This document shows positions 1-64,000 of a DNA stretch of 64,000 nucleotides, piece by piece. The stretch is taken from positions 160,001 through 224,000 of the IMG/VR virus record IMGVR_UViG_3300045988_138996. One strand, 5' to 3'. How positions within the stretch are numbered: position 1 is the stretch's first letter; the number at the start of each line of letters is the position of its first letter. The stretch is from a virus. Under the pieces are notes generated by a model, which saw only the letters and a list, made by a program, of their open reading frames with translations, was not told where the DNA came from and did no database searches. Both the position numbers and the translations under genes were made by a program.

Positions 1-11
1 TGGAGTTAATT

Positions 12-1028
12 ATGAGTATAAATTTTTATGAACTATCACGTTCGACATATGAAGAATATGAAATCGAAACGGAAAAGGAAGAAGAAGAAGGTTATGATAC
101 GTCTAACTTTAGCATCTTTAACGATAAGCTTAGCGGTCTAACAAAAGGATTTTATATCTTTGCCGGTGAATCTAATGGTGGTAAAACAGCTATTATGTCT
201 AATCTATTAAAAGATTATGGTACGACGGCTAAGAATAATTTATTCGCTATTTACTACACACTAGACGATACTGTCGGCGAAGTTATTCCAAGAATTATAG
301 CTATGGATCAGAATATTCCGATAGCTGTAGCAGCTAAGCCAAAACGTTATGAGAAGTTTGCAGCGATTACTCCGAGAACACCTGACGAAGAATTTAATAT
401 CGAACAAATTCGAGAACAATTACGACGTCGTAAAGAGGGTATTCAATTATTAAAGGAGCAGAGCCATCAATTTATGATGACCGACGGCACTAAATTGCAT
501 ACGTACGAAGATATCGTCGAACATGCAAAACAGGCTCAGGAGTTTGTCAAATCGCTCGACGACAAAAATAATATTATAATCGGTATCGACTCTATATCAG
601 ATATCCGTTACGCAAATAAAGATTTTAAAGACGTTAAGAATAAATATGAATGTCTATCTGAAGACCTTAAAAAGTTAGCTAACACTGATTTACAAATTCC
701 AGTATTCGGTACAGCTCATTTGCGTAAATTAAATCATGGTGGTCGTCCTAGCCTAGACGACTTAAAAGATTCAGTACGATTACAATATGATGCCAGCGTT
801 ACGTTCTTAGTCCATAACGACGTAAGTAAAAATAGCAATAGTGCTAAAGTATTTTATAATCGAGAAGGTAAAGAAGAAATTCAACCTATTATCGAAGTCC
901 ATTGGGCTAAGAATAAACGCAGTGAATTTAAAGGTCGTACATTCTATTATTTTATTCCAGAATATTCCAAAGTAACAGAATGTACGTTACAAGATAGTGA
1001 ACGTTTTAATAATATTATAAGAGGTTAA
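12..1028 (+). CDS. DnaB-like replicative helicase / RecA-fold ATPase (C-terminal-domain type)
   Basis: 338-aa ORF with GGAG upstream. Walker A GESNGGKT and Walker B-like IIIGIDSISD. Heads a replication cluster. Confidence 0.6.
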   Translation: MSINFYELSRSTYEEYEIETEKEEEEGYDTSNFSIFNDKLSGLTKGFYIFAGESNGGKTAIMSNLLKDYGTTAKNNLFAIYYTLDDTVGEVIPRIIAMDQNIPIAVAAKPKRYEKFAAITPRTPDEEFNIEQIREQLRRRKEGIQLLKEQSHQFMMTDGTKLHTYEDIVEHAKQAQEFVKSLDDKNNIIIGIDSISDIRYANKDFKDVKNKYECLSEDLKKLANTDLQIPVFGTAHLRKLNHGGRPSLDDLKDSVRLQYDASVTFLVHNDVSKNSNSAKVFYNREGKEEIQPIIEVHWAKNKRSEFKGRTFYYFIPEYSKVTECTLQDSERFNNIIRG

Positions 1029-1029
1029 A

Positions 1030-1500
1030 ATGTCTGAGACAGTATTAAGTCCATATCAAGTTTTCTATGACTATATGATGGAAAAAGTTAGTCATGTTCC
1101 GACAACTGTCGAACGAGAAAACTTTGTCGGTATTTGGATACCGGTATTAAAAACATTATGTGATGCTCGATTCGGTACACAGCCTGTCGTATTCGATATA
1201 TTAAAATTATCTCTAATGTATGCCGTTCGTCGTATCTTATTAGACGATATGACAATCGACAGCTATAAAGATTTGTTTAATGTACGTGATTATTTTAAAG
1301 ATTGTTTCGATACGTCAGATCTTCCTGAAGGAACAGATATGATATTCGAAGATTTTTGTATTAAAATCACTCAGTCATGCGAATCGTTATTAGGTCAAGA
1401 AACAGATGTCCCTTTATTACGTCCTAATTTAAGTAGTCCCGATCAATTATTTTATGAGTCATATAAAGTAGCATTGATGATTTATGAAAATAACAAGTAA
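1030..1500 (+). CDS. hypothetical protein
   Basis: 156-aa ORF starting 2 nt after the upstream stop. No recognisable motif. Confidence 0.5.
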   Translation: MSETVLSPYQVFYDYMMEKVSHVPTTVERENFVGIWIPVLKTLCDARFGTQPVVFDILKLSLMYAVRRILLDDMTIDSYKDLFNVRDYFKDCFDTSDLPEGTDMIFEDFCIKITQSCESLLGQETDVPLLRPNLSSPDQLFYESYKVALMIYENNK

Positions 1501-2182
1501 TCAATTTTTAGATTATCTTGATAGTCCTTGGTTCTATAATATAAAATATAATACACCCATTCCGATAGACGAGCGTACCATACGCTCGTCTTTGTTAAAG
1601 ATTGCGTATGTATTTTTAGGTAGTATTTATTCTAAAAATATTATCGGTATGCCTGAAATGTCTCAGCTCTTGGATAAAGAATTAGAAAATGCACCGCATC
1701 GTATTAAACCAAAAGATGTTATTAGTGGACTAGCAAGATTAGATAAATTATATAATTATTGTTCTTCTCAGGAAATTAATATTATTAGTATAGGCCATAT
1801 GCATACATTAACATTCGATGAAGGCGAGATCGAAGTCGATATCGGACCGATCGCTTATAAGAATGGTAAATATTTTTTATTCTATCCAGTATTCGATCAA
1901 ACATTTAATCAAGATAAATGTGATAGCGATATCAAATGTAGCCTAGACTGGAAAGCTGCATATGACGCCTTCGATTTTCAGTTAAGTGGTGTTATGTTTT
2001 ATTATCCTAAGACTAATAATACATTTATAGCATATCGTGATATTAGTTCAATCGAACGTCTTAATTTTATTGCTAATAATGTATTGAAAGGTATTGCTAA
2101 TAATATATACTTTCCAGTTCGAGAAGAATCGAGTAAGTGTCGATTTATCCCAGAGATATCTCGTACGTTTACCGGAAAGTAA
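1484..2182 (+). CDS. hypothetical protein
   Basis: 232-aa ORF overlapping the upstream gene by 17 nt, within the replication cluster. No motif recognised. Confidence 0.5.
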   Translation: MKITSNQFLDYLDSPWFYNIKYNTPIPIDERTIRSSLLKIAYVFLGSIYSKNIIGMPEMSQLLDKELENAPHRIKPKDVISGLARLDKLYNYCSSQEINIISIGHMHTLTFDEGEIEVDIGPIAYKNGKYFLFYPVFDQTFNQDKCDSDIKCSLDWKAAYDAFDFQLSGVMFYYPKTNNTFIAYRDISSIERLNFIANNVLKGIANNIYFPVREESSKCRFIPEISRTFTGK

Positions 2183-2187
2183 TATAC

Positions 2188-2721
2188 ATGCCTTATGAAA
2201 TAGACGGATGTAAATATAAAACAAAAGCTCTTCGTGATACACATATTCTTTGGAACGAATATAAAAAGAAAAAATTAATCAAGAGCTTTGAACTTCCACA
2301 AGTTAAAGATAAGATTAAGAAAAGCCGATACTTTTCATATAAGCCGTATGTCGATGATATTAAATTCGACAGCTTGATGGAAGCAAGTTATTATATTTAC
2401 TTAAAAGAAAAACTCAAGAAAAAAGAAATTCTTGGATTTGAACGGCAAGTAACGTATGAACTACAACCTGGTTTTAGAAAAAATGGTAAGAAAATTTTAC
2501 CAATTAATTATATAGCCGATTTCGTAATTACGAATCTTGATAAAAGTATTCGTGTTATCGATATTAAGGGTAAGGTTACTGTCGATTTCAATCTAAAGAA
2601 AAAATTATTTGAATATAAATATGAAGAGTTGAAACTCGAATGTTTACAATTTCACGATGGACAATGGATGTCTCTCGACGAAATTAAAAAATTAAAAAGA
2701 AAGACTAAAAAGAAAAAATAA
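2188..2721 (+). CDS. DUF1064-family PD-(D/E)XK-like endonuclease
   Basis: FDSLMEASYYIYLKEK...ELQPGF...ILPINYIADFVI...VIDIKG matches the DUF1064 layout. Start moved to ATG 2188 (MPYEIDG), just after the upstream stop. Confidence 0.7.
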   Translation: MPYEIDGCKYKTKALRDTHILWNEYKKKKLIKSFELPQVKDKIKKSRYFSYKPYVDDIKFDSLMEASYYIYLKEKLKKKEILGFERQVTYELQPGFRKNGKKILPINYIADFVITNLDKSIRVIDIKGKVTVDFNLKKKLFEYKYEELKLECLQFHDGQWMSLDEIKKLKRKTKKKK

Positions 2722-3554
2722 TGTCCGAACGTAAAATATTAGACGGACAAAGAGAAGCTTGGGAAGAAGTCGATTCATTAGTATTAGAATGCCAAAGTCA
2801 TAATACTGATCCTCGACGTCGAGATGAATTATTACAAGAACTATTAATTCGATTTGAACCATTCTTAAATATGTTCCGTGATCTATTATTAGAAGATAAA
2901 ATTTATCTTAATAATAAAGTATCGCGAGAATTTATCGGATTATATATTGCTAATAAATATTTACGATCTAAAGTATTTAAAAATTGGCATCTTAATAAAG
3001 ATGAATATGCCGAAGTAAATCGTAGCTTAAGTTTGATTCGTGACAACTATGCTAAACAATGCGATGTCGAACAAGATTTAAAAACATTGTTTTCGACTAT
3101 GGTTATGAAGTATAAAAAAACGAATCGTAGCTTTAATGCATATTTAACATATGTATTCCGCTACGAACTGTTTAGATTTATTCAAGCCCATCTTAAAGAT
3201 CGTATCAATAATTCATACGATCGTTCCGATATGAACGATATTGGCGTGAGTAATTTGTCTTCATTAACGATGCATAAAGCTGATCTTCTCGATCAAATTG
3301 TTGTTGACGATGACGGGAACTTTAGCGAATTATGGATTAACGGTGAAGTATGTAATGATTTGTTTTCACATCTTACCCCAACAGAACGTTTAATATTAGC
3401 TATGGTATATGCAGAAAATGCTAAGCCAGTCGAAATAGCTAATAAGATCGGAGTCGATATTCAGACGTATCGTAAGATTCGTCGTGGCGCTTTAAATAAG
3501 CTGGAAAAGCTTACGGGTAAAGATATCAATCGACGCAAAAAAAGAAACGAGTAG
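2721..3554 (+). CDS. sigma-70-family-like transcription factor
   Basis: C-terminal region-4-like HTH: TERLILAMVYAENAKPVEIANKIGVDIQTYRKIRRGALNKLEKL. Region-2-like FNAYLTYVFRYELFRFIQ. Confidence 0.6.
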   Translation: MSERKILDGQREAWEEVDSLVLECQSHNTDPRRRDELLQELLIRFEPFLNMFRDLLLEDKIYLNNKVSREFIGLYIANKYLRSKVFKNWHLNKDEYAEVNRSLSLIRDNYAKQCDVEQDLKTLFSTMVMKYKKTNRSFNAYLTYVFRYELFRFIQAHLKDRINNSYDRSDMNDIGVSNLSSLTMHKADLLDQIVVDDDGNFSELWINGEVCNDLFSHLTPTERLILAMVYAENAKPVEIANKIGVDIQTYRKIRRGALNKLEKLTGKDINRRKKRNE

Positions 3555-3575
3555 CGAAAGCTACTCGCTTTTTTT
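3548..3575 (+). terminator. rho-independent terminator
   Basis: CGAGTAGC-GAAA-GCTACTCG stem-loop followed by CTTTTTTT, overlapping the sigma-like gene stop. Confidence 0.7.
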
Positions 3576-3614
3576 ATGTCTATATGTTATAATAATAAAG
3601 AAAGGTGGTTACTT

Positions 3615-5282
3615 ATGATAGGTAAAGATAAGTACAGATCTCGCTTAAAAGTTGATGATTTAGTCGCCCAAATTTTGGAATTAAAACAAATTCCGTTAGA
3701 CGACGCATATAATATCTTATATGATCAAGATAAAATCATTAACATCGATGAAACTAACGAGATTATTAATATTAACGAAGCTGCGTCCTTATTCGTTGAT
3801 TATTTAAAACAAGGACGCGATATTTTTGTTTATGCCGACTATGATGTCGACGGCATGACAAGTGGCACTATAATGAAACGCTTTTTAGCACAATTTAAAA
3901 ATTATAGTGAAGTATACTTTCCAGAACGTAGTGATGGTTATGGCTTAAGTATTGACTTTATTGAAAAGATTAACGAACGATATAAATGTCAATTAAAGCC
4001 ATTAGTTATTACGGTTGATAATGGTATTACTAAAGTCGAAGAAACTGAACTTTGTAAAAAATACAATATACCAATTATTATTACTGATCATCACTTACCG
4101 CAAGAAGTGTTACCCGATACAATAATTGTCGATCAACATATTACCGAAAGTGATCATTGGGCAAAAGCTTTATGTGGTGCTGAAGTAGCTTTATATTTCT
4201 GCCGAGCTATCGAACGAGCATTAGGCTATAATTATTATCATACGAATAAATTGATTTATTTGGCAGCTATCGGAGCCATTGCCGACGTAATGCCTATGGC
4301 AAGTATCATAAATCAAGCAATCGTGCAAAAAGGTTTTAAACAAATTAATGAAGGCAATGTACCGAATACACTAAGACAATTCGTTAAGAATATGGGTTCG
4401 CCTCGAATGAATAGTGAATTCGTATCTTGGGATTTAGCTCCTCGTCTTAATAGCTGTGCTCGATTATTCGATATTAAATCTTCGATTGAATTATTAGATA
4501 TTAGTGAAGATGCAGAAGACGTATGTAATAATGTCGAAGCATACAATAATCAACGTAAAGAGCTAACTAAAGAATATACCGATATTATTAAGAAAGCTTA
4601 TAACGAAAGTTATGATGAAAACTGTAATATTGCACTAGTTGCTTTAGACTATGCTCCATTAGGCATACTTGGTATATTAGCCGGTAAGTTAGAAGACTAT
4701 AGCGGACTGCCTTCGTTTGTCGGTATCGATGATCAAGAGCAATTAATTCATGGTTCCGCACGAAGTAATTCATATCCACTAAATGTATTATTAGCTAACG
4801 ATGAAAATGTATATTCATTTGGTGGACATGCGGCCGCTTGTGGCTTTGCTATTTATAATGATAAAGTCGAAGAATTTAAACAATCGTTAACTGATAAAAT
4901 TAATGAATTAAATAAACATGCTGTTGTCGAATCAGTTCGTAGCAAACCAGAAGAACTTATTTATTTTACGTTATCTGATTTAACGAAAGAAGCATATAAT
5001 TCGTTTTATTTATTTGCTTATGATAACGTATCGTTTGAAAAACCTAAAATCTGTATTAAAGATTTAACGATTACGTCAATAAGCATAAGTAAGAATAACG
5101 ATAAGAATATTAAGTATACGTTATTCGACGGTAAGAAACAAATTGATTTCTGGCATTGGGGCACTGGAGATCTTGGCTTTAGACAAGGAGACAGGGTTCG
5201 TATTATTGGTGATATAACTAAGAATTTCATGAAGCCTAAGTTATATACGTTACGAATCGATAAGATTATTAAGGAGGAATAA
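3615..5282 (+). CDS. recJ: RecJ-like ssDNA exonuclease (DHH/DHHA1)
   Basis: DHH-family motifs in order: ADYDVDGMTSG, ITVDNG, IIITDHH, GGHAAACGF. Start set at ATG 3615 after AAAGGTGG. Confidence 0.85.
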   Translation: MIGKDKYRSRLKVDDLVAQILELKQIPLDDAYNILYDQDKIINIDETNEIININEAASLFVDYLKQGRDIFVYADYDVDGMTSGTIMKRFLAQFKNYSEVYFPERSDGYGLSIDFIEKINERYKCQLKPLVITVDNGITKVEETELCKKYNIPIIITDHHLPQEVLPDTIIVDQHITESDHWAKALCGAEVALYFCRAIERALGYNYYHTNKLIYLAAIGAIADVMPMASIINQAIVQKGFKQINEGNVPNTLRQFVKNMGSPRMNSEFVSWDLAPRLNSCARLFDIKSSIELLDISEDAEDVCNNVEAYNNQRKELTKEYTDIIKKAYNESYDENCNIALVALDYAPLGILGILAGKLEDYSGLPSFVGIDDQEQLIHGSARSNSYPLNVLLANDENVYSFGGHAAACGFAIYNDKVEEFKQSLTDKINELNKHAVVESVRSKPEELIYFTLSDLTKEAYNSFYLFAYDNVSFEKPKICIKDLTITSISISKNNDKNIKYTLFDGKKQIDFWHWGTGDLGFRQGDRVRIIGDITKNFMKPKLYTLRIDKIIKEE

Positions 5283-5284
5283 TC

Positions 5285-8200
5285 ATGTTTACACATTTAC
5301 ATGTGCATACAGCATATAGCTTTTTAGATGGCTATTGTCATATACCTAAATTAGTATCGAGAGCAAAAGAATTAGGTATGACAAGTTTAGCTATTACCGA
5401 CCATAATCATATGGGCGGCATTTATGAATTTCAAAAAGAATGTAAAAAACAAGGTATTAAACCAATTCTAGGATTCGAAGGTTATCAAACTTGGAATGCT
5501 GAAGAATTAGCTAAGGATGTTGATAGTCGTTGGGCCGATGCAGCTATCGATGCTTTCCGAAAAGGCGTCGTTACCGAAGAAGAAGCACAAGCTGTTATCA
5601 CGAAGAAAAAAGGCTTTAAAGGTATTAAAGAAGTTAAAGAACGCATTAAATCCTTTATGTATGATACTCGCCAATATCATTTAATTTTATTAGCAATGAA
5701 CCAAACCGGTTTAAATAATCTAATAAAATTACAAAGTGAAGCGGCTAAAGTTTGTACATATAACGGACGGTTCTTATTCGATATGAGAATGCTTCGTAAA
5801 TATAGCGAAGGTGTTATTTGTACGACGGCATGTGTTGCTAATATCGTAGCTAAAACTTTTAATAAGGGCGATCGACAATTGGCCGAAACTTTATTAAAAG
5901 AATATAAAGATATTTTTAAAGATCGATTTTATTTAGAAGTACAACCTAATAATTTTAACGATCAAGTTAATGTTAATAATTTTTATATGGAAATGCATGA
6001 CAAATATGATATTCCTTTAATAGCTACTAGCGATGTACATTATGTGCTAAAAACAGATAATAAAGATCATGACGTATTAGTATCTATCGGTACTGGTACT
6101 GATATATATAATCCTAATCGAATGAAATATGATCATAACTATTGGCTTAAAAGTGAAGAAGAAATGCAAGCTGGTTTTAAAGATATACTTAATAAAACCG
6201 AAACCGATCGTGAAACAGCTTTAAAAAAATATGCTTTATATCTTGAAGCTATGAACAATACACAAGTTATTGCTAACATGATTGAAGACGTGACGTTAGG
6301 TAGTTCGACTCCGTTAATGCCAAAGCTTCCTAATTCTAATAATACTAAAAAAGAATTGCGTGAACTTGCTTATAAAGGGTTATATGAATTAGCTAAACGT
6401 TATAAATATATTGCTGATGATATTGTTAATTATGAAAAACGATTGGCTTATGAATTAAATATTATTAACTATAAAGATTTCGCTGATTATATGTTAATCG
6501 TTCGTGAGTATATTAACTGGGCCGATAATAATGGTGTAATGACTGGGCCTGGTCGTGGATCGGCCTGTGGAAGCCTTGTTTTATGGTGTATTGGAATAAC
6601 AAAAAATATCGACCCTATCAAGTATGATTTATTATTTGGTCGTTTTTTAACTATTGATAGAACGGGACTTCCTGACGTAGACGCAGATTTTAGCTATTTT
6701 GGTCGTGATAAAGTTATTGAACATATTAAAGATTTATACGGCTTTGAGAATGTAGCACATATTGGTACATATACACAACAAGGTGTTAAATCTGGTTTGA
6801 AAGATGTTGGACGTGCTTTAAAAATTCCGTTTGAAAAAATGAATTTATTAAGTAAACAAATTGATGATTTTGAAGATGTCGTACCACCACAACCTAAGTT
6901 TAAAGATTACGATTCCTTAAAAGATGGCAACGAAAGTGAAAAATCTTTATATAAAAAATGGCAAAAATTAGAATCTGAAAATAAAGAATTATTCAGATTA
7001 GCTCGTAATTTTGAAGGTCTTAAACGTAACTTTGGTGTTCATGCTTCTGGTGTACTAGCTATGCCTTGTCGTGTCGACGATTATTTCCCGACACGTACTG
7101 ATGAAAATGGTGTTATGATTACATTATTTACCGGCGTTGAATGTGAAGAATTAGGTACGGCGAAACTCGATATTCTTGGATTAAAAACATTATCGATTAT
7201 CGAAAAAACACTCGACCATCTTCATAAAGATGTTGATTGGCTATATGATAATTTTGATATTGAAGATAAAAAATTATATCAAATGTTAGCTTGTGCTAAA
7301 TCAGATTGTATATTTCAATTGGAATCTGATATGTTTAAAGATTATCTTCAAGAAATGAAGCCAACATGTTTCGATGATATAGCAGCTACAACAGCGTTGC
7401 TCCGACCGGGGCCTTTGTCTGCAGGCATGCATCATCAATATGCAAAACGTAAACAAGGTTTAGAAAAAAATGAATTACCGTTGCGAGGTATTGAAAATAT
7501 TTTAGATAAAACATATGGTGTAATTCCTTATCAAGAAAACGTAATGCAAATATCTAAACAGGTTTCTGGATTCGATGATAACCAAGCTGATTCAATTGTG
7601 CGCAAGACGGTAGCTAAAAAGAAAGTAAGTATGTTCCCAATGATGATTCGTTGTCATATTTATGGCAAGAAAAATTGTGAAGGCCCTGAAGGTTGGGAAA
7701 ATAATAATGAATTACCGTGGTATGATCCTAAAGGTAAATATGGACCTGAAATTAAAGGTGCTATTGCTAATGGATATACAGCTAAAGAAATGAATGACTA
7801 TTTTGATGCCATTATGGGGTTTGTGGCATACGCTTTCAACAAGAGTCATGCCGTAGCTTATTCATTTACTAGCATGTTAACAACATGGTTAAAATTATAT
7901 TATCCGGTAGAATTCTATTCAGCATTCTTATCGATGCAAGCTACCGAAGATTTATTACGTTACATTCCGATGATTAGAAAGGAAGGTATCGATGTCAAAG
8001 TTCCGGACATCAATATATCTAATCGGGATTTTACTCCTGATGGAAATAATATCCTATTTGGTCTTGGGTCCATCAAAGGTGTTGGTGAAGCTTCTATCCC
8101 AGCTATTGTAGATAATAGACCATATACTTCATTAGAAGATGTATTAGACAAAATAGGTAAAAAAGCTTTTAATAAACGTGTTGGTGAAGCATTGATTATG

Positions 8201-8632
8201 TCGGGTGCTTTTAATAATTATAAGACTAACCGTAATGAGCTGTTAAATGAATTTCATGAAATACGTAAAGATAAAAAAATCGAGATATTAGATGTCGACA
8301 ATTTTAACGAAGACGTAATTATGGATTATGAAATGCAATCATTAAGTTGCCCGGTAACATGCACTCCAGAATGGTTTGATTATGAAGACGGTTACGATGT
8401 ATTTAAAGTACCGATTAAGATTATGAAGATCGATGAACGCAAAGACCGTAAAGGCAATCTTATGGCATTCTGTGAAGGCGATGTCGGTGGCGGTGTTACG
8501 ATCGAACTTATTATTTTTAGTTCGATATATACAGCCAACCTCGGAATTATTCGAGCAGGACATACTGCTTTATTTGATGGCGAGAAACAATCGAACGCTA
8601 AATTAAAAGTTAAAAAAGTAAGCTTGTCTTAA
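5285..8632 (+). CDS. dnaE: DNA polymerase III alpha subunit (DnaE type)
   Basis: 1115 aa. N-terminal PHP domain HLHVHTAYSFLDG...ITDHNHM. GPGRGSACGSLV, KLDILGLKTL, FQLES and YAFNKSHAVAYS signatures. Confidence 0.9.
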   Translation: MFTHLHVHTAYSFLDGYCHIPKLVSRAKELGMTSLAITDHNHMGGIYEFQKECKKQGIKPILGFEGYQTWNAEELAKDVDSRWADAAIDAFRKGVVTEEEAQAVITKKKGFKGIKEVKERIKSFMYDTRQYHLILLAMNQTGLNNLIKLQSEAAKVCTYNGRFLFDMRMLRKYSEGVICTTACVANIVAKTFNKGDRQLAETLLKEYKDIFKDRFYLEVQPNNFNDQVNVNNFYMEMHDKYDIPLIATSDVHYVLKTDNKDHDVLVSIGTGTDIYNPNRMKYDHNYWLKSEEEMQAGFKDILNKTETDRETALKKYALYLEAMNNTQVIANMIEDVTLGSSTPLMPKLPNSNNTKKELRELAYKGLYELAKRYKYIADDIVNYEKRLAYELNIINYKDFADYMLIVREYINWADNNGVMTGPGRGSACGSLVLWCIGITKNIDPIKYDLLFGRFLTIDRTGLPDVDADFSYFGRDKVIEHIKDLYGFENVAHIGTYTQQGVKSGLKDVGRALKIPFEKMNLLSKQIDDFEDVVPPQPKFKDYDSLKDGNESEKSLYKKWQKLESENKELFRLARNFEGLKRNFGVHASGVLAMPCRVDDYFPTRTDENGVMITLFTGVECEELGTAKLDILGLKTLSIIEKTLDHLHKDVDWLYDNFDIEDKKLYQMLACAKSDCIFQLESDMFKDYLQEMKPTCFDDIAATTALLRPGPLSAGMHHQYAKRKQGLEKNELPLRGIENILDKTYGVIPYQENVMQISKQVSGFDDNQADSIVRKTVAKKKVSMFPMMIRCHIYGKKNCEGPEGWENNNELPWYDPKGKYGPEIKGAIANGYTAKEMNDYFDAIMGFVAYAFNKSHAVAYSFTSMLTTWLKLYYPVEFYSAFLSMQATEDLLRYIPMIRKEGIDVKVPDINISNRDFTPDGNNILFGLGSIKGVGEASIPAIVDNRPYTSLEDVLDKIGKKAFNKRVGEALIMSGAFNNYKTNRNELLNEFHEIRKDKKIEILDVDNFNEDVIMDYEMQSLSCPVTCTPEWFDYEDGYDVFKVPIKIMKIDERKDRKGNLMAFCEGDVGGGVTIELIIFSSIYTANLGIIRAGHTALFDGEKQSNAKLKVKKVSLS

Positions 8633-8650
8633 TGACAAGCTCTTTTTTTT
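8621..8650 (+). terminator. rho-independent terminator
   Basis: AGCTTGTC-TTAAT-GACAAGCT followed by a run of 9 T. Confidence 0.7.
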
Positions 8651-8653
8651 GTT

Positions 8654-8664
8654 TGTAATATAAT
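8654..8664 (+). promoter_or_regulatory. possible late-operon promoter element TGTAATATAAT
   Basis: Lies just after the terminator and contains a perfect TATAAT. The same 9-mer TGTAATATA recurs at 28535 before the other fibre operon. Both leaders share CGAAA(A)GGACAT at the RBS. Confidence 0.35.
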
Positions 8665-8714
8665 TTTGTAAATTAGATATTTTTTTGTAAAATTAACGAA
8701 AAGGACATTTAATT

Positions 8715-9458
8715 ATGGCTGATATAAAAGGTAAAGTTCTTGTCGAGAATGGTACTGGCGGTAAGGATTTATTTAATCCGAGTACGACAGCCGATCAAGT
8801 CGTATTTAGCGACGGTGAAACTCTCGAACAGAAATTTAAAAAATGGATCCCAAAGCATGCGATTCTTTCCGATCGTTCCGGTAATTCTGACCGAAGCGAT
8901 TTGAGTGAAGATACTCGTAAGTTTATGGGTCATCCTGTCGAAGATTTTTTATTGCGTGATGAATTGTTGACGACATTAACGAAAGCTGCCGATACAAATT
9001 GTTGGAAGCAAAGTGTTAATAGTGTTGCCGATTTATTCACGACATATCCTGATGCAGTATTAGGTGATATTGCTGCAGTTAACGGTGGCGATACAGCCGG
9101 TTCTATTTATCGTTTTAATGGTACTGACTGGGAGATTTTAGTTAGAAATGGAAAAAGTATTTTACCTAATGCTGTTGTTGATAAAATTAATCAAAGCATT
9201 GTTCTTCAGAAAATAGAATTTGGCTCTAATAAATGGGTTAAGAATGGTACCGATGATTATCAACTTATATTAGAACTGCCAAATGCTGAAGTTGTTAAAG
9301 TCGTAATCTACGACGGACAAATTAAAAAAGCTTCGACAATTACTTCTGAAGTTACAGATTCTCAAGTATTGTTACGAAGCGTATATCCTGAACGTGGATA
9401 TGTTTTATATTATAATACTCAAACAAGTAATGTTATTGAACATGGTGATACTGTATGA
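8715..9458 (+). CDS. putative virion structural protein
   Basis: 247-aa ORF heading the fibre gene block. No specific motif. Confidence 0.5.
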   Translation: MADIKGKVLVENGTGGKDLFNPSTTADQVVFSDGETLEQKFKKWIPKHAILSDRSGNSDRSDLSEDTRKFMGHPVEDFLLRDELLTTLTKAADTNCWKQSVNSVADLFTTYPDAVLGDIAAVNGGDTAGSIYRFNGTDWEILVRNGKSILPNAVVDKINQSIVLQKIEFGSNKWVKNGTDDYQLILELPNAEVVKVVIYDGQIKKASTITSEVTDSQVLLRSVYPERGYVLYYNTQTSNVIEHGDTV

Positions 9459-10252
9459 TTCAAAAATTAATTCAGCAAATTGGCTTACAAAAAATAAATG
9501 CCAAGATTAATGAATTCGATGCTGAAATTAATAGACTTAAAGAAGTATTTGCTAATAAACCGACTCGAGAAAACATTGGTAGTTATATTGAAAATGCTAT
9601 ACGAGATATTCGTAATGCTATTAAGAATGCTAAAGATAATTTAGCGGCTGCCATCGAATTAATAAAAAATAAAATTAAATTATATTATACGAAAGATGAA
9701 AGCGATGCTTTATTCGACCGGATACAAGACTTAAATAATTTTTTATTAAAAGATCAAAATATTACATTACGTAAAAATTTAAATATCGGTAAATCTATTG
9801 AATTAAATAATACCTCTGGTCCAGTTATTACATTTCCAGACGGTTCTTTAGAAATTCGTCCCGGTGTTTTAAAAGTAACGAATAATGGTAATAACGTATT
9901 TGAAATACGTGATAATGTTGTATATAATAATGGACAAGAAGTCGTTACAGGTATTTCTAGAATTAGTCCAGGTAACTGGATTGAACTACCTAATAGTCGT
10001 AATTTAGGCGTCGGACAATCTGTATATTATGGCGATGCTGTTAATGACGATGCTAATCAATTATTAATTCTTATGAAATATACAGATAGAATTGATAATG
10101 ATCATATGTATATTGATCATGTATTAATAGAATTGTCGTTAGGTGTTCAACGATATGCTCCAGCATATTGTACTATTAATTTAGCAAATAATTATATTAA
10201 ATTAGAATCGGCCAAATGGAACGGTACAATTCATAAAGTATTTTATCGATAA
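9455..10252 (+). CDS. fibre-like protein, paralog 1 of 6
   Basis: N-terminal helical KINEFDAEINRLKEVF. Ends ...KVFYR. Shares this architecture with the next five ORFs. Confidence 0.55.
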   Translation: MIQKLIQQIGLQKINAKINEFDAEINRLKEVFANKPTRENIGSYIENAIRDIRNAIKNAKDNLAAAIELIKNKIKLYYTKDESDALFDRIQDLNNFLLKDQNITLRKNLNIGKSIELNNTSGPVITFPDGSLEIRPGVLKVTNNGNNVFEIRDNVVYNNGQEVVTGISRISPGNWIELPNSRNLGVGQSVYYGDAVNDDANQLLILMKYTDRIDNDHMYIDHVLIELSLGVQRYAPAYCTINLANNYIKLESAKWNGTIHKVFYR

Positions 10253-10264
10253 GGAGATATATTC

Positions 10265-11131
10265 ATGGAACGAATGAAAGAACGATCTACGTCGGTAAAA
10301 GCTACACAAGAAATTAATAAAATTATCGACGAATATAACGTATTAGAACAAGAAAATAATACGAATAATATTACGCCTAATGAATTTATTGATAAGTTTA
10401 ATACTATTAATAGAGAATATAATGCGGCTCGTAAAGAAATTAATACATCGTTAGCCGATGAAAAAGCAAGTTGGCTAAACAGAATAAAGAATTATTTTAC
10501 GAAATCAGAAGACGATGGTCGATATTTAAATAGCTCTAATAAAGACAATTTTATATCGAAAGCTACCGATTGGATTTTAAACCATACGTTAACAATGGAT
10601 AATGCTGTTATTAATGCTCGTAAGAGCGATAATATTTTAATGACGATTAATGGCGTTAAACTTATTATGGATGGTGATTGGCTTAAAATGATCAATCCAG
10701 ATGGTTCAGAATTATTTGCTAAAAATATTAATGACGGAACAGAACGCGTATTAAATCGTGATCTATTTAAATTAATAGAGCGTAAATATATTCCGGCAAC
10801 TTGGAATATTATTGAAAATAGTCATGTTGAAAATGTAGGTGGTACTGTAGCGTTACCATCTGGTTGGAATGATTTAATTGTTATCGTCGATAATACGACA
10901 TCTGATTTTACGTATTATGATAAACAAAATGATCATAAAGTGGCTCCATCATACGTATATATGTGTAGTGCAGAAGTTCCGATTAAATTCTTTACGCCAT
11001 ATGCTACAGCCGGTTTAGAAGTTACTAAGACTTACGTTATGCTAACAGCAAAAACAGGCTGGGTAGGCGAAGATTATGATGGTAACAAGAGTCGTGATTT
11101 CGGAAAGATTTTGAAGGTGTTATGGCGATGA
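10265..11131 (+). CDS. fibre-like protein, paralog 2 of 6
   Basis: N-terminal INKIIDEYNVLEQEN. Ends ...KVLWR. Confidence 0.55.
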   Translation: MERMKERSTSVKATQEINKIIDEYNVLEQENNTNNITPNEFIDKFNTINREYNAARKEINTSLADEKASWLNRIKNYFTKSEDDGRYLNSSNKDNFISKATDWILNHTLTMDNAVINARKSDNILMTINGVKLIMDGDWLKMINPDGSELFAKNINDGTERVLNRDLFKLIERKYIPATWNIIENSHVENVGGTVALPSGWNDLIVIVDNTTSDFTYYDKQNDHKVAPSYVYMCSAEVPIKFFTPYATAGLEVTKTYVMLTAKTGWVGEDYDGNKSRDFGKILKVLWR

Positions 11132-12015
11132 TCGAACATTTAAAAAACAAAGTAACGACTTTTTTACAAGTTAAAAAAATAAACGAGATCATCGACTCTT
11201 TAACTCGATTTGATAATATTATTTCAGGTAGTGCTATTCAAGATTTAATTAATCAGTATAATTCTCGTCTCGAAAACATGAAACATTATCTTAACGATAA
11301 AGTTACTGAAAGTATCGATGATCTTAAAAATTTAGTTAATTCAACATTAGCTAATTATTATACTAAAGATGAATGTAATAATCGATTTGTTAAGTTAAGC
11401 GAAGTTGATGATTTTATTCGCTATAATAATCCAGAAACTAATGGTAAATTAGTTATTAATTCTAATAACAGTCCTTGTATTAATTTTACACAAGGATCGA
11501 TTAATACTTTATTTAATATCGATGAGTATTCTATCGAAGCATTTCCATTTGCTATTAAACGTGGTAATAAAACATTATTAGAATTTAATGCATATGGTTT
11601 AGTGACCAATAAAACTATTATTACGACAAATAACTATCGTAATTATGTTAAACTTCCACAATGGCGTAGTAATCAAGAAATGAATAAAGATAACTATGAT
11701 AAATGGAATGAAGCTTATGCTTATAAATATAATGGCGATAATTATCAACCAATATTTATTTTAGTGCGTAATGCATTCTTACGTGGCTACAAACCATGGA
11801 ACGATCCTAACGATGGTCCAGAAACAAATATGTCTGTATCATTCTTAAATTATTATGCTTGGGATAAAAACCATACAATTATTCAACGTTTAGAACTTAA
11901 TCCATATGATTATAAATTCTATACGAATGAAATTTGGCGTCAACGTCGTAAACATCATAGTAGCTATAATCATCATTGGGATGCATTAGGAGGTTATAAT
12001 ATACAATGGCGTTAG
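11122..12015 (+). CDS. fibre-like protein, paralog 3 of 6
   Basis: N-terminal VKKINEIIDSLTRFDN. Ends ...NIQWR. Confidence 0.55.
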   Translation: MAMIEHLKNKVTTFLQVKKINEIIDSLTRFDNIISGSAIQDLINQYNSRLENMKHYLNDKVTESIDDLKNLVNSTLANYYTKDECNNRFVKLSEVDDFIRYNNPETNGKLVINSNNSPCINFTQGSINTLFNIDEYSIEAFPFAIKRGNKTLLEFNAYGLVTNKTIITTNNYRNYVKLPQWRSNQEMNKDNYDKWNEAYAYKYNGDNYQPIFILVRNAFLRGYKPWNDPNDGPETNMSVSFLNYYAWDKNHTIIQRLELNPYDYKFYTNEIWRQRRKHHSSYNHHWDALGGYNIQWR

Positions 12016-12521
12016 ATCTTAATACATTAAAAAATAACCTCAACGACTTAATTAATAGAATTAATAATTTAGAATCTTCGGCTATTCATATCGATGGATA
12101 TTTAACATCACTTGACATTAATCAAACGGCATATTCTATTAACGAGACTATTAAAGATTTAGATGTCGATACGATTATTATCGATGGCAATATATATATC
12201 GGTGATAATAGTATTAATAATACATCTATTAAAATTGATAAACATGATTTAGTATTTAATGATAGATTAGTATATGACAATAAAATATTAAAGTACGACA
12301 GTGATATGTTATTGCCTAAGTTTAAAGAATATACTGGCGACTTGGTTAAAGGCGAATATTATATCGTTATTCAAGGTATTGTTAATAAGCCATATCTTAT
12401 TAATTATTGCGGCAAAGATTTTATTTGCGATGATTTTAAAATCGAAAACAATAAAATTATATGTGACAAATCGTATACAATAAGAAAGCGAGGTAACGCT
12501 AATGATTCAAACATTAAATAA
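12006..12521 (+). CDS. fibre-like protein, paralog 4 of 6
   Basis: N-terminal LNDLINRINNLESS. Shorter, 171 aa. Confidence 0.5.
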   Translation: MALDLNTLKNNLNDLINRINNLESSAIHIDGYLTSLDINQTAYSINETIKDLDVDTIIIDGNIYIGDNSINNTSIKIDKHDLVFNDRLVYDNKILKYDSDMLLPKFKEYTGDLVKGEYYIVIQGIVNKPYLINYCGKDFICDDFKIENNKIICDKSYTIRKRGNANDSNIK

Positions 12522-13029
12522 AGATAACGTTACCTTAACTGATATTCAAAATAAAATATCTGAAATCCAAGATTATCTTACTGAATCTAAAAATACTATT
12601 ATTAATGAAGTCGTCGATTTTTCATTAATGAATTATAAGTTTCAAGATAATTATTATAAGAAGAATGTATCGTCTGATTATAACATTGATACAGTATCTG
12701 TTAAGAATATTAATGGCAATATGGTTATTGACGATAATAAACTTATGATAGGCGGCAATATTCTTTCTGGCAATTCTTATAATAATAAAGAATTAATGAT
12801 AGCTGGCGGCAATTCTTATCGTTGGAATACATTAATATATAATGATTCGGCTATTAATTTAAATGGCGCTATCGAATTATTATTAGTATTAAAACAAGGA
12901 ACGGATATAATTACGTATTTTGTATTAAATGAAGATGGTCGATATTCTGTAAATGGAATCGACTTCGAAATTCTTGACGATATGCTGTTTATCAATCATT
13001 CTAATTTAGTTGCTATCTATTATCGTTAG
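12502..13029 (+). CDS. fibre-like protein, paralog 5 of 6
   Basis: N-terminal IQNKISEIQDYLTES. Ends ...AIYYR. Confidence 0.5.
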   Translation: MIQTLNKDNVTLTDIQNKISEIQDYLTESKNTIINEVVDFSLMNYKFQDNYYKKNVSSDYNIDTVSVKNINGNMVIDDNKLMIGGNILSGNSYNNKELMIAGGNSYRWNTLIYNDSAINLNGAIELLLVLKQGTDIITYFVLNEDGRYSVNGIDFEILDDMLFINHSNLVAIYYR

Positions 13030-13042
13030 AGGTATATAATCT

Positions 13043-13603
13043 GTGGAAAATTTATCATTAGATGCGTTAAACGAAACGATTATGAATTTGTCTCATGATG
13101 TTAATAACATTATGGCGAAATCAGAAGAAAAAGTTTCGGAATATCTAAGAACTAACGGCGTTACGAGTGGTAATATAACATCAGAGTACATCCTTAAAAA
13201 TAATAAGATCGATACATTAAATGTTAAAAATTTATTTGTAAAAGATTTGCAAATAGGCGGTAAATCTTTTATTCAAAACAATGTTATTACTTATGGTAAT
13301 AATACGTTGGAATTAAGTAACATTTTATTATCAAATAATAAGCAGGTGCTGTTTTCTGACGACACCTGCTTTACTTCTTGTTACGATGGAATTTACTCTG
13401 TATATTTATTGGAAGGTAAGACTGAAATTATCGTATCGGCTATGTATGATAATAAAAATATAGGCGATATTATCATACCGGTATCGTTATTAAAAGAAGG
13501 CGAAAATGCTTTTAAAGGCATTACTATTATTAAAAATAATGACGAATGCTCTATTACTCCGAACGAAAATAAGCTTACTTTTACTAATGTTATTATGAGG
13601 TAA
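13043..13603 (+). CDS. fibre-like protein, paralog 6 of 6 (GTG start)
   Basis: GTG start after AGAGG. N-terminal LNETIMNLSHDVNNIM. Ends ...NVIMR. Confidence 0.5.
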   Translation: MENLSLDALNETIMNLSHDVNNIMAKSEEKVSEYLRTNGVTSGNITSEYILKNNKIDTLNVKNLFVKDLQIGGKSFIQNNVITYGNNTLELSNILLSNNKQVLFSDDTCFTSCYDGIYSVYLLEGKTEIIVSAMYDNKNIGDIIIPVSLLKEGENAFKGITIIKNNDECSITPNENKLTFTNVIMR

Positions 13604-13608
13604 CGCTA

Positions 13609-14028
13609 ATGAAGCAATTTATCGAACAAGCTTCATTAAACGAAACAAGTATTAAGTATCTTGTTTACAAATTAAACGAAGTAATTCGTGTCGTTAATAA
13701 TAAACCCGATATTCATGATTTAGAATATTGGACCGATACGATTAAACAATTTGAACAAGACGGTACGATTAATACTTATACCGATCTTCTTGAAGCTTTA
13801 AAAAAGAAACCAGATTTTAATCAGGTTAGAGATACGGTACGAGATGAGTTAATTAAATATGTCGATCAAGTTAATCAACGTATTTATCAACCGACTCTCG
13901 ATCAACTGTTACGAGTAATCGGCGATGGTTTGCAAGAATATATCAAACAAAACGTCGACGGTTATTTAAATAAAGCAACGAACGATTTGCGTAATCGTTT
14001 GTCTACCGAAATTATTCATTGGAATTAA
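13609..14028 (+). CDS. hypothetical protein
   Basis: 139-aa ORF between the fibre genes. Confidence 0.5.
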   Translation: MKQFIEQASLNETSIKYLVYKLNEVIRVVNNKPDIHDLEYWTDTIKQFEQDGTINTYTDLLEALKKKPDFNQVRDTVRDELIKYVDQVNQRIYQPTLDQLLRVIGDGLQEYIKQNVDGYLNKATNDLRNRLSTEIIHWN

Positions 14029-14040
14029 GGAGATTTTTGA

Positions 14041-17000
14041 ATGTCTAAAAAAATTGTTACTCGTGCATACTTCGGTCTTTATAATCCAGCTCGCAAAGGT
14101 TTGACTATTGATACAGATAATAATAATACTGGTAGTCAACCAGCTGTCTATAATAAAGCTGTCGAAAACGTAACAAAACAAGCAGCAGAAAACAAAGCAA
14201 CATCTGCTGCCAACAAAGCGTTAGCCGAAGCTAACCAAGCTGCTGTAGCTAAAGTAGCTGCCGATCTTGCTGCTAAACAAGCACAAGACGTTATTACATT
14301 CTTGAGCAAAGTCGAAGCTGCTGCTCAATATCAACCTAAAGGTGAATATATCACCGATGCTAAAGTAGCTGAAAAAATTACTGAAGCTCAAGGTAAAGCC
14401 GACGAAGCTGCTGCTGCTAAATTTGCGACTAAAGCAGAACTCGAAACAGCTACAGGTGGCGTATCTGCTCAAGATCTTAAAACATTAAAAGACGCGATCG
14501 ATCTTTTAAAAGATAACCCAGATAGCATTGCTGAAATTGCTAAGAAAGCTGATAAAGATAAAGTATACGATAAAGATGCTATCGATAAGTTAATTAAAAA
14601 ACTTAACGATAAAGATACTGATCTTGAAAAAGCTATTGCTAAAGCAGCTACTGCCGATGACGTAGTCAAAGCAGCTGAACTTACTGAAAAAGTTAAAGCT
14701 ATTGTCGATTTAACTCCGTTTGCTAAAGCTACTGAAGTTGAAGCTACATATGCTAAAAAATCTGATTTGGCCGATAAAGCCGATAAAGCTGTTATCGAAA
14801 CTGAACTTGCTAAAAAAGCTAATGCTAGCGATTTGACTCCGCTTGCTACAAAAGAAGAAGTGGCGGCGAAAGCCGATGTTACAGCTCTTGCTACAAAAGC
14901 TGATCAAACAGCACTTGATAATCTTAAAGCTGAAGCTGATGCAAATAAAGCTGCTGTTACTGCTGAAGTTGCTGCTCGTAAATCTGCCGATACACTAAAC
15001 GATGCTAAAGTACAAGGTATTGCTGACGATGTATCTAAAATTAAAATTGATGCGGCTCAAGCTAAAGTAGAAAATGAAAAAGCATTAAGCCGCAAGGCGG
15101 ATCAAGAAGCAGTTAATACAGCATTAGCAGAAAAAGCGACAAAAGCAGAAGCTGCTGAAGCTAAACAAGCTGCTGTTGATGCTGCAAAAGAAGCTGCTAA
15201 AGCTAATACTGCATTAGAAGGCAAAGCTGATGCAACAGCTCTTGAACCATTGGCAACTAAAGAAGCTTTGAAAGCTGCTAAAGATGAATTAATTCAAGCT
15301 GTCGAAGCTGCTAAGACTGTTGCTGAAGAAGCTAAAGCCGAAGCTAAAACCGGTGAAGCTGTGACTGAAGCTAAAGAAAAAGCTACTGCTGCCGATGCTA
15401 AAGCTAAAGAAGTTGAAGCTGCTCTTGTTAATTATGTAACTAAAGCAGTTGCCGATGAAACATATCAACCTAAAGGTGAATATGCAACTAAAGCTGAAGT
15501 ACAAGCTATCGGTTCTTTAGATCCTACTACGTTGCAATCTCTTAAAGATTTAGCTCAACAATTAGCTGGTCAAGCTGATTTGACTACTGTACTTGATAAG
15601 TTAAATAAAGTATTCACTAAAGACGAAGTTAACGAAAAACTTGCGGCAAAAGCCGATGTAACTGCTCTTGAAGAATACGCAGAGAAAAACGACGTTATAT
15701 CTAAACTTAAAGACAAAGCTGATAAAGTACAAGTAGCCGAAGATATCGAAGCTGCTAAAGCTGTTGCCGATGCTGCTGTTCGTGAAGTAAATACAACTGC
15801 TCAACAAGCTAAAGCTAAAGCTACTGAAAATGCTACAGGTCTTGAAGAAGCAAAAACTAAAGTCGAAAAAGCAATTGAAGATCTTGGTAAATTAACGACT
15901 AAAGTTAATGACCTTGCTCTTAACGGTGGTGCTGGCGGCAGTCTTGACGCACAAGCTGTAGCCGATAAAGTTAAAGAAGTTGTCGATGCTATCGTAGCTC
16001 AAGAAAAATATGTAGGCGAAACTAAGCTTAACGAAAAACTTGCTGACAAAGCTGACGTAAGTGCATTGACCGCAGTTCAAGTTAAAGCTGATAAAAACGC
16101 TTCTGATTTATTAGCTAAAGCCGATGTAAGTGCTCTTGCTGATAAAGCTGATAAAACTGTATTTGAAGCTAAAGCAACTGAACTCGATACAAAATTAAAT
16201 ACTCTCGAAACAGCTACTGTTCCTAATTTAATCGATACTAAACTTACAGCTAAACTTGCTGGTTATCAAGAAAAAGGCGAATATGTAACTAAAGAAGCTG
16301 CTGATCGTGATTATCAACCAAAAGGTGAATACGCTACAGCTGCTGCTTTAGAAGAAGTTAAAACTAAAGCTAATGCTAATGAAGCTTTGATTAACGGCCT
16401 CGATAAAGATACTTTGGTGCATACTACCGATCTTGATACATATGCTAAAGCTGCTAAAGTAACAGAAGATATTTCTGCTGCCGTTGCCGGTCTTGGCGAT
16501 GTATATGTAGCTAAAGCTGATGCTGATGTGTTTGCCAAGAAAGCTGATGTAACGACTGAAATCGGTGCAAAAGCTACCGAAATTAAAAAATATGCTGACG
16601 ACACATTTGCTACTAAACAACAATTAGATAATGCAACTATTGCTGCTGGTGGTTCTGGTTTGACTCAAACTCAAGTCGAAGGTATTGTCGACAATAAATT
16701 AGGCGCTCTTAAAGATGCCGTTCAAACTATCGCTAATATCCAATCTGGTGTTAACGACAATAAATCTTCTGTCGAATCTATTCTTGCTGAATTGGCTAAG
16801 AAAGCTACTAAAGACGAATTAGCTGGTAAAGTTGCAACTACTGATTTCGAAGACGCAAAACAAACTCTTAATACAGCAATCACAGCTCAAGAAAATGCAT
16901 TAGCTGCTGCTAAGACTGCATTAGAAAAAGCTATTAACGATAAGTCTGAAGAAGCTGCTGCTGCTTATCAAACTAAAGTCGATTTTGCTGCTTGGACTCG

Positions 17001-18282
17001 TGATGTATACGGTACTGAAATTGCTCGTATTAAAGACGATATGATGACAGCTCAAGAAACTGATGCTGCTATCGATGCTAAATTAGCGACTAATCTTGAA
17101 ACTCTTAAAGGCATTTTCCAAGTTAAAGGTAATTACTTAACTCGTGAAGATTTAACTAATACTCTTAAAGATGGTTACATCACTAAGAATGAATCCGATC
17201 GTTTATATCAAGGTGTAGGCAACTATGCGACTATTGAATATGTCGACGATCAAATCGGTAAAAATAAAGTTAAAATCGACGAAGTTAATACGGCTATTGC
17301 TAATAAACTTGATGTAAGTGCTGCGACTAGCCTATATCAAACTAAAGGCGATTACGTATTACATAGCGAACTCGATACATTAGCAACTACTCCGACTTTT
17401 GCAAATGCTATTAATACAGCTATTGTAGGTAAAGGTTATCTCGATAAAGAAACTGCCGATGGTTACTATGCTCCTAAAGGTCAATATGTAACGACTGAAA
17501 ATATCGAAGATGCAATCGCTACGAGTGCTGCCGTTACGGCTAAACAAGATGCTCTTACTTTCGGTAATGGTTTATCTTATGATGCCGATACAAAAACTTT
17601 GACAGCTACCGGTACTGGTGCTTCTGTTGACTTAACTCCTTATGCTAAGAAAGCTGAATCCGATGCTAAGTATGGTCCAAAAGATACTTTAACTGAAGAT
17701 CAAAAAGGTGTAGTAGAATCTATCCTTCGTGATAAGAACTATGCTACAAATGCAGATCTTGGTAGCTATAGTGCAAGCATGGATACTAACATTGGTCAAT
17801 TAAGAGCTAGTATCAATACTTTAAAAGATACTACTGTTCCAGCTATCGATACTCGTGTAACTGCATTAGAAGGCAAAGCTGCTCCTACAGATTTCACTGA
17901 AGATCAAAAGACTAAATTAAATGAAATCCTTACTGGCAAACATTATACAACTTCTGATGATATCGACAATGCTAAAGCTGAACTTAAAAATGAATTAGCT
18001 ACTCAAGATTCTGTAACTCAACTTGCTAACCAAACTCTTACAACTGCTGAAGGTAAAGTTAATGAAGCTAAAGAAGCGTTGGAAGGCAAAATCACAGAAT
18101 TGAAAAATACTGTAGATGAAATCCATGTTCCAGATTTAAGTGCTTACGAAACTCAAGCTCAAGCAGAAGCTAAATATTTAAAACTTGAAGATATCGAAAC
18201 TAAGTTAAAAGAAAAAGGCTTTATTACTCAAGCTGATTTACAACCTATTCTCGATGCAATTAAAGCATTAAAAGGTGAATAG
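14041..18282 (+). CDS. giant Ala/Lys/Glu/Thr-rich repeat fibre protein
   Basis: 1413 aa. At least 8 copies of [YF]-x-x-[KV]-G-x-Y (YQPKGEY x3, YQEKGEY, YAPKGQY, YQTKGDY, FQVKGNY, YQGVGNY). Many KADV(T/S)AL / ATKA repeats. Confidence 0.7.
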   Translation: MSKKIVTRAYFGLYNPARKGLTIDTDNNNTGSQPAVYNKAVENVTKQAAENKATSAANKALAEANQAAVAKVAADLAAKQAQDVITFLSKVEAAAQYQPKGEYITDAKVAEKITEAQGKADEAAAAKFATKAELETATGGVSAQDLKTLKDAIDLLKDNPDSIAEIAKKADKDKVYDKDAIDKLIKKLNDKDTDLEKAIAKAATADDVVKAAELTEKVKAIVDLTPFAKATEVEATYAKKSDLADKADKAVIETELAKKANASDLTPLATKEEVAAKADVTALATKADQTALDNLKAEADANKAAVTAEVAARKSADTLNDAKVQGIADDVSKIKIDAAQAKVENEKALSRKADQEAVNTALAEKATKAEAAEAKQAAVDAAKEAAKANTALEGKADATALEPLATKEALKAAKDELIQAVEAAKTVAEEAKAEAKTGEAVTEAKEKATAADAKAKEVEAALVNYVTKAVADETYQPKGEYATKAEVQAIGSLDPTTLQSLKDLAQQLAGQADLTTVLDKLNKVFTKDEVNEKLAAKADVTALEEYAEKNDVISKLKDKADKVQVAEDIEAAKAVADAAVREVNTTAQQAKAKATENATGLEEAKTKVEKAIEDLGKLTTKVNDLALNGGAGGSLDAQAVADKVKEVVDAIVAQEKYVGETKLNEKLADKADVSALTAVQVKADKNASDLLAKADVSALADKADKTVFEAKATELDTKLNTLETATVPNLIDTKLTAKLAGYQEKGEYVTKEAADRDYQPKGEYATAAALEEVKTKANANEALINGLDKDTLVHTTDLDTYAKAAKVTEDISAAVAGLGDVYVAKADADVFAKKADVTTEIGAKATEIKKYADDTFATKQQLDNATIAAGGSGLTQTQVEGIVDNKLGALKDAVQTIANIQSGVNDNKSSVESILAELAKKATKDELAGKVATTDFEDAKQTLNTAITAQENALAAAKTALEKAINDKSEEAAAAYQTKVDFAAWTRDVYGTEIARIKDDMMTAQETDAAIDAKLATNLETLKGIFQVKGNYLTREDLTNTLKDGYITKNESDRLYQGVGNYATIEYVDDQIGKNKVKIDEVNTAIANKLDVSAATSLYQTKGDYVLHSELDTLATTPTFANAINTAIVGKGYLDKETADGYYAPKGQYVTTENIEDAIATSAAVTAKQDALTFGNGLSYDADTKTLTATGTGASVDLTPYAKKAESDAKYGPKDTLTEDQKGVVESILRDKNYATNADLGSYSASMDTNIGQLRASINTLKDTTVPAIDTRVTALEGKAAPTDFTEDQKTKLNEILTGKHYTTSDDIDNAKAELKNELATQDSVTQLANQTLTTAEGKVNEAKEALEGKITELKNTVDEIHVPDLSAYETQAQAEAKYLKLEDIETKLKEKGFITQADLQPILDAIKALKGE

Positions 18283-18305
18283 TTTTTATTATATAGGGGA
18301 GAACA

Positions 18306-18833
18306 ATGAGATTAATAAATGCATTAGCATTGTTATATAATATTGCTCCTCAAGCAGTCGAAACTTTCTTAACGATGTATACGATCATATTTTTTATGCT
18401 AATAATCGATACATTGTTAAGATTGTTCGCTCTTACTTTTTCGAAAAAACCTTTATGGCATTATCGAACTATTATCGATGTATTTTGGGGAGGCTGGGGA
18501 CAGCAAAAATCAAGCCGCGTATTTTATCGCGGCTTTCTCTTCAAATTATTCGAATATAGTGTTTTAAGTATTTTCGCATTTTTATTAGATGCAATTGTAA
18601 TTCCGTCGACTATCCATATGCTATATTTTCAGGATGTATTCGATATTATTGCATGGATATGTTATGGTTATATAGTATTGACCGAGTTATTTAGTTTTAA
18701 AGAAAACATGAAATTAATTCGTTATAATAACGAAATTATTAATAGTCTTCCGAAAGACGTAATCGATCGCATTACCGATGTCGACTTAAATGTTGTAAAG
18801 TTTAAATTACATGAGAAAAAAGGTAAGAAATAA
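18306..18833 (+). CDS. holin-like membrane protein (phage_holin_4-like)
   Basis: 175 aa with about 4 TM segments. Motif ...LTELFSFKENMKLI resembles the holin_4 (E)xxSIxEN signature. Confidence 0.5.
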   Translation: MRLINALALLYNIAPQAVETFLTMYTIIFFMLIIDTLLRLFALTFSKKPLWHYRTIIDVFWGGWGQQKSSRVFYRGFLFKLFEYSVLSIFAFLLDAIVIPSTIHMLYFQDVFDIIAWICYGYIVLTELFSFKENMKLIRYNNEIINSLPKDVIDRITDVDLNVVKFKLHEKKGKK

Positions 18834-18834
18834 A

Positions 18835-19092
18835 ATGAGTAAAATATTTAAAATGATGCTATTTGAAAACGAAGGACTTAGTTACACACGCGTCATTTCT
18901 TTTACGTTATTATTGTTATTGGTCGGTGTTACGTTATACTTAGTAATTACAGGACATAATTGGCAACACTACGATACGTTAGCTAATTTAACTGGTGGCG
19001 GTTCTGCTGCGACACAAATTGCTAATAAATTTATAAATAGTAAATATAATAGTGAAATCGGAACATATAAGGAAAAGAATGATGCCGAGTAA
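18835..19092 (+). CDS. small single-TM membrane protein
   Basis: Start at ATG 18835 (MSKIFKMM). TM segment VISFTLLLLLVGVTLYLVITG. Adjacent to the holin-like gene. Confidence 0.5.
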   Translation: MSKIFKMMLFENEGLSYTRVISFTLLLLLVGVTLYLVITGHNWQHYDTLANLTGGGSAATQIANKFINSKYNSEIGTYKEKNDAE

Positions 19093-19702
19093 ATATTATA
19101 TTAAATGGTTAGTACTATGCGGAGCTAATATGCTCTGCATGGTACTATGCTATTTAACAAATTGGTTCGTCGTATTATTTGCTGATAAATATGGTAATTT
19201 GCCTAAAATATTTAAGCTATGGCAAACCTATGACAATTGTCTTGATATTGCTTGGATGATATATGAAGGCAATGTACCAAAGTTTGCGCGTTATGATTTT
19301 AATAAACATTATTTATATCATTACGAGAATAAAGGCGATGGATATATAATACCTGGATATGTCGATCTTATCGACGAGGATTTTACGTTAAAAGAAAAAT
19401 TCCAACGATATATATGTCGATGTGCTTGGTTATATCGTAATTGCGGATACGGATTTGCTTATTATATTTTCGGTAAATATGTACGTTATAACAACGTAAA
19501 GATAATCGTCGATCAAAAAGATTTTTTCTTTGCGATCGATGTTAAAAATAATATATTCTGTCTTAAAGACGATCGACAATGGTGTCGATACTTTAAGAAA
19601 AGTATATATTTAGGATATAAATTTGCAGGTATAAAAAATCGTAAATATCCGTTGCGATCTATGCTTGCTAATCGAATTAATCTATTTAGACTTGTTAAGT
19701 AA
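19079..19702 (+). CDS. membrane-anchored hypothetical protein
   Basis: Start after AAGGAAAAG. N-terminal TM segment WLVLCGANMLCMVLCYLTNWFVVLF. Confidence 0.5.
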   Translation: MMPSKYYIKWLVLCGANMLCMVLCYLTNWFVVLFADKYGNLPKIFKLWQTYDNCLDIAWMIYEGNVPKFARYDFNKHYLYHYENKGDGYIIPGYVDLIDEDFTLKEKFQRYICRCAWLYRNCGYGFAYYIFGKYVRYNNVKIIVDQKDFFFAIDVKNNIFCLKDDRQWCRYFKKSIYLGYKFAGIKNRKYPLRSMLANRINLFRLVK

Positions 19703-19725
19703 TTAACAAGGGAAGGATTAATCAA

Positions 19726-20913
19726 GTGAATAAATTAAAAGTTGAATCTTTAAAGGTTAACGTATTAAAAGCGTTACAATTAAAAAAGGCAAAAGCCGAT
19801 AATAAATATAAAGATGATCAGGTATATATTCAAGAACCTGACGAAATGATTCAGAATTTTGAAGATATTCAAAATTTAAAAGAATCGAAACAAGATAAAT
19901 TAAAAGCTGGTAATTCGATTACGATTAGCAGCGATAACGAAATTAATGCCGATATCGATTTAACTCCATATTATACGAAGACACAAACGGCTAAATTATT
20001 TATGGGTCGTGACGAAACGTATACTAAAGAGGAGATCGATGAAAGAACAGGTATTAACGGGCTTCTTGCTGGCAATAATATTTCTATATTTGCTGAGGGC
20101 GGTCGCACAAAAATCGCTACGACAATTGCGTACAAGCTCAGAGATAAAGCAATGTCTATCGGTAATTCTATTTTGGGCCGTGGCACTTCCGTTGGCGTTA
20201 ATGCTTCGGCAACTGGTAGCAACAGTGTTGCATTAGGCGCAGATTCGGTTGCTACGCAAGCCAATCAAGTATCTGTCGGCAACGATACGACTAAACGTAT
20301 TATTAGTAATGTCGCAGACGGTATTGAAGCTAATGATGTGGTAACAGTAGGACAGTTAAATAAAAAATTAAGTTCAGCGCTCGATCAACTTAATCGATTA
20401 GCTAGTCAATTATATCCTGTTGGCTCTATTTATATGAACGTTAATAATGTCGATCCGGCAGCTATTTTTGGTGGCAGTTGGGAACGTATGCCTTCTGGCC
20501 GTATGCTAGTTAATAGTGGTAACGGTTTTAATCTTAACGAAGTTGGCGGCGAAAAAGAACATCGCTTAACGGAAGATGAACTAGCTTCTCATAGTCATAA
20601 TGTTAATAATATTAATGGTAATACTACAAGTACAGCAAAATTAGTTGGCAAATTTTCTTCATCTATTAGACCAAATGGAGACATAACAGATGTTTCATAT
20701 AGAGATGGTTTTGGAATAGTTTCAAAAGAAAGTGAATATGGAATTCATGCTAAGGATGGTGGAATTTCTTCACCAGGACGAAATTATGTTATTGATGCTT
20801 CTCATAATCATACTATCAATTTAAATATAAATATGTTACCATCCGGTAAAAACCAACCTCATAATAATATGCCCCCGTATATCGTTGTTAATATGTGGAA
20901 ACGTATAAGTTAA
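19726..20913 (+). CDS. tail fibre with YadA-like head/neck repeats and C-terminal phage tail-collar domain
   Basis: GTG start after GGGAAGGA. SIGNSILGRGTSVGVNASATGSNSVALGADSVATQANQVSVGN...KRIISNVADGIEANDVVTVGQLN is YadA-like. YPVGSIYM...GGSWERM...GGEKEHRLTEDELASHSH...NNMPPYIVVNMW is collar-like. Confidence 0.75.
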   Translation: MNKLKVESLKVNVLKALQLKKAKADNKYKDDQVYIQEPDEMIQNFEDIQNLKESKQDKLKAGNSITISSDNEINADIDLTPYYTKTQTAKLFMGRDETYTKEEIDERTGINGLLAGNNISIFAEGGRTKIATTIAYKLRDKAMSIGNSILGRGTSVGVNASATGSNSVALGADSVATQANQVSVGNDTTKRIISNVADGIEANDVVTVGQLNKKLSSALDQLNRLASQLYPVGSIYMNVNNVDPAAIFGGSWERMPSGRMLVNSGNGFNLNEVGGEKEHRLTEDELASHSHNVNNINGNTTSTAKLVGKFSSSIRPNGDITDVSYRDGFGIVSKESEYGIHAKDGGISSPGRNYVIDASHNHTINLNINMLPSGKNQPHNNMPPYIVVNMWKRIS

Positions 20914-20923
20914 GGAGATATAC

Positions 20924-22048
20924 ATGCCTGATCAAATACAAAATATTTCGAATGAAATTTTAGAATATAAAGATAAAATTTTCTTTAAGATGTTTAGCGA
21001 TATCTTAAAAGAAAAGAAAGCGCCTTTTCCTGAAAATATTGCGCATTATCTAAATTTGTTGATTTCGACTGTAGGAATAAGACCTGAAAGAATTATATTA
21101 GAATCTGTTAAAAAAGAAAATAATCAATATATCGTATCATTAAGAGGTCCATTCGATAGCTATATCGAAATTAACGGTATTCCGACTCATTTTGATAATG
21201 AAGGTAATATAACTGATTTTAGCGTACCGATTTTGATTAAAGCAGACGATATTCTTAATTTCTATATTTCGGTCGTTAATTTTCCTTATAAAAAAGAAAA
21301 ACCTGCTAGCTACACTAACAATAAAACAGTTCAAGATATGATTAATACTATCGAAATTTCCGATTTATTAGAAACATATAATAAAATCGAAGAACCTGCT
21401 ATCGGCGTATTAAAATATCTTAACAATATTGAAGCTACTTACGATGTAATACCTCATTGGATAAGTAAATTAGACGCTCAAAATACTACAGGTAAGGGAT
21501 TTATTAATTTTACAAATGGTTCAAATGTACCAATAAAAATAGTATTTAACAATCAGGAACATATTCTTTTAGAAAATAATTCTATCGATGTTCCATTTGA
21601 TTTAGATGAATTTTTAGAAGTTTATAAAAATCCTGAATATAATCAAGTTCATATAAATAACTCAGAAGGAACAAACGTATCGAATGTTCAAATCATGGAT
21701 CTTTTAACTCAAGAAGAGTTAAATAATGTTCGATTAACTGTAAATACTGCTATCAATAGAACTAACGATCAAGAGTTCCCGGCAAGAATTAAACCAATTC
21801 TTGCTAATACTAAGTTTTTCGGCGAAGCCGGATACTATGTTAATTTCATGGGCTCCGTTATAAAAGTACCGTCTCAAACTGAAGCCAACGGTGGTATTCC
21901 AGTATCCAAGGCTGAAGTTTTAGCTATGGATGAAAATAATAAAAAACTATTTATTTGTGATAAAGATGGGAATATGATTGGTAAATCAATTACTCCGACA
22001 ACCTTTGTTACTAATAATGTAAAAACAATAAAAGCATTGATTAAATAA
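20924..22048 (+). CDS. receptor-binding/tail-spike-like protein, shared-N-terminus paralog 1
   Basis: N-terminus MPDQIQNISNEILEYK...KKAPFPENIAHYLNLLISTVGI is shared with the next two ORFs. C-terminus is divergent. Confidence 0.55.
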   Translation: MPDQIQNISNEILEYKDKIFFKMFSDILKEKKAPFPENIAHYLNLLISTVGIRPERIILESVKKENNQYIVSLRGPFDSYIEINGIPTHFDNEGNITDFSVPILIKADDILNFYISVVNFPYKKEKPASYTNNKTVQDMINTIEISDLLETYNKIEEPAIGVLKYLNNIEATYDVIPHWISKLDAQNTTGKGFINFTNGSNVPIKIVFNNQEHILLENNSIDVPFDLDEFLEVYKNPEYNQVHINNSEGTNVSNVQIMDLLTQEELNNVRLTVNTAINRTNDQEFPARIKPILANTKFFGEAGYYVNFMGSVIKVPSQTEANGGIPVSKAEVLAMDENNKKLFICDKDGNMIGKSITPTTFVTNNVKTIKALIK

Positions 22049-22061
22049 ATAAGGAGTATAC

Positions 22062-23642
22062 ATGCCTGATAATAAAATACAAGATATAGCTAACGAGATT
22101 ACGGCTTACAAGCCGTATACATTATTTTCTTTGATGGAAAAATCTTTAAAAGAAAATAACGCTCCATTTCCAGAAGAAATTGAATATTATTTAAAGAAAA
22201 TGATTAAATCAATTGGTATTGGCATCAACAGTCTTTTTATTAGCAATGTCGTTAAAAATGATAATAAATATACGTTTACTATTAGTACTCAACCATTTAG
22301 TTATTTAGAAATAAACGACGTTTCTCAAAATATTAAAGAAAATACTAGTATTACTGTTGAAGCCAACATCGACGAAGAAAATCCATTTCCGTATGTTAAA
22401 TTTTTATGGGCTCCTAAGAATAAAAAATTACCTGAAGGATATCAAAAACCTGAAGATAGTGAATACTTAAAAAATTGTACTAATAATTTTTCTTTAAATA
22501 AAGACGATGTTCATATTAACGACGTTGAAGTTGGTTATTTGTTATCTAGAAGTATATTCTCTACTTTTTTCCCGACAAATAAACCATATGTATCTATTCC
22601 TAATGAAGATATAAGTAAAATAAAAATTAATAATCTTGCTCCGAATAAAAAATATAACATAAAAGGATTTAAATTTACAGCCGATGAAAATGGCGAAGCA
22701 GTAATTAATGAAGCAACAAGCGTTGCCGAGAAGTTTAATGAACTTGTGACAAACGTTCCTGTTTCTTTTGACTATGACGGTAAATTTAAAGATTATATCG
22801 ATATTGCAACATATGCCGATATACCTATTACAATGGACCATTCAAAAGATAGTCTTCCATCGGTCTTTTATCGAGATTTCTTTCTTTATAATGGACTATT
22901 TGGCGATAGTGACAATTATTTACATCATATTGTAAATAATTATCATGAGCCATTAGAAATAGAATATCTAGGGGAAACAAAAATTATTCCTGTCGGACAA
23001 AATTCTGAAGAATTTAGTTCTAAAATTACTGCCGATCTTTTGTCAAAAATAAAACCAGATACAACTGAAATAAAGTTAAAAATTAAAAATAATTTTAATT
23101 ATCCTTGGACAAAAGAAATTGAGCATCCTAATCAATATAATATTTTAGGCCAAAATTGTATTCGTAACCTTACTAGTCAATCTTATTTTTATTATGATTA
23201 TTCTTTTGAAGAACTTAAAGCATTCAATTTTAATGGTAAATCTTGTAGTTTAGCAAAAAACGAATATGGATATCGCACAGATCTTGAAAGACAATTCTAT
23301 ACTGTCGATAATGTGTATAAAACTATTTCTGATACAGAAGCATCTGGAGCTGTCGATCTTCTTCCACCAGGGAACTTACCAAGTCACACAGATAATTTAA
23401 CTTTTGTTTTATGTGGAGATAAAACTTCTAGAACATCTAGAACATTTAATTTCTCCCAAGGGATAAAAACTATTAACTCGATTAAAGCTTATAAAAAAGA
23501 TGGGAATTGTCATATTCTTTTAAATTATAATACGAATACACAAAATAATATAGAAGAAGATTTAGGTTTAGAGCGATTTTTGTTTACAGAATCTGAAGCG
23601 CTTCAAGCATCTGGTATTTTAATTGCGACAGAAGAATTTTGA
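22062..23642 (+). CDS. receptor-binding/tail-spike-like protein, shared-N-terminus paralog 2
   Basis: N-terminus MPDNKIQDIANEITAYK...NNAPFPEEIEYYLKKMIKSIGI. 526 aa. Confidence 0.55.
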   Translation: MPDNKIQDIANEITAYKPYTLFSLMEKSLKENNAPFPEEIEYYLKKMIKSIGIGINSLFISNVVKNDNKYTFTISTQPFSYLEINDVSQNIKENTSITVEANIDEENPFPYVKFLWAPKNKKLPEGYQKPEDSEYLKNCTNNFSLNKDDVHINDVEVGYLLSRSIFSTFFPTNKPYVSIPNEDISKIKINNLAPNKKYNIKGFKFTADENGEAVINEATSVAEKFNELVTNVPVSFDYDGKFKDYIDIATYADIPITMDHSKDSLPSVFYRDFFLYNGLFGDSDNYLHHIVNNYHEPLEIEYLGETKIIPVGQNSEEFSSKITADLLSKIKPDTTEIKLKIKNNFNYPWTKEIEHPNQYNILGQNCIRNLTSQSYFYYDYSFEELKAFNFNGKSCSLAKNEYGYRTDLERQFYTVDNVYKTISDTEASGAVDLLPPGNLPSHTDNLTFVLCGDKTSRTSRTFNFSQGIKTINSIKAYKKDGNCHILLNYNTNTQNNIEEDLGLERFLFTESEALQASGILIATEEF

Positions 23643-23676
23643 CCATTTATAATATAAAATAAAAGGATAATTTAAT

Positions 23677-24768
23677 ATGTCTGAAAACAATCAAATTCAA
23701 GAAATTTCTAAATTAATAGCTTCATTATTTTCTCAAGGTTTTAAGCCAGAATTCGAGAAATTTTTAGCCGACAAAAACATTCCGTTTGCAAACCAAACAG
23801 ATTTATATATACAACGATTATTTAATAGCGTATTAAATATCCCGAACGTTGAAATTATTTCTTACGACTTTAATGGCTCTGATATTACAGTAAAATTATC
23901 TGGGCCTTTTAAATCTTATGCTAATATCAATGGTAAAGATGTTAATTTTGATAATAATGGAATTGCGACTACTGTTGTTAAAAATGCAAAAGTTTCCTCT
24001 CAAAATGAAATCTTTTTAAATTTATTAATTCAGTCTGCACCATTTAGAACAGAAAAAGATTCTTCTTTTGTTATTGATTCTTTTTCTGCAGAAGAAGATA
24101 TTGAGAGCAAAACTTTTGATCTTGCTTATGAAGAAGAAGATAGATTATATAAATTTTTAATTTCTAAAAAAATATATAACGATAGTTTATCAAATATTCT
24201 TAGAGCCGAATTTTTAAATAATAAAATTATTGTTAAAAATACAGCGCCATTCGATATTTATGTTAACAATCAAAAGATTAAGAAAAATTCTAAAATAGAA
24301 ATTCCACTTACTATTAAAAATTTATTAGATAGTAATAATACTTATTCTGGAACTATTTATGATTGGAACAATAAACAGCTAATGGGCGATTACGGATCAA
24401 TTATCTCGACACAAGCTTTTAGCGCAGATATAGAGCAAAAATTTAATGAATTATTTGACCGAACAAAAGATTATAATCAAGATGGATTATATTTTGACAA
24501 AGATTCTGCTCTTAGAGATTATAATAGTTCTAAAATTAATTTTAAAAAGACTATTGAATTCAAAAATAATAATCCTATAAAATATCATATAATCGATCAT
24601 TATGGAATAAAATCTGGTCAAGTAACTCCAGCAGATCTTAAAGATATTGTTGCTTATCAATGTCCATCTTCATTAGAAACATATTTTTATGATTCTACCG
24701 GTAAACAGAAATATATTGGAAATTTTGGCATCAATGATGGCTTTATTATTTTTGATGTAGGTGAATAA
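23677..24768 (+). CDS. receptor-binding/tail-spike-like protein, shared-N-terminus paralog 3
   Basis: N-terminus MSENNQIQEISKLIA...KNIPFANQTDLYIQRLFNSVLNI. 363 aa. Confidence 0.5.
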   Translation: MSENNQIQEISKLIASLFSQGFKPEFEKFLADKNIPFANQTDLYIQRLFNSVLNIPNVEIISYDFNGSDITVKLSGPFKSYANINGKDVNFDNNGIATTVVKNAKVSSQNEIFLNLLIQSAPFRTEKDSSFVIDSFSAEEDIESKTFDLAYEEEDRLYKFLISKKIYNDSLSNILRAEFLNNKIIVKNTAPFDIYVNNQKIKKNSKIEIPLTIKNLLDSNNTYSGTIYDWNNKQLMGDYGSIISTQAFSADIEQKFNELFDRTKDYNQDGLYFDKDSALRDYNSSKINFKKTIEFKNNNPIKYHIIDHYGIKSGQVTPADLKDIVAYQCPSSLETYFYDSTGKQKYIGNFGINDGFIIFDVGE

Positions 24769-24773
24769 TTTAT

Positions 24774-25367
24774 ATGACATACGAAGAACAATTAAAACAA
24801 GTTCGTGATAACGTTATTAAAAACGTATATCCGACTATTCAACAACAAGGTTCTTCGAACACCATGATTACTTTGCATTGGACAGCTGGTCATTACGACC
24901 AGTTGTTCGATGATTATCATATGTGTATCGATGGATCTGGTAATGTACATATAATGCAAGATTTAGATAATCGTGCTAGTCACTGTTATCGTGAAAACAC
25001 AAATAACTTTGGTATTTCGGCGTGCTCTAATTATGGTTCCGAATTAAATGGCGACGGCTTTACAGGTTATTCCACATACATACCAGGTTCTGAGCCTGTT
25101 AATGCATTACAACTCGAAGCAATGGCGACTGTTATATATTTATGTTGCGTATCTTGGTGTTTACCGTTAAGCCAAGTATTCACTCACGGTGAACGCTGTT
25201 TGGCACGTCAAGACTTATACGATTATCCGGCAGAACGTTGGGATCTTGATATACTCGTTCCAGAATGTCATACTCGTACTGAAGACGGTTTACATACTGC
25301 AGGCGGTAATTGGATTCGTAACCGTGCTCGTGAAATCGCTAAGATGAACGGAATTAATTATTTATAA
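24774..25367 (+). CDS. N-acetylmuramoyl-L-alanine amidase (Amidase_2/PGRP-like), probable endolysin or virion lysin
   Basis: ITLHWTAGHYD, YHMCIDGSGNVH, NNFGISACS and FTHGE follow the T7-lysozyme-type amidase layout. No cell-wall-binding domain seen. Confidence 0.6.
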   Translation: MTYEEQLKQVRDNVIKNVYPTIQQQGSSNTMITLHWTAGHYDQLFDDYHMCIDGSGNVHIMQDLDNRASHCYRENTNNFGISACSNYGSELNGDGFTGYSTYIPGSEPVNALQLEAMATVIYLCCVSWCLPLSQVFTHGERCLARQDLYDYPAERWDLDILVPECHTRTEDGLHTAGGNWIRNRAREIAKMNGINYL

Positions 25368-25379
25368 TAAGGAGACACT

Positions 25380-28300
25380 ATGTCTATTATTTCTGAAATT
25401 GCACAAGGTTTAAGTTCGATTCTAAGAAAGAATCAAAAGCCTGTAATGCAGTATGCTGAAAATATCGCTTTAGTTGCCGAAGTTCCTTTCGACAAAGAAA
25501 AGGTAAATCAATGCCAAGGCTTTACATATAATCCTCAAACAGAAAAATTTATCGTAGCTTGTATTAATGCTGATAGCTCTACACAAATCTTATATGAGTT
25601 AAATAAAGATTTTACTGTCGCGCGAAGTGTAGAAAATACTGGCGCCGATAAACTTGGTCACTGTAATACTTTATTTTTCGACGATAAGCTACGAGCTACT
25701 AATGGTGCTGCTAACGGTAATCGTATTTACGCGATCGATGATAATTTAAATGCAGGTGAATATAAAGACTATACCGATCGTTTCTATAACGTAGGTTATA
25801 ATCCTGTTACGGGCCAATATGCTAGCGTATTGCCTGGCGAAGATAATAGCACTCGTAAAATTAAAATCTACGCTAATAGCGATTTGACCGACGGTAAAGA
25901 ATATATCGTTACCGTGAATGAGAAAAATAACGATTCTAACGGTGCTTTGTTCGTCGGTAATAAAGTTATATTCAGTTTAATGAGACGCATCGTCGAAGTC
26001 GAAATTAGCGATAATACGGCTACTATCATTCGTGAACTTGAGTTCGAACCAAAGGCCGAAATCGAAGACTTCGCATTAGTCGATGGTGCTATTTATATGG
26101 CAGCTAATAGCCACGACTATATTCGTATCTACAAATATGATTTTGCTAGAAGCTATTTTAATAATATCAATAACGACTTTTTAAATAATGGTATCGTAGT
26201 CGGTAATCAAGTCGGCTATCACGGTCAATCTGTCGACAAAGCTACTAATTATGTTATGGCTAAAATTAATGCTAATAACAATTTAGAAGTCGGTGACAAA
26301 CGTAATTTAACGACAATCTTGGGTAAAGAATTAAAACATTATAACGGTACTAATTCTTATACGGTACTTACGACATATCATTACGATAAAGCGATTTACA
26401 ATAAAACTAAGACTGATGAGCTCTTTGTTAAAAAAGCCGATGTTCAAAGTTTAGTCGGTGGTAAAAAATCTCTTAATGTCGTTGCAGAAGGTGTCGATAA
26501 TACTGGCGCTATCGACGTAACTGAAAAGTTAAACGAAATCTTTGTTAAAGCTAATGCCGAAAAATACGAAGAAGTAATTTTCCCTGACGGTATTTATAAG
26601 ATCGAAAATGTCGTAAAGATTTTCTGCCCAGAAAAGATGAGTCGTTCTTTAATCGTTAGATCCGAGAATACTTATGGCGCCACTATTCTATGCGATCATA
26701 CCGATGCATCTCAAGGTGATATCGGATTTGTATTGACTCGTAATGCCTTAGAAGATCAAGATGAGACAGTAGCAAAAGCTTATAATACCACGATTGACGG
26801 TTTTATTTTTAAAGTTAAAGATCAAGATGCCGAAGGCAGTAGCTTTAAATTTATTGGTACTGCTAGTGACTTTAATGATTTATTATTTATTAATCTAAAA
26901 TTATTAAATCTTCGGATGACTAATACTAAAGATTGTGCTGGTAATAATATCGATTTAGCTGCTAGATGTAATAATTCAACGATCGATAACATCAAAACTA
27001 ATTATGGTATGTATGCTATATATTTAGAGCATGATGGCAGTGTAAATAATAGCATAAGTAATATTGTTTCTAATAACTGTACTTTCTGTATATCTTCGTA
27101 TACATACGCTGATTATGAAACTGTTACTTTCCATTTTGACGATACTGTCGATTTAAATAATGGTAATATGGCTAATTTCTACGCTAATAAAATATCAAAC
27201 TTTAAATTGACTGGTAGATGGGCTCTTAATCAAAATCCATTGTATATTAACGTTGGACCAAGAGCGGAGATTAGTAATGTTACGTTAGATATTACTCTTG
27301 ATGAAAATGCCGACCATGTACTTGTAGAAGAAAAACCTTCGGCATTTATTTATTTAACATCACCAGAAAGTGCCAAACTTGAAGTTAAAGTAAATGATCT
27401 TAAATTCGATAAATTCCAAGAAAACTTCGACTACTGGATACAAAAAGGTACTAAATTCTCTTGGATCAATTCTCCAGAATTATCTATCTCTCCGAATGGC
27501 GTTACTGAGTATCCTGCATTAACTTTATTTAACAATTTAGGTTCTGTCGATGAATATAGTTCTAGAGGTTTCCTTAATAGAAAATATGAAATCAAAGCGG
27601 AAGATTCAGCTAAAACAAGAATCTATTTAGGTTATGATAGAACTATTCATGAAGCAAAAATTGATAGTAAAGATGAATTAGCTGACGGTGAAGGTTCTGC
27701 TATCTTCTTCGGTGCTAATGGCGTTCCTTATAAAGACGCTAAAGATCATGATTATAGTAATTATGCTGCCGGTGTTGCTGGCGATGTGTATTTAGAATCT
27801 AAGCCAAATAACTCCGGTCATTTTGGTTATGTATCGACTTATCGTTATACGACACGAACTGAATATTTACCGACAGCTGATAAGCCTACTTCTGTTACTA
27901 ACCATGGTGATAGAACAATGACTTTTGGCTTCGATAAATTCCCAGTATGGACTAACGGCACATTAAAAGACACTCCGATTACTGTCGGTAGTGGAATGAA
28001 TGTATTGGGTAAAGGTCTCTTTAAGGTTATCGAAACTGATGTCGAAGCTAAAACTATGAAGTGTGAGATACCTGAGACTTATAAATCCGATGTTATTACT
28101 TCATTAGCTGACTTAACTATGGAAATCTATTTCACACCGGCTAAACCTGTTAATACTATGGGTATGATGACATATGAAACAATTCCGATTATTCATTCTG
28201 GTCCTACAGAAAAAAGACCGACTGAGCACTTAGTTGTCGGCCAACAGTATTTCGATACAACACTCGATATGCCGGTATTCTGGAACGGTACTAAATGGAT

Positions 28301-28496
28301 CGTTAATGCTGCCGATGTTAGCGACAGATTAAAAGATTATGTTCGCATCGACAAACTTATGGCAACCGATATGACACAAGCACCAGCGTTTGCTGGACAA
28401 ATGATAATAGATAATAATACACTTTATATCGCAGAGTCTACTGAAGGCCCTGGATCTTGGCGTATAGTTTATTTACAACCTAACGATCATTTATAA
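25380..28496 (+). CDS. tailspike/depolymerase with pectate-lyase-like beta-helix
   Basis: 1038 aa. LNVVAEGVDNTGAIDVTEKLNEIFVKA...EEVIFPDGIYKIEN resembles the N-terminal cap of pectate_lyase_3 tailspikes. Asn-rich repeats follow. Confidence 0.6.
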   Translation: MSIISEIAQGLSSILRKNQKPVMQYAENIALVAEVPFDKEKVNQCQGFTYNPQTEKFIVACINADSSTQILYELNKDFTVARSVENTGADKLGHCNTLFFDDKLRATNGAANGNRIYAIDDNLNAGEYKDYTDRFYNVGYNPVTGQYASVLPGEDNSTRKIKIYANSDLTDGKEYIVTVNEKNNDSNGALFVGNKVIFSLMRRIVEVEISDNTATIIRELEFEPKAEIEDFALVDGAIYMAANSHDYIRIYKYDFARSYFNNINNDFLNNGIVVGNQVGYHGQSVDKATNYVMAKINANNNLEVGDKRNLTTILGKELKHYNGTNSYTVLTTYHYDKAIYNKTKTDELFVKKADVQSLVGGKKSLNVVAEGVDNTGAIDVTEKLNEIFVKANAEKYEEVIFPDGIYKIENVVKIFCPEKMSRSLIVRSENTYGATILCDHTDASQGDIGFVLTRNALEDQDETVAKAYNTTIDGFIFKVKDQDAEGSSFKFIGTASDFNDLLFINLKLLNLRMTNTKDCAGNNIDLAARCNNSTIDNIKTNYGMYAIYLEHDGSVNNSISNIVSNNCTFCISSYTYADYETVTFHFDDTVDLNNGNMANFYANKISNFKLTGRWALNQNPLYINVGPRAEISNVTLDITLDENADHVLVEEKPSAFIYLTSPESAKLEVKVNDLKFDKFQENFDYWIQKGTKFSWINSPELSISPNGVTEYPALTLFNNLGSVDEYSSRGFLNRKYEIKAEDSAKTRIYLGYDRTIHEAKIDSKDELADGEGSAIFFGANGVPYKDAKDHDYSNYAAGVAGDVYLESKPNNSGHFGYVSTYRYTTRTEYLPTADKPTSVTNHGDRTMTFGFDKFPVWTNGTLKDTPITVGSGMNVLGKGLFKVIETDVEAKTMKCEIPETYKSDVITSLADLTMEIYFTPAKPVNTMGMMTYETIPIIHSGPTEKRPTEHLVVGQQYFDTTLDMPVFWNGTKWIVNAADVSDRLKDYVRIDKLMATDMTQAPAFAGQMIIDNNTLYIAESTEGPGSWRIVYLQPNDHL

Positions 28497-28505
28497 TAAA
28501 GATAT

Positions 28506-28533
28506 ATCCCCGTACTTAGTGCGGGGATTTTTT
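28506..28533 (+). terminator. rho-independent terminator
   Basis: ATCCCCG-TACTTAGTG-CGGGGAT followed by TTTTT(T). Confidence 0.8.
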
Positions 28534-28534
28534 C

Positions 28535-28545
28535 TGTAATATAGT
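28535..28545 (+). promoter_or_regulatory. possible late-operon promoter element TGTAATATAGT
   Basis: Immediately after the terminator. Same TGTAATATA core and same CGAAAGGACAT RBS context as at 8654/8696. Confidence 0.35.
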
Positions 28546-28581
28546 AGTATATATTTTAAATCTACGAAAGGACATATTCAT

Positions 28582-29772
28582 ATGCCAGAAACTAATATAT
28601 ACGATTATGAGTTCACCGTTAATGAAAGTGAACCTAAGAGGGCCGAGATGCTCAATCGGTTGAAAGACCGTGTGCAGCACGTTGATAAAAAAGAAGTTAT
28701 CTCGTCTGACGAATACATCGACGGCGAATCTAACTTTAACGAAGATAAAGCATTAAGTGCTTTTTTGTTAAATAAATTGTTTCCGTCTAAAGCTAAACTA
28801 TTAAAAGATCATTATACAAAAGATCAAGTCGACGGTTTGTTGGGCAATCTTATCGCTAAATATTATTTAAAAGATCAGATCGATTCGCTACTCGCCAACT
28901 TAAAGAATGAATTAAAATCCTCTTTAGATGCGAACGGTAGCGAAGCTGTTAAAAAGCTTAACGATCTCAAAACAGAATTATCTAAACATCGTACGCTTGA
29001 GGAGTTAAATCATCCTGATGCTAGTGTTACGACAAGAAAGTTACGTGATCATTCTGTCACAAAAGAAAAGCTTTCAGACGGTTTAACTACAGAATTAAAT
29101 AATAAGTTAAATAAAAATGGCGACACTATCACTGGTCCTCTTAAATTTGCTTATAGTAATCCGATTCTTATGGAAACAGGCCCTGGTACTGGCAAATATC
29201 ATCGTATCGGTTCTGGCTCTACGTTGGAAGAAATCGCGCAAGGCAAAGCTCATCTAGACTTAGGTGATTACGACGGTAACACTTACGAAACTAATCTATG
29301 CTGTGTTAGCCGTCCAGGTTGGTATAATTCTACGACAAAAGAAGTTAAACAATTTGCCCTTCAGGAAGAAATCGAAGCATTAAATAATAAAGTAAACAAT
29401 ATTCCTAAAGGTGGTGGCGGTAGCTCTACCTTCGCTAAGATTTCAGCTAATAAAATTTGGAGCGGTCGTGTTACTGTTAGGAATAATAGAGGATCCAGAT
29501 CTAAGCCAAAATTTAAAGTTTGCGATCTTCCGTCAGATTGGCAACAAATTATCATTTATTCCTCTATTGAGCAACGAGCATCTGATAATGATAGCGGTTG
29601 GTATAACTATATGACAGGTTGTTTCGCGATTCTAGTAAAAGGCATAGCAACTGACGTTATTGCTGGTTATCAAGGTGAACAAGAAGTAAAATCTTTCTTT
29701 GTCGAAGGTAATACTTTATATATGCGTGGTCTTACTCCGAACGGTGACGACGTAAGCGTATTTAACCTTTAA
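28582..29772 (+). CDS. tail fibre protein
   Basis: Repeats YTKDQVDGLLGNL / YLKDQIDSLLANL. GDTITGPLKF is a motif typical of tail fibres. Confidence 0.6.
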   Translation: MPETNIYDYEFTVNESEPKRAEMLNRLKDRVQHVDKKEVISSDEYIDGESNFNEDKALSAFLLNKLFPSKAKLLKDHYTKDQVDGLLGNLIAKYYLKDQIDSLLANLKNELKSSLDANGSEAVKKLNDLKTELSKHRTLEELNHPDASVTTRKLRDHSVTKEKLSDGLTTELNNKLNKNGDTITGPLKFAYSNPILMETGPGTGKYHRIGSGSTLEEIAQGKAHLDLGDYDGNTYETNLCCVSRPGWYNSTTKEVKQFALQEEIEALNNKVNNIPKGGGGSSTFAKISANKIWSGRVTVRNNRGSRSKPKFKVCDLPSDWQQIIIYSSIEQRASDNDSGWYNYMTGCFAILVKGIATDVIAGYQGEQEVKSFFVEGNTLYMRGLTPNGDDVSVFNL

Positions 29773-29776
29773 TTTT

Positions 29777-29826
29777 AATCCTTCATATAATATAATAATA
29801 TTATATTATATGAAGGATTTTTTTAT
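29777..29826 (+). terminator. strong rho-independent terminator
   Basis: Perfect 20-bp stem AATCCTTCATATAATATAAT / ATTATATTATATGAAGGATT with a 3-nt loop, followed by 7 T. Confidence 0.85.
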
Positions 29827-29841
29827 TATGGAGGAAATAGT

Positions 29842-30219
29842 ATGAAATATCCACGAGCCGCTATGGTTCATAAATTTTTATTTATGATGCTAGTTGAACT
29901 AGCTCCTTATACTCGAGGCTCTCTCGATTTTTTACATGTATCGAACGAAGCTTTTCGTCTATTAATGAATATCGTAAGAGACGAACATAATATATCGTTG
30001 TATAACGAAATGCGATCGTACTCTTTAGATTATCAAGGTCTTATCGATAGAGAACATAATAATTATAATATCTTAGGCGAGCGAATTAAAGTTCTTATTA
30101 TGATGATTGTTAATTCGTTCTATATGTTTAATAAATGTGATGAACGATATTTTAATCTTTATAAAGATAAAATAAGAGGAGTACGAAATGTTAAATTCTT
30201 TAGATATACGCAATATTGA
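29842..30219 (+). CDS. family-C paralog 1 (hypothetical)
   Basis: 125-aa ORF after GGAGGAAA. First of seven similar-sized tandem ORFs. Confidence 0.55.
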   Translation: MKYPRAAMVHKFLFMMLVELAPYTRGSLDFLHVSNEAFRLLMNIVRDEHNISLYNEMRSYSLDYQGLIDREHNNYNILGERIKVLIMMIVNSFYMFNKCDERYFNLYKDKIRGVRNVKFFRYTQY

Positions 30220-30562
30220 GAATTTTAAGCTCGATATCATTCATTATATTGCCACTATTGTGGATAAAACCTGGTGGACCTCTAAACATTTTAATCAAAG
30301 ATATTATGAAGTGGCCGATATCTATAATATATCGGTTCTTGCGCTTGCTGATTTTAAGGGTGGCGATTATTTAAAACTTGGATTCATTAGTTATACTTCT
30401 ATTTATTATTATATTATAGATTGTAGTAATAAAAAGATGCTCACCGAGTGCGAGAAGAAATATATCGAACTTAGTATTTTATATTATAATAAATATCGAC
30501 AAGATAAAGATTTAACAGGTATAATAATTAAACAAATGAGGTTAGATAATGGACTATTATGA
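30188..30562 (+). CDS. family-C paralog 2 (hypothetical)
   Basis: LDIIHYIATIVDKTWWTSKHFNQRYYEVADIYNISVLALADF aligns with paralogs 3 and 6. Confidence 0.55.
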   Translation: MLNSLDIRNIENFKLDIIHYIATIVDKTWWTSKHFNQRYYEVADIYNISVLALADFKGGDYLKLGFISYTSIYYYIIDCSNKKMLTECEKKYIELSILYYNKYRQDKDLTGIIIKQMRLDNGLL

Positions 30563-30920
30563 AACTAGAGTATCTCTAATATTTTATTTATACGAAATGG
30601 TCGATAAGGATTCTTGGCGGCTTAATAATAGTTTAAATAAATTTAGAGTTGTATCTGATTTATATAGAATATTATTGGATGTGTTATCCGAGTTCGTTAA
30701 TGTGCGTTATGGTAATCTTAGCGATGCAAATGAAGAAGACGTAAGAGAAGTTATTACCGACAGCGCCTACTGCTCCTTGTCAAAATTCAAAGACGAAAAA
30801 GCACTTCGTTATATAAAAATTACGTATCTATTATATAATAATATTCGCGATCTGCCATGGAACTTATCCGATAAAATTTGTAAAACTATACGAGAAGGAA
30901 AATATGAATGCCAAAAATAG
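30549..30920 (+). CDS. family-C paralog 3 (hypothetical)
   Basis: VSLIFYLYEMVDKDSWRLNNSLNKFRVVSDLYRILLDVLSEF. Confidence 0.55.
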   Translation: MDYYETRVSLIFYLYEMVDKDSWRLNNSLNKFRVVSDLYRILLDVLSEFVNVRYGNLSDANEEDVREVITDSAYCSLSKFKDEKALRYIKITYLLYNNIRDLPWNLSDKICKTIREGKYECQK

Positions 30921-31245
30921 AACGATAGCCGTACTTAAATATATTAATTCTATAGAATCAGCTAAATCTCGGTATATAAATAATGCTTCTGAAAATATAG
31001 TCTGTACTATTTATTATATTTATAAAGATATAATAAGAGAATTATCGCCGGGTCATCACGTATTAAAAAACGTTAGTTCTATTAGAGCTCATGTTTTAAT
31101 ACAACAAGATACAAGCTACGCTTTACCGGAAAAATATCGTAAGTTAATTACGTTAATTTCTTTTTATTATCGTCCAGGGTCATTTTTTCCTCTTGTCGAA
31201 ATGATAATAGAACGAAGTAAAAATTTGTTTGGAGGAAAGTTATAG
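30904..31245 (+). CDS. family-C paralog 4 (hypothetical)
   Basis: RTIAVLKYINSIESAKSRYINNASENIVCTIYYIYKDIIRELSP aligns with paralogs 5 and 7. Confidence 0.55.
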   Translation: MNAKNRTIAVLKYINSIESAKSRYINNASENIVCTIYYIYKDIIRELSPGHHVLKNVSSIRAHVLIQQDTSYALPEKYRKLITLISFYYRPGSFFPLVEMIIERSKNLFGGKL

Positions 31246-31596
31246 ATGGATAGACAAAAGGAACTTGTCGAATATATATATAAACTTATTAATTCTAATT
31301 TTCGATATAGAAAATATAAGATACACGATAAGACTTTCGTCGTTCATTTTGTTTATAATTTATTCTATGCTATATTTAAAGCATCTTATCCGAGAGATAG
31401 AATACAACCAATTGCGTCGAAATTTCATTTTAATCTCGTTATGTCTCATAAAGCAAAAAATGCATATTATCCGTCTAAAAAAGAAAAGAAGATAATAAAC
31501 GTTGCATTATTTAATTATAACGCAACTGAATATAATAATTCTAAGTTAAAAGATCTTGTCGATCTGGCTCAGCATTATATGGAGAAATTTAAATAA
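31246..31596 (+). CDS. family-C paralog 5 (hypothetical)
   Basis: KELVEYIYKLINSNFRYRKYKIHDKTFVVHFVYNLFYAIFKASYP. Confidence 0.55.
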   Translation: MDRQKELVEYIYKLINSNFRYRKYKIHDKTFVVHFVYNLFYAIFKASYPRDRIQPIASKFHFNLVMSHKAKNAYYPSKKEKKIINVALFNYNATEYNNSKLKDLVDLAQHYMEKFK

Positions 31597-32018
31597 TGAG
31601 TATTACTAAATATTTTAACGAAGAAGAATATGTTACACATTGTGCTAAGCTAAAAGAAGATATGATACTTTATATAAATCAGTTTCTTCACTCAAATCAT
31701 TGGAGGATGAATTATCCATCAGATCATTACGTTATGATATCTGATATATATAATATAGCACATCCTTTATTATACGATTTTAAAGATAATTGGCACGATC
31801 ATTTATCTGATACTAACTTTGTCGAAGTTAGTGAATATGCTAAATATTTTAAAAGTCGGATACCGTTAGCCGACGATGTTAAAGTTTTCATTCAGATCGT
31901 TATATTATATTATTTTAAACATTTCGAAAATTCTAATTTTATGATTATATATAATAAGATACTCGATGACATGTGTGAATTTTATGATACGTCAGTAGTA
32001 TTGAGTAAAAGGATTTAA
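31596..32018 (+). CDS. family-C paralog 6 (hypothetical)
   Basis: EDMILYINQFLHSNHWRMNYPSDHYVMISDIYNIAHPLLYDF. Confidence 0.55.
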   Translation: MSITKYFNEEEYVTHCAKLKEDMILYINQFLHSNHWRMNYPSDHYVMISDIYNIAHPLLYDFKDNWHDHLSDTNFVEVSEYAKYFKSRIPLADDVKVFIQIVILYYFKHFENSNFMIIYNKILDDMCEFYDTSVVLSKRI

Positions 32019-32021
32019 ATA

Positions 32022-32381
32022 ATGACTGTAATGAACGGCGCTCGAGAAATCAAGATAGTACTCTTTATACGCAAATTAATTAAGGAGCACAAAAAATACA
32101 TTAATTATCGCATCAGCGACGAAGGATTTATTGTTTTCATGGTGTTTAATTATTATTATGAGGTCATGAAACGGATTCATCCTAAAGCACAAGTATGGCA
32201 GCTAAAAAATACATTCGATGTATGTACCGTTATGCGACATAAGAAAATAAAATATAAACTAAGTAAAGAAGATAAACGATGTATTCTTATAGCATTTCAT
32301 CTGTTTAATCGCATAGAATATAATAAAACATTAGTCGATAATGTTATTGCTAATTTATTTAAGCTAAGAGAATATCATTAA
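32022..32381 (+). CDS. family-C paralog 7 (hypothetical)
   Basis: EIKIVLFIRKLIKEHKKYINYRISDEGFIVFMVFNYYYEVMKRIHP. Confidence 0.55.
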   Translation: MTVMNGAREIKIVLFIRKLIKEHKKYINYRISDEGFIVFMVFNYYYEVMKRIHPKAQVWQLKNTFDVCTVMRHKKIKYKLSKEDKRCILIAFHLFNRIEYNKTLVDNVIANLFKLREYH

Positions 32382-32410
32382 CCCGTAGCAACCTGTAGCT
32401 GCGGGTTTTC
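32381..32410 (+). terminator. rho-independent terminator
   Basis: ACCCGTAGC-AACCTGTA-GCTGCGGGT (one G.U pair) followed by TTTCTT. Marks the start of the G+C-richer island. Confidence 0.6.
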
Positions 32411-32807
32411 TTATATCTTATTATATCGTACATATATTCGCTATATAAGGGAAATTTTTGTGGTGTATATTTTTATAATGACGCGTTTTGTGTGATGTGT
32501 TTTTTATTTTTGTCTTTCTCTTTTTTTTGTTTTGTGTGAGGAAGGTTAGATTGTTAGGCAGTGGTTGTATTATCAATTATGCTTTGTAAATGAGAATGCT
32601 TATATAGGGCCAAATTTTGGTTTTGGATCAAAGGGGTAAGTGTTTTATATATAGGTGGCCTCGGAGCTAAAGTTCGCCCCCCCTGCTTTGATTCAGGGTG
32701 TTATTTGATGGAGAGCTTGGCCTCGAGACCGTACAGACATACATAATGATGTCTGCCATTTAATTATTAGTCTTGGGAAGACGTTAAAAGCAACCAGGAG
32801 GATTATT

Positions 32808-33086
32808 ATGAAAAAGACAGTAGCAACAGTAATGGTAGCAACAGTAGTAGGAATGACAATGTGGTTTGCAACACCAGTTGCACCAGATCACTACGAAATG
32901 CATGTTGTTAAAGGAGGTGAAACTATTACAAGCATCATAGAAGATGCTAATCGTAACACGGATGTCAACTATGACATTCGCGAAGCTGTTGCAACATCTG
33001 TTGCTAAATCAGCTAAGATGGAAGGAGGAGTGACAAGCAGATCAATCCATCCAGGAGAAAAGATTGCTGTTCCTATCTACAAGTAA
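32808..33086 (+). CDS. membrane-anchored LysM-like protein (YneA-like architecture)
   Basis: RBS AGGAGG. N-terminal TM segment VATVMVATVVGMTMWF. LysM-like HVVKGGETITSII...IHPGEKIAVPI. Confidence 0.5.
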   Translation: MKKTVATVMVATVVGMTMWFATPVAPDHYEMHVVKGGETITSIIEDANRNTDVNYDIREAVATSVAKSAKMEGGVTSRSIHPGEKIAVPIYK

Positions 33087-33172
33087 TTAGATAGGCTCAG
33101 TAACATAGTCCAGCTGTATGACTATAAACTATAGTAATGTATATCATTGTATGTCATAAGGAGGAAAAGATC

Positions 33173-33607
33173 ATGACAACAACAACTTATTTAAATTTAG
33201 AAACATTGGCAATCGAAACAAAGAATAGTGCAAGAGATTATATGGATCTCTTAGACTCTGCTCAAAAGTATTATGCCAAGAAAGGCATAAGAACTATGAA
33301 AGGAAGAATAGGAGATGTATGTTTCTTGCAAGAAAGGGAATGTAGGAATGTTCTTATGCTTGCAACAATGGATGGTCATACAAAATGTGACCTTAAAACA
33401 GTAACAGACAAGATTATGTCACTGCCTTACTATGCTGTAGCACGAGGCTATATGCCGGGTGTATTCCGCACATGGTCTCAGTGCAAAGATTCTACAGACG
33501 GTTTTACCGGCAGAAAGTACAAAAAATTTGCCGGTAGAGAAGCTGCCATCCAGTTTATGATAGATAACAATGCTCCATTAGTGAGCTATGATTATCTAAC
33601 AAAATAA
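33173..33607 (+). CDS. protein with C-terminal RNase H1 N-terminal (hybrid-binding / Cauli_VI) domain
   Basis: RBS AAGGAGGAA. YYAVARGYMPGVFRTWSQCKDSTDGFTGRKYKKFAGREAAIQFM (nt 33428-33559) fits the FYAVxxGxxxGIYxxWxxxxxxVxGxxxAxYKxFxxxxEAxxF signature. Confidence 0.65.
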   Translation: MTTTTYLNLETLAIETKNSARDYMDLLDSAQKYYAKKGIRTMKGRIGDVCFLQERECRNVLMLATMDGHTKCDLKTVTDKIMSLPYYAVARGYMPGVFRTWSQCKDSTDGFTGRKYKKFAGREAAIQFMIDNNAPLVSYDYLTK

Positions 33608-33631
33608 TTGTTTTTAGAGGAGGAATTCAAA

Positions 33632-34672
33632 ATGAAAAGTATGTTAGAATTAAAGAAAGCATTTGCAGCAACAAAAAAAGTTAATAATAGTGGTGATTGG
33701 TTGCAACATAAAGCAACTCTTCAAGAATTAAAAACAGCTAATATTAGATGTCTAATTATTAGCGAAGAATCTTGCATTCTCGATGTAGTTGGCGCAAATG
33801 TAACTGGTGCCATTACAATGGAAGATGTTAAAGAATCCGCTGTTGTAGTTAAGGGCAAAGGCGTTAATTTCGATGGAGACTATCGATTGACAGAAAAGTC
33901 GATGGCCAACGTCGAAAACATTATTGATGATCTTTTGCTTATTGTAGGGAACTTCAAAGAGAAAGAAGATGCATGTAATTCTTTTACATTTGAAGGAGAT
34001 GTATATGTACCAATCTCTTTATCGGCAAGTGCGTTAAGACAAGGAAAACGCTTTGCTGTTAAAGAAGAATTGTTAGATAAATGGTTAACCAAATTGAAAA
34101 AAGTTAACCATGGTATTGGTAGCTTTGAAGGAGAAAAGACTCTTAAGGTCGGAAAGGCGACTAAACTTTCTACATATGGCAACTTATGGTCTGCCAACGG
34201 TAAAGAATTCGTTGTCGACCTTAACGAATATTGCTTCATGATATTTGATAACATGGCAATATTCGGTACAGAAGATAACATGGATGGTCAATCATATCAT
34301 TCGCATTATGATTTTTGCGAGTTATATGGCTGTCCAAAAGATAAACCATTATATCTACAGGCTCGTGTTTCCGGATGTACTAAAACTGGTAGTTTGCCAG
34401 TTAAAAATATGTCCGGATTTTGGGCATTGGCAGCAGAGTGCAAACAATACTCTGTAATGTCTCTGTCTGAAGTAGACAGAGACTATTCTGGTGAAGAACC
34501 AGCTGTATGGATTGTCGGTAATCCATGCGGCAAATTATTATATGTAACCGATTTTAACGGCTTTAAAGCCGTCCCAGGTTACATAGATCCGAAGGAGAAC
34601 ACATTTAAAGTTCTTCAGATTATTGAATCGACGCAAGCAAAAGTGTCGAGTCAATTGATTCAACACATTTAA
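33632..34672 (+). CDS. candidate beta-like (lysine-bearing barrel) subunit of a split two-barrel RNA polymerase
   Basis: RBS AGAGGAGGAA. MDGQSYHSHYDFCELYG...LYLQARVSGCTKTGSLPV resembles the DGxGxIS...FQIRYGGYKGV signature of RdRP/YonO-type enzymes. Adjacent to the DFDTD-bearing gene. Confidence 0.45.
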   Translation: MKSMLELKKAFAATKKVNNSGDWLQHKATLQELKTANIRCLIISEESCILDVVGANVTGAITMEDVKESAVVVKGKGVNFDGDYRLTEKSMANVENIIDDLLLIVGNFKEKEDACNSFTFEGDVYVPISLSASALRQGKRFAVKEELLDKWLTKLKKVNHGIGSFEGEKTLKVGKATKLSTYGNLWSANGKEFVVDLNEYCFMIFDNMAIFGTEDNMDGQSYHSHYDFCELYGCPKDKPLYLQARVSGCTKTGSLPVKNMSGFWALAAECKQYSVMSLSEVDRDYSGEEPAVWIVGNPCGKLLYVTDFNGFKAVPGYIDPKENTFKVLQIIESTQAKVSSQLIQHI

Positions 34673-34697
34673 TTTAAATAATAAGAGGAGAATAATC

Positions 34698-35867
34698 ATG
34701 AAAAAACAATATCTAGTAGAAAAATTAACAAAAGAAACTGTTAAACAATTTGAGTCCTACACTGAGGGCTCATTTGGAGGCACTGGTATAGATGCCGCCA
34801 TTCTTGCTGATGGTAGAGTTGCATATGATAAATATGTATTCTCTGCTAAAGCAAATAGCTTAGCAAAGAACATGAGCAAAGTAATTAAGTCTTTAAAGAT
34901 GTCTGGAGATTCTGACTCCAGATATCTTAGAGGTGCAGGTGATACTGTATGGATGTTTTCTCAAGGCATTCTTGCAGATGATGAAGTATTGGTAACAAAT
35001 AAACGTTTGTTGCAACATGGCGAAGCATATGTTGTACGTTTCCCTCATAGCGCAAGAAGTGAATTTGCACACGTTCGTATGCTCGGCAAAGCTGAGTATA
35101 TCGAACGTATTGAAGAAAGCGACTTAAAGCCCGCATTTAAGATGTTGGCAATTGAAGTTGCTAAAAGCTTACCAGAAACAACTTTCTTATGTTCTGGTAG
35201 TTCTGTATTTAAAGGTTTAACTGGTGGATCTGATTTCGATACAGATGGCTTTATGTTCCTAGTTGGCGAGGATGCTCAAATCTTCGCTGACTGGAAACAA
35301 AGATCTGTCGATATTCCAGACGATATCGGTGAAGCTTCTTCTGTTACTTTTAATAATTTCTCTGAGCTAATGGAAGGCGTATTTAACGCTAACATTAGTA
35401 CAGGTAACACAGACGTTGGTGAGTTTTGTGTCGCGACAAGCACAGCAATCACAGTATTGCAAAACTTGGACAATGCAGAACTTATTAAAAAATTGCAAGA
35501 AAACATTGCTAAAGAATTTGGTAATGAATTCGATGGCAACGTAGAATATTCTCGTTATTATGTTGGTGATGAAGATATTGCAATGGAGGACGTGCGTAAT
35601 GCTAAAATTGAAAGCATTACAATGTCTTTCGTTGCGTCTGATCGCAGTGCAGAATCTATTAAAGCATATTTAGAAGATGTGCTAGAAGCTGCACCTGCAG
35701 TAATTGGCATGATTATAGATAGTGCTAAAACAGGCTTAAAGGTGTGGGATCCATTAAGCTTCTTGTTCGACGGCATCAAACAAGCACGTCGATCTGCTCC
35801 TCCTAAAATTAAGTGGAACGAAGAAGAATCTAAATTCTTCGTAGAGGAGGATAGCAGAGTTAAATAA
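34698..35867 (+). CDS. candidate catalytic (beta-prime-like DPBB, DxDxD) subunit of a split two-barrel RNA polymerase
   Basis: RBS AAGAGGAG. YVVRFPHSARSEFAHVRMLG, then FLCSGSSVFKGLTGGSDFDTDGFMFLVGED. Compare NPCLHPGDVRVL and SGSDLDGDxYFVxWD (RdRP), NRxPTLHR and NADFDGD (beta-prime). Confidence 0.55.
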   Translation: MKKQYLVEKLTKETVKQFESYTEGSFGGTGIDAAILADGRVAYDKYVFSAKANSLAKNMSKVIKSLKMSGDSDSRYLRGAGDTVWMFSQGILADDEVLVTNKRLLQHGEAYVVRFPHSARSEFAHVRMLGKAEYIERIEESDLKPAFKMLAIEVAKSLPETTFLCSGSSVFKGLTGGSDFDTDGFMFLVGEDAQIFADWKQRSVDIPDDIGEASSVTFNNFSELMEGVFNANISTGNTDVGEFCVATSTAITVLQNLDNAELIKKLQENIAKEFGNEFDGNVEYSRYYVGDEDIAMEDVRNAKIESITMSFVASDRSAESIKAYLEDVLEAAPAVIGMIIDSAKTGLKVWDPLSFLFDGIKQARRSAPPKIKWNEEESKFFVEEDSRVK

Positions 35868-35913
35868 TTAATTCATTGTGCGACCGACACGTTAATCCGG
35901 CAAGGAGTTCAAA

Positions 35914-36873
35914 ATGAAAAAACAACAAGAGGTTATTTATTTAAAAGATACAATGTACGAATTACAGTTAGAGGCTGCAGTTCGTGCAGTAGAGGAAATT
36001 AATGTTGTACTAGAAGCTAATGGTATCGCAGGTAATATTGAAAAGTTGCCAGCTAAAGGCTTCTTTGATACATACAACAAAATCTGCGCAGATTTGAGCA
36101 AGTCCGAATCTATCGATATCAAAGGCTTAGATATCGAAGGTAACTTTAGCAAAGCTAAAGAATACATTGCGAACACTATTCGCATGTATTTAGGCGATGC
36201 GGAAGACAAATATGAAGCCGCTAAAAACAGTGGCTTCAATTTTGCCAGCTCTGTATTAGAGTACGAGCTTGTAATGAACAGTATCACAAGTGGTGCTATC
36301 TGGCGCAGAAAAAATGGGGAACAAGATTTAGCAAGTTCTCCATTAATGAAAGACATCGATGTGTTCTGCATCGATCCTTCCAACAACAACATTCTTGACG
36401 GCGATCAAGTGGTGTTTGAAAACGGTCGTTCTTTAGATGGCCGTTTCTTCACATCTACTTCTGTTACTGGTGTGCAACCAGTGTTTAGAAGAGAAGATGG
36501 TGGTCTGTTCATCGTTGTTCATATTCTCGAAACATTAGAGGCGCCTACAGAAGAACCTATCTTCGCTGTTCGTAGTAGCGATAGTGAAAATGTATCCAAA
36601 AATATTTTCTTGGCGCAAGAAAAGGGTTATAAATTCTTCTTGCTTCCTAATAGTAAAGGGAAGCAAGGAGACGGTTTGTATGTAGAATCTATGAAAGAAG
36701 GCTCTGCAGGTAAACTTATTAAGATCATCTCCTGTGAAATTGTAGGAGATAAAACTTTTATTTCTCACTTCTGTGGCGAAGTAAAAGTTGACGATGTGTT
36801 ATTCAACGTAATTAAGAAAGATGGTTACGGTGAAGATATTAAGTCTGCCACATTGTTGTTACGTAAAGCATAG
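35914..36873 (+). CDS. hypothetical protein, possible third subunit or accessory of the polymerase
   Basis: 319-aa ORF with RBS AAGGAG, co-directional and adjacent. No motif recognised. Confidence 0.5.
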   Translation: MKKQQEVIYLKDTMYELQLEAAVRAVEEINVVLEANGIAGNIEKLPAKGFFDTYNKICADLSKSESIDIKGLDIEGNFSKAKEYIANTIRMYLGDAEDKYEAAKNSGFNFASSVLEYELVMNSITSGAIWRRKNGEQDLASSPLMKDIDVFCIDPSNNNILDGDQVVFENGRSLDGRFFTSTSVTGVQPVFRREDGGLFIVVHILETLEAPTEEPIFAVRSSDSENVSKNIFLAQEKGYKFFLLPNSKGKQGDGLYVESMKEGSAGKLIKIISCEIVGDKTFISHFCGEVKVDDVLFNVIKKDGYGEDIKSATLLLRKA

Positions 36874-36943
36874 TAGCAGATCCCCCTTCGGGGCCCGCTA
36901 GGGATTAAGGCAAAGAATAATAAACATCTCTCTTCAATCCTTA

Positions 36944-36971
36944 ACGGTTGTCCCGTCTTTTTTATTTTTTT
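36944..36971 (+). terminator. weak terminator-like element
   Basis: ACGG-TTGTC-CCGT followed by CTTTTTTATTTTTTT. An upstream CCC-UUCG-GGG hairpin lies at 36884-36893. Confidence 0.4.
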
Positions 36972-37004
36972 ATAGGGCGTGAACTCTGCTATCTAAGGAT
37001 AGTA

Positions 37005-37022
37005 GGGCTCCGCTCCGAAATC
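37005..37022 (+). promoter_or_regulatory. TCC-loop hairpin motif, copy a (GGGC-TCC-GCTC-CGAAATC)
   Basis: Member of the 8-copy motif family. Intergenic, 80 nt upstream of ATG 37102. Confidence 0.6.
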
Positions 37023-37101
37023 TTTTACGAGGGTATTTGGCCCTCAGTATTTTATATTCATGGCGACCGTTCCATGTAAAAATACCGGCAGAGGAGATAT
37101 C

Positions 37102-37422
37102 ATGAAATTAGTATCTAATGTTAATTACAAAAAAAATGACGTATTCAACTTATTCGTTCTTTTAAATAAAATGGACGGATTTTTCGTCGGCGAGCCAATT
37201 GAAGGCATTCAAGCCGACGTAACTCAAATTTCCTTTGAAGATAACGATAATTTGTTTATCGTTATCGAAACATATTTCAACGGTAAAAAGTTGAGAACAT
37301 TTTATTTCGATTTCAGTGGCAAAGAAATTTCCACCGAAGTACGTACAGAGGACGTGACTATAGCGTCCAAAGTATTATCTCAATTAGAAGAAGACTTCGC
37401 AGATTACTGCGAAGAATTATAG
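37102..37422 (+). CDS. hypothetical protein
   Basis: Start at ATG 37102 after GAGGAG (MKLVSNV...). 106 aa. Confidence 0.55.
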   Translation: MKLVSNVNYKKNDVFNLFVLLNKMDGFFVGEPIEGIQADVTQISFEDNDNLFIVIETYFNGKKLRTFYFDFSGKEISTEVRTEDVTIASKVLSQLEEDFADYCEEL

Positions 37423-37434
37423 GAGGAATTTACC

Positions 37435-37806
37435 ATGAAATATAAATACGATGGTAAAAAATACTGTGTTTCTAATTTTCTGGATAATGATAATTTATTG
37501 TCTCGTCAAGTTTGGCACTCTTTGAGTGCTAAGCCTGGCGAAGGCAAAAATTTAACAGTTCAAAAAGTAAAGGAGCATACAGTTGTGTGCTCTTATTTCA
37601 CTTATGACAGAGGTGCTCAAGACTTTGTTGAAGTCATGGAAGAATACCCAATGGAAGATGTTGCTCTCACTGGAGATGCGGCAGTATCGTTAGAGTTTAA
37701 TAAGATATTAAGCTCTTTAAATACTGAAACAGCAGAATTATTAGAAGACTTAGTGTCTTATAAAGAACATTCTGCTGCTATAGCAGGATATAATGGCTGT
37801 ATTTAA
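37435..37806 (+). CDS. hypothetical protein
   Basis: 123-aa ORF after AGGAGGAA. Confidence 0.55.
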   Translation: MKYKYDGKKYCVSNFLDNDNLLSRQVWHSLSAKPGEGKNLTVQKVKEHTVVCSYFTYDRGAQDFVEVMEEYPMEDVALTGDAAVSLEFNKILSSLNTETAELLEDLVSYKEHSAAIAGYNGCI

Positions 37807-37812
37807 TATATT

Positions 37813-37863
37813 AAGCTTTAGTTATGGATTATATTATATCTGTAGCTAAAGCTTTATTTTTTT
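37813..37863 (+). terminator. rho-independent terminator
   Basis: AAGCTTTAGTTA ... TAGCTAAAGCTT forms a 12-bp stem with one G.U pair, followed by TATTTTTTT. Confidence 0.65.
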
Positions 37864-37876
37864 ATAAATATTGTTC

Positions 37877-38040
37877 GGTGACAGGTGTCCGCCCTATTAT
37901 ATATTTATTAGTATAGTGTTGGATAATACTATAATACTAATAAGAGAGGGCGGCACCGTATTCGACTTCCGACGCTTGCAACGTTTCGCTATCGCTTAGG
38001 CGTTGCTGCGTCTCTGGTCGTCGAATACTCACCTGTCACC
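37877..38040 (+). ncRNA. candidate structured RNA (three-way-junction-like, about 164 nt)
   Basis: Closing stem GGTGACAGGTG (37877-87) / CACCTGTCACC (38030-40). It encloses arm 1, CCGCCCT (37889-95) / AGGGCGG (37947-53), and arm 2, GTATTCGAC (37958-66) / GTCGAATAC (38020-28). Arm 2 has inner stems GACGC/GCGTC and GCAACG/CGTTGC. Confidence 0.5.
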
Positions 38041-38147
38041 TTTGTCTTAATTTCGGCAGTGTCCCTTCGGGTCTTTACTGCGGAATATATTCTTTCTTGT
38101 GTTATTTAGCCGATCCGGCGGTAGTAGTTTACTAGTGTGTTCTGTAT

Positions 38148-38166
38148 GACGCTCCGCGTCGAAATT
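38148..38166 (+). promoter_or_regulatory. TCC-loop hairpin motif, copy b (GACGC-TCC-GCGTC-GAAATT)
   Basis: Compensatory stem relative to copy a. 58 nt upstream of ATG 38224. Followed by ATGAGGG-TATTTT-CCCTCAT plus a T-run. Confidence 0.6.
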
Positions 38167-38223
38167 ATTTATGAGGGTATTTTCCCTCATTTTTCTTTTA
38201 TTATTCATAGGAGGAGAAAAACT

Positions 38224-38628
38224 ATGAAAACCGTTAAAGTTATTAAAGTTGATATGCCTTGTCAAAAAAGAAGAAATCCTATTCTTGATGTTATTAAGGT
38301 TGAAGTTAAAAAGGTTGAAGAGCCTGTTAAGGACAAGTTCTTGAGCCATCCGTTATTTAAAGATTATTTTGTTCGTGAAGCTGGAGTATTTGCTCCAGAA
38401 ACCGAATGCTGGAGATTTTCTGTTCCTGGTCATGATGATATGGAAGTTTCTGTAATCAGAAGTTCTATGACTTATGGAGGCAGTAAGGGACTGTTTGAAC
38501 TAGCCATGTTGCGTAACGACAAGTGTTGTTATGACACACCTATTACTAATGATGTACGTGGCTGGTTAGAAGTTGAAGATGTGTTGGACATTCTAGAAGA
38601 TGTTCAACGCATTTACGAGGAGGCGTAG
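38224..38628 (+). CDS. hypothetical protein
   Basis: Start at ATG 38224 after AGGAGGAG (MKTVKVIKV...). 134 aa. Confidence 0.55.
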   Translation: MKTVKVIKVDMPCQKRRNPILDVIKVEVKKVEEPVKDKFLSHPLFKDYFVREAGVFAPETECWRFSVPGHDDMEVSVIRSSMTYGGSKGLFELAMLRNDKCCYDTPITNDVRGWLEVEDVLDILEDVQRIYEEA

Positions 38629-38629
38629 C

Positions 38630-38917
38630 ATGAAATTCATACTTTTCGGTGAGGCTATGCCGAAAACCGAATTTAATGCTGTGGACTGCTACCACGCGTT
38701 AGAATACGCTTTGGGCACCTTCTTCAAGGATTGTGTCGTTGCAGAAAATGTGACATCACTTGAAGAAGGCGTCGTAGCGGTCTGTATTCGTTCATGGGCA
38801 AATATCGGTTCTGAAGAAGAGCCGGTGTCATATGAACGGCATCCGGTGTATTTGCTAGAAGAGGCAAGATATAACAAATTATCGCCTCATACTCTAGCAA
38901 TCATAACTGGAGAATAG
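38630..38917 (+). CDS. hypothetical protein
   Basis: Start at ATG 38630 after GAGGAGG (MKFILFGE...). 95 aa. Confidence 0.55.
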   Translation: MKFILFGEAMPKTEFNAVDCYHALEYALGTFFKDCVVAENVTSLEEGVVAVCIRSWANIGSEEEPVSYERHPVYLLEEARYNKLSPHTLAIITGE

Positions 38918-38943
38918 CCCCCCGCCGGGGCTAAACCTTCTAC

Positions 38944-38995
38944 GGGGTACTATGTCGACATTTACGGCATGGTACTCCTGTTGAAGTTTTTGTTT
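38944..38995 (+). terminator. terminator-like hairpin
   Basis: GGGGTACTATG / CATGGTACTCC forms an 11-bp stem. Two G.U pairs work only for + strand RNA. Followed by a T-rich tail GTTTTTGTTT. Confidence 0.5.
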
Positions 38996-39014
38996 GCGAC
39001 TCCGTCGCGAAATT
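38996..39014 (+). promoter_or_regulatory. TCC-loop hairpin motif, copy c (GCGAC-TCC-GTCGC-GAAATT)
   Basis: Compensatory stem. 56 nt upstream of ATG 39070. Confidence 0.6.
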
Positions 39015-39069
39015 TTTCACGAGGCAATTTCGCCTCACATTCGTTATTCTACATGGAAGGAGAAAAGTT

Positions 39070-39231
39070 ATGCCAGTAGAAACAGTTTATAATTATCATT
39101 TAATAGATGTTGATAGAGAAATGTTCTCCGTTACAACATCTGATACTACTTCCGAAGTACTCAGAGAGTACCAAGGTTATGTATTAGTCGAAAGAGAAGT
39201 AATAGGCTATAGAGCAATCTTAGCCGACTAA
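39070..39231 (+). CDS. small hypothetical protein (53 aa, not in ORF track)
   Basis: GGAAGGAG RBS 6 nt upstream. MPVETVYNYHLIDVDREMFSVTTSDTTSEVLREYQGYVLVEREVIGYRAILAD. Bracketed by motif c and a hairpin. Confidence 0.55.
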   Translation: MPVETVYNYHLIDVDREMFSVTTSDTTSEVLREYQGYVLVEREVIGYRAILAD

Positions 39232-39236
39232 TAATG

Positions 39237-39275
39237 AGGTGCTGGTAAGAAATTGCCGGCACCTTGCTTTAATTT
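39237..39275 (+). terminator. terminator-like hairpin
   Basis: AGGTGCTGG / CCGGCACCT with one G.U pair, followed by TGCTTTAATTT. Confidence 0.4.
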
Positions 39276-39316
39276 AGTATTTAATATTTCATTATAAACA
39301 TGAGGAGGATATTATC

Positions 39317-39463
39317 ATGTTAAAGAAACAATTCGTACAATGGCTTAATTCTTTTTACGCGGAATACCCTGTAACATTCCGCGTGTTCTGGTTCCTAGTG
39401 GGCTGGACTGTAGGCAGTGCAGTAAAGATGGCAGTGTTGCAACATCGCCTTAACAAACGCTAG
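39317..39463 (+). CDS. small membrane protein (48 aa, not in ORF track)
   Basis: GAGGAGG RBS. MLKKQFVQWLNSFYAEYPVTFRVFWFLVGWTVGSAVKMAVLQHRLNKR has one TM segment. Confidence 0.5.
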   Translation: MLKKQFVQWLNSFYAEYPVTFRVFWFLVGWTVGSAVKMAVLQHRLNKR

Positions 39464-39503
39464 GCGATAGAAGGTTTCGCTGGAGGGTTAACTTCTGAAG
39501 TTT

Positions 39504-39521
39504 CCCCTCCGGGGCGAAATC
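39504..39521 (+). promoter_or_regulatory. TCC-loop hairpin motif, copy d (CCCC-TCC-GGGG-CGAAATC), orphan
   Basis: Fully compensated stem. No ORF follows. A terminator-like hairpin starts 6 nt downstream. Confidence 0.5.
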
Positions 39522-39526
39522 TCCTG

Positions 39527-39563
39527 TGACCCTCTATTAATAGCTAGGGTCATATTTATTTTT
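39527..39563 (+). terminator. terminator-like hairpin after motif d
   Basis: TGACCCT ... AGGGTCA followed by TATTTATTTTTATT. Confidence 0.5.
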
Positions 39564-39694
39564 ATTATAAAGCTTTATATAAGCTACCGTAGGTGCTATG
39601 TACTCATAATACCTCCCTTTAATAAGATACACAACAACCTAATGTGCATCTACGGTAGTTGATATAAGGTTTTATATACCTTACGAGATTGAGA

Positions 39695-39712
39695 GGGCTC
39701 CGCCCCGAAATC
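39695..39712 (+). promoter_or_regulatory. TCC-loop hairpin motif, copy e (GGGC-TCC-GCCC-CGAAATC)
   Basis: 205 nt upstream of ATG 39917. The intervening leader folds into several hairpins. Confidence 0.6.
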
Positions 39713-39916
39713 TTTCATGGGGCCTTCTGTGTGGAGGTCCCTTTCATACTTTTCTCCTCTTCTCCAGTAGTTAGGTCTGCTGGAGATATGAGGGCTAGAT
39801 GAGCATTGACTTATCTAGCCTTGATATCTCTTGCAAGTGTGTGTTGATGCAAGAGGAGATTTTATTTTCACTATGGCACGTGAAGCCATAGTACTTTTAA
39901 GAAGGAGGACATTACA

Positions 39917-40633
39917 ATGTCTAAGAAAACAGCTTTCGCAACAATTACTGCATTTTTATTCGGTTCCAATGCTAACGGCTGGAGCCAAATGCTATCAGCA
40001 GTAGTAGCTGGTAAAAATGGTGTGCGTGACACCAAACCAACTCACGTAACAGTAGCAGGTCAAAGCTACGTAGGTCAAGGTATTGACGCATTAGCACAGT
40101 TGTTGGAACTGTTCGCCAACAAATCTGTGAATTATGCACGTTTTACAGCAGAGGTTATTACATCCGATGCTGTAGCAATTCGTGCATACAGCATTATGAA
40201 AGGCTTGAAAGATGGTTTAACACCTGCAAAGGTTGCTGACCATGTAATGAAACAAGCCGACTCTGCGGAAGACCGCGAGTGCTTTAAACGTTTCGCAATG
40301 GCGTTGAAAGATTGCCAACAACAAAACGTGATGCTTCGTATCTCCCGCTTGTCTCAAGAGCACAGCTATGCTCTTGAAATCCCCGAAGGCGTAGAAGTAA
40401 ACGCCGGGGATATTATCAAGTTCGACCGTGGCGTGTCTGAAGATGGCGTGAAGTTGGCATATGGAGTGCAATCCAGCTACGCTTATGAATTAGCTAAGGT
40501 CAATGATGAGCTTAAAGCTCTCAGACCTAAAAACACTCCAAACAGCAAGCATCGTATGGCTTGCATTAATGGTACTCTTAATCTCATTCGTGAGATTAAG
40601 GCTGAAGAAGTGTCTGCAGAAGACCTTATCTAA
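39917..40633 (+). CDS. hypothetical protein
   Basis: 238-aa ORF after AAGGAGGA. Codon usage is G+C-richer than the rest of the window. Confidence 0.6.
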   Translation: MSKKTAFATITAFLFGSNANGWSQMLSAVVAGKNGVRDTKPTHVTVAGQSYVGQGIDALAQLLELFANKSVNYARFTAEVITSDAVAIRAYSIMKGLKDGLTPAKVADHVMKQADSAEDRECFKRFAMALKDCQQQNVMLRISRLSQEHSYALEIPEGVEVNAGDIIKFDRGVSEDGVKLAYGVQSSYAYELAKVNDELKALRPKNTPNSKHRMACINGTLNLIREIKAEEVSAEDLI

Positions 40634-40637
40634 CATT

Positions 40638-40662
40638 GGGGGCATTAGCCCCCTTTATTTTT
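40638..40662 (+). terminator. rho-independent terminator
   Basis: GGGGGC-ATTA-GCCCCC followed by TTTATTTTTATT. Confidence 0.8.
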
Positions 40663-40684
40663 ATTAATAAAGAGGAGGCCCACA

Positions 40685-41182
40685 ATGGCAACTTTTAATC
40701 TTAAACACGCAAATCCTGAAGTTATTAGTTATATGGCTGAAAAAATTCAGGTAGAATATCAAGGTACCGTTGAAGAAATCGACGGCGGTATTAAAGTAGA
40801 ATGTTCTGACGAACATTTAAAAGACATTACGGACGCTTTTTCTAGAGTGAAACGTAATACTACAGTTTCAGGCTGGACTAAAACAGCCACTAAGTTTATT
40901 GGTCGTCAGACCAATACTATTAAAGACGCTGGCATCGGTGCCGTAGGCCTAGGTGCTAAAGGTTTGTTCGGAGGCTTGAAAAAGGTATCCGAATTGGCTA
41001 TGGGTGCGACTAGTGTTATTATCAATGAAGGTAAAGAAGCTTGGAAAGAAGCTAGCGTTAGCGATGAGCTTCGTAACTTGAAGAAGAGCTTCGGCAGTAC
41101 TGGTAGCGATGAAGAAGGCATTGAAATCATTAAAGATAATGCTGAAACTACTGTAAATAAAACTGCCGGTGCAGAAGGCTAA
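40685..41182 (+). CDS. hypothetical protein (Gly/Lys-rich centre)
   Basis: 165-aa ORF after AGAGGAGG. Confidence 0.6.
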   Translation: MATFNLKHANPEVISYMAEKIQVEYQGTVEEIDGGIKVECSDEHLKDITDAFSRVKRNTTVSGWTKTATKFIGRQTNTIKDAGIGAVGLGAKGLFGGLKKVSELAMGATSVIINEGKEAWKEASVSDELRNLKKSFGSTGSDEEGIEIIKDNAETTVNKTAGAEG

Positions 41183-41199
41183 TAATTTCTGCGGACGAT

Positions 41200-41375
41200 T
41201 GCTATTAACCGTCGGTAAATATTAATAGCATATAGCCCTAGTTGTCGAGAGCGAGTGGGACGACAACCTTATTCCGACCCTTAAAAGATGTTCTTGGTCG
41301 GGCTAATAAGATATGAACATCTAAGGTTTATAAGCGGGTGATGTCTGACGCTTATAATCTAAAATGCAGACATCA
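41200..41375 (+). ncRNA. structured 3' region with two tandem pseudoknot-like modules
   Basis: Hairpins TGCTATTAA/TTAATAGCA and GTTGTCG/CGACAAC. PK1: CCGACC (41274-79), AGATGTTC (41286-93), GGTCGG (41296-301), GAACATCT (41315-22). PK2: TATAAGCG (41329-36), TGATGTCTG (41339-47), CGCTTATA (41349-56), CAGACATCA (41367-75). Confidence 0.45.
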
Positions 41376-41380
41376 TAATA

Positions 41381-41436
41381 GGGTTTAGTCTAGAGGGGCA
41401 GGATTTGCTCTCCTAGGCTAAACCTTTATTTTTTCT
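41381..41436 (+). terminator. rho-independent terminator
   Basis: GGTTTAGTCTAG... / ...CTAGGCTAAACC long stem with a G.U pair, followed by TTTATTTTTT. Confidence 0.65.
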
Positions 41437-41654
41437 TATGTTGAATATACATTTAGGTGATACTGTCGTTACAGCGTTAGCTAAATGTATATTTTTTTAT
41501 AATTCGCGAAAAGCATATCGCCTCAGTACGTATGGCGTAATTCGGGTGTTAGCTTTAGCGAAAGTCCATTTTTTTGGACACTTTTGGCAGTGGGCTAATT
41601 TTTTTAGTGACTGCTTTTTTTATCGGAACGATTACGTTTCCGATCGCCAAGAAT

Positions 41655-42215
41655 TATTAAGGAGCGAGCGTCAGCGAGCGACTGTATATTATTTTATATA
41701 TAGTAAGCCCGAGCGAAGCGAGGGCGTATATATCAAGTTCTCTGTGTACTCTCTTCTAAAGAGAGTAGTTTTGTATTTATTTAGTATAGTCTAAGGCGAG
41801 CGAAGCGAGCCGTATATTCTTTGTTTACTTTCTTTTTAAGAAAGTAATTATGTTTATTATTTATTATTAGTAGTTCTCTGCTGTCTCTCTTGTAAAGAGA
41901 GTAGTTATATTATTAGTATTTTATATGTATAGATTCTCTGTTATCTCTCTTATCAAGAGAGTAATTAGTTATTTTATATATATGTATCATAATAGTATTA
42001 ACGCAGCGAGCGAAGCGAGCGGAGTATGTATTATGTAGTATGTAGTTATTCCCGAAGAACGAGGAACGCTAGTGACGAGTGAATTGTAGTGTCCTAGCGT
42101 AAGCGACGATCATAAGAGTATATATTGTATATTATATATAGGGCGAGCGAGGGGAGCGTCAGCGACCGGAGCGAGCATAGTATTATTATATAATATATTA
42201 TAGGGAGCATAGCGA
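41655..42215. repeat. GC-box repeats (GAGCGAAGCGAG-type) each followed by GTAT(A/G)TAT
   Basis: GCCC-GAGCGAAGCGA-GGGC-GTATAT (41707), GGC-GAGCGAAGCGA-GCC-GTATAT (41795), CGC-A-GCGAGCGAAGCGA-GCG-GAGTATGTAT (42002). Degenerate copies at 41661, 42141 and 42203. Confidence 0.6.
41735..41966. repeat. four copies of a 35-nt unit with a CTCTCTT-NNN-AAGAGAG hairpin
   Basis: Hairpins at 41747-67, 41825-47 (variant ACTTTCTT-TTT-AAGAAAGT), 41885-901 and 41945-61. Flanked by TTCTCTG... upstream and TA(G/A)TT downstream. Confidence 0.65.
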
Positions 42216-43483
42216 CCGGAGTATATATATAGTCTTATAGGAGCTAGATAGGCCAATAAGGATTGGTGAATATTTAGTATATCGTGATATAGTATATCGT
42301 ATTATACTATAGTAGTATATAGTAAATATGTGAGATCCTTATTTACAGTAAAAAGAAAAATTCGGCCTTGAAAATTTACAGGTCGTAGACCGGAAAATTT
42401 TAAGTATTTTCCGCCCGGGGATATCTATATCATATATATAGTATAAGAAGGAACGTAGTGACTGGTAGATATATATTATGTTAATAATATAGTATATTTT
42501 CTGCCGTCGGTATTTTGTTAAAAGAGAGACTACTATATATAATAATTTCCGCCTAGGATATTATGGTTTATATATAATATGTTTTTAGTTAATGTTTTTC
42601 CTGTATGCATACGCATACAGATATTAAAAACTTTTAGGGTGGGATATCTTATAATAATATTGAACGTCAGTGAAATGTTATTATAGATTTAAATCTATAT
42701 TAGATATAATTTTAATGAGAGCTATTAATGTGAAGAATAGGGAGCGCCGCGAATCTATTCAGCTATTAAAATTCTTAGTCGACACGATAGTATAGTATGG
42801 TAGAGATCGTGTCGATAGGTTACGAGTGCTAACGAGTTATATGTAGAATTCGTTGAGATGAAGGATGTTATCGATGAGCCCGCGAAGAGAAACATCGTTC
42901 TTTAGAATTCGTAACAATATATCTAATGCGTTTGTGTATTATCAATATATATCAAGAAAATATATACTGATGTGTTTGAGTGAAGCTTGCGAAAAGAAAA
43001 ACGCAATCAATTTTTATATATCGTAACGAAGCCCGTAAGGGTTCGTATTAGTATTATATATAGCTTATGAATATAAGCGTATGTATATAACTATTAATAC
43101 GAATTATACCAAAGTATTAGAAGTTAGTAAGCGTCTAATAAGTAGGTGGTTTTTGTTTGGGATCCGCCGTTATCTTAGTATTTCATTTACTAGCTAAGGT
43201 ATTTAAAAGTCCCTTGCGTTTATTTTAGTCGAGTTATTTTATATATAATATTATATATAATAATAACGAAGAGCCATTACTGTTAAGAATGGATAGTAGA
43301 CGAAATTGGGAACGGGCCCCAATAATAGTTATTATATTCTCTTAGAGAATATATAACGTCAATGGTTCGTCGTGTACGATCCTTTTCGAGTTTCGCAGAA
43401 AATTACGTAAGTAAGAGTTTGTAGCATTTGTAAAATGGGACAACATTTTGTTAGTATTCTCGCTATGTTACACATAGCGACAC

Positions 43484-43513
43484 AAAAAAAGACCCCGAAT
43501 TAATTTCGAGGTC
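43484..43513 (-). terminator. minus-strand rho-independent terminator
   Basis: On the - strand, GACCTCGAA-ATTAA-TTCGGGGTC pairs perfectly with one G.U, followed by 7 T. On the + strand there is a C.A mismatch and no T-run. Confidence 0.6.
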
Positions 43514-43608
43514 GTTATATATTGTTTACTAAAAGCGATGAACTACGTTCATCGGTATATTACTCATGTTTAAGTATAAGTTATTAATAATTTAAAAAAA
43601 TAATTCAG

Positions 43609-43633
43609 AAAATAAAAAAGACCCCGAAGGGCC
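43609..43633 (-). terminator. minus-strand rho-independent terminator
   Basis: On the - strand, GGCCC-TTCG-GGGTC (UUCG loop, one G.U pair) followed by TTTTTTATTTT. Confidence 0.55.
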
Positions 43634-43811
43634 ATTTTTATATAAGTATTTTTTTAATATTCAAAGCGGTGCGAAGCGAAGCGTAGCAAACCGTGGAGCG
43701 TAGCGGAACGGTGAACTGCGTTCACCGGTATATTACTCTGTTTAGATACGTCGTTAATCAAAAATAAAAAAATATTTTTTATTTAATTCTATTATATATA
43801 TAACAAGCAAT

Positions 43812-43853
43812 AAAAAAAACAGCCTCAGATTTTTATGACCTGGACTGTTTTGT
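43812..43853. terminator. bidirectional terminator-like hairpin
   Basis: An A8 run, an imperfect ACAGCC...GGACTGT stem, then TTTTGTGTG. Confidence 0.35.
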
Positions 43854-44007
43854 GTGTGTAAAAACGGAAGCGGTGTAACGTAGTTACACCGGTATATTAC
43901 TCAAGTTAGGTATATCATTAATCAATTTTGTAAAAATAATTAAATATTCATTATTAATGCATAAAGTAAGACAGGGGTATTTTTAAGTTAAAAAAATAGA
44001 AAAAATT

Positions 44008-44035
44008 AAAGTCAGATAATATCTGGCTTTTTTTA
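44008..44035 (+). terminator. plus-strand rho-independent terminator
   Basis: AAAGTCAGAT-AAT-ATCTGGCTTT, where the G.U pair works only on the + strand, followed by TTTTT. Confidence 0.55.
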
Positions 44036-44470
44036 ATTTTAATGTCTGGTTTAGTATATATAGGAAACAATAAAACATAATATACAGAATATGTATATTT
44101 ATGAATACGAGCTTTTTTCAAAAGCGTTCGCCTACCATAGCTTACTCCGAAAAGTTTAAATGAAACGTCGTAAGCGTACTAGTGACGCGGGTTTTTAATA
44201 ATTTTATATTTTAAAATTATGTAGGGTTAGGAACGAGGTATATAAAAATTGCTCCCTTAATAGTTCTTATTTATCTCTTATATATACTATATATATAATA
44301 TAAAAGGATTATTTTTTTATATAGTCCGCCGTCTCCTCACGAGCGCCAACCTGAGTTATATTTAGCTATATATATAGGTATTGCTATAGCTTTATTTAGC
44401 TCTGTATATACGGCTAGACCTATTTAAAACATCTTACCTGTATAGGTAGCTCCCTTGGGGGGTGGGGGGA

Positions 44471-44759
44471 GTCCGCAACACTCTCAAGTTTGTTATTTTT
44501 AAGTAAAAACTAGTAAAAATTGTTTATGGCTATTAAAACGATTAAGAGTTGGTAACACTCTGTATTTGCTGTTAATTAACTAAAAATGGCTGTTTTTATA
44601 TATACAGCTATTAAAATCATTTTAAGTCCGCAACACTCATAATGTCTCCCTTTTTACACAAAAACAGCTTATTTTGCAATAACTAAGTTTCGTATTTTTG
44701 CAGTATTTTATAATATTTTAGTTTATGACTATTAATATCTATTAAGTCCACAACATTCA
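44471..44759 (+). repeat. four iteron-like direct repeats (GTCCGCAACACTC core)
   Basis: GTCCGCAACACTC at 44471 and 44627, GTTGGTAACACTC at 44548, GTCCACAACATTC at 44747. Three of them are preceded by (G)CTATTAA(A/T)A..ATT(TT)AAG. Spacing is 77, 79 and 120 nt. Confidence 0.6.
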
Positions 44760-44803
44760 TAAAAACGTCTTAAATAGTTAAAAACAATATATTTTCATAT
44801 TAA

Positions 44804-44831
44804 ATGTATTTGGTCATATGTATTTGGTCAT
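44804..44831 (+). repeat. perfect tandem duplication ATGTATTTGGTCAT x2
   Basis: Read directly from the sequence. Followed by several hundred nt of TA-rich low-complexity DNA. Confidence 0.8.
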
Positions 44832-45264
44832 ATAATATATTTAATTAATATAGTGTATTGCTATATATATCATTAATCTGTTATAGCAACTTTATTAGTA
44901 TTTAATAGCTATATATAGTCATATATATAGTTTATTGTTATATTATATATATGGTTTAATATATATTGTCATATATATGTATATAGTTAACGTATTATAT
45001 TATAGTTTATCATTAGTATAGTATTAACAGTTATATTAGTATTTAGTATTATGTTATTAGTAGTATTAGTGTTATTATATATATAGTAAGAGTAATAATA
45101 AAGAGAAACTATTAAATGAAAAGATGCGGGCGATTTTGTATATTGTTTTTTATATCAATCTAATGAATTGCCGCATTTGATTTTTATATGTATGATATAT
45201 TTATCAGCATATGATTAATAACTGTATATGGTTTTATATATATAAGGCTAATGTCATTAAGTAC

Positions 45265-45282
45265 GTGCTCCGCACCGAAATC
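45265..45282 (+). promoter_or_regulatory. TCC-loop hairpin motif, copy f (GTGC-TCC-GCAC-CGAAATC)
   Basis: Compensated stem. 46 nt upstream of ATG 45328, the first gene of the small-gene array. Confidence 0.6.
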
Positions 45283-45327
45283 TCCCGTAGTCCTTTTTTA
45301 TTATATAGGAATTAATGAGCGTAGAGA

Positions 45328-45528
45328 ATGAATCAATATTTAGTCGATGCTATTGTCGATCATGATGATTGGATACGGTATATTAGACCAAGGAAGATGT
45401 GTTATTCTGACGATATAAGCGAGAAATATAACCTAGATAATATAATCGTAGCATATAGCAGGAATTATTATAAATATAGTGCCGAATTATATTTACAGTA
45501 TTTAATGTATTTAATGGTAATAGAATGA
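45328..45528 (+). CDS. YY-tail small protein family member
   Basis: 66 aa. C-terminus ...YKYSAELYLQYLMYLMVIE. Confidence 0.55.
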   Translation: MNQYLVDAIVDHDDWIRYIRPRKMCYSDDISEKYNLDNIIVAYSRNYYKYSAELYLQYLMYLMVIE

Positions 45529-45529
45529 T

Positions 45530-45742
45530 ATGAATAAATTAAAGCTTTTTGAAAAAATAATGTATAGCTTTTTTAATATAATTAATAAAGACAATAAATA
45601 TGAAAAATATTATAGCATTAATAATAATAATGGTTATGATATTCTTAAAAAACATTTTATTTATGTCTATGAAAATGAAAAATATAATGCCAACGTATAC
45701 TATTATTACTATATATGGTTAATTATATTGGTAAAAATATGA
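45530..45742 (+). CDS. YY-tail small protein family member
   Basis: 70 aa. C-terminus ...YNANVYYYYYIWLIILVKI. Confidence 0.55.
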   Translation: MNKLKLFEKIMYSFFNIINKDNKYEKYYSINNNNGYDILKKHFIYVYENEKYNANVYYYYYIWLIILVKI

Positions 45743-45939
45743 ATAAGAATGAATTAATCGATAATATTATCGACGCAGCCTGGATAATAAAAACAAAATA
45801 TCCAAAATATATGCCGTCTAGAAATTTTCATATAGTCGACGTTGTTACAAGAATTACTGTATATAGTAATGGTAGTCAAGAAATTAACGGCATGATATAT
45901 TATAGTTATTGGTTAGTGTTAGGGTGTTTATATGAATAG
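45739..45939 (+). CDS. YY-tail small protein family member
   Basis: Start at ATG 45739 (MNKNELIDNI). C-terminus ...INGMIYYSYWLVLGCLYE. Confidence 0.55.
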   Translation: MNKNELIDNIIDAAWIIKTKYPKYMPSRNFHIVDVVTRITVYSNGSQEINGMIYYSYWLVLGCLYE

Positions 45940-46141
45940 TGATGTACCATTTATTATTACTGTTAAAGCATCTAATATATATGATGATAATGATAGATAT
46001 AGTCTTATTAATAATCTTAAAGATAAAGAGCTAATAAATTATATAACAAAGCCAATAGTATTTATAAATAGTCTTGGCGGCGCATATACTGCTAGGTTAT
46101 ATTATAATTACTATATATATCTATGTGTATTTAGGATATAA
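45932..46141 (+). CDS. YY-tail small protein family member
   Basis: 69 aa. C-terminus ...YTARLYYNYYIYLCVFRI. Confidence 0.55.
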   Translation: MNSDVPFIITVKASNIYDDNDRYSLINNLKDKELINYITKPIVFINSLGGAYTARLYYNYYIYLCVFRI

Positions 46142-46143
46142 AT

Positions 46144-46311
46144 ATGAATCAAGAATTGTATCACGCAATAGAAAGATATATACATAATATAGAATGGTAT
46201 AGTGTTTTCGATATATATTTAATACATTTAAATCTTAATATCGATATATATCGTTATGGAACGAATGTACTTTTATATAAATATTATTTGTATATAATGA
46301 TCGAGATCTAA
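46144..46311 (+). CDS. YY-tail small protein family member (55 aa, not in ORF track)
   Basis: My own translation: MNQELYHAIERYIHNIEWYSVFDIYLIHLNLNIDIYRYGTNVLLYKYYLYIMIEI. It fills an otherwise empty gap. Confidence 0.5.
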   Translation: MNQELYHAIERYIHNIEWYSVFDIYLIHLNLNIDIYRYGTNVLLYKYYLYIMIEI

Positions 46312-46323
46312 TAAGGATAATAT

Positions 46324-46518
46324 ATGGGTATAAAATTGATCTTAGAAGATATTCAAGATAATATGTCGTGCGGTTATTGTTATCCTAGAAAAATTATAAG
46401 TCATTATTATATTCATAATAATCTTATGATTACCGTAGGCGATAATATATTTTATTATGCCGGCGATTATAAATATTATTATTTTTATATATGGTTAATG
46501 ACATATGGGGTCTTATAA
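46324..46518 (+). CDS. YY-tail small protein family member
   Basis: 64 aa. C-terminus ...GDYKYYYFYIWLMTYGVL. Confidence 0.55.
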   Translation: MGIKLILEDIQDNMSCGYCYPRKIISHYYIHNNLMITVGDNIFYYAGDYKYYYFYIWLMTYGVL

Positions 46519-46730
46519 TGAAACATAAAATAACATTTTCTAAATTTAAAGGATTTAATCGCATCGTCGAACTAGAAAACTTACAAGATGCTATCAATGA
46601 CTTTATTAGACAAAATAAAGGTCTTAAAGTATGTAATGTTTGTTATAAAGACGATGCATTAATCGGACATATTAAAGATTTAGACGATTTTGACTACGGT
46701 ATGATCATTATTAAAGAAGTAGTATCATGA
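46518..46730 (+). CDS. hypothetical protein
   Basis: Start at ATG 46518, a TAATG overlap with the upstream stop. 70 aa with no YY tail. Confidence 0.5.
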   Translation: MKHKITFSKFKGFNRIVELENLQDAINDFIRQNKGLKVCNVCYKDDALIGHIKDLDDFDYGMIIIKEVVS

Positions 46731-46912
46731 TTAAAATAACAAATGAAAAATTATCTGACGCTATTTTTAAATATGATTATTATGATCCTGATGATCTTAT
46801 TCAATATTTAACGTGTGAAAATTTCGAAGAAAAATATCATACATATATGTATACTAAAGGCGAATGTTATTACTATTATTATCTATCATTAGGATTAATT
46901 TGTAATCTATAA
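46727..46912 (+). CDS. YY-tail small protein family member
   Basis: 61 aa. C-terminus ...KGECYYYYYLSLGLICNL. Confidence 0.55.
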   Translation: MIKITNEKLSDAIFKYDYYDPDDLIQYLTCENFEEKYHTYMYTKGECYYYYYLSLGLICNL

Positions 46913-46934
46913 AAGCGAACATATATCCGCTTTT
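46911..46934 (+). terminator. weak (possibly bidirectional) terminator
   Basis: AAAAGCG-AACATATATC-CGCTTTT. Confidence 0.4.
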
Positions 46935-46971
46935 AAGAATTTATGCATTTTAATAATAATAATGGAATTTT

Positions 46972-47000
46972 TTGTAAAAAAAAGTATTTTATGGTATAAT
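46972..47000 (+). promoter_or_regulatory. sigma-70/sigma-A-type promoter with extended -10
   Basis: -35 TTGTAA (46972-77), 17-nt spacer ending in TG, -10 TATAAT (46995-47000). 13 nt upstream of ATG 47014. Confidence 0.6.
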
Positions 47001-47013
47001 AAAAGGTTATAAT

Positions 47014-47331
47014 ATGTTATATATACAATTGAATAAAGACGGAGCTGTCTTAGATATACTTAGGCAATTAAAAAGAAATTATGGAAAAATTTGTTTAAGC
47101 GGTGCTATTATCGATCACGTCGGTAATATCCCAGATCATTATAATAATTTTAATGTCGTTAAAATAATGCTTACTTGTAGTTTATTAAAAGTATTAGGTA
47201 AAAAATATAGTGAATATCAAATGGTATTATATGAATATACTTTTAATATTAAAGATAATCGTATCAGTTATGATAACGATACAGCCGGGAGTATTATTAA
47301 AGCATTAGTCGATATGATGATCGACGACTAA
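47014..47331 (+). CDS. hypothetical protein
   Basis: 105-aa ORF downstream of the sigma-70-like promoter. Confidence 0.55.
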   Translation: MLYIQLNKDGAVLDILRQLKRNYGKICLSGAIIDHVGNIPDHYNNFNVVKIMLTCSLLKVLGKKYSEYQMVLYEYTFNIKDNRISYDNDTAGSIIKALVDMMIDD

Positions 47332-47344
47332 TAAGGAGAATAAT

Positions 47345-47575
47345 ATGACTGAAAAAGAAGCAATTATTATCGAAGAAATTTACTTAATAGAAAATTCATT
47401 AAAAGAAAAAACATTAAATTATTTTCTAGACAAATATTATAATGGTAAAGCCTTAGAAAAATTACAACCATTCCAACGAGAAAAAATTTTAAAATGGATG
47501 CAATCGCGTGTTGAGGACGAAGAAATGAATGATGATCGTATTAGCAGCTGGGCTTTAGAACATGGATACTTCTAA
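47345..47575 (+). CDS. hypothetical protein
   Basis: 76-aa ORF after AAGGAG. Confidence 0.55.
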   Translation: MTEKEAIIIEEIYLIENSLKEKTLNYFLDKYYNGKALEKLQPFQREKILKWMQSRVEDEEMNDDRISSWALEHGYF

Positions 47576-47810
47576 TCGCAACAAAAAGCTATTAGCAACT
47601 ATATTAAATAAAACTTTAGATTTATATAGTATTCGTAAAAACCACAAATATTTTACTCAATCAAATTTTATTATTGAAGATGTTCTTAGTAAGCATATAA
47701 TATTTTTTGACGGCACAAATAAGTACAGTGGTCTTATATATTATCATTATTATATTTGTTTAAGTATAATGCCAGATTTAACAGAAGTTCCTGACTTGTT
47801 AGAAGAATAA
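47562..47810 (+). CDS. YY-tail small protein family member
   Basis: 82 aa. ...KYSGLIYYHYYICLSIM plus an acidic tail. Confidence 0.55.
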   Translation: MDTSNRNKKLLATILNKTLDLYSIRKNHKYFTQSNFIIEDVLSKHIIFFDGTNKYSGLIYYHYYICLSIMPDLTEVPDLLEE

Positions 47811-47811
47811 T

Positions 47812-48030
47812 ATGGTAACTAATAAATTATTAGATAAAGTATTTCTCCCGTTACAAATAAGGATTAGCATCGACATATTTAATGAAGATCTTGAGCGTTT
47901 TTTGATGGAAGAAAATGCTAAAAAATTATTTCGTGTATATACTTTGACTAATAAGAATCAAAAATATGATGATTATTATGGATATTATCTATATTTAATA
48001 CTTTGTTCTGAAATAGAAAGAATATATTAA
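47812..48030 (+). CDS. YY-tail small protein family member
   Basis: 72 aa. ...YDDYYGYYLYLILCSEIERIY. Confidence 0.55.
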   Translation: MVTNKLLDKVFLPLQIRISIDIFNEDLERFLMEENAKKLFRVYTLTNKNQKYDDYYGYYLYLILCSEIERIY

Positions 48031-48239
48031 TGAATAATAATTATTTAGATAGACTTATCGAATATATGACAATTCAAGCTCAAAGACGTTTTAATGTTAG
48101 AAATGTTAACTATGGATCATTATATAATTTAACGAATCCAAAAGTTGTGTTTGCATATAAAGTCTATCAAAATAAAGAAGGAGTGTCATATAGTGCCAAC
48201 ATATATTATTGGTATTATCTATGTTTAACAGTATTATGA
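48030..48239 (+). CDS. YY-tail small protein family member
   Basis: 69 aa. ...SYSANIYYWYYLCLTVL. Confidence 0.55.
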   Translation: MNNNYLDRLIEYMTIQAQRRFNVRNVNYGSLYNLTNPKVVFAYKVYQNKEGVSYSANIYYWYYLCLTVL

Positions 48240-48520
48240 GTAAGAATTATGCTATCATATATTATATATACGAAGAAGAATTTAGATATGGTGTTATTCT
48301 TATCGATGATAATTATAACAATGCACTATATCGAGCATATTATGAACTATTAAATTCTTTTAAATCATACTATATATCAGTAATAGAATCCAACGATCTA
48401 AATTATTTAGAAAATATGGAAATTGCATATGACGATCCTAGTTATTATGCTGGTGAGACTCAAAAAGCTATTGAAGAATGTAATATTACACAAATAATTA
48501 AGGATCTGAAATATGAGTAA
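48236..48520 (+). CDS. long-form YY-family protein
   Basis: ATGA overlap start at 48236. ...NNALYRAYYELLNSFKSYY plus a C-terminal extension. Confidence 0.5.
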   Translation: MSKNYAIIYYIYEEEFRYGVILIDDNYNNALYRAYYELLNSFKSYYISVIESNDLNYLENMEIAYDDPSYYAGETQKAIEECNITQIIKDLKYE

Positions 48521-48713
48521 CAGTTTATTACAATATAAGCTTATAGTATTTAATAAAATTAAAATAAGAGGTAATTCTACATATATATATTTAGATCCTA
48601 CTATTAATATTTCAAGAATATATAGTTTTTATATGAAAAATAGTCAGTATTATAAATTACATTATATATATTTATATTGGATTAATTTAAATTTGGTTGA
48701 TAAATATGACTGA
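48513..48713 (+). CDS. YY-tail small protein family member
   Basis: 66 aa. ...YYKLHYIYLYWINLNLVDKYD. Confidence 0.55.
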   Translation: MSNSLLQYKLIVFNKIKIRGNSTYIYLDPTINISRIYSFYMKNSQYYKLHYIYLYWINLNLVDKYD

Positions 48714-48891
48714 TAAAATAACAAAAGAATTAAATAAATTTGTTGATTCCGTATGCCAGAATAGATATAAAATTGAATATTTATATTTTAAATTGTCATC
48801 TATTCCATCATTTATGTTGCATAACCGAGGCAAGTATAAATATATATATTGGTATTACGTATATAAGTTAATGTTAATAACTAAGATATAA
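48706..48891 (+). CDS. YY-tail small protein family member
   Basis: Start at ATG 48706 (MTDKITKEL). ...KYKYIYWYYVYKLMLITKI. Confidence 0.55.
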   Translation: MTDKITKELNKFVDSVCQNRYKIEYLYFKLSSIPSFMLHNRGKYKYIYWYYVYKLMLITKI

Positions 48892-48893
48892 TT

Positions 48894-49106
48894 ATGATAA
48901 ATAAAAAAGTAGAAAAAATTTTACATATTTTTACAGAAGATATGTGTCATCGCGACGAAATAGAACCACACAGCGAACCATATTTAATGTTATATAATAC
49001 AGACGTTATATTTGATTCACCTGATTGTCCACATTCACATTATTATTACTATAGTTATTATATTTATGTGTTAATGGTTAAAGAAAGAGTGTTATATGAA
49101 ATATAA
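48894..49106 (+). CDS. YY-tail small protein family member
   Basis: 70 aa. ...HSHYYYYSYYIYVLMVKE. Confidence 0.55.
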   Translation: MINKKVEKILHIFTEDMCHRDEIEPHSEPYLMLYNTDVIFDSPDCPHSHYYYYSYYIYVLMVKERVLYEI

Positions 49107-49139
49107 AATACTATCATTAAAAATTTGTGGAAAAATAAA

Positions 49140-49475
49140 ATGATCGATCAACGAATAGTAAAAGAATATTTTAATAGTAACGACTATGTCGTCGTAGAAT
49201 ATCATTTCGAAGGAGATAGGATACGTTGTAATATTGAAAAACGTTCTGGCGACACATATCTCAACAAACTATATTGGGCTTATTATAATTTATTATCGTT
49301 AAGCCATATCAATCGTTATCGTTATTCTATTAATAGTATAGCTAATCTTAGATATTTACAAGTACGATTAAAATATGATGATGATACAACCGACGCTAAA
49401 GAAGAACTTAAAGAAGAAATTGTAGGCGAAGATATTATTAACGTACTACGTGAAGTACGTCGTGGTGAATTATGA
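49140..49475 (+). CDS. long-form YY-family protein
   Basis: Start at ATG 49140 (MIDQRIV). ...NKLYWAYYNLLSLSHINRY plus a C-terminal extension. Confidence 0.5.
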   Translation: MIDQRIVKEYFNSNDYVVVEYHFEGDRIRCNIEKRSGDTYLNKLYWAYYNLLSLSHINRYRYSINSIANLRYLQVRLKYDDDTTDAKEELKEEIVGEDIINVLREVRRGEL

Positions 49476-49693
49476 TTAGTAAACAAAAAAGAGCTGTGTC
49501 GATAACAGATCGAGGCTCTCGTATATATGATCGCTTTGCAAAATATGATATTATATATAATCTTAAAATAATTACTAGATTATCAGCAAAGTGCGCATAT
49601 AAAGACGATGAATATAAGTTTAGTGCTTGTATATATTATAGTTATTATGTAATTTTGCACTTGCTTGATGAAAGATATAAGAGGAGAGGATAA
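49472..49693 (+). CDS. YY-tail small protein family member
   Basis: 73 aa. ...KFSACIYYSYYVILHLLDERYKRRG. Confidence 0.55.
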   Translation: MISKQKRAVSITDRGSRIYDRFAKYDIIYNLKIITRLSAKCAYKDDEYKFSACIYYSYYVILHLLDERYKRRG

Positions 49694-49953
49694 TGGCTTT
49701 TAATATTATTAAATATAATAAAACCAGAGATGACGTATATGTATATATACAAAAGATGCCGGGCATCTATAATAAAAAATTAAGTTTGTATTTTGCATAT
49801 ATGTATAGTATCTTCGACTTTAGATTTCGATATAGTATTTTTAGAAGTATCGATGTTCAGGATTATACTAATTTTAGAGCATTAGACAAAGATGCTAATC
49901 CTAAAGATACTGATATTTTAAATATATTAAAAAGTAAAAATTATGAAATATAA
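49693..49953 (+). CDS. long-form YY-family protein
   Basis: 86 aa. ...LSLYFAYMYSIFDFRFRY plus an extension. Confidence 0.5.
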   Translation: MAFNIIKYNKTRDDVYVYIQKMPGIYNKKLSLYFAYMYSIFDFRFRYSIFRSIDVQDYTNFRALDKDANPKDTDILNILKSKNYEI

Positions 49954-50215
49954 AATCTTATTAAGAGAAACGCCAGTCGAAGAATATGCTCATGAATTAT
50001 TCTACGATACTTTTAATAGTAATTTTAATAGCTCTTTATATGTAACATATTGGCTATTTATTTTATATCCAAAAAGTAGTGTATACTTAATTAGCATTCC
50101 TAAAATAAAATGGTTAACAGAACAAACGTTACCACATTATATATTCATGGAAGAGCTAGAAAAACATAATGTATTAAGTATTATAGAAAGGAATAAAGAT
50201 GAATCTGTTAAGTGA
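49943..50215 (+). CDS. long-form YY-family protein
   Basis: 90 aa. ...SSLYVTYWLFILYP plus an extension. Confidence 0.5.
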   Translation: MKYKILLRETPVEEYAHELFYDTFNSNFNSSLYVTYWLFILYPKSSVYLISIPKIKWLTEQTLPHYIFMEELEKHNVLSIIERNKDESVK

Positions 50216-50570
50216 AACAGAACAAAAGCTTAAAGAACTTAATCTGACATTAGATGATATTCAGTTTGTTATGTGTACCGAATCTGAATACGGCAGCGAT
50301 TATATATTTATGAACAAAGATACATTTGTTAAAAATGCTCGATCTGTTATCTATGACAATGGATACGGCTCTCAAGAAATCAAAAATAATCTTACAGTTT
50401 ATACAAGAGATTATATTATTTACCGATTTGAATATGACGGCGCAGAATGCTGGAAATATGTTCCGACAATTACTGGTTTAGATCCATTTTTACAAGACGA
50501 AAAACGTTGGAAAGAATTTAAATTTGAATCGAAGGATTATTATAATAATGAAGAACAAATTCCGTTTTAA
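50199..50570 (+). CDS. hypothetical protein
   Basis: 123-aa ORF in the same-strand array. Confidence 0.55.
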   Translation: MNLLSETEQKLKELNLTLDDIQFVMCTESEYGSDYIFMNKDTFVKNARSVIYDNGYGSQEIKNNLTVYTRDYIIYRFEYDGAECWKYVPTITGLDPFLQDEKRWKEFKFESKDYYNNEEQIPF

Positions 50571-50715
50571 AATTAATAAATGGGTCAAACTTTCGATTCC
50601 GCCAGTATTAATTCCATATTATAAATGGGCAGTATTTGAAAAGCAGAACAAAATTGGTAAAAAGAATTTTAGATTATACCACATTTATTTCTTTTCCTTA
50701 GAAAAATATTTATAA
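50548..50715 (+). CDS. possible small protein
   Basis: 55 aa from ATG 50548, overlapping the upstream gene by 23 nt. Ends ...LYHIYFFSLEKYL. Weak support. Confidence 0.3.
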   Translation: MKNKFRFKINKWVKLSIPPVLIPYYKWAVFEKQNKIGKKNFRLYHIYFFSLEKYL

Positions 50716-50762
50716 TTATAATTAAGAGAAGAAATAATTGTGGATTTTTTTGTAGGAAAAAT

Positions 50763-51065
50763 ATGAGTGGTACGTATTTTATTACATCGTATGTAGTAAA
50801 TAATCGAGGTAAGCTATCTCAATTTAAGACATATGAAATAAACAAAATGTTTTCTCATGCATTTTATTTAGCCTATTATGGTTATATTAATTACATTTGT
50901 GAAAGATATAATATTTGTATGTATCCAGAAAAAGTAATAGGTCAACGTTATGATCTAACGTTTGAACAGATAGCTTCGATGTACGATGTTGTTCATTGTA
51001 TTAAAAATAAAGAATATAGTAAAAAAATGAATTCTAAAAAACATAAGTGGTTGAAAATATTTTAG
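50763..51065 (+). CDS. long-form YY-family protein
   Basis: 100 aa. ...SHAFYLAYYGYINYICERY plus an extension. Confidence 0.5.
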   Translation: MSGTYFITSYVVNNRGKLSQFKTYEINKMFSHAFYLAYYGYINYICERYNICMYPEKVIGQRYDLTFEQIASMYDVVHCIKNKEYSKKMNSKKHKWLKIF

Positions 51066-51075
51066 GAGGTATATT

Positions 51076-51378
51076 ATGGGTCATACATTAAAACACAACA
51101 TCGAAGAAACTGGCCGCATCATTAACAGTATCGATATTAATCAATTTAATATTGATCGTCGTAACTATTATATCGAACAAGTAGAATTTACTGATCAAGG
51201 TATATTTCCGATGATTCATTTTGTTATTAGAAATGGTAAAACTAACGCAGTTGATCATCGGTGTGGTACTTTACGAAAGATACCAAATGCCAATAAATAT
51301 GAATATCATGACGGTACTGTTAAAATGTATGATGGATTAATCTGGGAATTTTTAGAAAAAGCAGGAATTATCATATGA
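51076..51378 (+). CDS. hypothetical protein
   Basis: 100-aa ORF after AGGAGG. Confidence 0.55.
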   Translation: MGHTLKHNIEETGRIINSIDINQFNIDRRNYYIEQVEFTDQGIFPMIHFVIRNGKTNAVDHRCGTLRKIPNANKYEYHDGTVKMYDGLIWEFLEKAGIII

Positions 51379-51593
51379 ATTATGAAGAATACTATAATAT
51401 TTGTAATTTTGCTCAAAAATTTTATGAAAACGATCCTGAGTTTTTACCGACAAATAATATTCTTGACATATGGAGAGCTCAGATAAAAAGACATAATGTT
51501 ATCAGCGATGATTTTAATGCTTTATTCTATTATGAGTATATAATGTATTTAACAGGAATTCGTTCAGAATGTTTCAAACACAAAAAGAATTAA
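51375..51593 (+). CDS. YY-tail small protein family member
   Basis: 72 aa. ...FNALFYYEYIMYLTGIRSE. Confidence 0.5.
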   Translation: MNYEEYYNICNFAQKFYENDPEFLPTNNILDIWRAQIKRHNVISDDFNALFYYEYIMYLTGIRSECFKHKKN

Positions 51594-52018
51594 TTGCTAA
51601 TTTATACTATAAAGGTTATAACCCCAATGTAGTGCTTTGTAATTTAAAACAAGATCGTATTATCCGATGTTGTTCTCGAAACGATCAAATTGCAAGTCCT
51701 AAAAATGGTATATATGTAATTAATTTTACGCTAGAAGATCGTCGTATACTTACTAAAAGAAAATATAGCATATTTAATTCTAAACAAATGGTTGTCAAAT
51801 TCATTATTGATTGTAAAAATAAGAAAATTAATGAAATAGAATTCCGATATCGAACAGTAAATAATTCTGGTTATATGAAGAATTTTTCAAGTATCGATAA
51901 TATAAATTATTTATTAGATCAGAATATATTAGTATATCGTAATTATATTATTGGTTTTTTGTTTACGAACTATATCAAACAATCAATCGAAGACTTTAGT
52001 AAAAGATTTGAGGTGTAA
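51569..52018 (+). CDS. hypothetical protein
   Basis: 149-aa ORF in the array. Confidence 0.5.
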   Translation: MFQTQKELIANLYYKGYNPNVVLCNLKQDRIIRCCSRNDQIASPKNGIYVINFTLEDRRILTKRKYSIFNSKQMVVKFIIDCKNKKINEIEFRYRTVNNSGYMKNFSSIDNINYLLDQNILVYRNYIIGFLFTNYIKQSIEDFSKRFEV

Positions 52019-52084
52019 TTATGTTTAAAAAATTTGTCGATGAATTGCGTTGGTATATCGAACAATTATTAAAGGAAATTTAAT

Positions 52085-52303
52085 ATGAAGTATAAATTAA
52101 TATTCAATAAGTTGAAGTTAGAATATATATGCGACTGTAATGATTTAACAAAAACTATCGATAGTATAATTATGAATCATCATGGAACTGTTAAGAATTG
52201 TCATATGCTTAATTATCAAATATATGGCAATGGCCATGGTAGTAATATCGAAGTATATTTTAATGGGACGTTACTCGAAATTATCGAGGTATCGAAAGTA
52301 TGA
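52085..52303 (+). CDS. hypothetical protein
   Basis: 72-aa ORF in the array. Confidence 0.5.
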   Translation: MKYKLIFNKLKLEYICDCNDLTKTIDSIIMNHHGTVKNCHMLNYQIYGNGHGSNIEVYFNGTLLEIIEVSKV

Positions 52304-52695
52304 TCAATTGGTTTAATTGGTTGTATTCGATTCAACATTATAGTCCAATGGTTCGTCAAAAATCAGTCGTTAAAGATTATTCGACAATCTATTCTTTATT
52401 AAAAATAGAAGATACACCATTATTGATTACATTCTTTAGAGACTCTAATAGCGTTGATTTACAAATTATATTTTTTACATATGATCTTAATAGAAGAATT
52501 CGTGATTATTCTATTACATTATCAGCTTTTCCAAAAAGCAATAAATTATATTTAGTATATGCTATCGATAATCATTTATTACATAATATATTTAATAAAA
52601 TTATGTGTGAGCATTTAATCTATTATATGTACTTAGAGACAGATAAAGCGCGACAGTTAATTAACGAAGTACTAGAGGACTATAGAGATGAGTAA
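52300..52695 (+). CDS. hypothetical protein
   Basis: 131-aa ORF, 4-nt overlap with the upstream gene. Confidence 0.5.
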   Translation: MINWFNWLYSIQHYSPMVRQKSVVKDYSTIYSLLKIEDTPLLITFFRDSNSVDLQIIFFTYDLNRRIRDYSITLSAFPKSNKLYLVYAIDNHLLHNIFNKIMCEHLIYYMYLETDKARQLINEVLEDYRDE

Positions 52696-52924
52696 TTACG
52701 ATAAAAGACCTTCGGCATTTTTTATGTATGCTAAAGATCATGATTTTCGTGAAATATTATCGAAATATATTTTATATGATAATGATATCGAAAATAAAAA
52801 TCCGACTGATCTTGTTATGGATTTGTATAACATGAGAGAGGAGCTAGATGTTTTAGAAGATGAACGAATAATTCGTGAATATCTAAAATTAGCAAAACTA
52901 TTAAGGAAACTAGGACAATTATGA
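52688..52924 (+). CDS. hypothetical protein
   Basis: 78-aa ORF in the array. Confidence 0.5.
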   Translation: MSNYDKRPSAFFMYAKDHDFREILSKYILYDNDIENKNPTDLVMDLYNMREELDVLEDERIIREYLKLAKLLRKLGQL

Positions 52925-53307
52925 ATTGGAGTACATTTGTCGAAGATTATAATGAATTAACTGCTTTGTCATTTGATCATTTATATCATTTTGGTAAAGA
53001 AGATGAAGATTTAGAAATATTTTTATTTCAGCATCCATATAGAATAAATTGGATTAAATATTATTATACATACGATATAGATCATAATTACATTAATTTT
53101 CAGATCGATATAAAAACATCTGGGAAATATATTCGTTCTATTAATGTATATTTGTCAGAAGATGATAAATTAGAGTATTTATTAAGAGAAGATGATTTTT
53201 TTAATCGTAAAACATTATCTAATATAAATATTCATAAGACTATATTTTTATGGATATATTTTTTAATGCTTATAAATGGTTTTAATCATAAATTTGTGAG
53301 GTTATAA
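52921..53307 (+). CDS. hypothetical protein
   Basis: 128-aa ORF, 4-nt overlap with the upstream gene. Confidence 0.5.
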   Translation: MNWSTFVEDYNELTALSFDHLYHFGKEDEDLEIFLFQHPYRINWIKYYYTYDIDHNYINFQIDIKTSGKYIRSINVYLSEDDKLEYLLREDDFFNRKTLSNINIHKTIFLWIYFLMLINGFNHKFVRL

Positions 53308-53678
53308 TGAATTTATTTGATAAATCAAATAGTATTGCTTCTATTTTAGAACGCCATAAAGCTATTAATATTTTAGATGATATTACTGATATGGAAGTAT
53401 ATAATCATGATTTTAAAATTTATTTTTTAGTTGCTAAAACTATGTTATTGTTAAATAATACATTACCTGAAGTATTATGTTTTAGCATTGAAGATGGTGA
53501 CGATGTTATATATTTTGATCTATTCGTCGAAAAAGATGACGACGAAGATTATGATCCGGTATTTATTACGACTGAAACCGAAGATAATATTATGAATTAT
53601 AATGATTCTTTAGAAATATTGTTCCCAGCTTTAATAGAATTAGCTTATTATAAACTAAAGGAACGAATGTTTAACTAA
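53307..53678 (+). CDS. hypothetical acidic protein
   Basis: 123-aa ORF with the acidic stretch EKDDDEDYD. Confidence 0.5.
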   Translation: MNLFDKSNSIASILERHKAINILDDITDMEVYNHDFKIYFLVAKTMLLLNNTLPEVLCFSIEDGDDVIYFDLFVEKDDDEDYDPVFITTETEDNIMNYNDSLEILFPALIELAYYKLKERMFN

Positions 53679-53727
53679 TAAGTTAAATTAGGGTTGTCAT
53701 TAATTTACCACCATTTACTTCACGGTC

Positions 53728-53745
53728 GGGCTCCGCCCCGAAATC
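53728..53745 (+). promoter_or_regulatory. TCC-loop hairpin motif, copy g (GGGC-TCC-GCCC-CGAAATC)
   Basis: Identical to copies e and h. 50 nt upstream of ATG 53795. Followed by a CCACA...TGTGG hairpin. Confidence 0.6.
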
Positions 53746-53794
53746 TTCTCCACACTTTTCTAATGTGGTTTAGTCAAACGAAAGGAATATAATC

Positions 53795-54151
53795 ATGCAA
53801 CAAGTAACATTCGAATCTAAAGAACAAGCTAAAGAATTTTTTAGTACATTAGGTGAAAATCTTAAAGCTAGCCAAAATAAGATTTTTGAATTTAGCGGTC
53901 AACAATGGAATTTTAATAGCACTCCAGAAGTGACACCTAAATTAATTAATGCTGTATTAGTATCTGAAAATAATGTATTATATGTAACAGCTAATCTAAG
54001 TAACGATACAGTATATGCTGATATTGATTTAGAAGATAATATTTCTGGTTTTGGTTATAGCGAATTAGAAAAATCTGTATTATTATCTAATTTAGTATAT
54101 CGTATATTAGAAGATTATACTAAATTTATGTTCTGTAAAAATGAACGATAA
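53795..54151 (+). CDS. hypothetical protein
   Basis: 118-aa ORF after AAAGGAAT. Confidence 0.55.
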   Translation: MQQVTFESKEQAKEFFSTLGENLKASQNKIFEFSGQQWNFNSTPEVTPKLINAVLVSENNVLYVTANLSNDTVYADIDLEDNISGFGYSELEKSVLLSNLVYRILEDYTKFMFCKNER

Positions 54152-54524
54152 AACTAGCTTTGGTTTACTTAGTACGATGTTTTTTAATATAAACTTTTTT
54201 CAGGCAAATATACCAAAACTATTAATTGGTGGACGATCTTTTGTATTCGATTTTGGTTATGATAATGAATCAAATCTTATTATTAAAACTTGCGACGACT
54301 ATATAAATAAACAAGTCATATATTTTAATATTAACGTGATGCGCGTCGATTCAATGACTCAGTATTCAGAAAAAGAATCGGATATATGTCTTTCAAATTT
54401 TATGTATCGTACAGTAATTCCGAGAAAAGTCCGTTCTGATTTTGATACATGCAAAATGTTTAATCAATTTAATTTATATGTACATTATATTATGTTTTCA
54501 TTTAATTATATGTATTGGAGGTGA
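54141..54524 (+). CDS. hypothetical protein
   Basis: 127-aa ORF in the array. Confidence 0.5.
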   Translation: MNDKTSFGLLSTMFFNINFFQANIPKLLIGGRSFVFDFGYDNESNLIIKTCDDYINKQVIYFNINVMRVDSMTQYSEKESDICLSNFMYRTVIPRKVRSDFDTCKMFNQFNLYVHYIMFSFNYMYWR

Positions 54525-54528
54525 ATGT

Positions 54529-54813
54529 ATGATTAAACTAGGATTTGGATCTGATAAAGAGACACAAAACGTATATAATAGTTTAAAAAAATTTGCTGAA
54601 AAGGATATGTTTTCAGAATATTCTATTACAGACTTTGAAGAGAATAAGGCTCGTAATTCTTTTAGATTTACGATTGTGTATGATGAAGATTATGTATATT
54701 CATATATGGTTTGGTACGAAGCTGGTATTTTAAATATCGAACCAGAAAAAGAAGATTACGTAGCAGAGGATATAGCATTTGTTCTATATCCGATTGCCGA
54801 AATGTTATTATAG
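54529..54813 (+). CDS. hypothetical protein
   Basis: Start at ATG 54529 after GGAGGTG (MIKLGFGSDKE). 94 aa. Confidence 0.55.
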   Translation: MIKLGFGSDKETQNVYNSLKKFAEKDMFSEYSITDFEENKARNSFRFTIVYDEDYVYSYMVWYEAGILNIEPEKEDYVAEDIAFVLYPIAEMLL

Positions 54814-54827
54814 AAAGGATAGTACAT

Positions 54828-54920
54828 ATGTTAGCTATATTATTTGTAATTTTTATGATGATTTATTTAGCTCTAGCCATTGGTGGTACATTAGCTGGCT
54901 GGGACAAGAAAGATAAATAA
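54828..54920 (+). CDS. 30-aa membrane peptide
   Basis: ATG 54828 after GAAAGGA. MLAILFVIFMMIYLALAIGGTLAGWDKKDK. The longer 54711 reading overlaps the previous gene. Confidence 0.4.
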   Translation: MLAILFVIFMMIYLALAIGGTLAGWDKKDK

Positions 54921-54921
54921 T

Positions 54922-55155
54922 ATGGATCAGTTTTACTTAGATAGCATAGCTTTAATCGGATTCATGATAATATGGTTTATATTTGCAATAATTGTATATC
55001 TTTTACATACTGTATATAGAATATATAAAACAAAAAAAATATCAGATTCATTCGAATATGTATTTAAAATGCATGCACGAATGTTTTGTAAATTTTATAT
55101 CACAACAATGTTATTTTTTATATTTTGTGCTTTTCTTAAAAGTATAGTCGAATAG
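54922..55155 (+). CDS. small membrane protein (2 TM)
   Basis: 77 aa. IALIGFMIIWFIFAIIVYLL and ITTMLFFIFCAFL. Confidence 0.5.
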   Translation: MDQFYLDSIALIGFMIIWFIFAIIVYLLHTVYRIYKTKKISDSFEYVFKMHARMFCKFYITTMLFFIFCAFLKSIVE

Positions 55156-55156
55156 T

Positions 55157-55489
55157 ATGACATTACAAGATCTATTAAAAAATATAAGGAATTATACGCT
55201 GCTAGAAAAAGAAGCTTATTGCTTATTTAAATGTCAAGATTTCTATATACATATGTTTCGTTTTGTTACTGATAACAACTTAAGATTTTTAATAACTAAA
55301 AAAGACGATTTAGCTATAAATACACTAGAAATAATAGCAAAAAATAACGGTAATTTTTTTCATTGGCAAGGCGAAACAAGTTGGCTATACTATTATTATG
55401 AGCAATTACCTAACGTATGTACGTATCTAGCATATTTGTATTTATTTAGTTGTATAATAAAAATAAATGAAAGTAAAAATAGAAGATAA
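55157..55489 (+). CDS. hypothetical protein
   Basis: 110-aa ORF. Tyr-rich ...WLYYYYEQL near the C-terminus. Confidence 0.5.
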   Translation: MTLQDLLKNIRNYTLLEKEAYCLFKCQDFYIHMFRFVTDNNLRFLITKKDDLAINTLEIIAKNNGNFFHWQGETSWLYYYYEQLPNVCTYLAYLYLFSCIIKINESKNRR

Positions 55490-56111
55490 AACATTTCTTA
55501 AACGATTCGAGGTTTTTCGAGAAGCTAATAATAATCGATTTACTATGAAGCGAAAAAAGTATCGAATCCGTCAATATTACACTGACGAAGGATCTAGATA
55601 CGAAGTATTTAGTCGAGGTAAACAGTATTTCGGATCTTTTAGAATTACTGAAAGTAGTCAGTATATGCATTCTAACGATATTAGCGAAGAAAATATGCTG
55701 CTAATTATTAAAGGAATAAGCGATACAATATGCTCGTATCGCGTTCCTTTAAAATACGATGGTTATTCTTGTGCATCGTATGTCGAAAAAGCGATGGACC
55801 GATTGCGTTTTAGCGATACTAATATTCATATCGGATATCATGATGTGCAATTTGAAGTTACTAGACTTAATAATGTTGTCGGATATATTAAAACCGAAGC
55901 TAGAACAAATGCTATCGATGTATATAATATGCAGATGACATTACAGTATCAGTATTATGATGATGGTATGTATATTTTCTATCATCAGTTATTAGAAAAA
56001 GGCAAAGATCATGCCATAAAAATATATTATAAATTTTTAATAGCAATATGTAATTTAATTGAATATCAATATATTATTTGTTTAACAAGCGTAGAAAGAA
56101 TACCGTTTTAA
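55467..56111 (+). CDS. hypothetical protein
   Basis: 214-aa ORF in the array. Confidence 0.5.
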   Translation: MKVKIEDKTFLKRFEVFREANNNRFTMKRKKYRIRQYYTDEGSRYEVFSRGKQYFGSFRITESSQYMHSNDISEENMLLIIKGISDTICSYRVPLKYDGYSCASYVEKAMDRLRFSDTNIHIGYHDVQFEVTRLNNVVGYIKTEARTNAIDVYNMQMTLQYQYYDDGMYIFYHQLLEKGKDHAIKIYYKFLIAICNLIEYQYIICLTSVERIPF

Positions 56112-56120
56112 GAGGTGACT

Positions 56121-56420
56121 ATGGAAGAATATATTAGAATTACAGATTGGATGTTATGCCAACATTTTGAGATGTTGATTAATACGCATCGAATAACTGG
56201 TAAATTTAATATTTTAGATTTAGATAATGTAACGTGTGAAATTACATATGATAATGCATATCGTAGACTAAACCTATTAATTGACGAAGATAATTATTTT
56301 GTCAATGCTATTTACGATACCAATGTAAAAACATTGTACTGGTGTATCGGAAATAATATTTCGTTTAACGACTTTGAAAAAGTATTACAAGAGGCTAAAT
56401 ATGTTCGACCTGTCGTTTGA
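56121..56420 (+). CDS. hypothetical protein
   Basis: ATG 56121 after AAGAGG. A GTG at 56115 is also possible. Confidence 0.5.
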   Translation: MEEYIRITDWMLCQHFEMLINTHRITGKFNILDLDNVTCEITYDNAYRRLNLLIDEDNYFVNAIYDTNVKTLYWCIGNNISFNDFEKVLQEAKYVRPVV

Positions 56421-56622
56421 GACTCTTGAGTTTTTAAAAATTATTCTTGATATTATTTTAGGATGCATATTAGGATTTTTAATACATACCGTATTAACTA
56501 AATTTGTCGATAAAGTATTTGATGTATATAATAAAGACGGCGAAATTCATTTATTGTTTATGATATTGCCGTCTTGTTTTATTGTATTATTACTGTGGGG
56601 TATCGTTACATGGATGAGATGA
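56401..56622 (+). CDS. small membrane protein (2 TM)
   Basis: ATG 56401 after AAGAGG. ILDIILGCILGFLIHTVL and LLFMILPSCFIVLLLWGIV. Confidence 0.5.
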   Translation: MFDLSFETLEFLKIILDIILGCILGFLIHTVLTKFVDKVFDVYNKDGEIHLLFMILPSCFIVLLLWGIVTWMR

Positions 56623-56876
56623 AACTTCAATTAGAAGTACTATATAAAATCTTAATGCTAGATTTTCATAAATTCTATCGTCGAGAAAAAGGATCGTATA
56701 ACCTAACTATTAAAAAAGTAGGCGATGCCGTTATGGTTACTGTCGATTGGAACGAAAATAAAAACTTCGTAAAATTTCAAATATATTGGGATTCTGAAGA
56801 GAAACATACAAGCTTTAGCTTTAATTTTGATACCGATAAAATTGACGCATTGTATATCGTAAAGGATTTATTATAA
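56619..56876 (+). CDS. hypothetical protein
   Basis: ATGA overlap start at 56619. An alternative ATG lies at 56610. Confidence 0.5.
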   Translation: MKLQLEVLYKILMLDFHKFYRREKGSYNLTIKKVGDAVMVTVDWNENKNFVKFQIYWDSEEKHTSFSFNFDTDKIDALYIVKDLL

Positions 56877-56892
56877 GAAGGGAGATTTTTAT

Positions 56893-57177
56893 ATGGGAAT
56901 GGTAAATGAAATCACAAATAAGTTAATTGGCATTAAAGGCCGTATCGCTTTTGAACATAAAGACTGTATTATCTATATCGACAATTCTCGTAAAAAAGAA
57001 GTCGATAGCGGCGATATTCAGATCTTCAAGGATCGTAAACAAGTATATGACTTTTCTATTGCATATCCTTCTAAGGAATGCAAATCTAAGGGTATTTACA
57101 ATAATACAAAAGATAAATTTATTAATAATATCGATTTAGAAAAATTACATGAGATTATTATGACGACAGACCTATGA
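56893..57177 (+). CDS. hypothetical protein
   Basis: 94-aa ORF after AGGGAG. Confidence 0.5.
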   Translation: MGMVNEITNKLIGIKGRIAFEHKDCIIYIDNSRKKEVDSGDIQIFKDRKQVYDFSIAYPSKECKSKGIYNNTKDKFINNIDLEKLHEIIMTTDL

Positions 57178-57821
57178 TTTTCTTAAAAGATAAATATCGA
57201 ATTGTCTTAGATAAAAGAAACGTTACAACAATTCTTATTACAATATTAACAATAGCATTCTTTTTATTTTGTGATATGAATTATGCTACTGATAATGGAA
57301 AACTGGCATTATATCAAACGCCAATATTAATTATCGTCGTAAGTATAATCACGATCGACATATTACCTAATAAGGTTAATCCGTTTCATATCGATTGTCT
57401 AATGACAGCTAAAGTTGACGAAAAACAAACTGAAGTAGTATTTAATATCTTTAAAAATATAATAAATCTTGTTCTTTGTGAAATTTTACATTATCCTAAT
57501 ATTCTTGAATTACGAATTAAAGATATTAATATCGGTCAATTAAAAAACGTAACATTAATGATCAGAGCTATTGGTTCTGTTGAATTCGGTAAAAGATCTG
57601 TCGACTTATTAATTTCAGTATATAATAATGATGTGGCTATTCCATTAGTATCATTTTCAATAATAATAACATCTGATATTCAGGATATATTAGATAGTAT
57701 AACAGTAACGAAAAATTTAAATCAATGGAAAGATATTATCGTATTAGCTAAGACAGTAGAATATTATTTGATAAATCATCAATATAAAGGGGCTATTAAA
57801 AATGAAGAAAGAGGATTTTAA
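57174..57821 (+). CDS. membrane protein
   Basis: 215 aa. Two N-terminal TM segments, TTILITILTIAFFLFC and PILIIVVSIITIDIL. Confidence 0.5.
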   Translation: MIFLKDKYRIVLDKRNVTTILITILTIAFFLFCDMNYATDNGKLALYQTPILIIVVSIITIDILPNKVNPFHIDCLMTAKVDEKQTEVVFNIFKNIINLVLCEILHYPNILELRIKDINIGQLKNVTLMIRAIGSVEFGKRSVDLLISVYNNDVAIPLVSFSIIITSDIQDILDSITVTKNLNQWKDIIVLAKTVEYYLINHQYKGAIKNEERGF

Positions 57822-58206
57822 ACAGCTATGCTGGTTATTTCGATTATTTTTAATAGCTATTAATACTGAATGTTATCAGTCAAATGATTTTAAAATTGGC
57901 GAATTTAAATATGCTGTTAGATTAATAGCTGTTGAACATATCCTTCATGTCGAATTGTTAAAGAAAAATAATCCGGTCGTTGCTTCAATATCTGGTGTCG
58001 AATATTTACCACAGGAATCATTAAGTTATAACTTTAGAACAAACGATATATTAAACGATTATTTTGAATTATTCTTTAACGGCAGTAAGATTATTGAAGA
58101 AAATCTTAATATACTGTATAATATATCATATAATATATGTAATCCTGTAGAAATCATGAAAGGACTAGTTAATAACAATGGTCGGAAGAATAAAATTTAC
58201 TGGTAA
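57802..58206 (+). CDS. hypothetical protein
   Basis: 134-aa ORF in the array. Confidence 0.5.
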   Translation: MKKEDFKQLCWLFRLFLIAINTECYQSNDFKIGEFKYAVRLIAVEHILHVELLKKNNPVVASISGVEYLPQESLSYNFRTNDILNDYFELFFNGSKIIEENLNILYNISYNICNPVEIMKGLVNNNGRKNKIYW

Positions 58207-58501
58207 GCTAAGTACTATTAATAGAATTAATAATGAATTATTTTATACTGATATGTTCGCGGGCAATTGTATCGTCAAAGAAAAAATTCGTTGTGACAAT
58301 ATTTTAATGTTAACAATCGAAACTAATTACGATATTAATTCAGCATATTTAGTTTCCTTAAGCGACAAATACCATGTTAATATCGAATATAGTATTAGCG
58401 ATCATAAAAATCATATTAAACATAATGGTATTGTCGTATTTGAAAATAATAAAGCCGAAATAATCGAAGAGAAAAAATTTAACTATGAATCAAAAGCTTA
58501 G
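58178..58501 (+). CDS. hypothetical protein
   Basis: 107-aa ORF in the array. Confidence 0.5.
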   Translation: MVGRIKFTGKLSTINRINNELFYTDMFAGNCIVKEKIRCDNILMLTIETNYDINSAYLVSLSDKYHVNIEYSISDHKNHIKHNGIVVFENNKAEIIEEKKFNYESKA

Positions 58502-58949
58502 TCGACGTGTCTTTGCAGCAGTAAAAGATAATGTCTTAATAACATCTGAATGCCGATATTATGAATTTAATAGACTCGATATTTCGGCAGCTAAAACAAA
58601 TGTTAGGCTTACGTCTAAAGATACCGAAGAATCTAAAATGTTTAATAGTATAAAAACATTAATAGCACTTGTTAATAAATACGATGAATTTAAACAAGCC
58701 GGTATGATTATATGGTTATTAGGATACTATAGTTTTATCTTAAATAAAGATTTAGACATAAAAAAACATTTTAAATTATTTAAAGAAATTCAGACTATAT
58801 ATGCTCAACAACTTAATTTTGGTCCTAATGAAGTTCAGACTCAACGACTTAGAGAATCGTTAGAACAGGTAGCTAGTCGACTTAATGAACAAATTAATTT
58901 CTGGACCGATATTTATAGAAATCTTAACGAGAGGAATGGTGATCGATGA
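58485..58949 (+). CDS. hypothetical protein
   Basis: 154-aa ORF in the array. Confidence 0.5.
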   Translation: MNQKLSRRVFAAVKDNVLITSECRYYEFNRLDISAAKTNVRLTSKDTEESKMFNSIKTLIALVNKYDEFKQAGMIIWLLGYYSFILNKDLDIKKHFKLFKEIQTIYAQQLNFGPNEVQTQRLRESLEQVASRLNEQINFWTDIYRNLNERNGDR

Positions 58950-59623
58950 ACGGAAGTTTACGTAACTTATTTAAACGTCATCGCCATAGTTTTAATCCAG
59001 AAAGCTTACTGCGTGACTTAAAAAAGAATAAAGAAAAAAAGAATTTATTTGACAAAGTTAAAGAAATGGAGGAGGCTAGAAAAGCAGAAGTGTTGGAACC
59101 AGAGCGTAACAACTATCCACAGTGTAAAGTTGATTTAGTCGCACAAATACAGCAAGAAATCGAAGAAGAAAATACTCCGAATGAACCGGCGGACGATATT
59201 CAAGAAGTTTCTGTACACGCTGATTGTCCTACAATCGAAATTGATGATTGGACGACAGAAGATTTAGTACGTACTATTCAGAAAAGTAAAGAAGCTATTA
59301 AACATATAATGCAAAATTACGAGTTCTGGAATAGCATGGTGAAGGAATGCGATCAAGCACTTGGCGATCTTCGACATTTCGCTGAATTTTACGACGACGC
59401 TACACAAGAAGAAATTAATAAAGTTTATGAATTAATGACTGAATATAGTCGTAAGCGTCGTGTGTATAAAGATCGCGTCGAAATTTTTAAAGATTTGTTC
59501 GCCGGCAAGGCTAAGATGGAAAACACTTACGCTCCAATTAATCAAATGTTTAATAAATTTAACAAGATGAATATCGAGCGTCAATATTCTCCACGCGTCC
59601 TTAAGGACTTGTTCGAGCGTTAG
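58946..59623 (+). CDS. hypothetical protein
   Basis: 225-aa ORF, 4-nt overlap with the upstream gene. Followed by a GC hairpin. Confidence 0.55.
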   Translation: MNGSLRNLFKRHRHSFNPESLLRDLKKNKEKKNLFDKVKEMEEARKAEVLEPERNNYPQCKVDLVAQIQQEIEEENTPNEPADDIQEVSVHADCPTIEIDDWTTEDLVRTIQKSKEAIKHIMQNYEFWNSMVKECDQALGDLRHFAEFYDDATQEEINKVYELMTEYSRKRRVYKDRVEIFKDLFAGKAKMENTYAPINQMFNKFNKMNIERQYSPRVLKDLFER

Positions 59624-59643
59624 TCACATTCTACATTATCTTT

Positions 59644-59660
59644 CGGGGACTTCGTCCCCG
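59644..59660 (+). terminator. terminator-like GC hairpin
   Basis: CGGGGAC-TTC-GTCCCCG followed by TTCTCATT. The T-tract is weak. Confidence 0.45.
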
Positions 59661-59669
59661 TTCTCATTC

Positions 59670-59687
59670 GGGCTCCGCCCCGAAATC
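59670..59687 (+). promoter_or_regulatory. TCC-loop hairpin motif, copy h (GGGC-TCC-GCCC-CGAAATC)
   Basis: 53 nt upstream of ATG 59740. Followed by a strong hairpin plus T8. Confidence 0.6.
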
Positions 59688-59704
59688 ACTTCTGTGTCCT
59701 TTAT

Positions 59705-59736
59705 AAGAAGCTATTATTAGATAGCTTCTTTTTTTT
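59705..59736 (+). terminator. leader terminator/attenuator-like hairpin
   Basis: AAGAAGCTAT-TATTAG-ATAGCTTCTT followed by a T-run, ending 3 nt before ATG 59740. Confidence 0.55.
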
Positions 59737-59739
59737 ATT

Positions 59740-60066
59740 ATGAAAAATAATTATACAAATATTATAAGAAGAATCTGTAGGGATGGTTTGCCTGAAAATT
59801 TTTATCATAATGCTCATGATAAAACTAGAATAAGATTATTTATGCGTGAATGGAGAATACATAAAGTATTTGCAAATACATTCGTAATATCTAACTTTAG
59901 TGTATATAATAACATGAACGATTATATAGAATTCGATTTTAAAAAATTTCAAATTTATAGACATTCAAAACTTTTTGATACGAGAAAAAATATCACTGAT
60001 GATAATTCTTATCAGGCAGAATTATTACTTTTATGGTTAGTATATTTTTATTACGGGAGGTATTAA
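59740..60066 (+). CDS. hypothetical protein
   Basis: 108-aa ORF. No RBS: it starts immediately after the terminator-like hairpin, so the start or its reality is uncertain. Confidence 0.4.
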   Translation: MKNNYTNIIRRICRDGLPENFYHNAHDKTRIRLFMREWRIHKVFANTFVISNFSVYNNMNDYIEFDFKKFQIYRHSKLFDTRKNITDDNSYQAELLLLWLVYFYYGRY

Positions 60067-60068
60067 AA

Positions 60069-60437
60069 ATGAAATATTATCTTGAAATCGAGAGTGATAT
60101 ACATCACCCGACAGCAAAAGAAATTGCCGAGATTATCGGTATATATAATATAAGTAATCAGCCTCACGCTATGTTTGTACGAGCATACTTAGGACGTAGT
60201 ACATTACAGTACTTAGGACGTAACGGTATGGTTCAAGTATTTAATAATTATTCAGCCATGCTGGCTCTAGCTAACGATATGTATGAATATTGTAAGCGTG
60301 AAGGTATTAACGAAGTATATTATAGTTTAGATGACGGACGTGGATATAATTTAAAATTATTCAAAGGCCGTATTCGTACAGCTATTAATCGATTAGAAAA
60401 TATGTGCAAAGGAATGATAGAAAATGAAACAAAATAA
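60069..60437 (+). CDS. hypothetical protein
   Basis: ATG 60069 after GGGAGG (MKYYLEIESD). 122 aa. Confidence 0.55.
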   Translation: MKYYLEIESDIHHPTAKEIAEIIGIYNISNQPHAMFVRAYLGRSTLQYLGRNGMVQVFNNYSAMLALANDMYEYCKREGINEVYYSLDDGRGYNLKLFKGRIRTAINRLENMCKGMIENETK

Positions 60438-60702
60438 TCAAGCAGAAATTTGTCGTAAAATTGGGATTATTATTGGTAGTTTATTAAATATCTGTGTAAC
60501 ATTAGTATTAGCATTGGTTAAAGCTGTATCTTCTGAAGCTAAAAACGTATCGAAGGGTTTCGACGAAGCAGAAGACGTTAAATCTGTCGAAGAAATTAAG
60601 CCTGTCGAAGAAATTAAAGAAAACGACGAAGTCGATATCGATGCTGAAATCGAACGTCTTATGGCTTTAAAACAAGCTAAAAAAACTAATAAAGAAGACT
60701 AA
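60424..60702 (+). CDS. single-TM protein with acidic repeat tail
   Basis: TM segment IGIIIGSLLNICVTLVLALV. Tandem VKSVEEIKPVEEIKENDE. Confidence 0.5.
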   Translation: MKQNNQAEICRKIGIIIGSLLNICVTLVLALVKAVSSEAKNVSKGFDEAEDVKSVEEIKPVEEIKENDEVDIDAEIERLMALKQAKKTNKED

Positions 60703-60704
60703 TT

Positions 60705-61418
60705 ATGGGCTCGATATTACTTGCCGAAGAAGAAACAATTGTCCTTTCGACAATATATGATTATGTTGCACAAAACCCAACATTAAAATATAACAATATT
60801 TATTATCCTGATTCTAAGTATTCCAATATTCAAGTTAATAGAATTTATACATTAGATAATTCTATTATTGTTAATATAGAATATACAATTATAAATAATA
60901 AAAAAATAAGAGCATTCAGATTAGATCAGGATACTAATACTATTAATTTTGATGATAATATCGATCCTAAATTTATTAAAGATATTATGTTTTTACCAGG
61001 TGTCGTAAATTTTAAATTTATCGAAACATATAAAAGTAAAATTATATCAGAATTCGCTTTTCTAGTGCGAGATTGTTATCTTTTTAGAATAAATAGTGGC
61101 TATGATTTTTACTATAAATTTTTGTATATATATGCTGATAAATTTAGCGATATAAATAACGGTCCGATGTTTGGCAGTGATGTTATGTATTCGTCAGAAG
61201 AATTAGCTATTCGATTTTTAAAAAACGGATCGATATGTATTGTAGAAAATAGTAATAATTGTAAATATAATGAAAATGTAGGATTAGTACCATTATATAT
61301 AATGGAGTATTTAATGCAAGGGTATTATTTAGATGTATTACAAATTCAAAGCGATGTCAAAGAATTTAGACGACAATCAGAAGAAAACGCTAATAATTGG
61401 ATCGCTGTTAATAGATAA
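60705..61418 (+). CDS. hypothetical protein
   Basis: 237-aa ORF in the array. Confidence 0.5.
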   Translation: MGSILLAEEETIVLSTIYDYVAQNPTLKYNNIYYPDSKYSNIQVNRIYTLDNSIIVNIEYTIINNKKIRAFRLDQDTNTINFDDNIDPKFIKDIMFLPGVVNFKFIETYKSKIISEFAFLVRDCYLFRINSGYDFYYKFLYIYADKFSDINNGPMFGSDVMYSSEELAIRFLKNGSICIVENSNNCKYNENVGLVPLYIMEYLMQGYYLDVLQIQSDVKEFRRQSEENANNWIAVNR

Positions 61419-61719
61419 TAATGAATATTTCATTAATAGTATTCCTGTCGATAAAAAGACTATAGGTCAATCAACTGGATTAAAAGATAAACATGGTCAA
61501 GAAATATTTATTAACGATATTATTCATTTTAAAGCAAATTATGGTGATTTTATATTAGAATTAGCTACAGCTACTGTCGGATTCGATGAATTAAATGGAC
61601 GCCTTGCTGTTAAGATGAATGACAACATATTGGCATTATGCGACATGAATTATAGTAATGTCGAATACGAAGTATTGGGAAATATATGGGAAGGAAAGAT
61701 ACATGAACAGAAACTTTAA
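61354..61719 (+). CDS. YopX-family protein
   Basis: GQSTGLKDKHGQEIFINDIIHF ... YEVLGNIWE fits the YopX signature. Start is uncertain: 61333 or 61354, both overlapping the upstream ORF by 65-86 nt. Confidence 0.65.
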   Translation: MSKNLDDNQKKTLIIGSLLIDNNEYFINSIPVDKKTIGQSTGLKDKHGQEIFINDIIHFKANYGDFILELATATVGFDELNGRLAVKMNDNILALCDMNYSNVEYEVLGNIWEGKIHEQKL

Positions 61720-62086
61720 AGCCCGTTGTTTAAAAGATAGATCTTGGAAAACTGGTTTTTATTTGATTAAAAAGAAAGAACCATGTATTAAAGATATTAA
61801 AAATGTATGGCCGGTACATGAACAAACGATTTGTCAAAGTACTGGTTATATCGATTGTAATAAAAAAGAAATTTTTTTAGACGATTTAATTAATTTTGAA
61901 GCAACAATTAATGGCATTGAATTTAAATTAGAAAATTTGCAAGTATTATTCGATATTCCCAAAGGTAAATTAGTCTTATTCTCTGGAGACAAAACAATTG
62001 ATTTTGTAAGTCCAGATTATGAAAATCCACATTACGAAGTTGTCGGAAATATCTGGGATAACATTGCGTTACCAAAAAAGAAGTAA
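61703..62086 (+). CDS. YopX-family protein
   Basis: ATG 61703 after GGAAGGAAAG. CQSTGYIDCNKKEIFLDDLINF ... YEVVGNIWDN. Confidence 0.7.
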   Translation: MNRNFKARCLKDRSWKTGFYLIKKKEPCIKDIKNVWPVHEQTICQSTGYIDCNKKEIFLDDLINFEATINGIEFKLENLQVLFDIPKGKLVLFSGDKTIDFVSPDYENPHYEVVGNIWDNIALPKKK

Positions 62087-62133
62087 TATAATAGGTATAT
62101 AAGCTTATAATTTTTTAATAAGAAGGTATACCT

Positions 62134-62484
62134 ATGAATTACAAAAAACTTTTAGAAGACTGTGATTTTATTAAAGTAAAGCAAACAGTCGAAATTCGTC
62201 CTCACGACGGAAACGAAGGCTTTTTTGAATATGTAAACCATATTTTTAAAAGCGTAAATAACGGTCATCGTTATGGCCCAGCAGTTAAAACTAACGTGTT
62301 AACTATGTATAATCGCGGCAACTATATTGCTTGCGAAATGGGCGATCAACGTATCGACATCCGTCGAAACAAAATCGTTATTTATGTTCCTGGTTTAAAA
62401 GCTAGTAACGAAGAAACATATAGAAAATATGCTGTATGTAATATCGGTGTATTAAACTATATATATAATTGTAAAAAGTACTAG
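62134..62484 (+). CDS. hypothetical protein
   Basis: 116-aa ORF after AGAAGG. Confidence 0.55.
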   Translation: MNYKKLLEDCDFIKVKQTVEIRPHDGNEGFFEYVNHIFKSVNNGHRYGPAVKTNVLTMYNRGNYIACEMGDQRIDIRRNKIVIYVPGLKASNEETYRKYAVCNIGVLNYIYNCKKY

Positions 62485-62606
62485 CTTTTAAATAAAGAAT
62501 CCTAATATAATATATTAGGCCTAAGACGTAGGATGCAAGGTGTGAGATAACCTAGACATAGCGTTGATCTTAGGAGAGCCGTCAGCGAAATGTTGCCGGA
62601 CATTAA

Positions 62607-62647
62607 GAGCGGTCATCAGTAGCTAAGATGGTCGCTCTTTTTTATTT
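62607..62647 (+). terminator. rho-independent terminator
   Basis: GAGCGGTCATC / GATGGTCGCTC forms an 11-bp stem. Two G.U pairs work only on the + strand. Followed by TTTTTTATTTT. Confidence 0.7.
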
Positions 62648-62664
62648 TAACGAAAGGAAATTTC

Positions 62665-62943
62665 ATGCGTAATAAAATTATAGTATTTACATTTTTACAA
62701 TTACTAGCTTTATTTACAATTTCACATGCTTGCGCATGGGATAATCCTAATAAACCAGAAATTAATACAGGTGTATATGCATTAAAAACAGCTATGATTG
62801 GTGCATATATGAATGGGTTTAATGATGGTAAGAATGGTTTAAGTAAAGATGAAGAATATACTAACGGTGATTATAAAGACTTTTTAAATTTTTATGATGA
62901 AGGCTATTACAAAGGCCGAGTATTCGAATATCAACACAGATAA
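62665..62943 (+). CDS. secreted/lipoprotein-like small protein
   Basis: Signal-like MRNKIIVFTFLQLLALFTISHAC. NGFNDGKNG...GYYKG is shared with the 63515 ORF. Confidence 0.5.
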   Translation: MRNKIIVFTFLQLLALFTISHACAWDNPNKPEINTGVYALKTAMIGAYMNGFNDGKNGLSKDEEYTNGDYKDFLNFYDEGYYKGRVFEYQHR

Positions 62944-62945
62944 TT

Positions 62946-63518
62946 ATGTCTAATACTATTAAATGGTTAATGATTGTTAGCCAGGCTATTTCTAATCTTA
63001 TATTTGGGTTTACGACACCAGTCGTCCATGTTTATTTTATGAGTTTGGTCGGTCCGAATATATATAGCTTAGCTAATTTTATCGAAGCAGGATTGGCTGC
63101 TATCGTAAATAGTTTGTTAAGCAATCAAAAGTATCGTCATTACTTTAAACAATTTGCTTTATATTTTTTAGCTTTAGATAGCATATTATATATAATTATA
63201 ATATTTTTAGGTATAGAGTATATTAATGTTCGATTTATCGGACTAGCAATTATTAATAGCTTGTTAAATAATATTTGGTTTATTATGTTAAGCGATGTAT
63301 TAAATAAGAATATTAGTGGCGATGAATTAACAAATTTTAAAGTTCTTCAACGAAGCTGGATGCTTTGGGGTAGTTTAATAGGATCTGGAATCGGTGTTTG
63401 GATTAATAATTCTATATCGATAGAATTTGCTTTGGTTTTGCAAGCTTTATCGACAGTAATGATTGCTATTTGTGATGGCTATTCATTTAAAAAGTTAGAA
63501 AGGTCGGTTGATAAATGA
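62946..63518 (+). CDS. polytopic membrane protein
   Basis: 190 aa with about 5-6 hydrophobic segments. Confidence 0.55.
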   Translation: MSNTIKWLMIVSQAISNLIFGFTTPVVHVYFMSLVGPNIYSLANFIEAGLAAIVNSLLSNQKYRHYFKQFALYFLALDSILYIIIIFLGIEYINVRFIGLAIINSLLNNIWFIMLSDVLNKNISGDELTNFKVLQRSWMLWGSLIGSGIGVWINNSISIEFALVLQALSTVMIAICDGYSFKKLERSVDK

Positions 63519-63742
63519 GGCTATTAATTTTAATTACTTGTTTTGTTTCGTTATTTAGTATGTGCGAAGCACGAAGTATTACTAGCTATAATTGTACATA
63601 TGAAGAACAACAAGAAGCATTGGCCGAATATCATAGTTTTGTAAGTGGCTTTGACGATGGCTTATATAATTATACTAATATTTATTATTCTGACGATAAC
63701 TATAAAATGGGTTATCGGTTAGGAAGTGCTCATCGGAGGTGA
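63515..63742 (+). CDS. secreted/lipoprotein-like small protein (paralog of 62665)
   Basis: Signal-like MRLLILITCFVSLFSMC. SGFDDGLYNY...MGYRLG. Confidence 0.5.
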   Translation: MRLLILITCFVSLFSMCEARSITSYNCTYEEQQEALAEYHSFVSGFDDGLYNYTNIYYSDDNYKMGYRLGSAHRR

Positions 63743-63746
63743 TTAA

Positions 63747-63950
63747 ATGAGTTATGAAGTTTTAGTTACTATCGGTGTTATTGCTGTTGCATTTTTTGCG
63801 ACAATATGTTTTGTCGTGCATCAAGTATTCGAAACACGACGTATGCGTATCCAATATGAAGGTGGATATACAGAAGCTGAAATTAAAGAAATTTTACATG
63901 CAGAAATTGATCCGTTGTTAGAAACTGCAAATAAGAAAGGTTCTAAATGA
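63747..63950 (+). CDS. single-TM small protein
   Basis: 67 aa. TM segment VLVTIGVIAVAFFATICFVV. Confidence 0.5.
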   Translation: MSYEVLVTIGVIAVAFFATICFVVHQVFETRRMRIQYEGGYTEAEIKEILHAEIDPLLETANKKGSK

Positions 63951-64000
63951 AATATTGTATCGAAGACGATTATAATGATTTATTAAATTTATTATTTCAA
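63947..64000 (+). CDS. hypothetical protein (5' fragment, runs off window)
   Basis: ATGA overlap start at 63947. Open to the window end (MKYCIEDDYNDLLNLLFQ). Confidence 0.35.
   Translation, partial: MKYCIEDDYNDLLNLLFQ

Follow-up and report, generated by a model that had tools for sequence, protein, structure and literature searches.

Three adjacent genes of an uncultured phage with a genome of roughly 225 kb, here called P1, P2 and P3, probably encode one small two-barrel RNA polymerase, made up of three subunits, of the RdRP-like kind (related to QDE-1 and the Pfam family PF05183). By analogy with other phage enzymes it would be DNA-dependent and transcribe phage genes. The genes lie in a stretch of 64,000 nucleotides (in the following "the window") that covers about a quarter of this genome (Table 1). 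The two-barrel RNA polymerases described so far are either large machines of many subunits or single polypeptides (QDE-1, YonO, crAss-like gp66 and P23-45 gp64). Here the single-chain RdRP-like branch itself appears to have been cut into three stably inherited subunits, with the first cut between the two barrel motifs and thus where cells separate beta and beta-prime. Related large phages mostly encode the polymerase as one chain of 1000 to 1500 aa, and the arrangement as three subunit genes is new for a known kind of enzyme; a literature search turned up no account of an RdRP-like phage polymerase in split form, which is not proof that none exists.

Table 1. Positions in the window of the putative polymerase genes and of associated features.
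Feature	Position (nt)	Strand	Remarks
156-aa gene, RNase H1 N-terminal hybrid-binding domain	33137-33607	+	Pfam Cauli_VI PF01693, residues 97-140, E 1e-15
Shine-Dalgarno of P1, GAGGAGG	33617-33623	+	read from sequence
P1, 346 aa	33632-34672	+	predicted N-terminal third of polymerase, basic-residue barrel signature
Shine-Dalgarno of P2, AAGAGGAG	34683-34690	+	read from sequence
P2, 389 aa	34698-35867	+	predicted catalytic middle third, Asp-triad barrel signature
Shine-Dalgarno of P3, AAGGAG	35902-35907	+	read from sequence
P3, 319 aa	35914-36873	+	predicted C-terminal third of polymerase; helical part, then beta-rich part
TCC-loop hairpin motif CTCCGNNNCGAAAT, first copy	37008-37021	+	135 nt past P3 stop, 39 nt before next gene
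Further TCC-loop hairpin copies	38152, 39000, 39507, 39698, 45268, 53731, 59673	+	exact matches

A preliminary description of this DNA had pointed to two adjacent ORFs with a ribosome-binding site each and to a third ORF downstream, and all of them are indeed present together with three legible Shine-Dalgarno sequences. The ORF list opens P1 at a TTG codon (33608); we place its start at the ATG at 33632 because the equivalent methionine is the first residue of all 35 P1 homologues and because the GAGGAGG sequence lies just upstream. P2 and P3 both begin with ATG, and the spacers of 25 nt (P1-P2) and 46 nt (P2-P3) contain no terminator-like hairpin that we could find. A single operon would probably yield all three proteins, each from its own ribosome-binding site. 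They add up to 1054 aa and about 120 kDa, the usual size of the fused relatives, so that the enzyme had been called "miniature" with justification only in a relative sense. At this size the complex should be easily expressed and could serve as a system to study the minimal requirements of this class of polymerases.

Both hallmark strings of the catalytic barrel that had been noticed in P2 are found there, YVVRFPHSARSEFAHVRMLG at residues 111 to 130 and FLCSGSSVFKGLTGGSDFDTDGFMFLVGED at residues 163 to 192, the latter with the DFDTD motif at residues 179 to 183 (nt 35232-35246). Their spacing had been given as about 50 aa; R114 and D179 lie 65 aa apart. P1 contains FGTEDNMDGQSYHSHYDFCELYG...LYLQARVSGCTKTGSLPV as the proposed signature of the second barrel, with Q243 to G253 at nt 34358-34390 as described. 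The superfamily has eight invariant active-site residues, which in QDE-1 are D709, R738, K743, R962, P964, D1007, D1009 and D1011 (PMC2919709). All eight are present here, three in P1 (D218, nt 34283-34285; R245, nt 34364-34366; K251, nt 34382-34384) and five in P2 (R114 and P116, nt 35037-35045; D179, D181 and D183, within DFDTD). Within the split family none of them varies, and in a 46-sequence alignment that includes distant fused relatives (mean column identity 16%) each is either invariant or conserved to at least 90%; HMMER alignments place them in register with QDE-1. The basic motif of P1 deviates in that it has one extra residue between R245 and K251 and reads K-T-G where K-G is expected. 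In P3, conservation in the family alignment is at least 90% and hence near-complete for E118, G171 and G186.

A bare DxDxD motif is uninformative, as DKDTD also occurs in an unrelated 1413-aa ORF of the window (14041-18282), which we rejected as a second polymerase because its sole DxDxD sits in an Ala/Lys/Glu-rich, repetitive and fibre-like sequence. The match of P1 and P2 goes beyond chance because their motifs are near-invariant at a mean identity of 16% and because the family matches the Pfam RdRP model at an E-value of 4.8e-18. P2 further has the invariant sequence IIDSAKTG (nt 35712-35735), which might correspond to the RdRP "DFPKTG" motif; a profile of this region found neither an RdRP nor any other hit in the PDB. 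Profile links to RdRP-family proteins, the register with QDE-1 and the eight residues together support P1 as bearing a DPBB-B (beta-like) and P2 a DPBB-A (beta-prime-like) signature.

Direct database searches returned very little. Window proteins found nothing in PHROGs or among PDB sequences, P1, P2 and P3 singly had no Pfam match at E-values up to 1 and P1 and P2 concatenated none at E-values up to 10, and blastn and tblastn searches of GenBank phages (including tblastn with P2) gave no match either. Profiles reach much further. P2 has 138 homologues with invariant motifs, and a profile built from the split homologues alone matched 116 protein clusters among 1.84 billion proteins, mostly of 1100 to 1500 aa and matched at around residues 450 to 900. 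Three of these fused proteins, P0158 (7e-45), P0165 (3e-23) and P0172 (1.6e-18), score 25.8, 45 and 30.4 bits against the Pfam RdRP model and hence all above the gathering threshold of PF05183 (23.8 bits). The P1 profile finds its matches in the fused proteins immediately before the P2-like stretch (P0158 at 161-475 with an E-value of 9e-33, P0160 at 179-409 and P0161 at 218-391), and the P3 profile covers the last, C-terminal third of these proteins just after it. The order of the genes is the order of the matching segments, and no residues are lost at either junction relative to the fused proteins. Since the three profiles match consecutive segments of the same proteins, we infer that P1, P2 and P3 represent a three-way split of one polypeptide. 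The suggestion that the barrels lie on separate polypeptides in the manner of beta and beta-prime agrees with a break between the two barrel motifs and with separate ribosome-binding sites, and the idea that the 319-aa ORF could be a third subunit gains support from the P3 profile.

The affiliation of this family follows from its fused members, 17 of 30 of which match PF05183 at an E-value of 0.01 or below. The consensus of the joint alignment, in which the window proteins are included, scores 65.6 bits against the same model, over Pfam positions 23 to 514 of 582, and among PDB sequences the family profile matches QDE-1 best (E 2e-4), with DG..QGRxGSAKG and GGDYDGD as the aligned motifs. RNA_pol_Rpb1 and RNA_pol_Rpb2 Pfam domains were found neither in P1-P3 nor in the fused relatives, with RdRP as the sole polymerase family matched; a search of GenBank phages with the fused relative P0162 and of PHROGs with the fused relatives gave no match. 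The profile searches that had been suggested as a check therefore place the family consensus and fused relatives with the RdRPs but give no direct Pfam hit for the window proteins themselves. Of the proposed "YonO / cellular-RdRP-like" affiliation, the second half is well founded in the similarity to the RdRP model and QDE-1, whereas the similarity to YonO is marginal.

Predicted structures add little to this picture. AlphaFold2 models are of low confidence (pLDDT of 59.7 for P2 from a 16-sequence alignment and 48.9 for P1 from 35 sequences) and too poor to reveal barrels. Foldseek searches with the P2 model list QDE-1 and beta-prime chains on top, all with E-values of at least 0.066, and in a viral library LEF-9, phage entries named "RNA dependent RNA polymerase", crAss-like proteins and P23-45 gp64, none of them significant, so that they amount to a weak trend at most; the P1 model gave no significant match, again with E-values of at least 0.066.

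It could be argued that the three ORFs are decaying pieces of a once-fused gene or unrelated proteins with a chance resemblance of motifs, as the window proteins lack a direct database match and the structure models are poor. However, the split, the gene order, the stop codons, the spacers and the separate Shine-Dalgarno sites are kept in three phage lineages of about 95%, 77% and 50% identity (contigs of 220 to 240 kb), with P3 syntenic in every one of them and an identity of 78% to 82% between P1-P3 of the window and those of L010, a member of the 77% lineage. Intact ORFs with conserved starts are found in more than 100 clusters in these three lineages, the catalytic residues are invariant, and dN/dS values in the range of 0.05 to 0.09 (0.05 for P1 and 0.09 for P2) indicate strong purifying selection. 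The profile E-values to RdRP-family proteins are also far beyond chance, so that decay or coincidence appears extremely improbable and is close to refuted.

We therefore return to a three-subunit polymerase, for which the following assembly seems plausible. P1 would supply the barrel with the basic residues R245 and K251 as well as the auxiliary aspartate D218, while P2 would contribute the other barrel, which holds R114-x-P116 and the triad D179-D181-D183 for Mg binding. The active site would then form at the P1-P2 interface, as between beta and beta-prime, which makes the split a natural experiment on how an active site is assembled from separate polypeptides. P3 would provide a C-terminal domain that, by analogy with solved relatives, may form the clamp or head region. 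By analogy with YonO, crAss-like gp66 and P23-45 gp64, the complex is expected to copy phage DNA into RNA and might act as the phage's own transcriptase for one class of genes, possibly those behind the TCC-loop hairpin or CGAAAT element described below.

What the template is deserves separate consideration, since in sequence YonO and all DNA-dependent enzymes are more distant from the family than QDE-1 and the eukaryotic RdRP Pfam model are. The complex could thus be a true RNA-dependent RNA polymerase or, like QDE-1, make RNA:DNA hybrids or double-stranded RNA on single-stranded nucleic acid, with a role in regulation or counter-defence instead of bulk transcription of phage genes; QDE-1 possesses both activities (PMC9508822). 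The gene directly upstream of P1 would fit this idea as well, given that its 156-aa product has an RNase H1-type domain that binds hybrids and double-stranded RNA. Yet the phage-encoded RdRP-like enzymes tested so far (YonO, crAss-like gp66 and P23-45 gp64 and gp96) are all DNA-dependent transcriptases, the lineage at 50% identity keeps P1-P3 without the hybrid-binding-domain gene, and partners in RNA silencing were not seen within the window. On balance we regard an RNA template as unlikely and a DNA-dependent transcriptase as the better description.

The 156-aa gene is probably part of the same operon as P1-P3 and its product is a possible accessory factor. In the 77% lineage (L010 and L011) the gene is found at the corresponding place, whereas the 50% lineage (L001) lacks it, and its product is 47% identical between the window and L010, well below the values for P1-P3. 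Elsewhere in the window, a sub-threshold match suggests a sigma-70 region-4-like protein (2721-3554), and the phage may therefore also use the host polymerase.

Downstream of P3 begins a series of TCC-loop hairpins, with eight exact matches to the motif where 0.68 would be expected. All eight lie on the + strand, either outside the crude ORF calls or at their edges. Pairing in the 4-bp stem reaches 97.7%, with 11 compensatory cells, a result that none of 500 shuffles equalled, and L001 and L010 each have a copy at the same position after P3. The copies are strictly co-oriented with the genes and five of the eight lie 39 to 57 nt before a start codon. We consider this hairpin a candidate for a promoter or RNA signal linked to the P1-P3 polymerase, and its covariation and co-occurrence with these genes make it a concrete one. 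A more specific proposal would be that the trimer starts at TCC-loop hairpins or CGAAAT elements extruded as DNA hairpins in the manner of N4 promoters, with a template-strand loop that would read GGA and perhaps with help from the adjacent hybrid-binding protein. This scenario is tentative and rather doubtful, but if true, the use of an N4-style hairpin promoter by a two-barrel enzyme would be a convergent strategy; should the complex also be packaged in the virion, it would represent the first virion transcriptase that is both RdRP-like and split.

The hairpins could alternatively hint at replication, since they would form most readily in single-stranded DNA, where the complex might, for instance, synthesise RNA primers in the role of a primase. 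Two-barrel enzymes include the replicative DNA polymerase PolD (PMC4996933). Among the replication genes recognised in the 64-kb window (DnaB, RecJ and DnaE) there is no recognisable primase of the DnaG type, but one may be encoded in the rest of the genome. P1-P3 moreover lie around 25 kb from this replication module, with tail, lysis and unknown genes ahead of them, and the orientation of the hairpins and their spacing to start codons suit gene expression better than priming. We know of no precedent for a primase role of such an enzyme and consider it very unlikely; transcription of phage genes is our preferred function for P1-P3.

Among known systems, the closest are single-chain RdRP-like proteins of large uncultured phages (for example P0158, P0160 and P0162; IMG/VR contigs of 112 to 233 kb), which are uncharacterised and homologous over their full length. 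They share the P1-P2-P3 order and the invariant residues and are often encoded on contigs of jumbo phage size, but form one chain of 990 to 1840 aa instead of three gene products, with 15% to 24% identity, and some bear extra domains (YpsA/SLOG, helix-hairpin-helix or an L7/L12 C-terminal domain). In UniProt, some fused proteins of this type carry the name "RNA dependent RNA polymerase [Podoviridae sp.]". Eukaryotic RdRPs (PF05183; QDE-1, PDB 2J7N; RDR2) have the same order of motifs, DG...QxRxxxxKG and then RxP...GGxDxDxD, and the same eight residues. They are, however, single chains that work in RNA silencing on RNA or single-stranded DNA templates, unlike P1-P3 with barrels on separate ORFs, and similarity was detected in the two barrels and none beyond. 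A phage origin of the RNA-silencing polymerases has been proposed. The wider family, whose fused relatives in large phages make up more than 100 clusters, bears on this proposal, as it is detectably nearer to the eukaryotic RdRP model than YonO is.

YonO of the Bacillus prophage SPbeta is a minimal, sigma-independent RNA polymerase encoded by a phage and belongs, with its two barrels, to the RdRP-like branch (PMC2919709, PMC7824862), with YonO-like proteins in the Firmicute phages 0305phi8-36, c-st and 1706. Its ILRSPH...FDNDGDKALIISDE aligns in register with VVRFPH...SDFDTDGFMFLVGED in the catalytic barrel, but YonO is a single chain of 839 aa and the alignment of the family with it is marginal (hhalign probability 7%, E 0.005). 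The phage two-barrel polymerases that are structurally nearest to QDE-1 are gp66 of crAss-like phi14:2 and the non-virion gp64 and virion gp96 of Thermus phage P23-45. All three have their two barrels on the same chain, and in gp66 and gp96 this chain belongs to a giant virion protein; our family profile detected no sequence similarity to any of the three, and gp64 and its homologue (8F5M) are non-significant fold matches. In solved structures of this type, three parts build the clamp, namely the barrel connector, the C-terminal region and a helix that follows the Asp barrel, and the P1/P2 junction and P3 could plausibly have a corresponding role. Jumbo phages of the phiKZ-like and AR9-like groups also have polymerases in which each of the two barrels has a small polypeptide of its own and extra subunits provide further parts. 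Those enzymes are derived from bacterial beta and beta-prime, have four to five subunits and carry a flap/SBHM insert in the beta barrel, whereas the RdRP-like branch is without this insert (PMC7824862); the split of P1-P3 arose independently of theirs.

The three adjacent genes P1, P2, and P3, the proposed subunits of one two-barrel RNA polymerase, are all preceded by strong Shine-Dalgarno sites (see the table), and the ORFs as well as every motif string quoted in the preliminary description are present in the window, exactly at the coordinates reported there for DFDTD (35232-35246) and the Q..G part (34358-34390). Close homologues of the three proteins form lineages of approximately 77-95% and 50% identity, and none of them carries a name; direct searches with P1, P2, and P3 gave no match in Pfam, PHROG, PDB sequences, or GenBank phages. 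Within these close lineages, invariant positions of P1 comprise D218-G-Q-S-Y-H, Y-L-Q243-x-R245-x-S-x-C-T-K251-T-G-S, and T-D307-F-N-G-F-K312, and those of P2 comprise R114-F-P116, E122, S166-G-S, K172-G-L-x-G-G-x-D179-x-D181-T-D183-G, and I-I-D-S-A-K-T-G at residues 339-346.

Features of the window and of related loci (L010, 77%-identity lineage; L001, 50%-identity lineage; L008 and L009, distant relatives)
Feature	Locus	Position	Strand	Details
Sigma-70 region 4-like protein	window	2721-3554	+	277 aa
Repetitive protein	window	14041-18282	+	1413 aa
Run of seven ORFs	window	29842-32381	+	113-140 aa each
RNase H1-type hybrid-binding gene	window	33137-33607	+	156 aa; directly upstream of P1
P1	window	33632-34672	+	346 aa; Shine-Dalgarno GAGGAGG
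P2	window	34698-35867	+	389 aa; Shine-Dalgarno AAGAGGAG
P3	window	35914-36873	+	319 aa; Shine-Dalgarno AAGGAG
TCC-loop hairpin copies	window	37008, 38152, 39000, 39507, 39698, 45268, 53731, 59673	+
TCC-loop hairpin copies	L001	12315, 13311, 13961
TCC-loop hairpin copies	L010	12233, 13258
ORF-poor region	window	41736-45327		gaps 41795-42864 and 43027-45327
Direct repeat	window	41736-41975		four copies, each with palindrome CTCTCTT..AAGAGAG
OTKONC RNA (RF03053)	window	43293-43458	+	Rfam, above gathering score; 160 bits, E 2.9e-26, full length
Direct repeats	window	43550-43941		three copies
Direct repeats	window	44470-44785		four copies
Gene-free stretch	L001	15515-19023
Gene-free stretch	L010	14870-18342
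Possible two-ORF form	L008	5275-8885		649 + 548 aa; 38 kb viral contig
1842-aa form	L009	3517-9045		Firmicutes CAG:95 MAG

A profile built from P2 homologues only and searched against 1.84 billion representative proteins retrieved 116 clusters, of which 39 have E <= 1e-10. Proteins of 1100-1500 aa, matched mid-chain at around residues 450-900, make up almost the entire set of 116. The P1 and P3 profiles match the same proteins directly before and after this P2-like stretch, as in the homologue P0158 (P1 at residues 161-475, E 9e-33; P2 at 487-884, E 7e-45; P3 at 917-1251, E 4.5e-10) and, equally colinear, in P0160, P0161, P0162, and P0169. Because of this colinearity, and because an alignment of concatenated P1+P2+P3 with 44 fused relatives (single-chain proteins matching all three consecutively) runs through both junctions with zero residues lost, P1, P2, and P3 are, as judged from sequence comparison, a single polypeptide divided in three. 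The earlier guess that P3 could be a third subunit was thus right, since its profile matches what follows the P2-like part of the fused proteins. The first cut separates the motif of the basic-residue barrel from that of the Asp-triad barrel. It falls in the region called the connector in solved single-chain enzymes, which the bacterial polymerase builds from the beta C-terminus and the beta-prime N-terminus (P23-45 paper), and this makes the proposed term "beta/beta-prime-style split" an apt one. The second cut lies approximately 45 residues past the invariant IDxxKTG motif. The C-terminal region of QDE-1, gp66, and gp64 adds to the clamp (P23-45 paper), and P3 would by its position correspond to this clamp-contributing region of the relatives.

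The fused relatives also point to the family to which these proteins belong. PF05183 (gathering threshold 23.8 bits), the Pfam family of the RdRP that acts in RNA silencing of eukaryotes, is matched above threshold by P0165 (45 bits), P0172 (30.4 bits), and P0158 (25.8 bits) and at E <= 0.01 by 17 of 30 fused relatives, among which there were no matches to other polymerase families of Pfam. The consensus of the joint alignment reaches 65.6 bits (E 4.8e-18, Pfam positions 23-514 of 582), and the PF05183 match covers the P1 part and about two-thirds of the P2 part. Searched against all PDB sequences, the joint profile hits QDE-1 entries best (E 2e-4) and RDR2 weakly next, and the register places the family's DG...QaRvlgiaKG on DG...QGRF-GSAKG and GGsDfDgDg on GGDYDGD of QDE-1. 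Eight invariant residues define the superfamily (Ruprich-Robert and Thuriaux, PMC2919709), which in QDE-1 are D709, R738, K743, R962, P964, D1007, D1009, and D1011 (PMC2919709). All eight are present as D218, R245, and K251 of P1 and R114, P116, D179, D181, and D183 of P2, each either invariant or conserved to at least 90% in a 46-sequence alignment with a mean column identity of 16%; the only departures from the motifs are one extra residue separating R245 from K251 and a K-T-G that replaces K-G. Together, these profile links to RdRP-family proteins and the full set of catalytic residues support the two-barrel polymerase interpretation of the preliminary description. Neither YonO nor concatenated P1+P2 has a direct Pfam match, and YonO aligns marginally with the family (hhalign probability 7%), with the catalytic register correct. 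The presumed equivalence of IIDSAKTG in P2 to the DFPKTG motif of RdRPs found no confirmation. AlphaFold2 produced poor models from shallow alignments (pLDDT 59.7 for P2 and 48.9 for P1). The order of strands and helices near RFPH and DFDTD in the P2 model is compatible with a double-psi barrel, and its top Foldseek matches, none of them significant, were, from the PDB, chains of QDE-1 and beta-prime and, from BFVD, LEF-9, P23-45 gp64, crAss-like proteins, and phage entries named "RNA dependent RNA polymerase"; the P1 model gave nothing usable in Foldseek.

The split is real and maintained. Both the 77% and the 50% lineage have the same three ORFs in the same order, with inter-ORF spacers of 12-28 nt and their own Shine-Dalgarno sites, and P2 and P3 of the 50% lineage are joined by a TAAAATG junction. 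Synonymous sites proved saturated and dN was 0.14-0.19, which against L010 yields dN/dS values of 0.05 (P1) and 0.09 (P2). Terminator-like hairpins flank the block of three genes and none lie in the P1-P2 or P2-P3 spacers, which is consistent with one operon. Most of the relatives, which come from IMG/VR viral contigs (112-233 kb) and one Firmicutes MAG, are fused (992-1842 aa). This suggests that fusion is common and that the three-gene form is derived, a polarity that we infer. P2-like proteins that stand alone in other clusters (P0156, P0159, and P0189) and locus L008, where the polymerase may be arranged in two ORFs, hint at further independent fissions. P0158 has an extra YpsA/SLOG domain at its C-terminus, and other fused relatives have added helix-hairpin-helix or ribosomal L7/L12 C-terminal domains.

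Given its homology and intact catalytic residues, the P1-P3 complex should polymerise NTPs, and its role would most likely be phage transcription because the tested phage relatives (YonO, crAss-like gp66, and P23-45 gp64/gp96) are DNA-dependent transcriptases. The product of the gene directly upstream of P1 has the N-terminal RNA:DNA-hybrid/dsRNA-binding domain of RNase H1 without the RNase H catalytic domain; this gene, present in the window's and the 77% lineages and missing from the 50% lineage, has a higher rate of evolution than P1-P3, and its product is at most accessory. Redirection of host RNA polymerase may also be possible via a 277-aa protein with a below-threshold match to sigma-70 region 4 (21.4 bits versus a cut-off of 24.1).

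Downstream of the polymerase genes, and only there (37.0-59.7 kb), the window contains eight copies of the hairpin motif CTCCGNNNCGAAAT (0.68 expected), all on the + strand. The copies are always co-oriented with genes, five of the eight 39-57 nt ahead of a start codon, and consist of a covarying GC-rich stem of 4-5 bp followed by two invariant parts, the TCC loop and a 3' CGAAAT. Pairing in the 4-bp stem reaches 97.7%, with 11 compensatory cells, a result equalled by none of 500 shuffles. One copy directly follows P3 in all three lineages, no copy was found in fused-relative loci or SPbeta, and a second, variable, terminator-like hairpin is often located 3' of the motif. By its co-occurrence, the TCC-loop hairpin is a good candidate for a promoter or other recognition signal of this polymerase. 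Phage N4 has hairpin promoters, a parallel that is speculative. The AT-rich, almost ORF-free region at 41736-45327 contains several families of spaced direct repeats, and similar gene-free stretches are found in L001 and L010. The OTKONC RNA match sits inside a 2.3 kb ORF-poor stretch, and we found no mention of this name in the literature searched.

The window is phage-like, with all long ORFs on the + strand, a GC content of 0.25-0.41, and genes for a helicase resembling DnaB, an exonuclease resembling RecJ, a Pol III alpha of the DnaE type, a gp10-like protein of the baseplate or tail, and a structural protein of the virion; it contains no tRNA genes. The metagenomic contigs that carry homologues of P1-P3, a few of them with a Caudoviricetes label, reach 220-240 kb, and the source is therefore an uncultured jumbo-size phage. 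Its closest isolate by DnaE, Moorella phage MTATph1, shares only 35% identity. The homologues' one taxonomic label is that of a Segatella salivae (Bacteroidota) MAG (P0006). Bacteroidota rarely use Shine-Dalgarno sites, and the window, where 52 of 99 crude gene calls have a sequence of this type ahead of them compared to 6% of random positions, fits this label poorly, which leaves the host uncertain. The Ala/Lys/Glu-rich repetitive protein with its recurring YQPKGEY motif lacks a family match and probably forms a fibre or whisker; the DxDxD string that it contains, DKDTD, is there by chance. The seven ORFs at 29842-32381 lie back to back, and four translations inspected by eye resemble paralogues (similar length; Tyr/Ile/Lys-rich N-terminal halves); L001 and L010 have a comparable run of genes encoding 116-138 aa upstream of the polymerase genes.

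The P1-P3 polymerase belongs to a known kind of enzyme: the RdRP-like branch already includes two-barrel polymerases from phages, and fused members of the same family bear automatic "RdRP" labels in databases. For a three-subunit architecture in this branch, we found no description in the literature searched, and within one jumbo-phage clade this architecture is conserved.

Follow-up and report, generated by a model that had tools for sequence, protein, structure and literature searches.

The element described here precedes one block of genes in an uncultured human-associated phage of about 230 kb, of which a 64-kb stretch (the window) was analysed. It comprises about 28 bases and opens with a short hairpin that is under structural selection. 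On balance, and with moderate confidence, we favour a role as promoter, in which a phage-encoded RNA polymerase would recognise the hairpin in DNA form, a reading that is drawn from comparative sequence evidence.

Copies of the element in the window

A first-pass annotation had listed eight copies of an 18-nt hairpin motif, and all eight were verified in position and sequence. The pattern CTCCG-N3-CGAAATY matches the window at these eight sites, always on the + strand, against 0.00 expected (mean of 100 shuffles, maximum 0). CGAAATY by itself is not enriched (41 observed, 36 expected), so that the signal resides in the composite motif. A covariance model applied with filters off to the whole window, + and − strands alike, recovered the same eight copies at 27–43 bits and gained one degenerate copy; no further match at E < 1 was obtained, including in the first 37 kb and on the − strand. 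No Rfam family covering the motif was found. The copies (+ strand throughout; distances run from the end of the 18-nt motif) are as follows.

37005–37032, +, copy a: GGGC-TCC-GCTC-CGAAATC-TTTTACGAGG (42.6 bits), with one G.T pair in the stem, about 33 nt 3' of a T-run and 80 nt 5' of ATG 37102; a second ATG lies inside the leader at 37060, 38 nt off
38149–38176, +, copy b: ACGC-TCC-GCGT-CGAAATT-ATTTATGAGG, 58 nt 5' of ATG 38224
38920–38947, +, degenerate ninth copy: CCCC-GCC-GGGG-CTAAAC (17.1 bits); the site is intact in relatives, in tandem 77 nt 5' of site c
38997–39024, +, copy c: CGAC-TCC-GTCG-CGAAATT-TTTCACGAGG, 56 nt 5' of ATG 39070
39504–39531, +, copy d: CCCC-TCC-GGGG-CGAAATC, followed by a 9-bp hairpin and T-run (39525–39554) without an ORF
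39695–39722, +, copy e: GGGC-TCC-GCCC-CGAAATC, with a structured 205-nt leader up to ATG 39917
45265–45292, +, copy f: GTGC-TCC-GCAC-CGAAATC, 46 nt 5' of ATG 45328
53728–53755, +, copy g: GGGC-TCC-GCCC-CGAAATC, 50 nt 5' of ATG 53795
59670–59697, +, copy h: GGGC-TCC-GCCC-CGAAATC, 53 nt 5' of ATG 59740, with a 9-bp hairpin and T8 (59706–59737) in between

As originally proposed, all eight copies lie on the + strand between the best gene models, seven of them 46–205 nt from a start codon. The ORFs overlapping copy b are a GTG-extended form of the 38224 gene and one − strand ORF. The earlier statement that the copies usually follow a terminator holds clearly for copies a and e alone. Copies g and h lie between tightly packed genes with no terminator ahead of either. 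Copy f is the first element past a non-coding repeat region of about 4 kb and stands at the head of a cluster of small low-GC ORFs extending over more than 18 kb. The non-coding region flanked by the motif copies carries iteron-like repeats and is a possible origin; all genes and the GC skew of the window point one way.

Stem covariation, extent and gene context in relatives

Related uncultured phages, also of about 230 kb, supplied 215 distinct copies with 31 different stems. The compensatory stem changes claimed from the window alone were upheld in this larger set: among 28 non-redundant copies, picked without any pairing requirement, 99.1% of stem cells are paired and there are 36 two-sided changes, a number matched by 0 of 500 shuffles. 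Shifted stem registers are only 30–56% paired, and RNAalifold found the same helix independently. Stems have been exchanged between orthologous sites (GGGC/GCCC, CCCC/GGGG or GCAC/GTGC at site e; CCCC-GCC-GGGG, GCAC/GTGC, TGAC/GTCA or CGAC/GTCG in orthologues of copy b), and in a control set 55 of 55 unrelated contigs matching the sequence pattern have unpaired stems. Position 9 varies (C, T or G) and a GCC-loop variant accounts for 27 of 218 copies. A few conserved copies pair solely via G.T on the + strand (GTGC/GTAT), the template-strand equivalent being A.C, and overall G.T pairs number 6 against 3 A.C pairs, too few to decide.

The 18-nt core stands as first described but conservation actually reaches to about position 28, giving a contiguous stretch NNNC-TCC-GNNN-CGAAAT-Y-W-Y-Y-T-N-T-G-A-G-G in which T22, T24, G25, A26, G27 and G28 are the conserved positions past the core (108 of 109 copies carry G at position 25). 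On the 5' side there is no conserved sequence, promoter-like or otherwise, at any copy. The tract beyond the core runs into a second hairpin (H2), which begins at motif positions 22–26 directly 3' of an AU-rich single-stranded stretch; at copy b it occupies 38171–38190 (+) and reads ATGAGGG-tatttt-CCCTCAT, with equivalents on the + strand at 37029–37045 (copy a), 39021–39036 (c), 39525–39554 (d), 39719–39741 (e) and 53750–53768 (g). An H2 of at least 6 bp is present at 168 of 215 copies, compared with 51 of 215 when shuffled.

The strand and context search in relatives suggested by the first-pass annotation gave a uniform answer: in 35 related loci, 157 of 157 matches are on the gene strand and all are 3' of the polymerase genes. 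Coding sequence never contains the element. The distance from motif end to an SD-led start is 40–61 nt in 31 of 60 site groups and 74–87 nt in 10 more, which supports a tie between the element and the downstream gene. Tandem copies are spaced 77–110 nt apart, each with its own downstream hairpin. In two contigs of about 230 kb the sites are confined to a segment of 26–30 kb. The long operons of replication and structural genes lack them.

The neighbouring polymerase genes

Upstream of copy a lie three ORFs that had been called a two-barrel polymerase, preceded by a gene for an RNase H1 N-terminal domain, which binds RNA–DNA hybrids and dsRNA.

33137–33607, +, gene directly 5' of the polymerase ORFs: RNase H1 N-terminal (Cauli_VI) domain, 1e-15
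33632–34672, +, ORF1: collinear with residues 155–473 of the fused 1491-aa homologue P0123; invariant GKAxKL (two lysines) and D-x-x-DG-x3-H-x-H
34698–35867, +, ORF2: collinear with P0123 residues 487–882; invariant R-F/N-P-H and the catalytic-type motif GGxDxDTDG (here GGSDFDTDG)
35914–36873, +, ORF3: collinear with P0123 residues 916–1249

The proteins from the window themselves had no significant match among profiles, PDB entries or folds, and both AlphaFold models failed. The link to RdRP-type two-barrel enzymes is made because P0123 passes Pfam's threshold for RdRP (PF05183) over residues 557–707, a stretch within its ORF2 counterpart. The assignment of the three ORFs as a split relative of this family is thus only partly supported: the catalytic-type motif that relatives conserve is the GGxDxDTDG of ORF2, and they do not conserve the NFDGD of ORF1. 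In other clades the polymerase is fused and carries a C-terminal YpsA/SLOG domain; at one such locus (L181) the Cauli_VI gene is likewise 5' of the fused gene. Known two-barrel phage enzymes (phi14:2 gp66, SPbeta YonO, P23-45 gp96/gp64) share the DxDxD-type motif with R-x-P-H ahead of it, a pair of invariant lysines in the N-terminal region and a gene position beside virion genes, and differ from the present one in its division into three ORFs. Single-stranded DNA is preferred by the crAss enzyme gp66 and by QDE-1, and the adjoining hybrid-binding-domain gene would fit an enzyme acting on single-stranded templates. As for promoters, no motif could be found for gp66, that of YonO is unknown, and those of the P23-45 enzymes are linear motifs, AT-rich and GC-rich. 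We know of no hairpin promoter described for the two-barrel RdRP-related superfamily.

The observation that the polymerase genes themselves lack a preceding motif was borne out in the window and in the 35 related loci, where none occurs within 8 kb 5' of these genes. Searches of the 64-kb window turned up no polymerase of the N4/T7 kind.

A hairpin promoter and the alternatives

The resemblance to phage N4 virion-RNAP promoters is far closer than had been recognised. Promoter P2 of N4 reads 5'-...AAAA GAAGC GGA GCTTC...-3' on the template strand (PMC13492108), and the motif's C-TCC-G is C-GGA-G on that strand, with identical loop and closing pair in the same orientation to transcription. The shared invariant core covers −9C, −10G, −11G, −12A and −13G, the first four of which are contacted by N4 vRNAP (PMC4496689). 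With N4 and N4-like phages (Schitoviridae) it also has in common the 3-nt loop, a short GC-rich stem whose other bases are free if paired (stems are 4–5 bp, with 3-nt loops, in N4-like Pseudomonas phages), and a short A/T tract immediately past the stem. The predicted DNA hairpin stability equals that of N4 P2 (−2.4 kcal/mol). Tandem arrangement, seen here in relatives, and restriction to one region also recall N4 and LUZ7, whose early promoters are in tandem (PMC9163698). In contrast, −8G is not conserved, the GCC-loop variant lacks −12A, and N4 has nothing equivalent to the invariant CGAAAT or to the conserved T-N-T-G-A-G-G. Between the loop centre and the nearest conserved G the distance is 19 nt (11 nt in N4, 13–14 nt in LUZ7), and there are at least eight copies over 23 kb against three in the first few kb of N4. 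By any protein tested, this DnaE-encoding phage is unrelated to Schitoviridae, and a giant vRNAP of the T7-like kind was not seen in the 64 kb. T7-type promoters (contiguous, about 23 bp, −17 to +6) are similar in length, in having a conserved block near initiation, which here ends T-A-T-G-A-G-G (compare CACTATAGGGAGA), and in that transcripts are predicted to start with a stem-loop; they differ in being read as duplex DNA without a covarying hairpin.

As a promoter, the element would mark one class of transcription units. The polymerase would recognise an extruded or melted template-strand mini-hairpin by its shape and the CGGAG bases, like N4 vRNAP, and begin 10–20 nt downstream, with T17, where N4 spacing would put it, and G25, which hardly varies, as candidate starts; the mRNAs would carry H2 as their 5' end and a leader of 30–45 nt. 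The reader may be the adjacent split RdRP-like polymerase, beside its hybrid-binding-domain neighbour, or an N4/T7-like enzyme whose gene lies beyond the window. Delivery with the virion is conceivable, since the genes served include a cluster of small low-GC ORFs of the kind that early genes typically form. Such packaging suits the layout at least as well as the cascade first envisaged, in which host RNAP makes the polymerase. The original interpretation is in this respect partly supported, the observation beneath it confirmed.

Copy number against chance, the single strand, the covarying stem and the conserved 28 nt with nothing upstream all favour a promoter, as do the non-canonical polymerase adjoining the motif cluster and the lack of an Rfam family. 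The spacing to downstream starts, the core and hairpin stability shared with N4 P2, the tandem copies, the confinement to one segment and the places of copy f (past 4 kb of non-coding DNA) and copy a (past a T-run) speak for it too. Several points count against it: N4 spacing would place +1 on a T, terminator-like hairpins stand 3' of copies d and h ahead of any gene, and a 4-bp inverted repeat is very short for cruciform extrusion. Moreover, the motif is constant, with no clade-specific differences, over polymerase clades of just 27–50% identity, distances over which single-subunit polymerases usually shift promoter specificity.

This constancy whatever the clade counts in favour of the main rival, a possible but clearly less probable one, in which an RNA leader element transcribed from upstream is the site of a sequence-specific endoribonuclease or RNA-binding protein. 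It would consist of a CUCCG hairpin, single-stranded CGAAAUYUUYUAUG and H2, and might serve to cut polycistronic transcripts, to shield the 5' end of the downstream mRNA with a hairpin or to control translation or stability. Co-orientation with genes and the fixed start-codon distance are equally at home here, H2 right behind an AU-rich stretch is an architecture typical of processing sites, and the few copies pairing by G.T (G.U-compatible on the sense strand, A.C on the template) and the position of g and h among closely packed genes point the same way. However, as RNA the motif hairpin is marginal (−1.6 to −4.6 kcal/mol) and no pseudoknot with the H2 loop was detectable. The units would still need promoters, and none is conserved 5' of any copy. 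The 4 kb of non-coding DNA ahead of copy f, the T-run ahead of copy a and the absence from long operons count against it, tandem copies are hard to reconcile with processing, and the template-strand identity with the N4 core would be coincidence.

A DNA element without a transcriptional function, read as a single-stranded hairpin while the phage DNA replicates or is injected, is improbable; it could act as a signal for single-strand initiation or priming, as a place of recombination or nicking, or as a mobile palindrome of the REP type. REP/RAYT and ssi signals likewise combine an invariant loop with a covarying stem, motif copies lie on either side of the origin-like region, and, genes and skew being unidirectional, strand bias is not enough to tell replication from transcription; yet orientation does not flip across that region, spacing to SD-led starts is fixed, conservation runs on into the leader, and the sites avoid coding sequence and always have a downstream hairpin and gene.

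We regard a sequence-specific pause or termination signal for a phage RNA polymerase, comparable to T7 class II terminators, as very unlikely. Such motifs are known for a two-barrel phage RNAP (a conserved 26-nt motif where the P23-45 vRNAP terminates; PMC10770324), the copies lie between genes on the coding strand, and the first ones are immediately 3' of the polymerase operon, but the spacing to the next start codon is constrained, no gene lies within about 4 kb upstream of copy f, each tandem copy has its own downstream hairpin, and the motif hairpin is followed by CGAAAT rather than a U-run.

Least credible is a promoter for host RNA polymerase with the phage sigma-like factor (ORF 2721–3554; PHROG 351 'RNA polymerase sigma factor', 5.9e-12, and weakly Pfam Sigma70_r4), since the conserved blocks are separated by 3 nt rather than 16–18 nt, a free stem sequence with kept pairing is unexplained by sigma-type recognition, and sigma-70-like matches in the region are at chance (61 against 58.8). 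The earlier view that the element is unlike −35/−10 promoters is supported.

This phage has a hairpin core of the N4 type, which we favour as part of a promoter, yet the only unusual polymerase nearby would belong to an unrelated family, that of the two-barrel, RdRP-like enzymes.

Copies and pairing of the hairpin element

Eight copies of a hairpin element, NNNC-TCC-GNNN-CGAAAT(C/T), had been listed for the window in the first-pass annotation. Their coordinates and sequences were borne out, the pattern CTCCG-N3-CGAAATY giving exactly eight matches, all on the + strand, with the following starts:

37005 (+), hairpin element, copy a
38149 (+), hairpin element, copy b
38997 (+), hairpin element, copy c
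39504 (+), hairpin element, copy d
39695 (+), hairpin element, copy e
45265 (+), hairpin element, copy f
53728 (+), hairpin element, copy g
59670 (+), hairpin element, copy h

Dinucleotide-preserving shuffles of the 64-kb window gave a mean of 0.00 such matches, and the tail CGAAATY by itself is not enriched in the window (41 observed vs 36 expected). All eight copies fall between the best gene models, in agreement with the intergenic placement first proposed. A covariance model made from non-redundant motif copies and run unfiltered on both strands recovered the eight known copies at 27–43 bits together with one decayed copy (38920-38947, 17 bits), and found no copy in the first 37 kb of the window or on the − strand. 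None of the Rfam 15 covariance models matches at any copy; the motif is absent from every Rfam family and the phage family that carries it has no cultured member.

Two scans of IMG/VR yielded 150 loci, 95 from the phage family and 55 on unrelated contigs. The latter provide a natural control, as each has a single match in which the 'stem' is unpaired, whereas the copies in the 95 family loci are paired. After three probable chance matches had been dropped from 218, there remained 215 distinct copies including those of the window. Stems are fully paired in 195 of the 218 copies and 31 different stems occur. Among 28 non-redundant sequences, picked without a pairing criterion, the 4-bp stem with its 3-nt loop pairs in 99.1% of cells and 36 cells are changed on both sides; this level of pairing was reached by none of 500 shuffles, so the compensatory stem changes claimed from the window alone hold for the wider set. 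Slid registers pair in only 30–56% and RNAalifold recovers the same 4-bp helix. When orthologous sites were identified by their flanking sequence, those of site e were found to carry GGGC/GCCC, CCCC/GGGG or GCAC/GTGC stems and the groups sharing the flank of site b to carry CCCC/GGGG, GCAC/GTGC, ACGC/GCGT, TGAC/GTCA, CTCC/GGAG or CACC/GGTG, all of them pairing.

An unbroken block of about 28 nt is conserved (S-S-S-C-T-C-C-G-S-S-S-C-G-A-A-A-T-Y-W-Y-Y-T-N-T-G-A-G-G, numbered from the start of the stem), and no conserved sequence lies upstream of the aligned copies. In the polymerase-proximal set position 25 is G in 108 of 109 copies. In 168 of the 215 copies (51 of 215 when shuffled) a second hairpin, 6 bp or longer, starts at positions 22–26, and only about a quarter of these have a T-run after it. 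A pseudoknot between CGAAAT and the loop of this second hairpin was considered and rejected, the pairing being no better than in shuffles. The asymmetry of G.T vs A.C mismatches in the stems is 6 vs 3, counts too small to settle which strand forms the hairpin.

Setting in the genome

The distance from the end of the motif to the next start codon led by a Shine–Dalgarno (SD) sequence is 40–61 nt in 31 of 60 site groups and 74–87 nt in 10 more, and this fixed distance indicates that the element belongs to the downstream gene. The genes behind copies a–e have a strong AGGAGGAGAAAA-type SD; many other genes, including the one behind copy g, have an (A)CGAAAGGA(A/C)AT-type leader instead. Extension of the search to relatives, as the first-pass annotation had suggested, gave 157 model matches in 35 polymerase-anchored loci, every one on the polymerase strand and downstream of the polymerase genes; the structural genes that precede these, over 8 kb, have none. 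The sites of two ~230-kb contigs are confined to 26–30 kb, and in relatives tandem copies lie 77–110 nt apart. The copies of the window stand, all in one orientation, to either side of a non-coding repeat region of some 4 kb.

Several features of the non-coding DNA around the copies were recorded:

37060-37101 (+), leader between copy a and the ATG at 37102 (ATGGCGACCGTTCCATGTAAAAATACCGGCAGAGGAG), conserved as DNA in the related loci L007, L034, L109 and L181 (8232-8271 in the last)
37866-38148 (+), sequence predicted to fold very stably (−102 kcal/mol; z = −6.9), immediately 5' of copy b and preceded by a strong terminator at 37813-37854
41183-45264, about 4 kb lacking credible ORFs, with several iteron-like repeat families and TATATATA-rich stretches
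41736-41975, four 44-nt units with an internal palindrome (TCTCTCTT..AAGAGAGTA), spaced 57–79 nt
43293-43458 (+), full-length OTKONC RNA (RF03053; 160 bits vs gathering 141, E = 3e-26)
43550-43941, three 55-nt units
44470-44785, four AGTCCGCAACACTC-type units, spaced 77–120 nt

The proteins downstream of the 37060-37101-type leader differ among those distant relatives, and the leader may be regulatory. The stretch 37857-38217, which includes the stable structure, has 74% DNA identity to L181 8651-9011, the polymerases of the two being only about 27% identical; the structured part, 37866-38148, has no motif copy in front and may represent a non-coding element, RNA or DNA, that is conserved. The OTKONC RNA is the sole Rfam match, lies inside the large non-coding region and has no motif copy before it; no paper on it was found in the literature searched. 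The region 41183-45264 may be a replication origin or a genome-end region.

All genes of the window are on one strand, GC ranges from 25 to 41%, and small low-GC ORFs form a dense block from 45.3 kb onward. DnaB, RecJ, PolIII-alpha DnaE and a sigma-like protein are encoded, with tail and baseplate genes at 14–30 kb. An Ala/Lys/Glu-rich protein of 1413 aa (14041-18282, +), with a coiled-coil look and YQPKGEY-type repeats, had no family match and is probably a fibre; its gene is locally GC-richer with a high AT skew. GenBank phages gave no DNA match to the window and no protein match to the polymerase, and a search of cultured phages with a structural protein gave just a short match to Thermus phage tail fibres. 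Relatives were present in IMG/VR and ENA as contigs of up to 237 kb. Bacterial genomes were rejected as a guide to the host, 29 of 30 exact motif matches being chance matches in GC-rich genomes. The remaining match lies on a contig of 7.9 kb from a Mogibacterium diversum bin (a Firmicutes MAG), and a homologue is binned as Segatella salivae (a Bacteroidota MAG). Both are oral taxa, and as the two bins disagree no host is assigned here.

Likeness to N4-type promoters and competing readings

To our knowledge DNA-hairpin promoters are a textbook oddity restricted to N4-like phages, and no description of them outside these phages was found in the literature searched. The promoters of the N4 virion RNA polymerase (vRNAP) are conserved from −17 to +1, with inverted repeats around a GC-rich heptamer centred at −11; pairing alone is required of the variable stem bases, the enzyme contacts −8G, −9C, −10G and −11G, there is a sheared −10G:−12A pair, and transcription starts eight nt downstream of −8 (PMC4496689). 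The template-strand oligonucleotide for N4 promoter P2 reads 5'-...CAGCCAAAAGAAGCGGAGCTTCAAC-3' and includes ...AAAAGAAGCGGAGCTTC... (PMC13492108); this gives GAAGC-GGA-GCTTC as the hairpin and GAAGC-TCC-GCTTC-TTTT-GG on the non-template strand. N4-like Pseudomonas phages have 4–5 bp stems and 3-nt loops (PMC3715699), and the early hairpin promoters of LUZ7 occur in tandem with a G start 13–14 nt from the hairpin centre (PMC9163698).

Our element resembles this system in having a short stem of free sequence (4 bp here, 4–7 bp in the N4 type) with pairing kept and a 3-nt loop. Its invariant coding-strand C-TCC-G corresponds to C-GGA-G on the template strand, the same as the N4 core C(−9) G(−10) G(−11) A(−12) G(−13), in identical orientation relative to the downstream genes, and its predicted DNA hairpin energy equals that of P2 (−2.4 kcal/mol with generic nearest-neighbour DNA parameters). 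Hairpins of the form C-GNA-G are a class of unusually stable DNA mini-hairpins, which would speak for hairpin formation in template-strand DNA. There are also differences. The −8G of N4 is not kept: among 38 non-redundant copies, position 9, the complement of −8, is C 17 times, T 9 times and G 12 times. Neither CGAAAT nor T-N-T-G-A-G-G has an equivalent in N4, and a GCC-loop variant occurs here (27 of 218 copies), which retains the central G and loses −12A. The start G lies 11 nt from the loop centre in N4 and 13–14 nt in LUZ7, but here +11 is the invariant T17, on which the N4 ruler would place the start, +13/14 are W/Y and the nearest conserved G (G25) is at +19.

On balance we regard the motif as probably the promoter of one class of units, used by a phage RNA polymerase that would recognize a DNA mini-hairpin, because it is the only conserved element before these units, is contiguous and of promoter size, keeps a fixed distance to the gene, occurs in tandem copies, is confined to one genome segment and heads a long gene cluster after some 4 kb of non-coding DNA, and because its core and polarity are common to the sole experimentally established hairpin-promoter system, that of N4. 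It would then be an N4-type hairpin promoter in a phage unrelated to N4. We infer initiation at the element, and likewise the start position, the hairpin strand and the identity of the polymerase.

The main competing reading is an element of the RNA leader serving in processing or binding. The second hairpin, the AU-rich single-stranded spacer, the few sense-strand G.U-only pairs and the position of copies g and h within tight gene arrays all speak for it; set beside the shared N4 core and the tandem, segment-confined copies that speak for a promoter, it appears less likely. A DNA element without a role in transcription, a polymerase-specific terminator and a sigma-dependent promoter are minor alternatives, disfavoured by the fixed start-codon spacing and the covarying stem. 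A promoter of the sigma-70 family was rejected specifically, as the conserved blocks are 3 nt apart rather than 16–18 bp, the stem bases covary and a consensus scan was at chance level.

The window does encode a sigma-like protein (2721-3554, +; PHROG 351 'RNA polymerase sigma factor', 5.9e-12; weak Pfam Sigma70_r4), the gene for which has DUF1064 and RecJ genes as its neighbours within the replication module. No promoter motif that would go with it could be identified, and in the remaining intergenic regions the candidates for a second promoter class, TANNTTTG, TTTTTKTAA and TATAAATA, were all at chance level.

The candidate polymerase and what the element would mean

Three ORFs upstream of copy a make up a candidate split two-barrel polymerase:

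33632-34672, ORF1
34698-35867, ORF2
35914-36873, ORF3

None of them has a Pfam, PHROG or PDB sequence match, and PDB sequence and profile searches with the polymerase returned nothing relevant. An exhaustive HMMER search with ORF1 led to a 1491-aa protein, P0123, to which all three ORFs are collinear.

Alignment of the candidate polymerase ORFs to the fused homologue P0123 (ORF; residues; E-value)
ORF1; 155-473; 1.6e-19
ORF2; 487-882; 1e-36
ORF3; 916-1249; 2e-7

Over the stretch aligned with ORF2, P0123 matches PF05183 (eukaryotic-type RdRP) at 25.8 bits (gathering cut-off 23.8, E = 5.4e-6), and its C-terminus is a YpsA/SLOG domain. The family-profile search gave no match for the polymerase ORFs of the window or 14 close relatives, and a second, profile-based homology search gave no further distant relatives of the polymerase. 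ORF2 carries an R-F/N-P-H motif and GGxDxDTDG, of the DxDxD metal-binding type, which stays invariant across 15 sequences, the most divergent at 48% identity, and also in the 27%-identical homologue. The invariant GKAxKL of ORF1 is the sole hint of the basic residues expected from a second double-psi beta-barrel. The two-barrel assignment of the first-pass annotation is thus upheld in part, by the PF05183 match and the invariant GGxDxDTDG; the NFDGD of ORF1, which probably prompted it, is not conserved. AlphaFold models failed (pLDDT 49 for ORF2 with a 15-sequence alignment, 34 for ORF1 with 5 sequences), and the Foldseek outcome is therefore meaningless and the two-barrel fold putative.

The polymerases fall into three clades, 92–100%, ~50% and 27–31% identical, and in the ~50% clade the structural proteins are still 78–94% identical. 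The polymerase (33632-36873; 3058-7533 in L181; 8911-12185 in the related locus L182) either changes or is swapped much more rapidly than the genes around it, and in the most distant clade its subunits are 23–29% identical and fused into a single 1491-aa chain with the C-terminal YpsA/SLOG domain. Directly 5' of the polymerase ORFs, 33137-33607 (+) encodes a protein of 156 aa whose RNase H1 N-terminal (Cauli_VI) hybrid-binding domain (1e-15) is of a kind that binds RNA–DNA hybrids and dsRNA; a gene with the same domain also precedes the fused polymerase in L181. The motif is identical across all three clades without clade-specific positions, and co-variation of motif and polymerase clade was looked for and rejected. 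This invariance across clades only 27% identical can be read in two ways: the recognition module may have been conserved, or the motif may be read by a different protein, such as a distinct specificity factor or an N4/T7-like polymerase encoded in another part of the genome. No Pfam or PHROGs match to an RNA_pol/T7-like polymerase was found in the scanned ORFs of the window, itself ~28% of the ~230-kb genome (most ORFs of at least 150 aa: 12-13029, 19726-29772, the ORF at 14041-18282, the polymerase region and nine ORFs of the small-ORF cluster).

There is a sizeable, though less than even, chance that the two-barrel RdRP-like polymerase of these uncultured jumbo phages, split or fused, reads a C-GGA-G mini-hairpin promoter, a type otherwise known only from the structurally unrelated T7-like virion polymerase of N4-like podophages. 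This would fit the preference of gp66 and QDE-1 for single-stranded DNA. The gp66 protein of the crAss-like phage phi14:2 is a virion-packaged RdRP-like two-barrel RNA polymerase that works well on single-stranded or denatured DNA and poorly on duplex, and its early transcripts have no detectable common upstream motif (bioRxiv 10.1101/2020.03.07.982082); the promoter of YonO was likewise undetermined (PMC5467207). No hairpin promoter for the two-barrel RdRP-like superfamily is described in the literature found. If this polymerase is the reader, the element would give that lineage its first defined promoter, and recognition of extruded hairpins would have evolved twice or passed between polymerase superfamilies.

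Promoters of the gp66/YonO type are an open problem for which the motif offers a sharply defined 28-nt candidate that can be tested directly in vitro; it comes in dozens of naturally compensated versions and alongside polymerases of three clades. A shared hairpin core in unrelated ~230-kb human-associated phages would mean a wider spread of the hairpin-promoter mechanism, and the motif provides a transcription-unit map for this uncultured phage group as well as a compact orthogonal promoter candidate.

Follow-up and report, generated by a model that had tools for sequence, protein, structure and literature searches.

A conserved island of predicted small structured-RNA genes in the genomes of large human-associated phages

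The segment 41183-44483 of the phage DNA studied here is probably an island of predicted small structured-RNA genes (we put this at about two chances in three), with the last late or structural operon on one side and an array of small genes on the other. The window, that is, the whole stretch of DNA that was analysed, comprises 64,000 nucleotides (positions 160,001 to 224,000 of the IMG/VR record IMGVR_UViG_3300045988_138996), and all of its genes are on the plus strand. The block is neither junk nor a degenerate gene, nor was it produced by joining in the assembly. Comparison among relatives shows at least three putative plus-strand RNAs, namely E1 with its double pseudoknot, the U pseudoknot and the OTKONC RNA, in which compensatory changes with strand-specific G.U pairs preserve the fold, and these are accompanied by repeated hairpin modules with covarying stems (D1, the mini-hairpin cassettes, D3 and V). 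A first-pass annotation, made from the letters alone, had offered a cluster of small RNAs as one option among several, and for 41183-44483 this option is supported by the Rfam family, by the compensated pseudoknots with their strand-specific G.U pairs and by a constraint higher than that of the flanking proteins.

A conserved noncoding block and its relatives

The interval 41792-45324 is the sole large (>450 nt) ORF-free gap on the plus strand of the window, where the other two gaps are at 32379-32708 and 39461-39883. No convincing gene appears in it when a single stop codon is reassigned, each in turn, and the ORF-free stretch described in the first-pass annotation is thereby confirmed. The gene-free stretch consists of two parts, a conserved noncoding block (41183-44483) and a hypervariable AT-rich spacer (44484-45100). 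The former begins immediately 3' of the stop codon of a 165-aa gene, and conservation reaches 44483, beyond which the relatives diverge.

The block is present and colinear, with a constant size (3.6-4.1 kb), in three clades of a human-associated phage family with genomes of ~220-236 kb. Between clades it retains 60-72% nucleotide identity, while a flanking protein falls to 44% amino acid identity. The nucleotide diversity is 0.055-0.19 in the block, compared with 0.37-0.43 at third and 0.09 at second codon positions of the flanking genes, and the block evolves 3-7 times more slowly than the third codon positions of its neighbours. Judged by these comparisons, the constraint on the noncoding block exceeds that on the neighbouring proteins. 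It should be noted that variation within clade 1 is so slight that no more than 9 helices there satisfy a strict covariation screen.

Then, could the region be coding after all, through reassigned stop codons, numerous micro-proteins or genes in decay? Reading through TAG or TAA opens frames of 169-199 codons, and an ORF of 63-79 aa recurs in several relatives near 42.8-43.0 kb, where a "weakest-of-all" periodicity signal (ratio 1.77) is also found. However, the phase of this signal mismatches the recurring ORF, single-base indels occur inside the ORF, and clades 2 and 3 are without an ORF at the equivalent place. The median codon periodicity ratio of the block is 1.04, against 1.8-3.2 in adjacent CDS, invariant sites fall in all three phases, and no conserved ORF was found in 16 full-length relatives or in clades 2 and 3. 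The 118-aa ORF at the left edge (41438-41794), already considered implausible in the first-pass annotation, does exist, but ranges from 71 to 133 aa or is missing in relatives, and has no match in PHROGs. Ordinary genes at this place in relatives, which would have spoken against the earlier reading, were not found, with the exception of a 142-aa ORF within the spacer of three relatives (L010, L019, L026). We regard a coding role as very improbable.

The block is dense in hairpins. Thirteen perfect hairpins (stem of at least 7, loop of 3-12) are present in 41183-44484; dinucleotide shuffles give 1.6 +/- 1.3, and coding windows of the same size mostly 1-2. The four isolated hairpins named in the first-pass annotation are all at the coordinates it gave. 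The raised hairpin density begins at ~33 kb, that is, before the block. Terminator-like sites number 9 in the region against 1.9 expected, and 16 of the 19 copies of TATATATAG in the window fall in the region (4.7 expected window-wide), although, as a point against the RNA reading, this motif may be nothing more than the tail of each linker. The repeat families comprise D1 (four copies, 41736-41975), D2 (four copies, 44470-44785) and D3 (three copies, 43550-43941). The first-pass annotation had listed at least five unrelated repeat or hairpin families; the families are real, but instead of being unrelated they interleave in a fixed order. The G-run and the TA-rich tracts that it mentioned are present at 44457-44470 and 44.85-45.1 kb, respectively.

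Modules of the block and their predicted folds

At the left end, E1 (41183-41377, plus strand) is a predicted 3'-UTR element of the 165-aa gene, composed of two hairpins (41200-41230 and 41241-41267) and two tandem H-type pseudoknots, PK-A (41274-41322) and PK-B (41328-41375). Of 20 haplotypes, 16 carry both pseudoknots and none lacks the two together, and tandem pseudoknots arise by chance at a rate of 0.037 per shuffle. The stems are maintained in four haplotype classes via fully compensatory changes, and single changes yield G.U pairs on the plus strand (U.G to U-A, A-U to G.U). E1 is missing from some relatives and carries an indel in L009, L012, L013, L014 and L021. The adjoining stretch 41378-41650 (plus strand), which is among the most conserved (pi = 0.060, 71% invariant columns), contains terminator-like hairpins with T-runs at 41382-41435, 41444-41500 and 41588-41622 and small hairpins at 41565-41582 and 41622-41644; the outer stem of the hairpin at 41444-41493 is retained in clade 3.

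The D1 array (41660-42030, plus strand) has four units of the form TTCT[Y]T-4 nt-(A/T)CT[Y]TCTT-loop-AAGA[R]AG, with hairpins at 41747-67, 41825-47, 41885-901 and 41945-61, which alternate with mini-hairpin cassettes of the GCGAAGC type. The three-way match of the two pyrimidine strands and the purine strand (TTCT[Y]T / CT[Y]TCTT / AAGA[R]AG) holds in ~275 of ~275 instances in the three clades, with the linker fixed at 4 nt. As expected of a triple helix, the would-be Hoogsteen pyrimidine strand has the same polarity as the purine strand of the Watson-Crick hairpin, and the three strands co-vary. Tentatively, and with low confidence, we propose that the four units, with 3-4 counterparts per clade, fold as intramolecular pyrimidine.purine-pyrimidine triple helices, with the upstream strand UUCU(Y)U occupying the major groove of the hairpin formed by CU(Y)UCUU and AAGA(R)AG. 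They would then be miniature counterparts of eukaryotic and herpesviral stability elements, and could shield very short phage RNAs from exonucleases or, as DNA, stall polymerases. To our knowledge, no family of triple-helix elements has been known from a bacteriophage before, and D1 would be the first. The co-variation of the three strands could partly be inherited through unit duplication.

Ten cassettes of the form GA[GA]CG(N1-3)AG[CT]GA are located at 41666, 41711, 41798, 42008, 42064, 42154, 42205, 42451, 42662 and 43696 (span 41666-43706). All ten are on the plus strand, none is on the minus strand of the region, and two occur elsewhere. Their R..Y positions covary (GC with AT), while the copy number differs between relatives, with indels of 11-21 nt. 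The copies of D1 and D3 are only 60-80% alike and irregularly spaced, and so do not make up a CRISPR array. As for a solitary-repeat RNA anti-CRISPR, in which a repeat would match a host CRISPR repeat, scans of bacterial genomes found nothing.

The central conserved modules (42030-43100, plus strand) include hairpins at 42391-42413, 42601-42620, 42779-42815 and 43024-43046, the last with a GTAA loop. The latter two hairpins show compensatory changes (3 pairs in 42779-42815), and the modules also hold long invariant unpaired stretches, for example 42901-42936. A 53-aa ORF at 42865-43026 is excluded as a gene by single-base indels and the absent codon periodicity. The following U module (43102-43239, plus strand), upstream of OTKONC, is a putative pseudoknotted RNA not catalogued before, with a hairpin at 43117-23/43132-38, a helix at 43145-49/43164-68 with an invariant U.G pair and a crossing helix at 43156-59/43204-07. 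In 21 distinct sequences from the three clades, pairing is 100% in the two pseudoknot helices, 4 pairs have compensatory changes, and none of 500 shuffles reached the covariation score of the module.

OTKONC (Rfam RF03053; 43293-43458, plus strand) was identified by a covariance-model match of 160.2 bits (gathering score 141.4; model positions 1-159 of 159; E = 2.9e-26). Homologues are located at the equivalent place in all three clades, with 168 bits in L126, 160.6 in L112, 157.4 in L019 and, below the gathering score, 113.6 in L173 (E = 2.8e-17). The hairpin at 43333-53, one of the four named previously, is a helix within this match. No other Rfam family was found at E <= 1 in 40.5-46 kb, and among the elements of the block only OTKONC was catalogued previously. 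The motif comes from the motif set of Weinberg et al. (2017; PMC5737381), and none of the paper texts searched mentions it. The catalogued motif covers 166 of the ~3300 conserved bases, whereas Rfam has neither its genomic setting nor the modules next to it.

In the D3 zone (43484-44040, minus strand), three units, each with an 8-9-bp hairpin and the invariant box GTATATTAC, are located at 43536-65, 43709-38 and 43871-902. An A-run and a GC hairpin are found to the left of each unit (43491-43513, 43620-43633 and 43816-43851), and a bidirectional terminator at 44008-44036. Each clade has three units, and the stems covary. Of 20 distinct hairpins preceded by an A-run, 15 have A.C and 3 have G.T as their one non-Watson-Crick pair, which fits G.U pairs and a U-run on the minus strand, i.e., minus-strand terminators. 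The predicted terminators of the three small units thus fit the minus strand. To the right, the stretch 44055-44350 (pi = 0.070) contains the V module (44055-44200), whose helix 44140-45/44170-75 is formed by GCTTAC/GTAAGC, CTCCC/GGGAG or GCCAA/TTGGC depending on the clade, and a 27-nt box (44322-44348) kept in all clades. The alifold energies are lower on the minus strand, towards which the predicted strand of this stretch leans. The right border of the block (44450-44483, plus strand) is a G-run hairpin, CTCCC...GGGAG around GGGGGGTGGGGGG, together with the first D2 copy.

How might such an island work? The modules would be made as short, stable transcripts, with a GC-rich hairpin in front and a terminator hairpin behind to protect them, and the AU-rich TATA linkers between them could be promoter or processing sites. 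The RNAs may act in trans, binding specific host or phage proteins or RNAs; sequence-specific recognition is suggested by the invariant loops and unpaired stretches. The three minus-strand units, converging on plus-strand transcription and provided with bidirectional terminators, would also act as insulation between the island and the small genes that follow. Sigma-70-like sites are not enriched (29 versus 27.5 in shuffles), and complementarity to targets in the rest of the window is not above chance (3 matches versus 5.2 expected). A crude count over all consensus hairpins gives 37 G.T and 38 A.C, with no overall bias, and therefore the strand calls rest on the individual modules.

This balance counts for a rival reading in which the block would work as DNA, through cis-acting, strand-specific hairpins in single-stranded or supercoiled DNA, such as a T5-like injection-stop or pause region, single-strand priming signals or N4-type hairpin promoters. 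GCGAAGC is a very stable DNA mini-hairpin, and the D1 register is that of a textbook intramolecular DNA triplex, so that both the cassettes and the pyrimidine/purine registers are classic single-stranded DNA structures as well and weaken the case for RNA. The D3 hairpins have loops of 3-4 nt followed by a fixed box. In addition, the untranslated repeat regions of T5 are similarly dense in repeats, inverted repeats and palindromes, better conserved than the neighbouring ORFs and located beside pre-early genes (Davison, bioRxiv 10.1101/866236). However, compensated pseudoknots that retain G.U pairs are a signature of RNA, one module belongs to an Rfam RNA family, and the conserved sequence is mostly unique rather than made of repeated binding sites. 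The T5 model centres on DnaA boxes (TTWTNCACA), which are not enriched here (8 in the window versus 8.0 expected), and the two in the region are single boxes, not paired. The loops of D3, unlike those of N4 promoters, are not conserved. We consider the DNA reading unlikely. D3 itself does not fit an N4-type hairpin promoter (5-7-bp stem, 3-nt loop, conserved loop purines, upstream of the start site), since the stems are 8-9 bp and the loops are TAC, TGC, GTA, TTC and TGTC.

The spacer, and proposed genome ends and origin

The spacer is a distinct, rapidly evolving element and most likely contains control DNA for the small genes. It contains TATA tracts, the iteron-like D2 repeats (copies at 44470, 44547, 44625 and 44745) and a 14-nt tandem repeat, ATGTATTTGGTCAT x2 (44804-44831), and its diversity is high (pi = 0.31-0.43, gaps 30-41%). 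Analogous ACACT-type repeats are found in the spacer of clade 3. Downstream, a moderately conserved leader (45101-45327, plus strand; pi = 0.20) ends in TTTTTTATTATATAGGAATTAATGAG, and the ATG of the first small gene is at 45328.

The first-pass annotation had also suggested a replication origin or a packaging site. For the conserved block neither suggestion has positive support, as there is no enrichment of DnaA boxes and no turn of the GC skew, while for the spacer both are possible. Direct repeats beside an AT-rich tract, as in iteron origins, occur in the spacer only (D2 x4 and the tandem repeat in 44470-44831, AT-rich to 45100). The spacer alone could be a DNA control region, i.e., an iteron-type origin, a packaging recognition site or an early-promoter array, which is compatible with an RNA island elsewhere. 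In line with this, the four D2 copies have a spacing of 77-120 bp, the tandem repeat has 2-4 copies in relatives, the A+T content is ~75-80%, the small genes follow immediately, and the repeat cores vary between relatives and clades, as expected if they co-evolve with a binding protein. However, the spacer has no DnaA boxes, the cumulative GC skew climbs monotonically across it, its diversity is near neutral with many indels, and no initiator or terminase was recognised among the neighbouring genes. We consider such a specific role possible but less likely than not. Over the region as a whole and its neighbours, none of the marks of an origin (DnaA boxes, GC-skew turn, adjacent initiator gene) was found.

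Another reading, suggested earlier in similar form, is that the physical ends of the virion DNA lie here, or else a terminal repeat that the assembler collapsed and joined. The genome is one-directional, and the region separates its late genes from small, early-looking ones and includes the AT-rich, repeat-bearing spacer, and 12 of 27 IMG/VR contigs, as well as many ENA contigs, terminate inside it. However, these contig ends are scattered from 41269 to ~44770 with no single site, and therefore fit assembly breaks at repeats and at near-identical blocks of co-occurring strains. At least seven contigs of 149-236 kb span the region, at internal positions that differ per contig, every clade has one colinear copy of the block, and no repeat of it exists elsewhere in the window. 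With large contigs crossing the region and breaks scattered, the suggestion is not borne out, and we consider it highly improbable. The locus accounts for the fragmentation of these phages at this point in metagenome assemblies.

Significance and comparison with known systems

Phage genomes are normally gene-saturated. Here ~1.5% of a ~230-kb genome is noncoding sequence that is held more tightly than the adjacent proteins and has survived divergence to 44% protein identity. The orphan motif OTKONC gains a genomic setting, and is joined by further predicted folds, namely a tandem-pseudoknot 3'-UTR element, the U pseudoknot, hairpins that may form triple helices and the small convergent units on the minus strand. 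Should the RNAs target host factors, the island would do with RNA what the host-takeover modules of large phages do with proteins.

The island resembles several known systems. The tRNA and stable-RNA clusters of phages such as T4, whose tRNA region includes two stable RNAs, are likewise multi-kb ORF-free blocks of short structured RNA genes with AT-rich spacers between gene modules. In contrast, the island has no tRNA or tmRNA, and its modules are new folds; ARAGORN found no genes in the window and 15 relatives, and no tRNA model matched at E <= 1. The promoter-stem-loop cassettes (PeSL) of T4-type phages, which flank small early protein genes and carry sigma-70 early promoters, similarly combine a repeated AT-rich promoter-like box with a GC-rich stem-loop in numbers that vary between related phages, whereas there are no genes between the cassettes here and the sigma-70 signal is not above chance. 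The untranslated repeat regions and injection stop signal of T5 share with the island the lack of translation, the richness in repeats and palindromes, the conservation above that of ORFs and the position beside small early genes. The injection-stop model involves paired DnaA boxes and a location in the long terminal repeat (Davison, bioRxiv 10.1101/866236). In the island, however, DnaA boxes are not enriched, and the pseudoknots and G.U pairs point to RNA. As for D1, its strand order and polarity fit Py.Pu-Py triples, as in two kinds of triple helix, the ENE with A-rich tract, a stability element of the PAN and MALAT1 RNAs, and the single-strand DNA triplexes of the Sklenar-Feigon type. Compared with these, D1 is far smaller (6 triples), has C+.G-C triples, is tandemly repeated and comes from a phage of bacteria.

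A gene-free interval shared among relatives

On the + strand, which carries all genes of the window (GC content ~30%), only three gaps in the stop-free frames were found, at 32379-32708, 39461-39883 and 41792-45324, and the last of these bears out the ORF-free stretch pointed out in the first-pass annotation. The 118-aa ORF at its left edge, regarded there as implausible, is 71-133 aa long or missing among the relatives, and belongs to no family. Recoding, with one stop codon read through, was rejected, as it yields no credible genes. The repeat families and named hairpins were located where they had been described, and the region holds 13 perfect hairpins with a stem of at least 7 (1.6 +/- 1.3 in shuffles) and 9 terminator-like sites (vs. 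1.9). No tRNA-like genes were detected in the window or in 15 relatives.

Among the proteins of the window, PHROGs and Pfam name a few of replication and tail only (DnaB-like helicase, RecJ-like nuclease, Pol III alpha-type polymerase and tail proteins), and most of the remaining ones lack a family assignment. Megablast searching of 50,697 phage records with the region as query returned zero close DNA matches, and the window polymerase shares no more than 35% identity with any INPHARED record; no isolate phage is close to the window. The relatives come from human metagenomes and are uncultivated contigs reaching 219-236 kb; a flanking protein used as metagenome query recovered the same clade only. 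As to the host, 185,579 bacterial genomes were scanned twice for exact patterns, with 0 matches.

Within the window's own clade, 33 contigs were aligned, 16 of which span the region. The comparison with related genomes, proposed earlier as a check, came out in favor of a gene-free stretch: in all 16 spanning contigs, a gene-free interval of 3.7-4.1 kb runs from the 165-aa gene to the first small gene. In the flanking genes, nucleotide diversity is 0.15 at first, 0.09 at second and 0.37-0.43 at third codon positions, while it is 0.055-0.19 across 41378-44350, where three sub-blocks (41378-41650, 43001-43292 and 44051-44350) show values of 0.07 or less, tighter than second codon positions. The three-base periodicity of variation is absent from the block (median ratio 1.04 vs. 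1.8-3.2 in the adjacent gene). Such low diversity without codon periodicity argues that 41183-44483 is under strong non-protein-coding selection. Across 44484-44800, diversity reaches 0.43 with 41% gaps, and the AT-rich spacer 44484-45100 evolves close to neutral.

Two further clades were found by a scan with the conserved 3' motif of OTKONC, an Rfam family. Identity of the 165-aa protein to its homologue is only 44% in clade 2 and 75% in clade 3, and both clades have the same layout, that is, a ~160-aa gene, a 3.6-kb ORF-free interval and then small genes. The interval is colinear with that of the window at 60-72% nucleotide identity, and the conserved block is old.

Predicted structured RNAs in the conserved block

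Rfam OTKONC was matched at full length at 43293-43458 with 160.2 bits (gathering score 141.4), and its homologues in the other clades score 113.6-168 bits. The only other Rfam families at E <= 1, sau-63 and ncr1015, are both at chance level, and OTKONC is not mentioned in the papers that could be searched. The 20-nt OTKONC core GGTTCGTCGTGTACGATCCT also has an exact copy inside a 301-aa ORF in each of two unrelated viral contigs (L033 2316-2335 and L049 1869-1888), which show no further similarity and no Rfam match; these occurrences were rejected as chance.

The 165-aa gene is followed, directly after its stop codon, by the element E1 (41183-41377, + strand) and then by a strong terminator. 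It holds two tandem H-type pseudoknots, both of which were recovered by a blind search in 16/20 haplotypes and at least one in 20/20, against a chance rate of 0.037 per shuffled sequence. The pseudoknots were checked per sequence, as the MAFFT alignment misaligns divergent haplotypes. Their stems are kept in four haplotype classes with different sequences, e.g., CCGACC/GGTCGG becoming TAGTTA/TAACTA, and single changes yield U.G or G.U on the + strand, never A.C. E1 is cleanly absent from five contigs (L009, L012, L013, L014 and L021), where the terminator comes immediately after the gene stop, so E1 is an accessory cassette, and it behaves like an insertable one.

The U module (43102-43239) consists of a hairpin and two crossing helices. 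Among 21 distinct sequences, drawn from three clades, the crossing helices are paired in all; four of the pairs are compensated, and one U.G is invariant. The observed covariation, in an alignment built from sequences extracted by coordinate, was reached by 0/500 shuffles. Pairing also survives double changes in the hairpins 42779-42815, 43024-43046 and 44140-44175 and in those of the repeat family D3. A global count of G.T vs. A.C over all consensus hairpins was uninformative. Boxes of the TTTCCGCC type recur at 42404-42565, 43156-43175 and 44318-44335, and after each of them comes a short palindrome (CCCGGG, CCGTCGG, CCTAGG, GGATCC). The CCGCC of the U module pairs with GGTGG.

Among the roles first suggested for the region, a cluster of small RNAs is upheld by the OTKONC match, the pseudoknots of E1 and U, and the hairpins kept through double changes. 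The finding holds and goes beyond an unusual composition: the block is predicted to be an island of small structured RNAs with deep conservation. OTKONC is the one already catalogued and the rest are new, and a fast-evolving, AT-rich, putative control spacer comes after the block. From the invariant loops and the single-stranded stretches, we infer that these RNAs may have specific partners. Across the remaining 60 kb of the window, a search for antisense or complementary targets gave none above chance.

Repeated modules, promoter-like boxes and hairpin-rich surroundings

The D1 repeats are present in 3-4 copies in every clade, always in the order TTCT[Y]T, 4-nt linker, (A/T)CT[Y]TCTT, 3-5-nt loop and AAGA[R]AG, and at the variable base, ~275 instances show C/C/G or T/T/A, with 0 exceptions. 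Read in parallel, the upstream strand is a pyrimidine code for the purine arm, and this order and polarity are those that an intramolecular Py.Pu-Py triple helix requires; the antiparallel alternative offers 4 base pairs only. GC-rich mini-hairpin cassettes (GA-RC-G(N)A-GY-GA type) alternate with the D1 units and are confined to the + strand (10 vs. 0 on the - strand); their R..Y positions covary, and their copy number differs by 11-21-nt indels between close relatives.

D3 has three copies in every clade, each with an 8-9-bp hairpin, a variable loop and then the invariant GTATATTAC; left of each unit are an A-run and then a GC hairpin. Of 20 distinct versions of these A-run hairpins, 15 have A.C and 3 have G.T as their single non-Watson-Crick pair, which points to minus-strand, G.U-containing hairpins with U-runs after them, that is, intrinsic terminators. 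On these grounds, the D3 zone most likely encodes three minus-strand transcripts of 70-115 nt, which would be convergent with all the rest of the genome. The V module (44055-44200) also leans to the minus strand. The D3 box was rejected as a minus-strand sigma-70 promoter; its 19-20-nt spacer is too long, so no promoter is claimed for it.

Sigma-70-like sites in the region are at chance level. The motif TATATATAG is concentrated in the region and may be a linker sequence. For TATATTAC, a literature search yielded no usable record of a known phage promoter. This motif may resemble a phiKZ early promoter, a likeness on which no claim here rests. In addition, the start codons of the genes at 18306 and 45328 are preceded, at a distance of 10-20 nt, by TATATAGG(G) (window 18290-18306 and 45302-45328); this arrangement resembles a promoter with its start site at the G-run and is the sole promoter hint for the box.

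The second ORF-free gap, 32379-32708, contains two TATATAGG(G) boxes (32601 and 32646) and then GC-rich hairpin-forming sequence (GTGGCCTCGGAGCTAAAGTTCGCCCCCCC), and may represent a further small RNA or an island-type promoter. Across 33000-41200, perfect hairpins occur at 3-9 per kb in coding sequence vs. ~1 per kb elsewhere in the window, and GC is also raised (0.36-0.43). Within it, 38630-39916 is ORF-poor (ORFs of at most 57 aa; gap at 39461-39883) and has about ten perfect hairpins, such as TAGCCCCCCGCCGGGGCTA at 38915-38933. Relatives are alignable from ~39311 on, not at 39105-39311, and the RNA-rich zone may start upstream of the two genes at 39917-41182. Directly 3' of the 396-aa gene, a 20-bp perfect AT-rich palindrome and then a T-run (29777-29819) form an unusually long terminator-like hairpin.

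Proposed genome ends, the spacer and a possible role at the DNA level

The region had also been proposed to represent genome ends, and 12 of the 27 IMG/VR contigs, as well as many ENA contigs, do terminate inside it. However, these stops are scattered over 41.3-44.8 kb, and at least seven contigs of 149-236 kb traverse the region, at differing internal positions; both are accounted for by assembler behavior at internal repeats and at near-identical blocks of co-occurring strains, and genome ends are not supported. Evidence against a replication origin comes from DnaA boxes at chance level and a cumulative GC skew without a turn.

The spacer 44484-45100 contains four copies of the repeat D2 and a 14-nt tandem repeat (2-4 copies among relatives), and its repeat cores are clade-specific. 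For this stretch, a function as origin, packaging site or early promoter is possible. In three relatives (L010, at 13977-14405, L019 and L026), the spacer carries a 142-aa ORF without a PHROG family match, at the position of window ~44600-45100, where the window has no such ORF, so the spacer is a site of gene gain or loss.

The closest non-RNA analogue would be the untranslated repeat regions of T5, that is, a role at the level of DNA, and both the mini-hairpins and the triplex register would suit single-stranded DNA. However, the pseudoknots, the conserved wobble pairs and the presence of an Rfam RNA family, which speak for an island of structured RNAs, are hard to reconcile with such a T5-like role.
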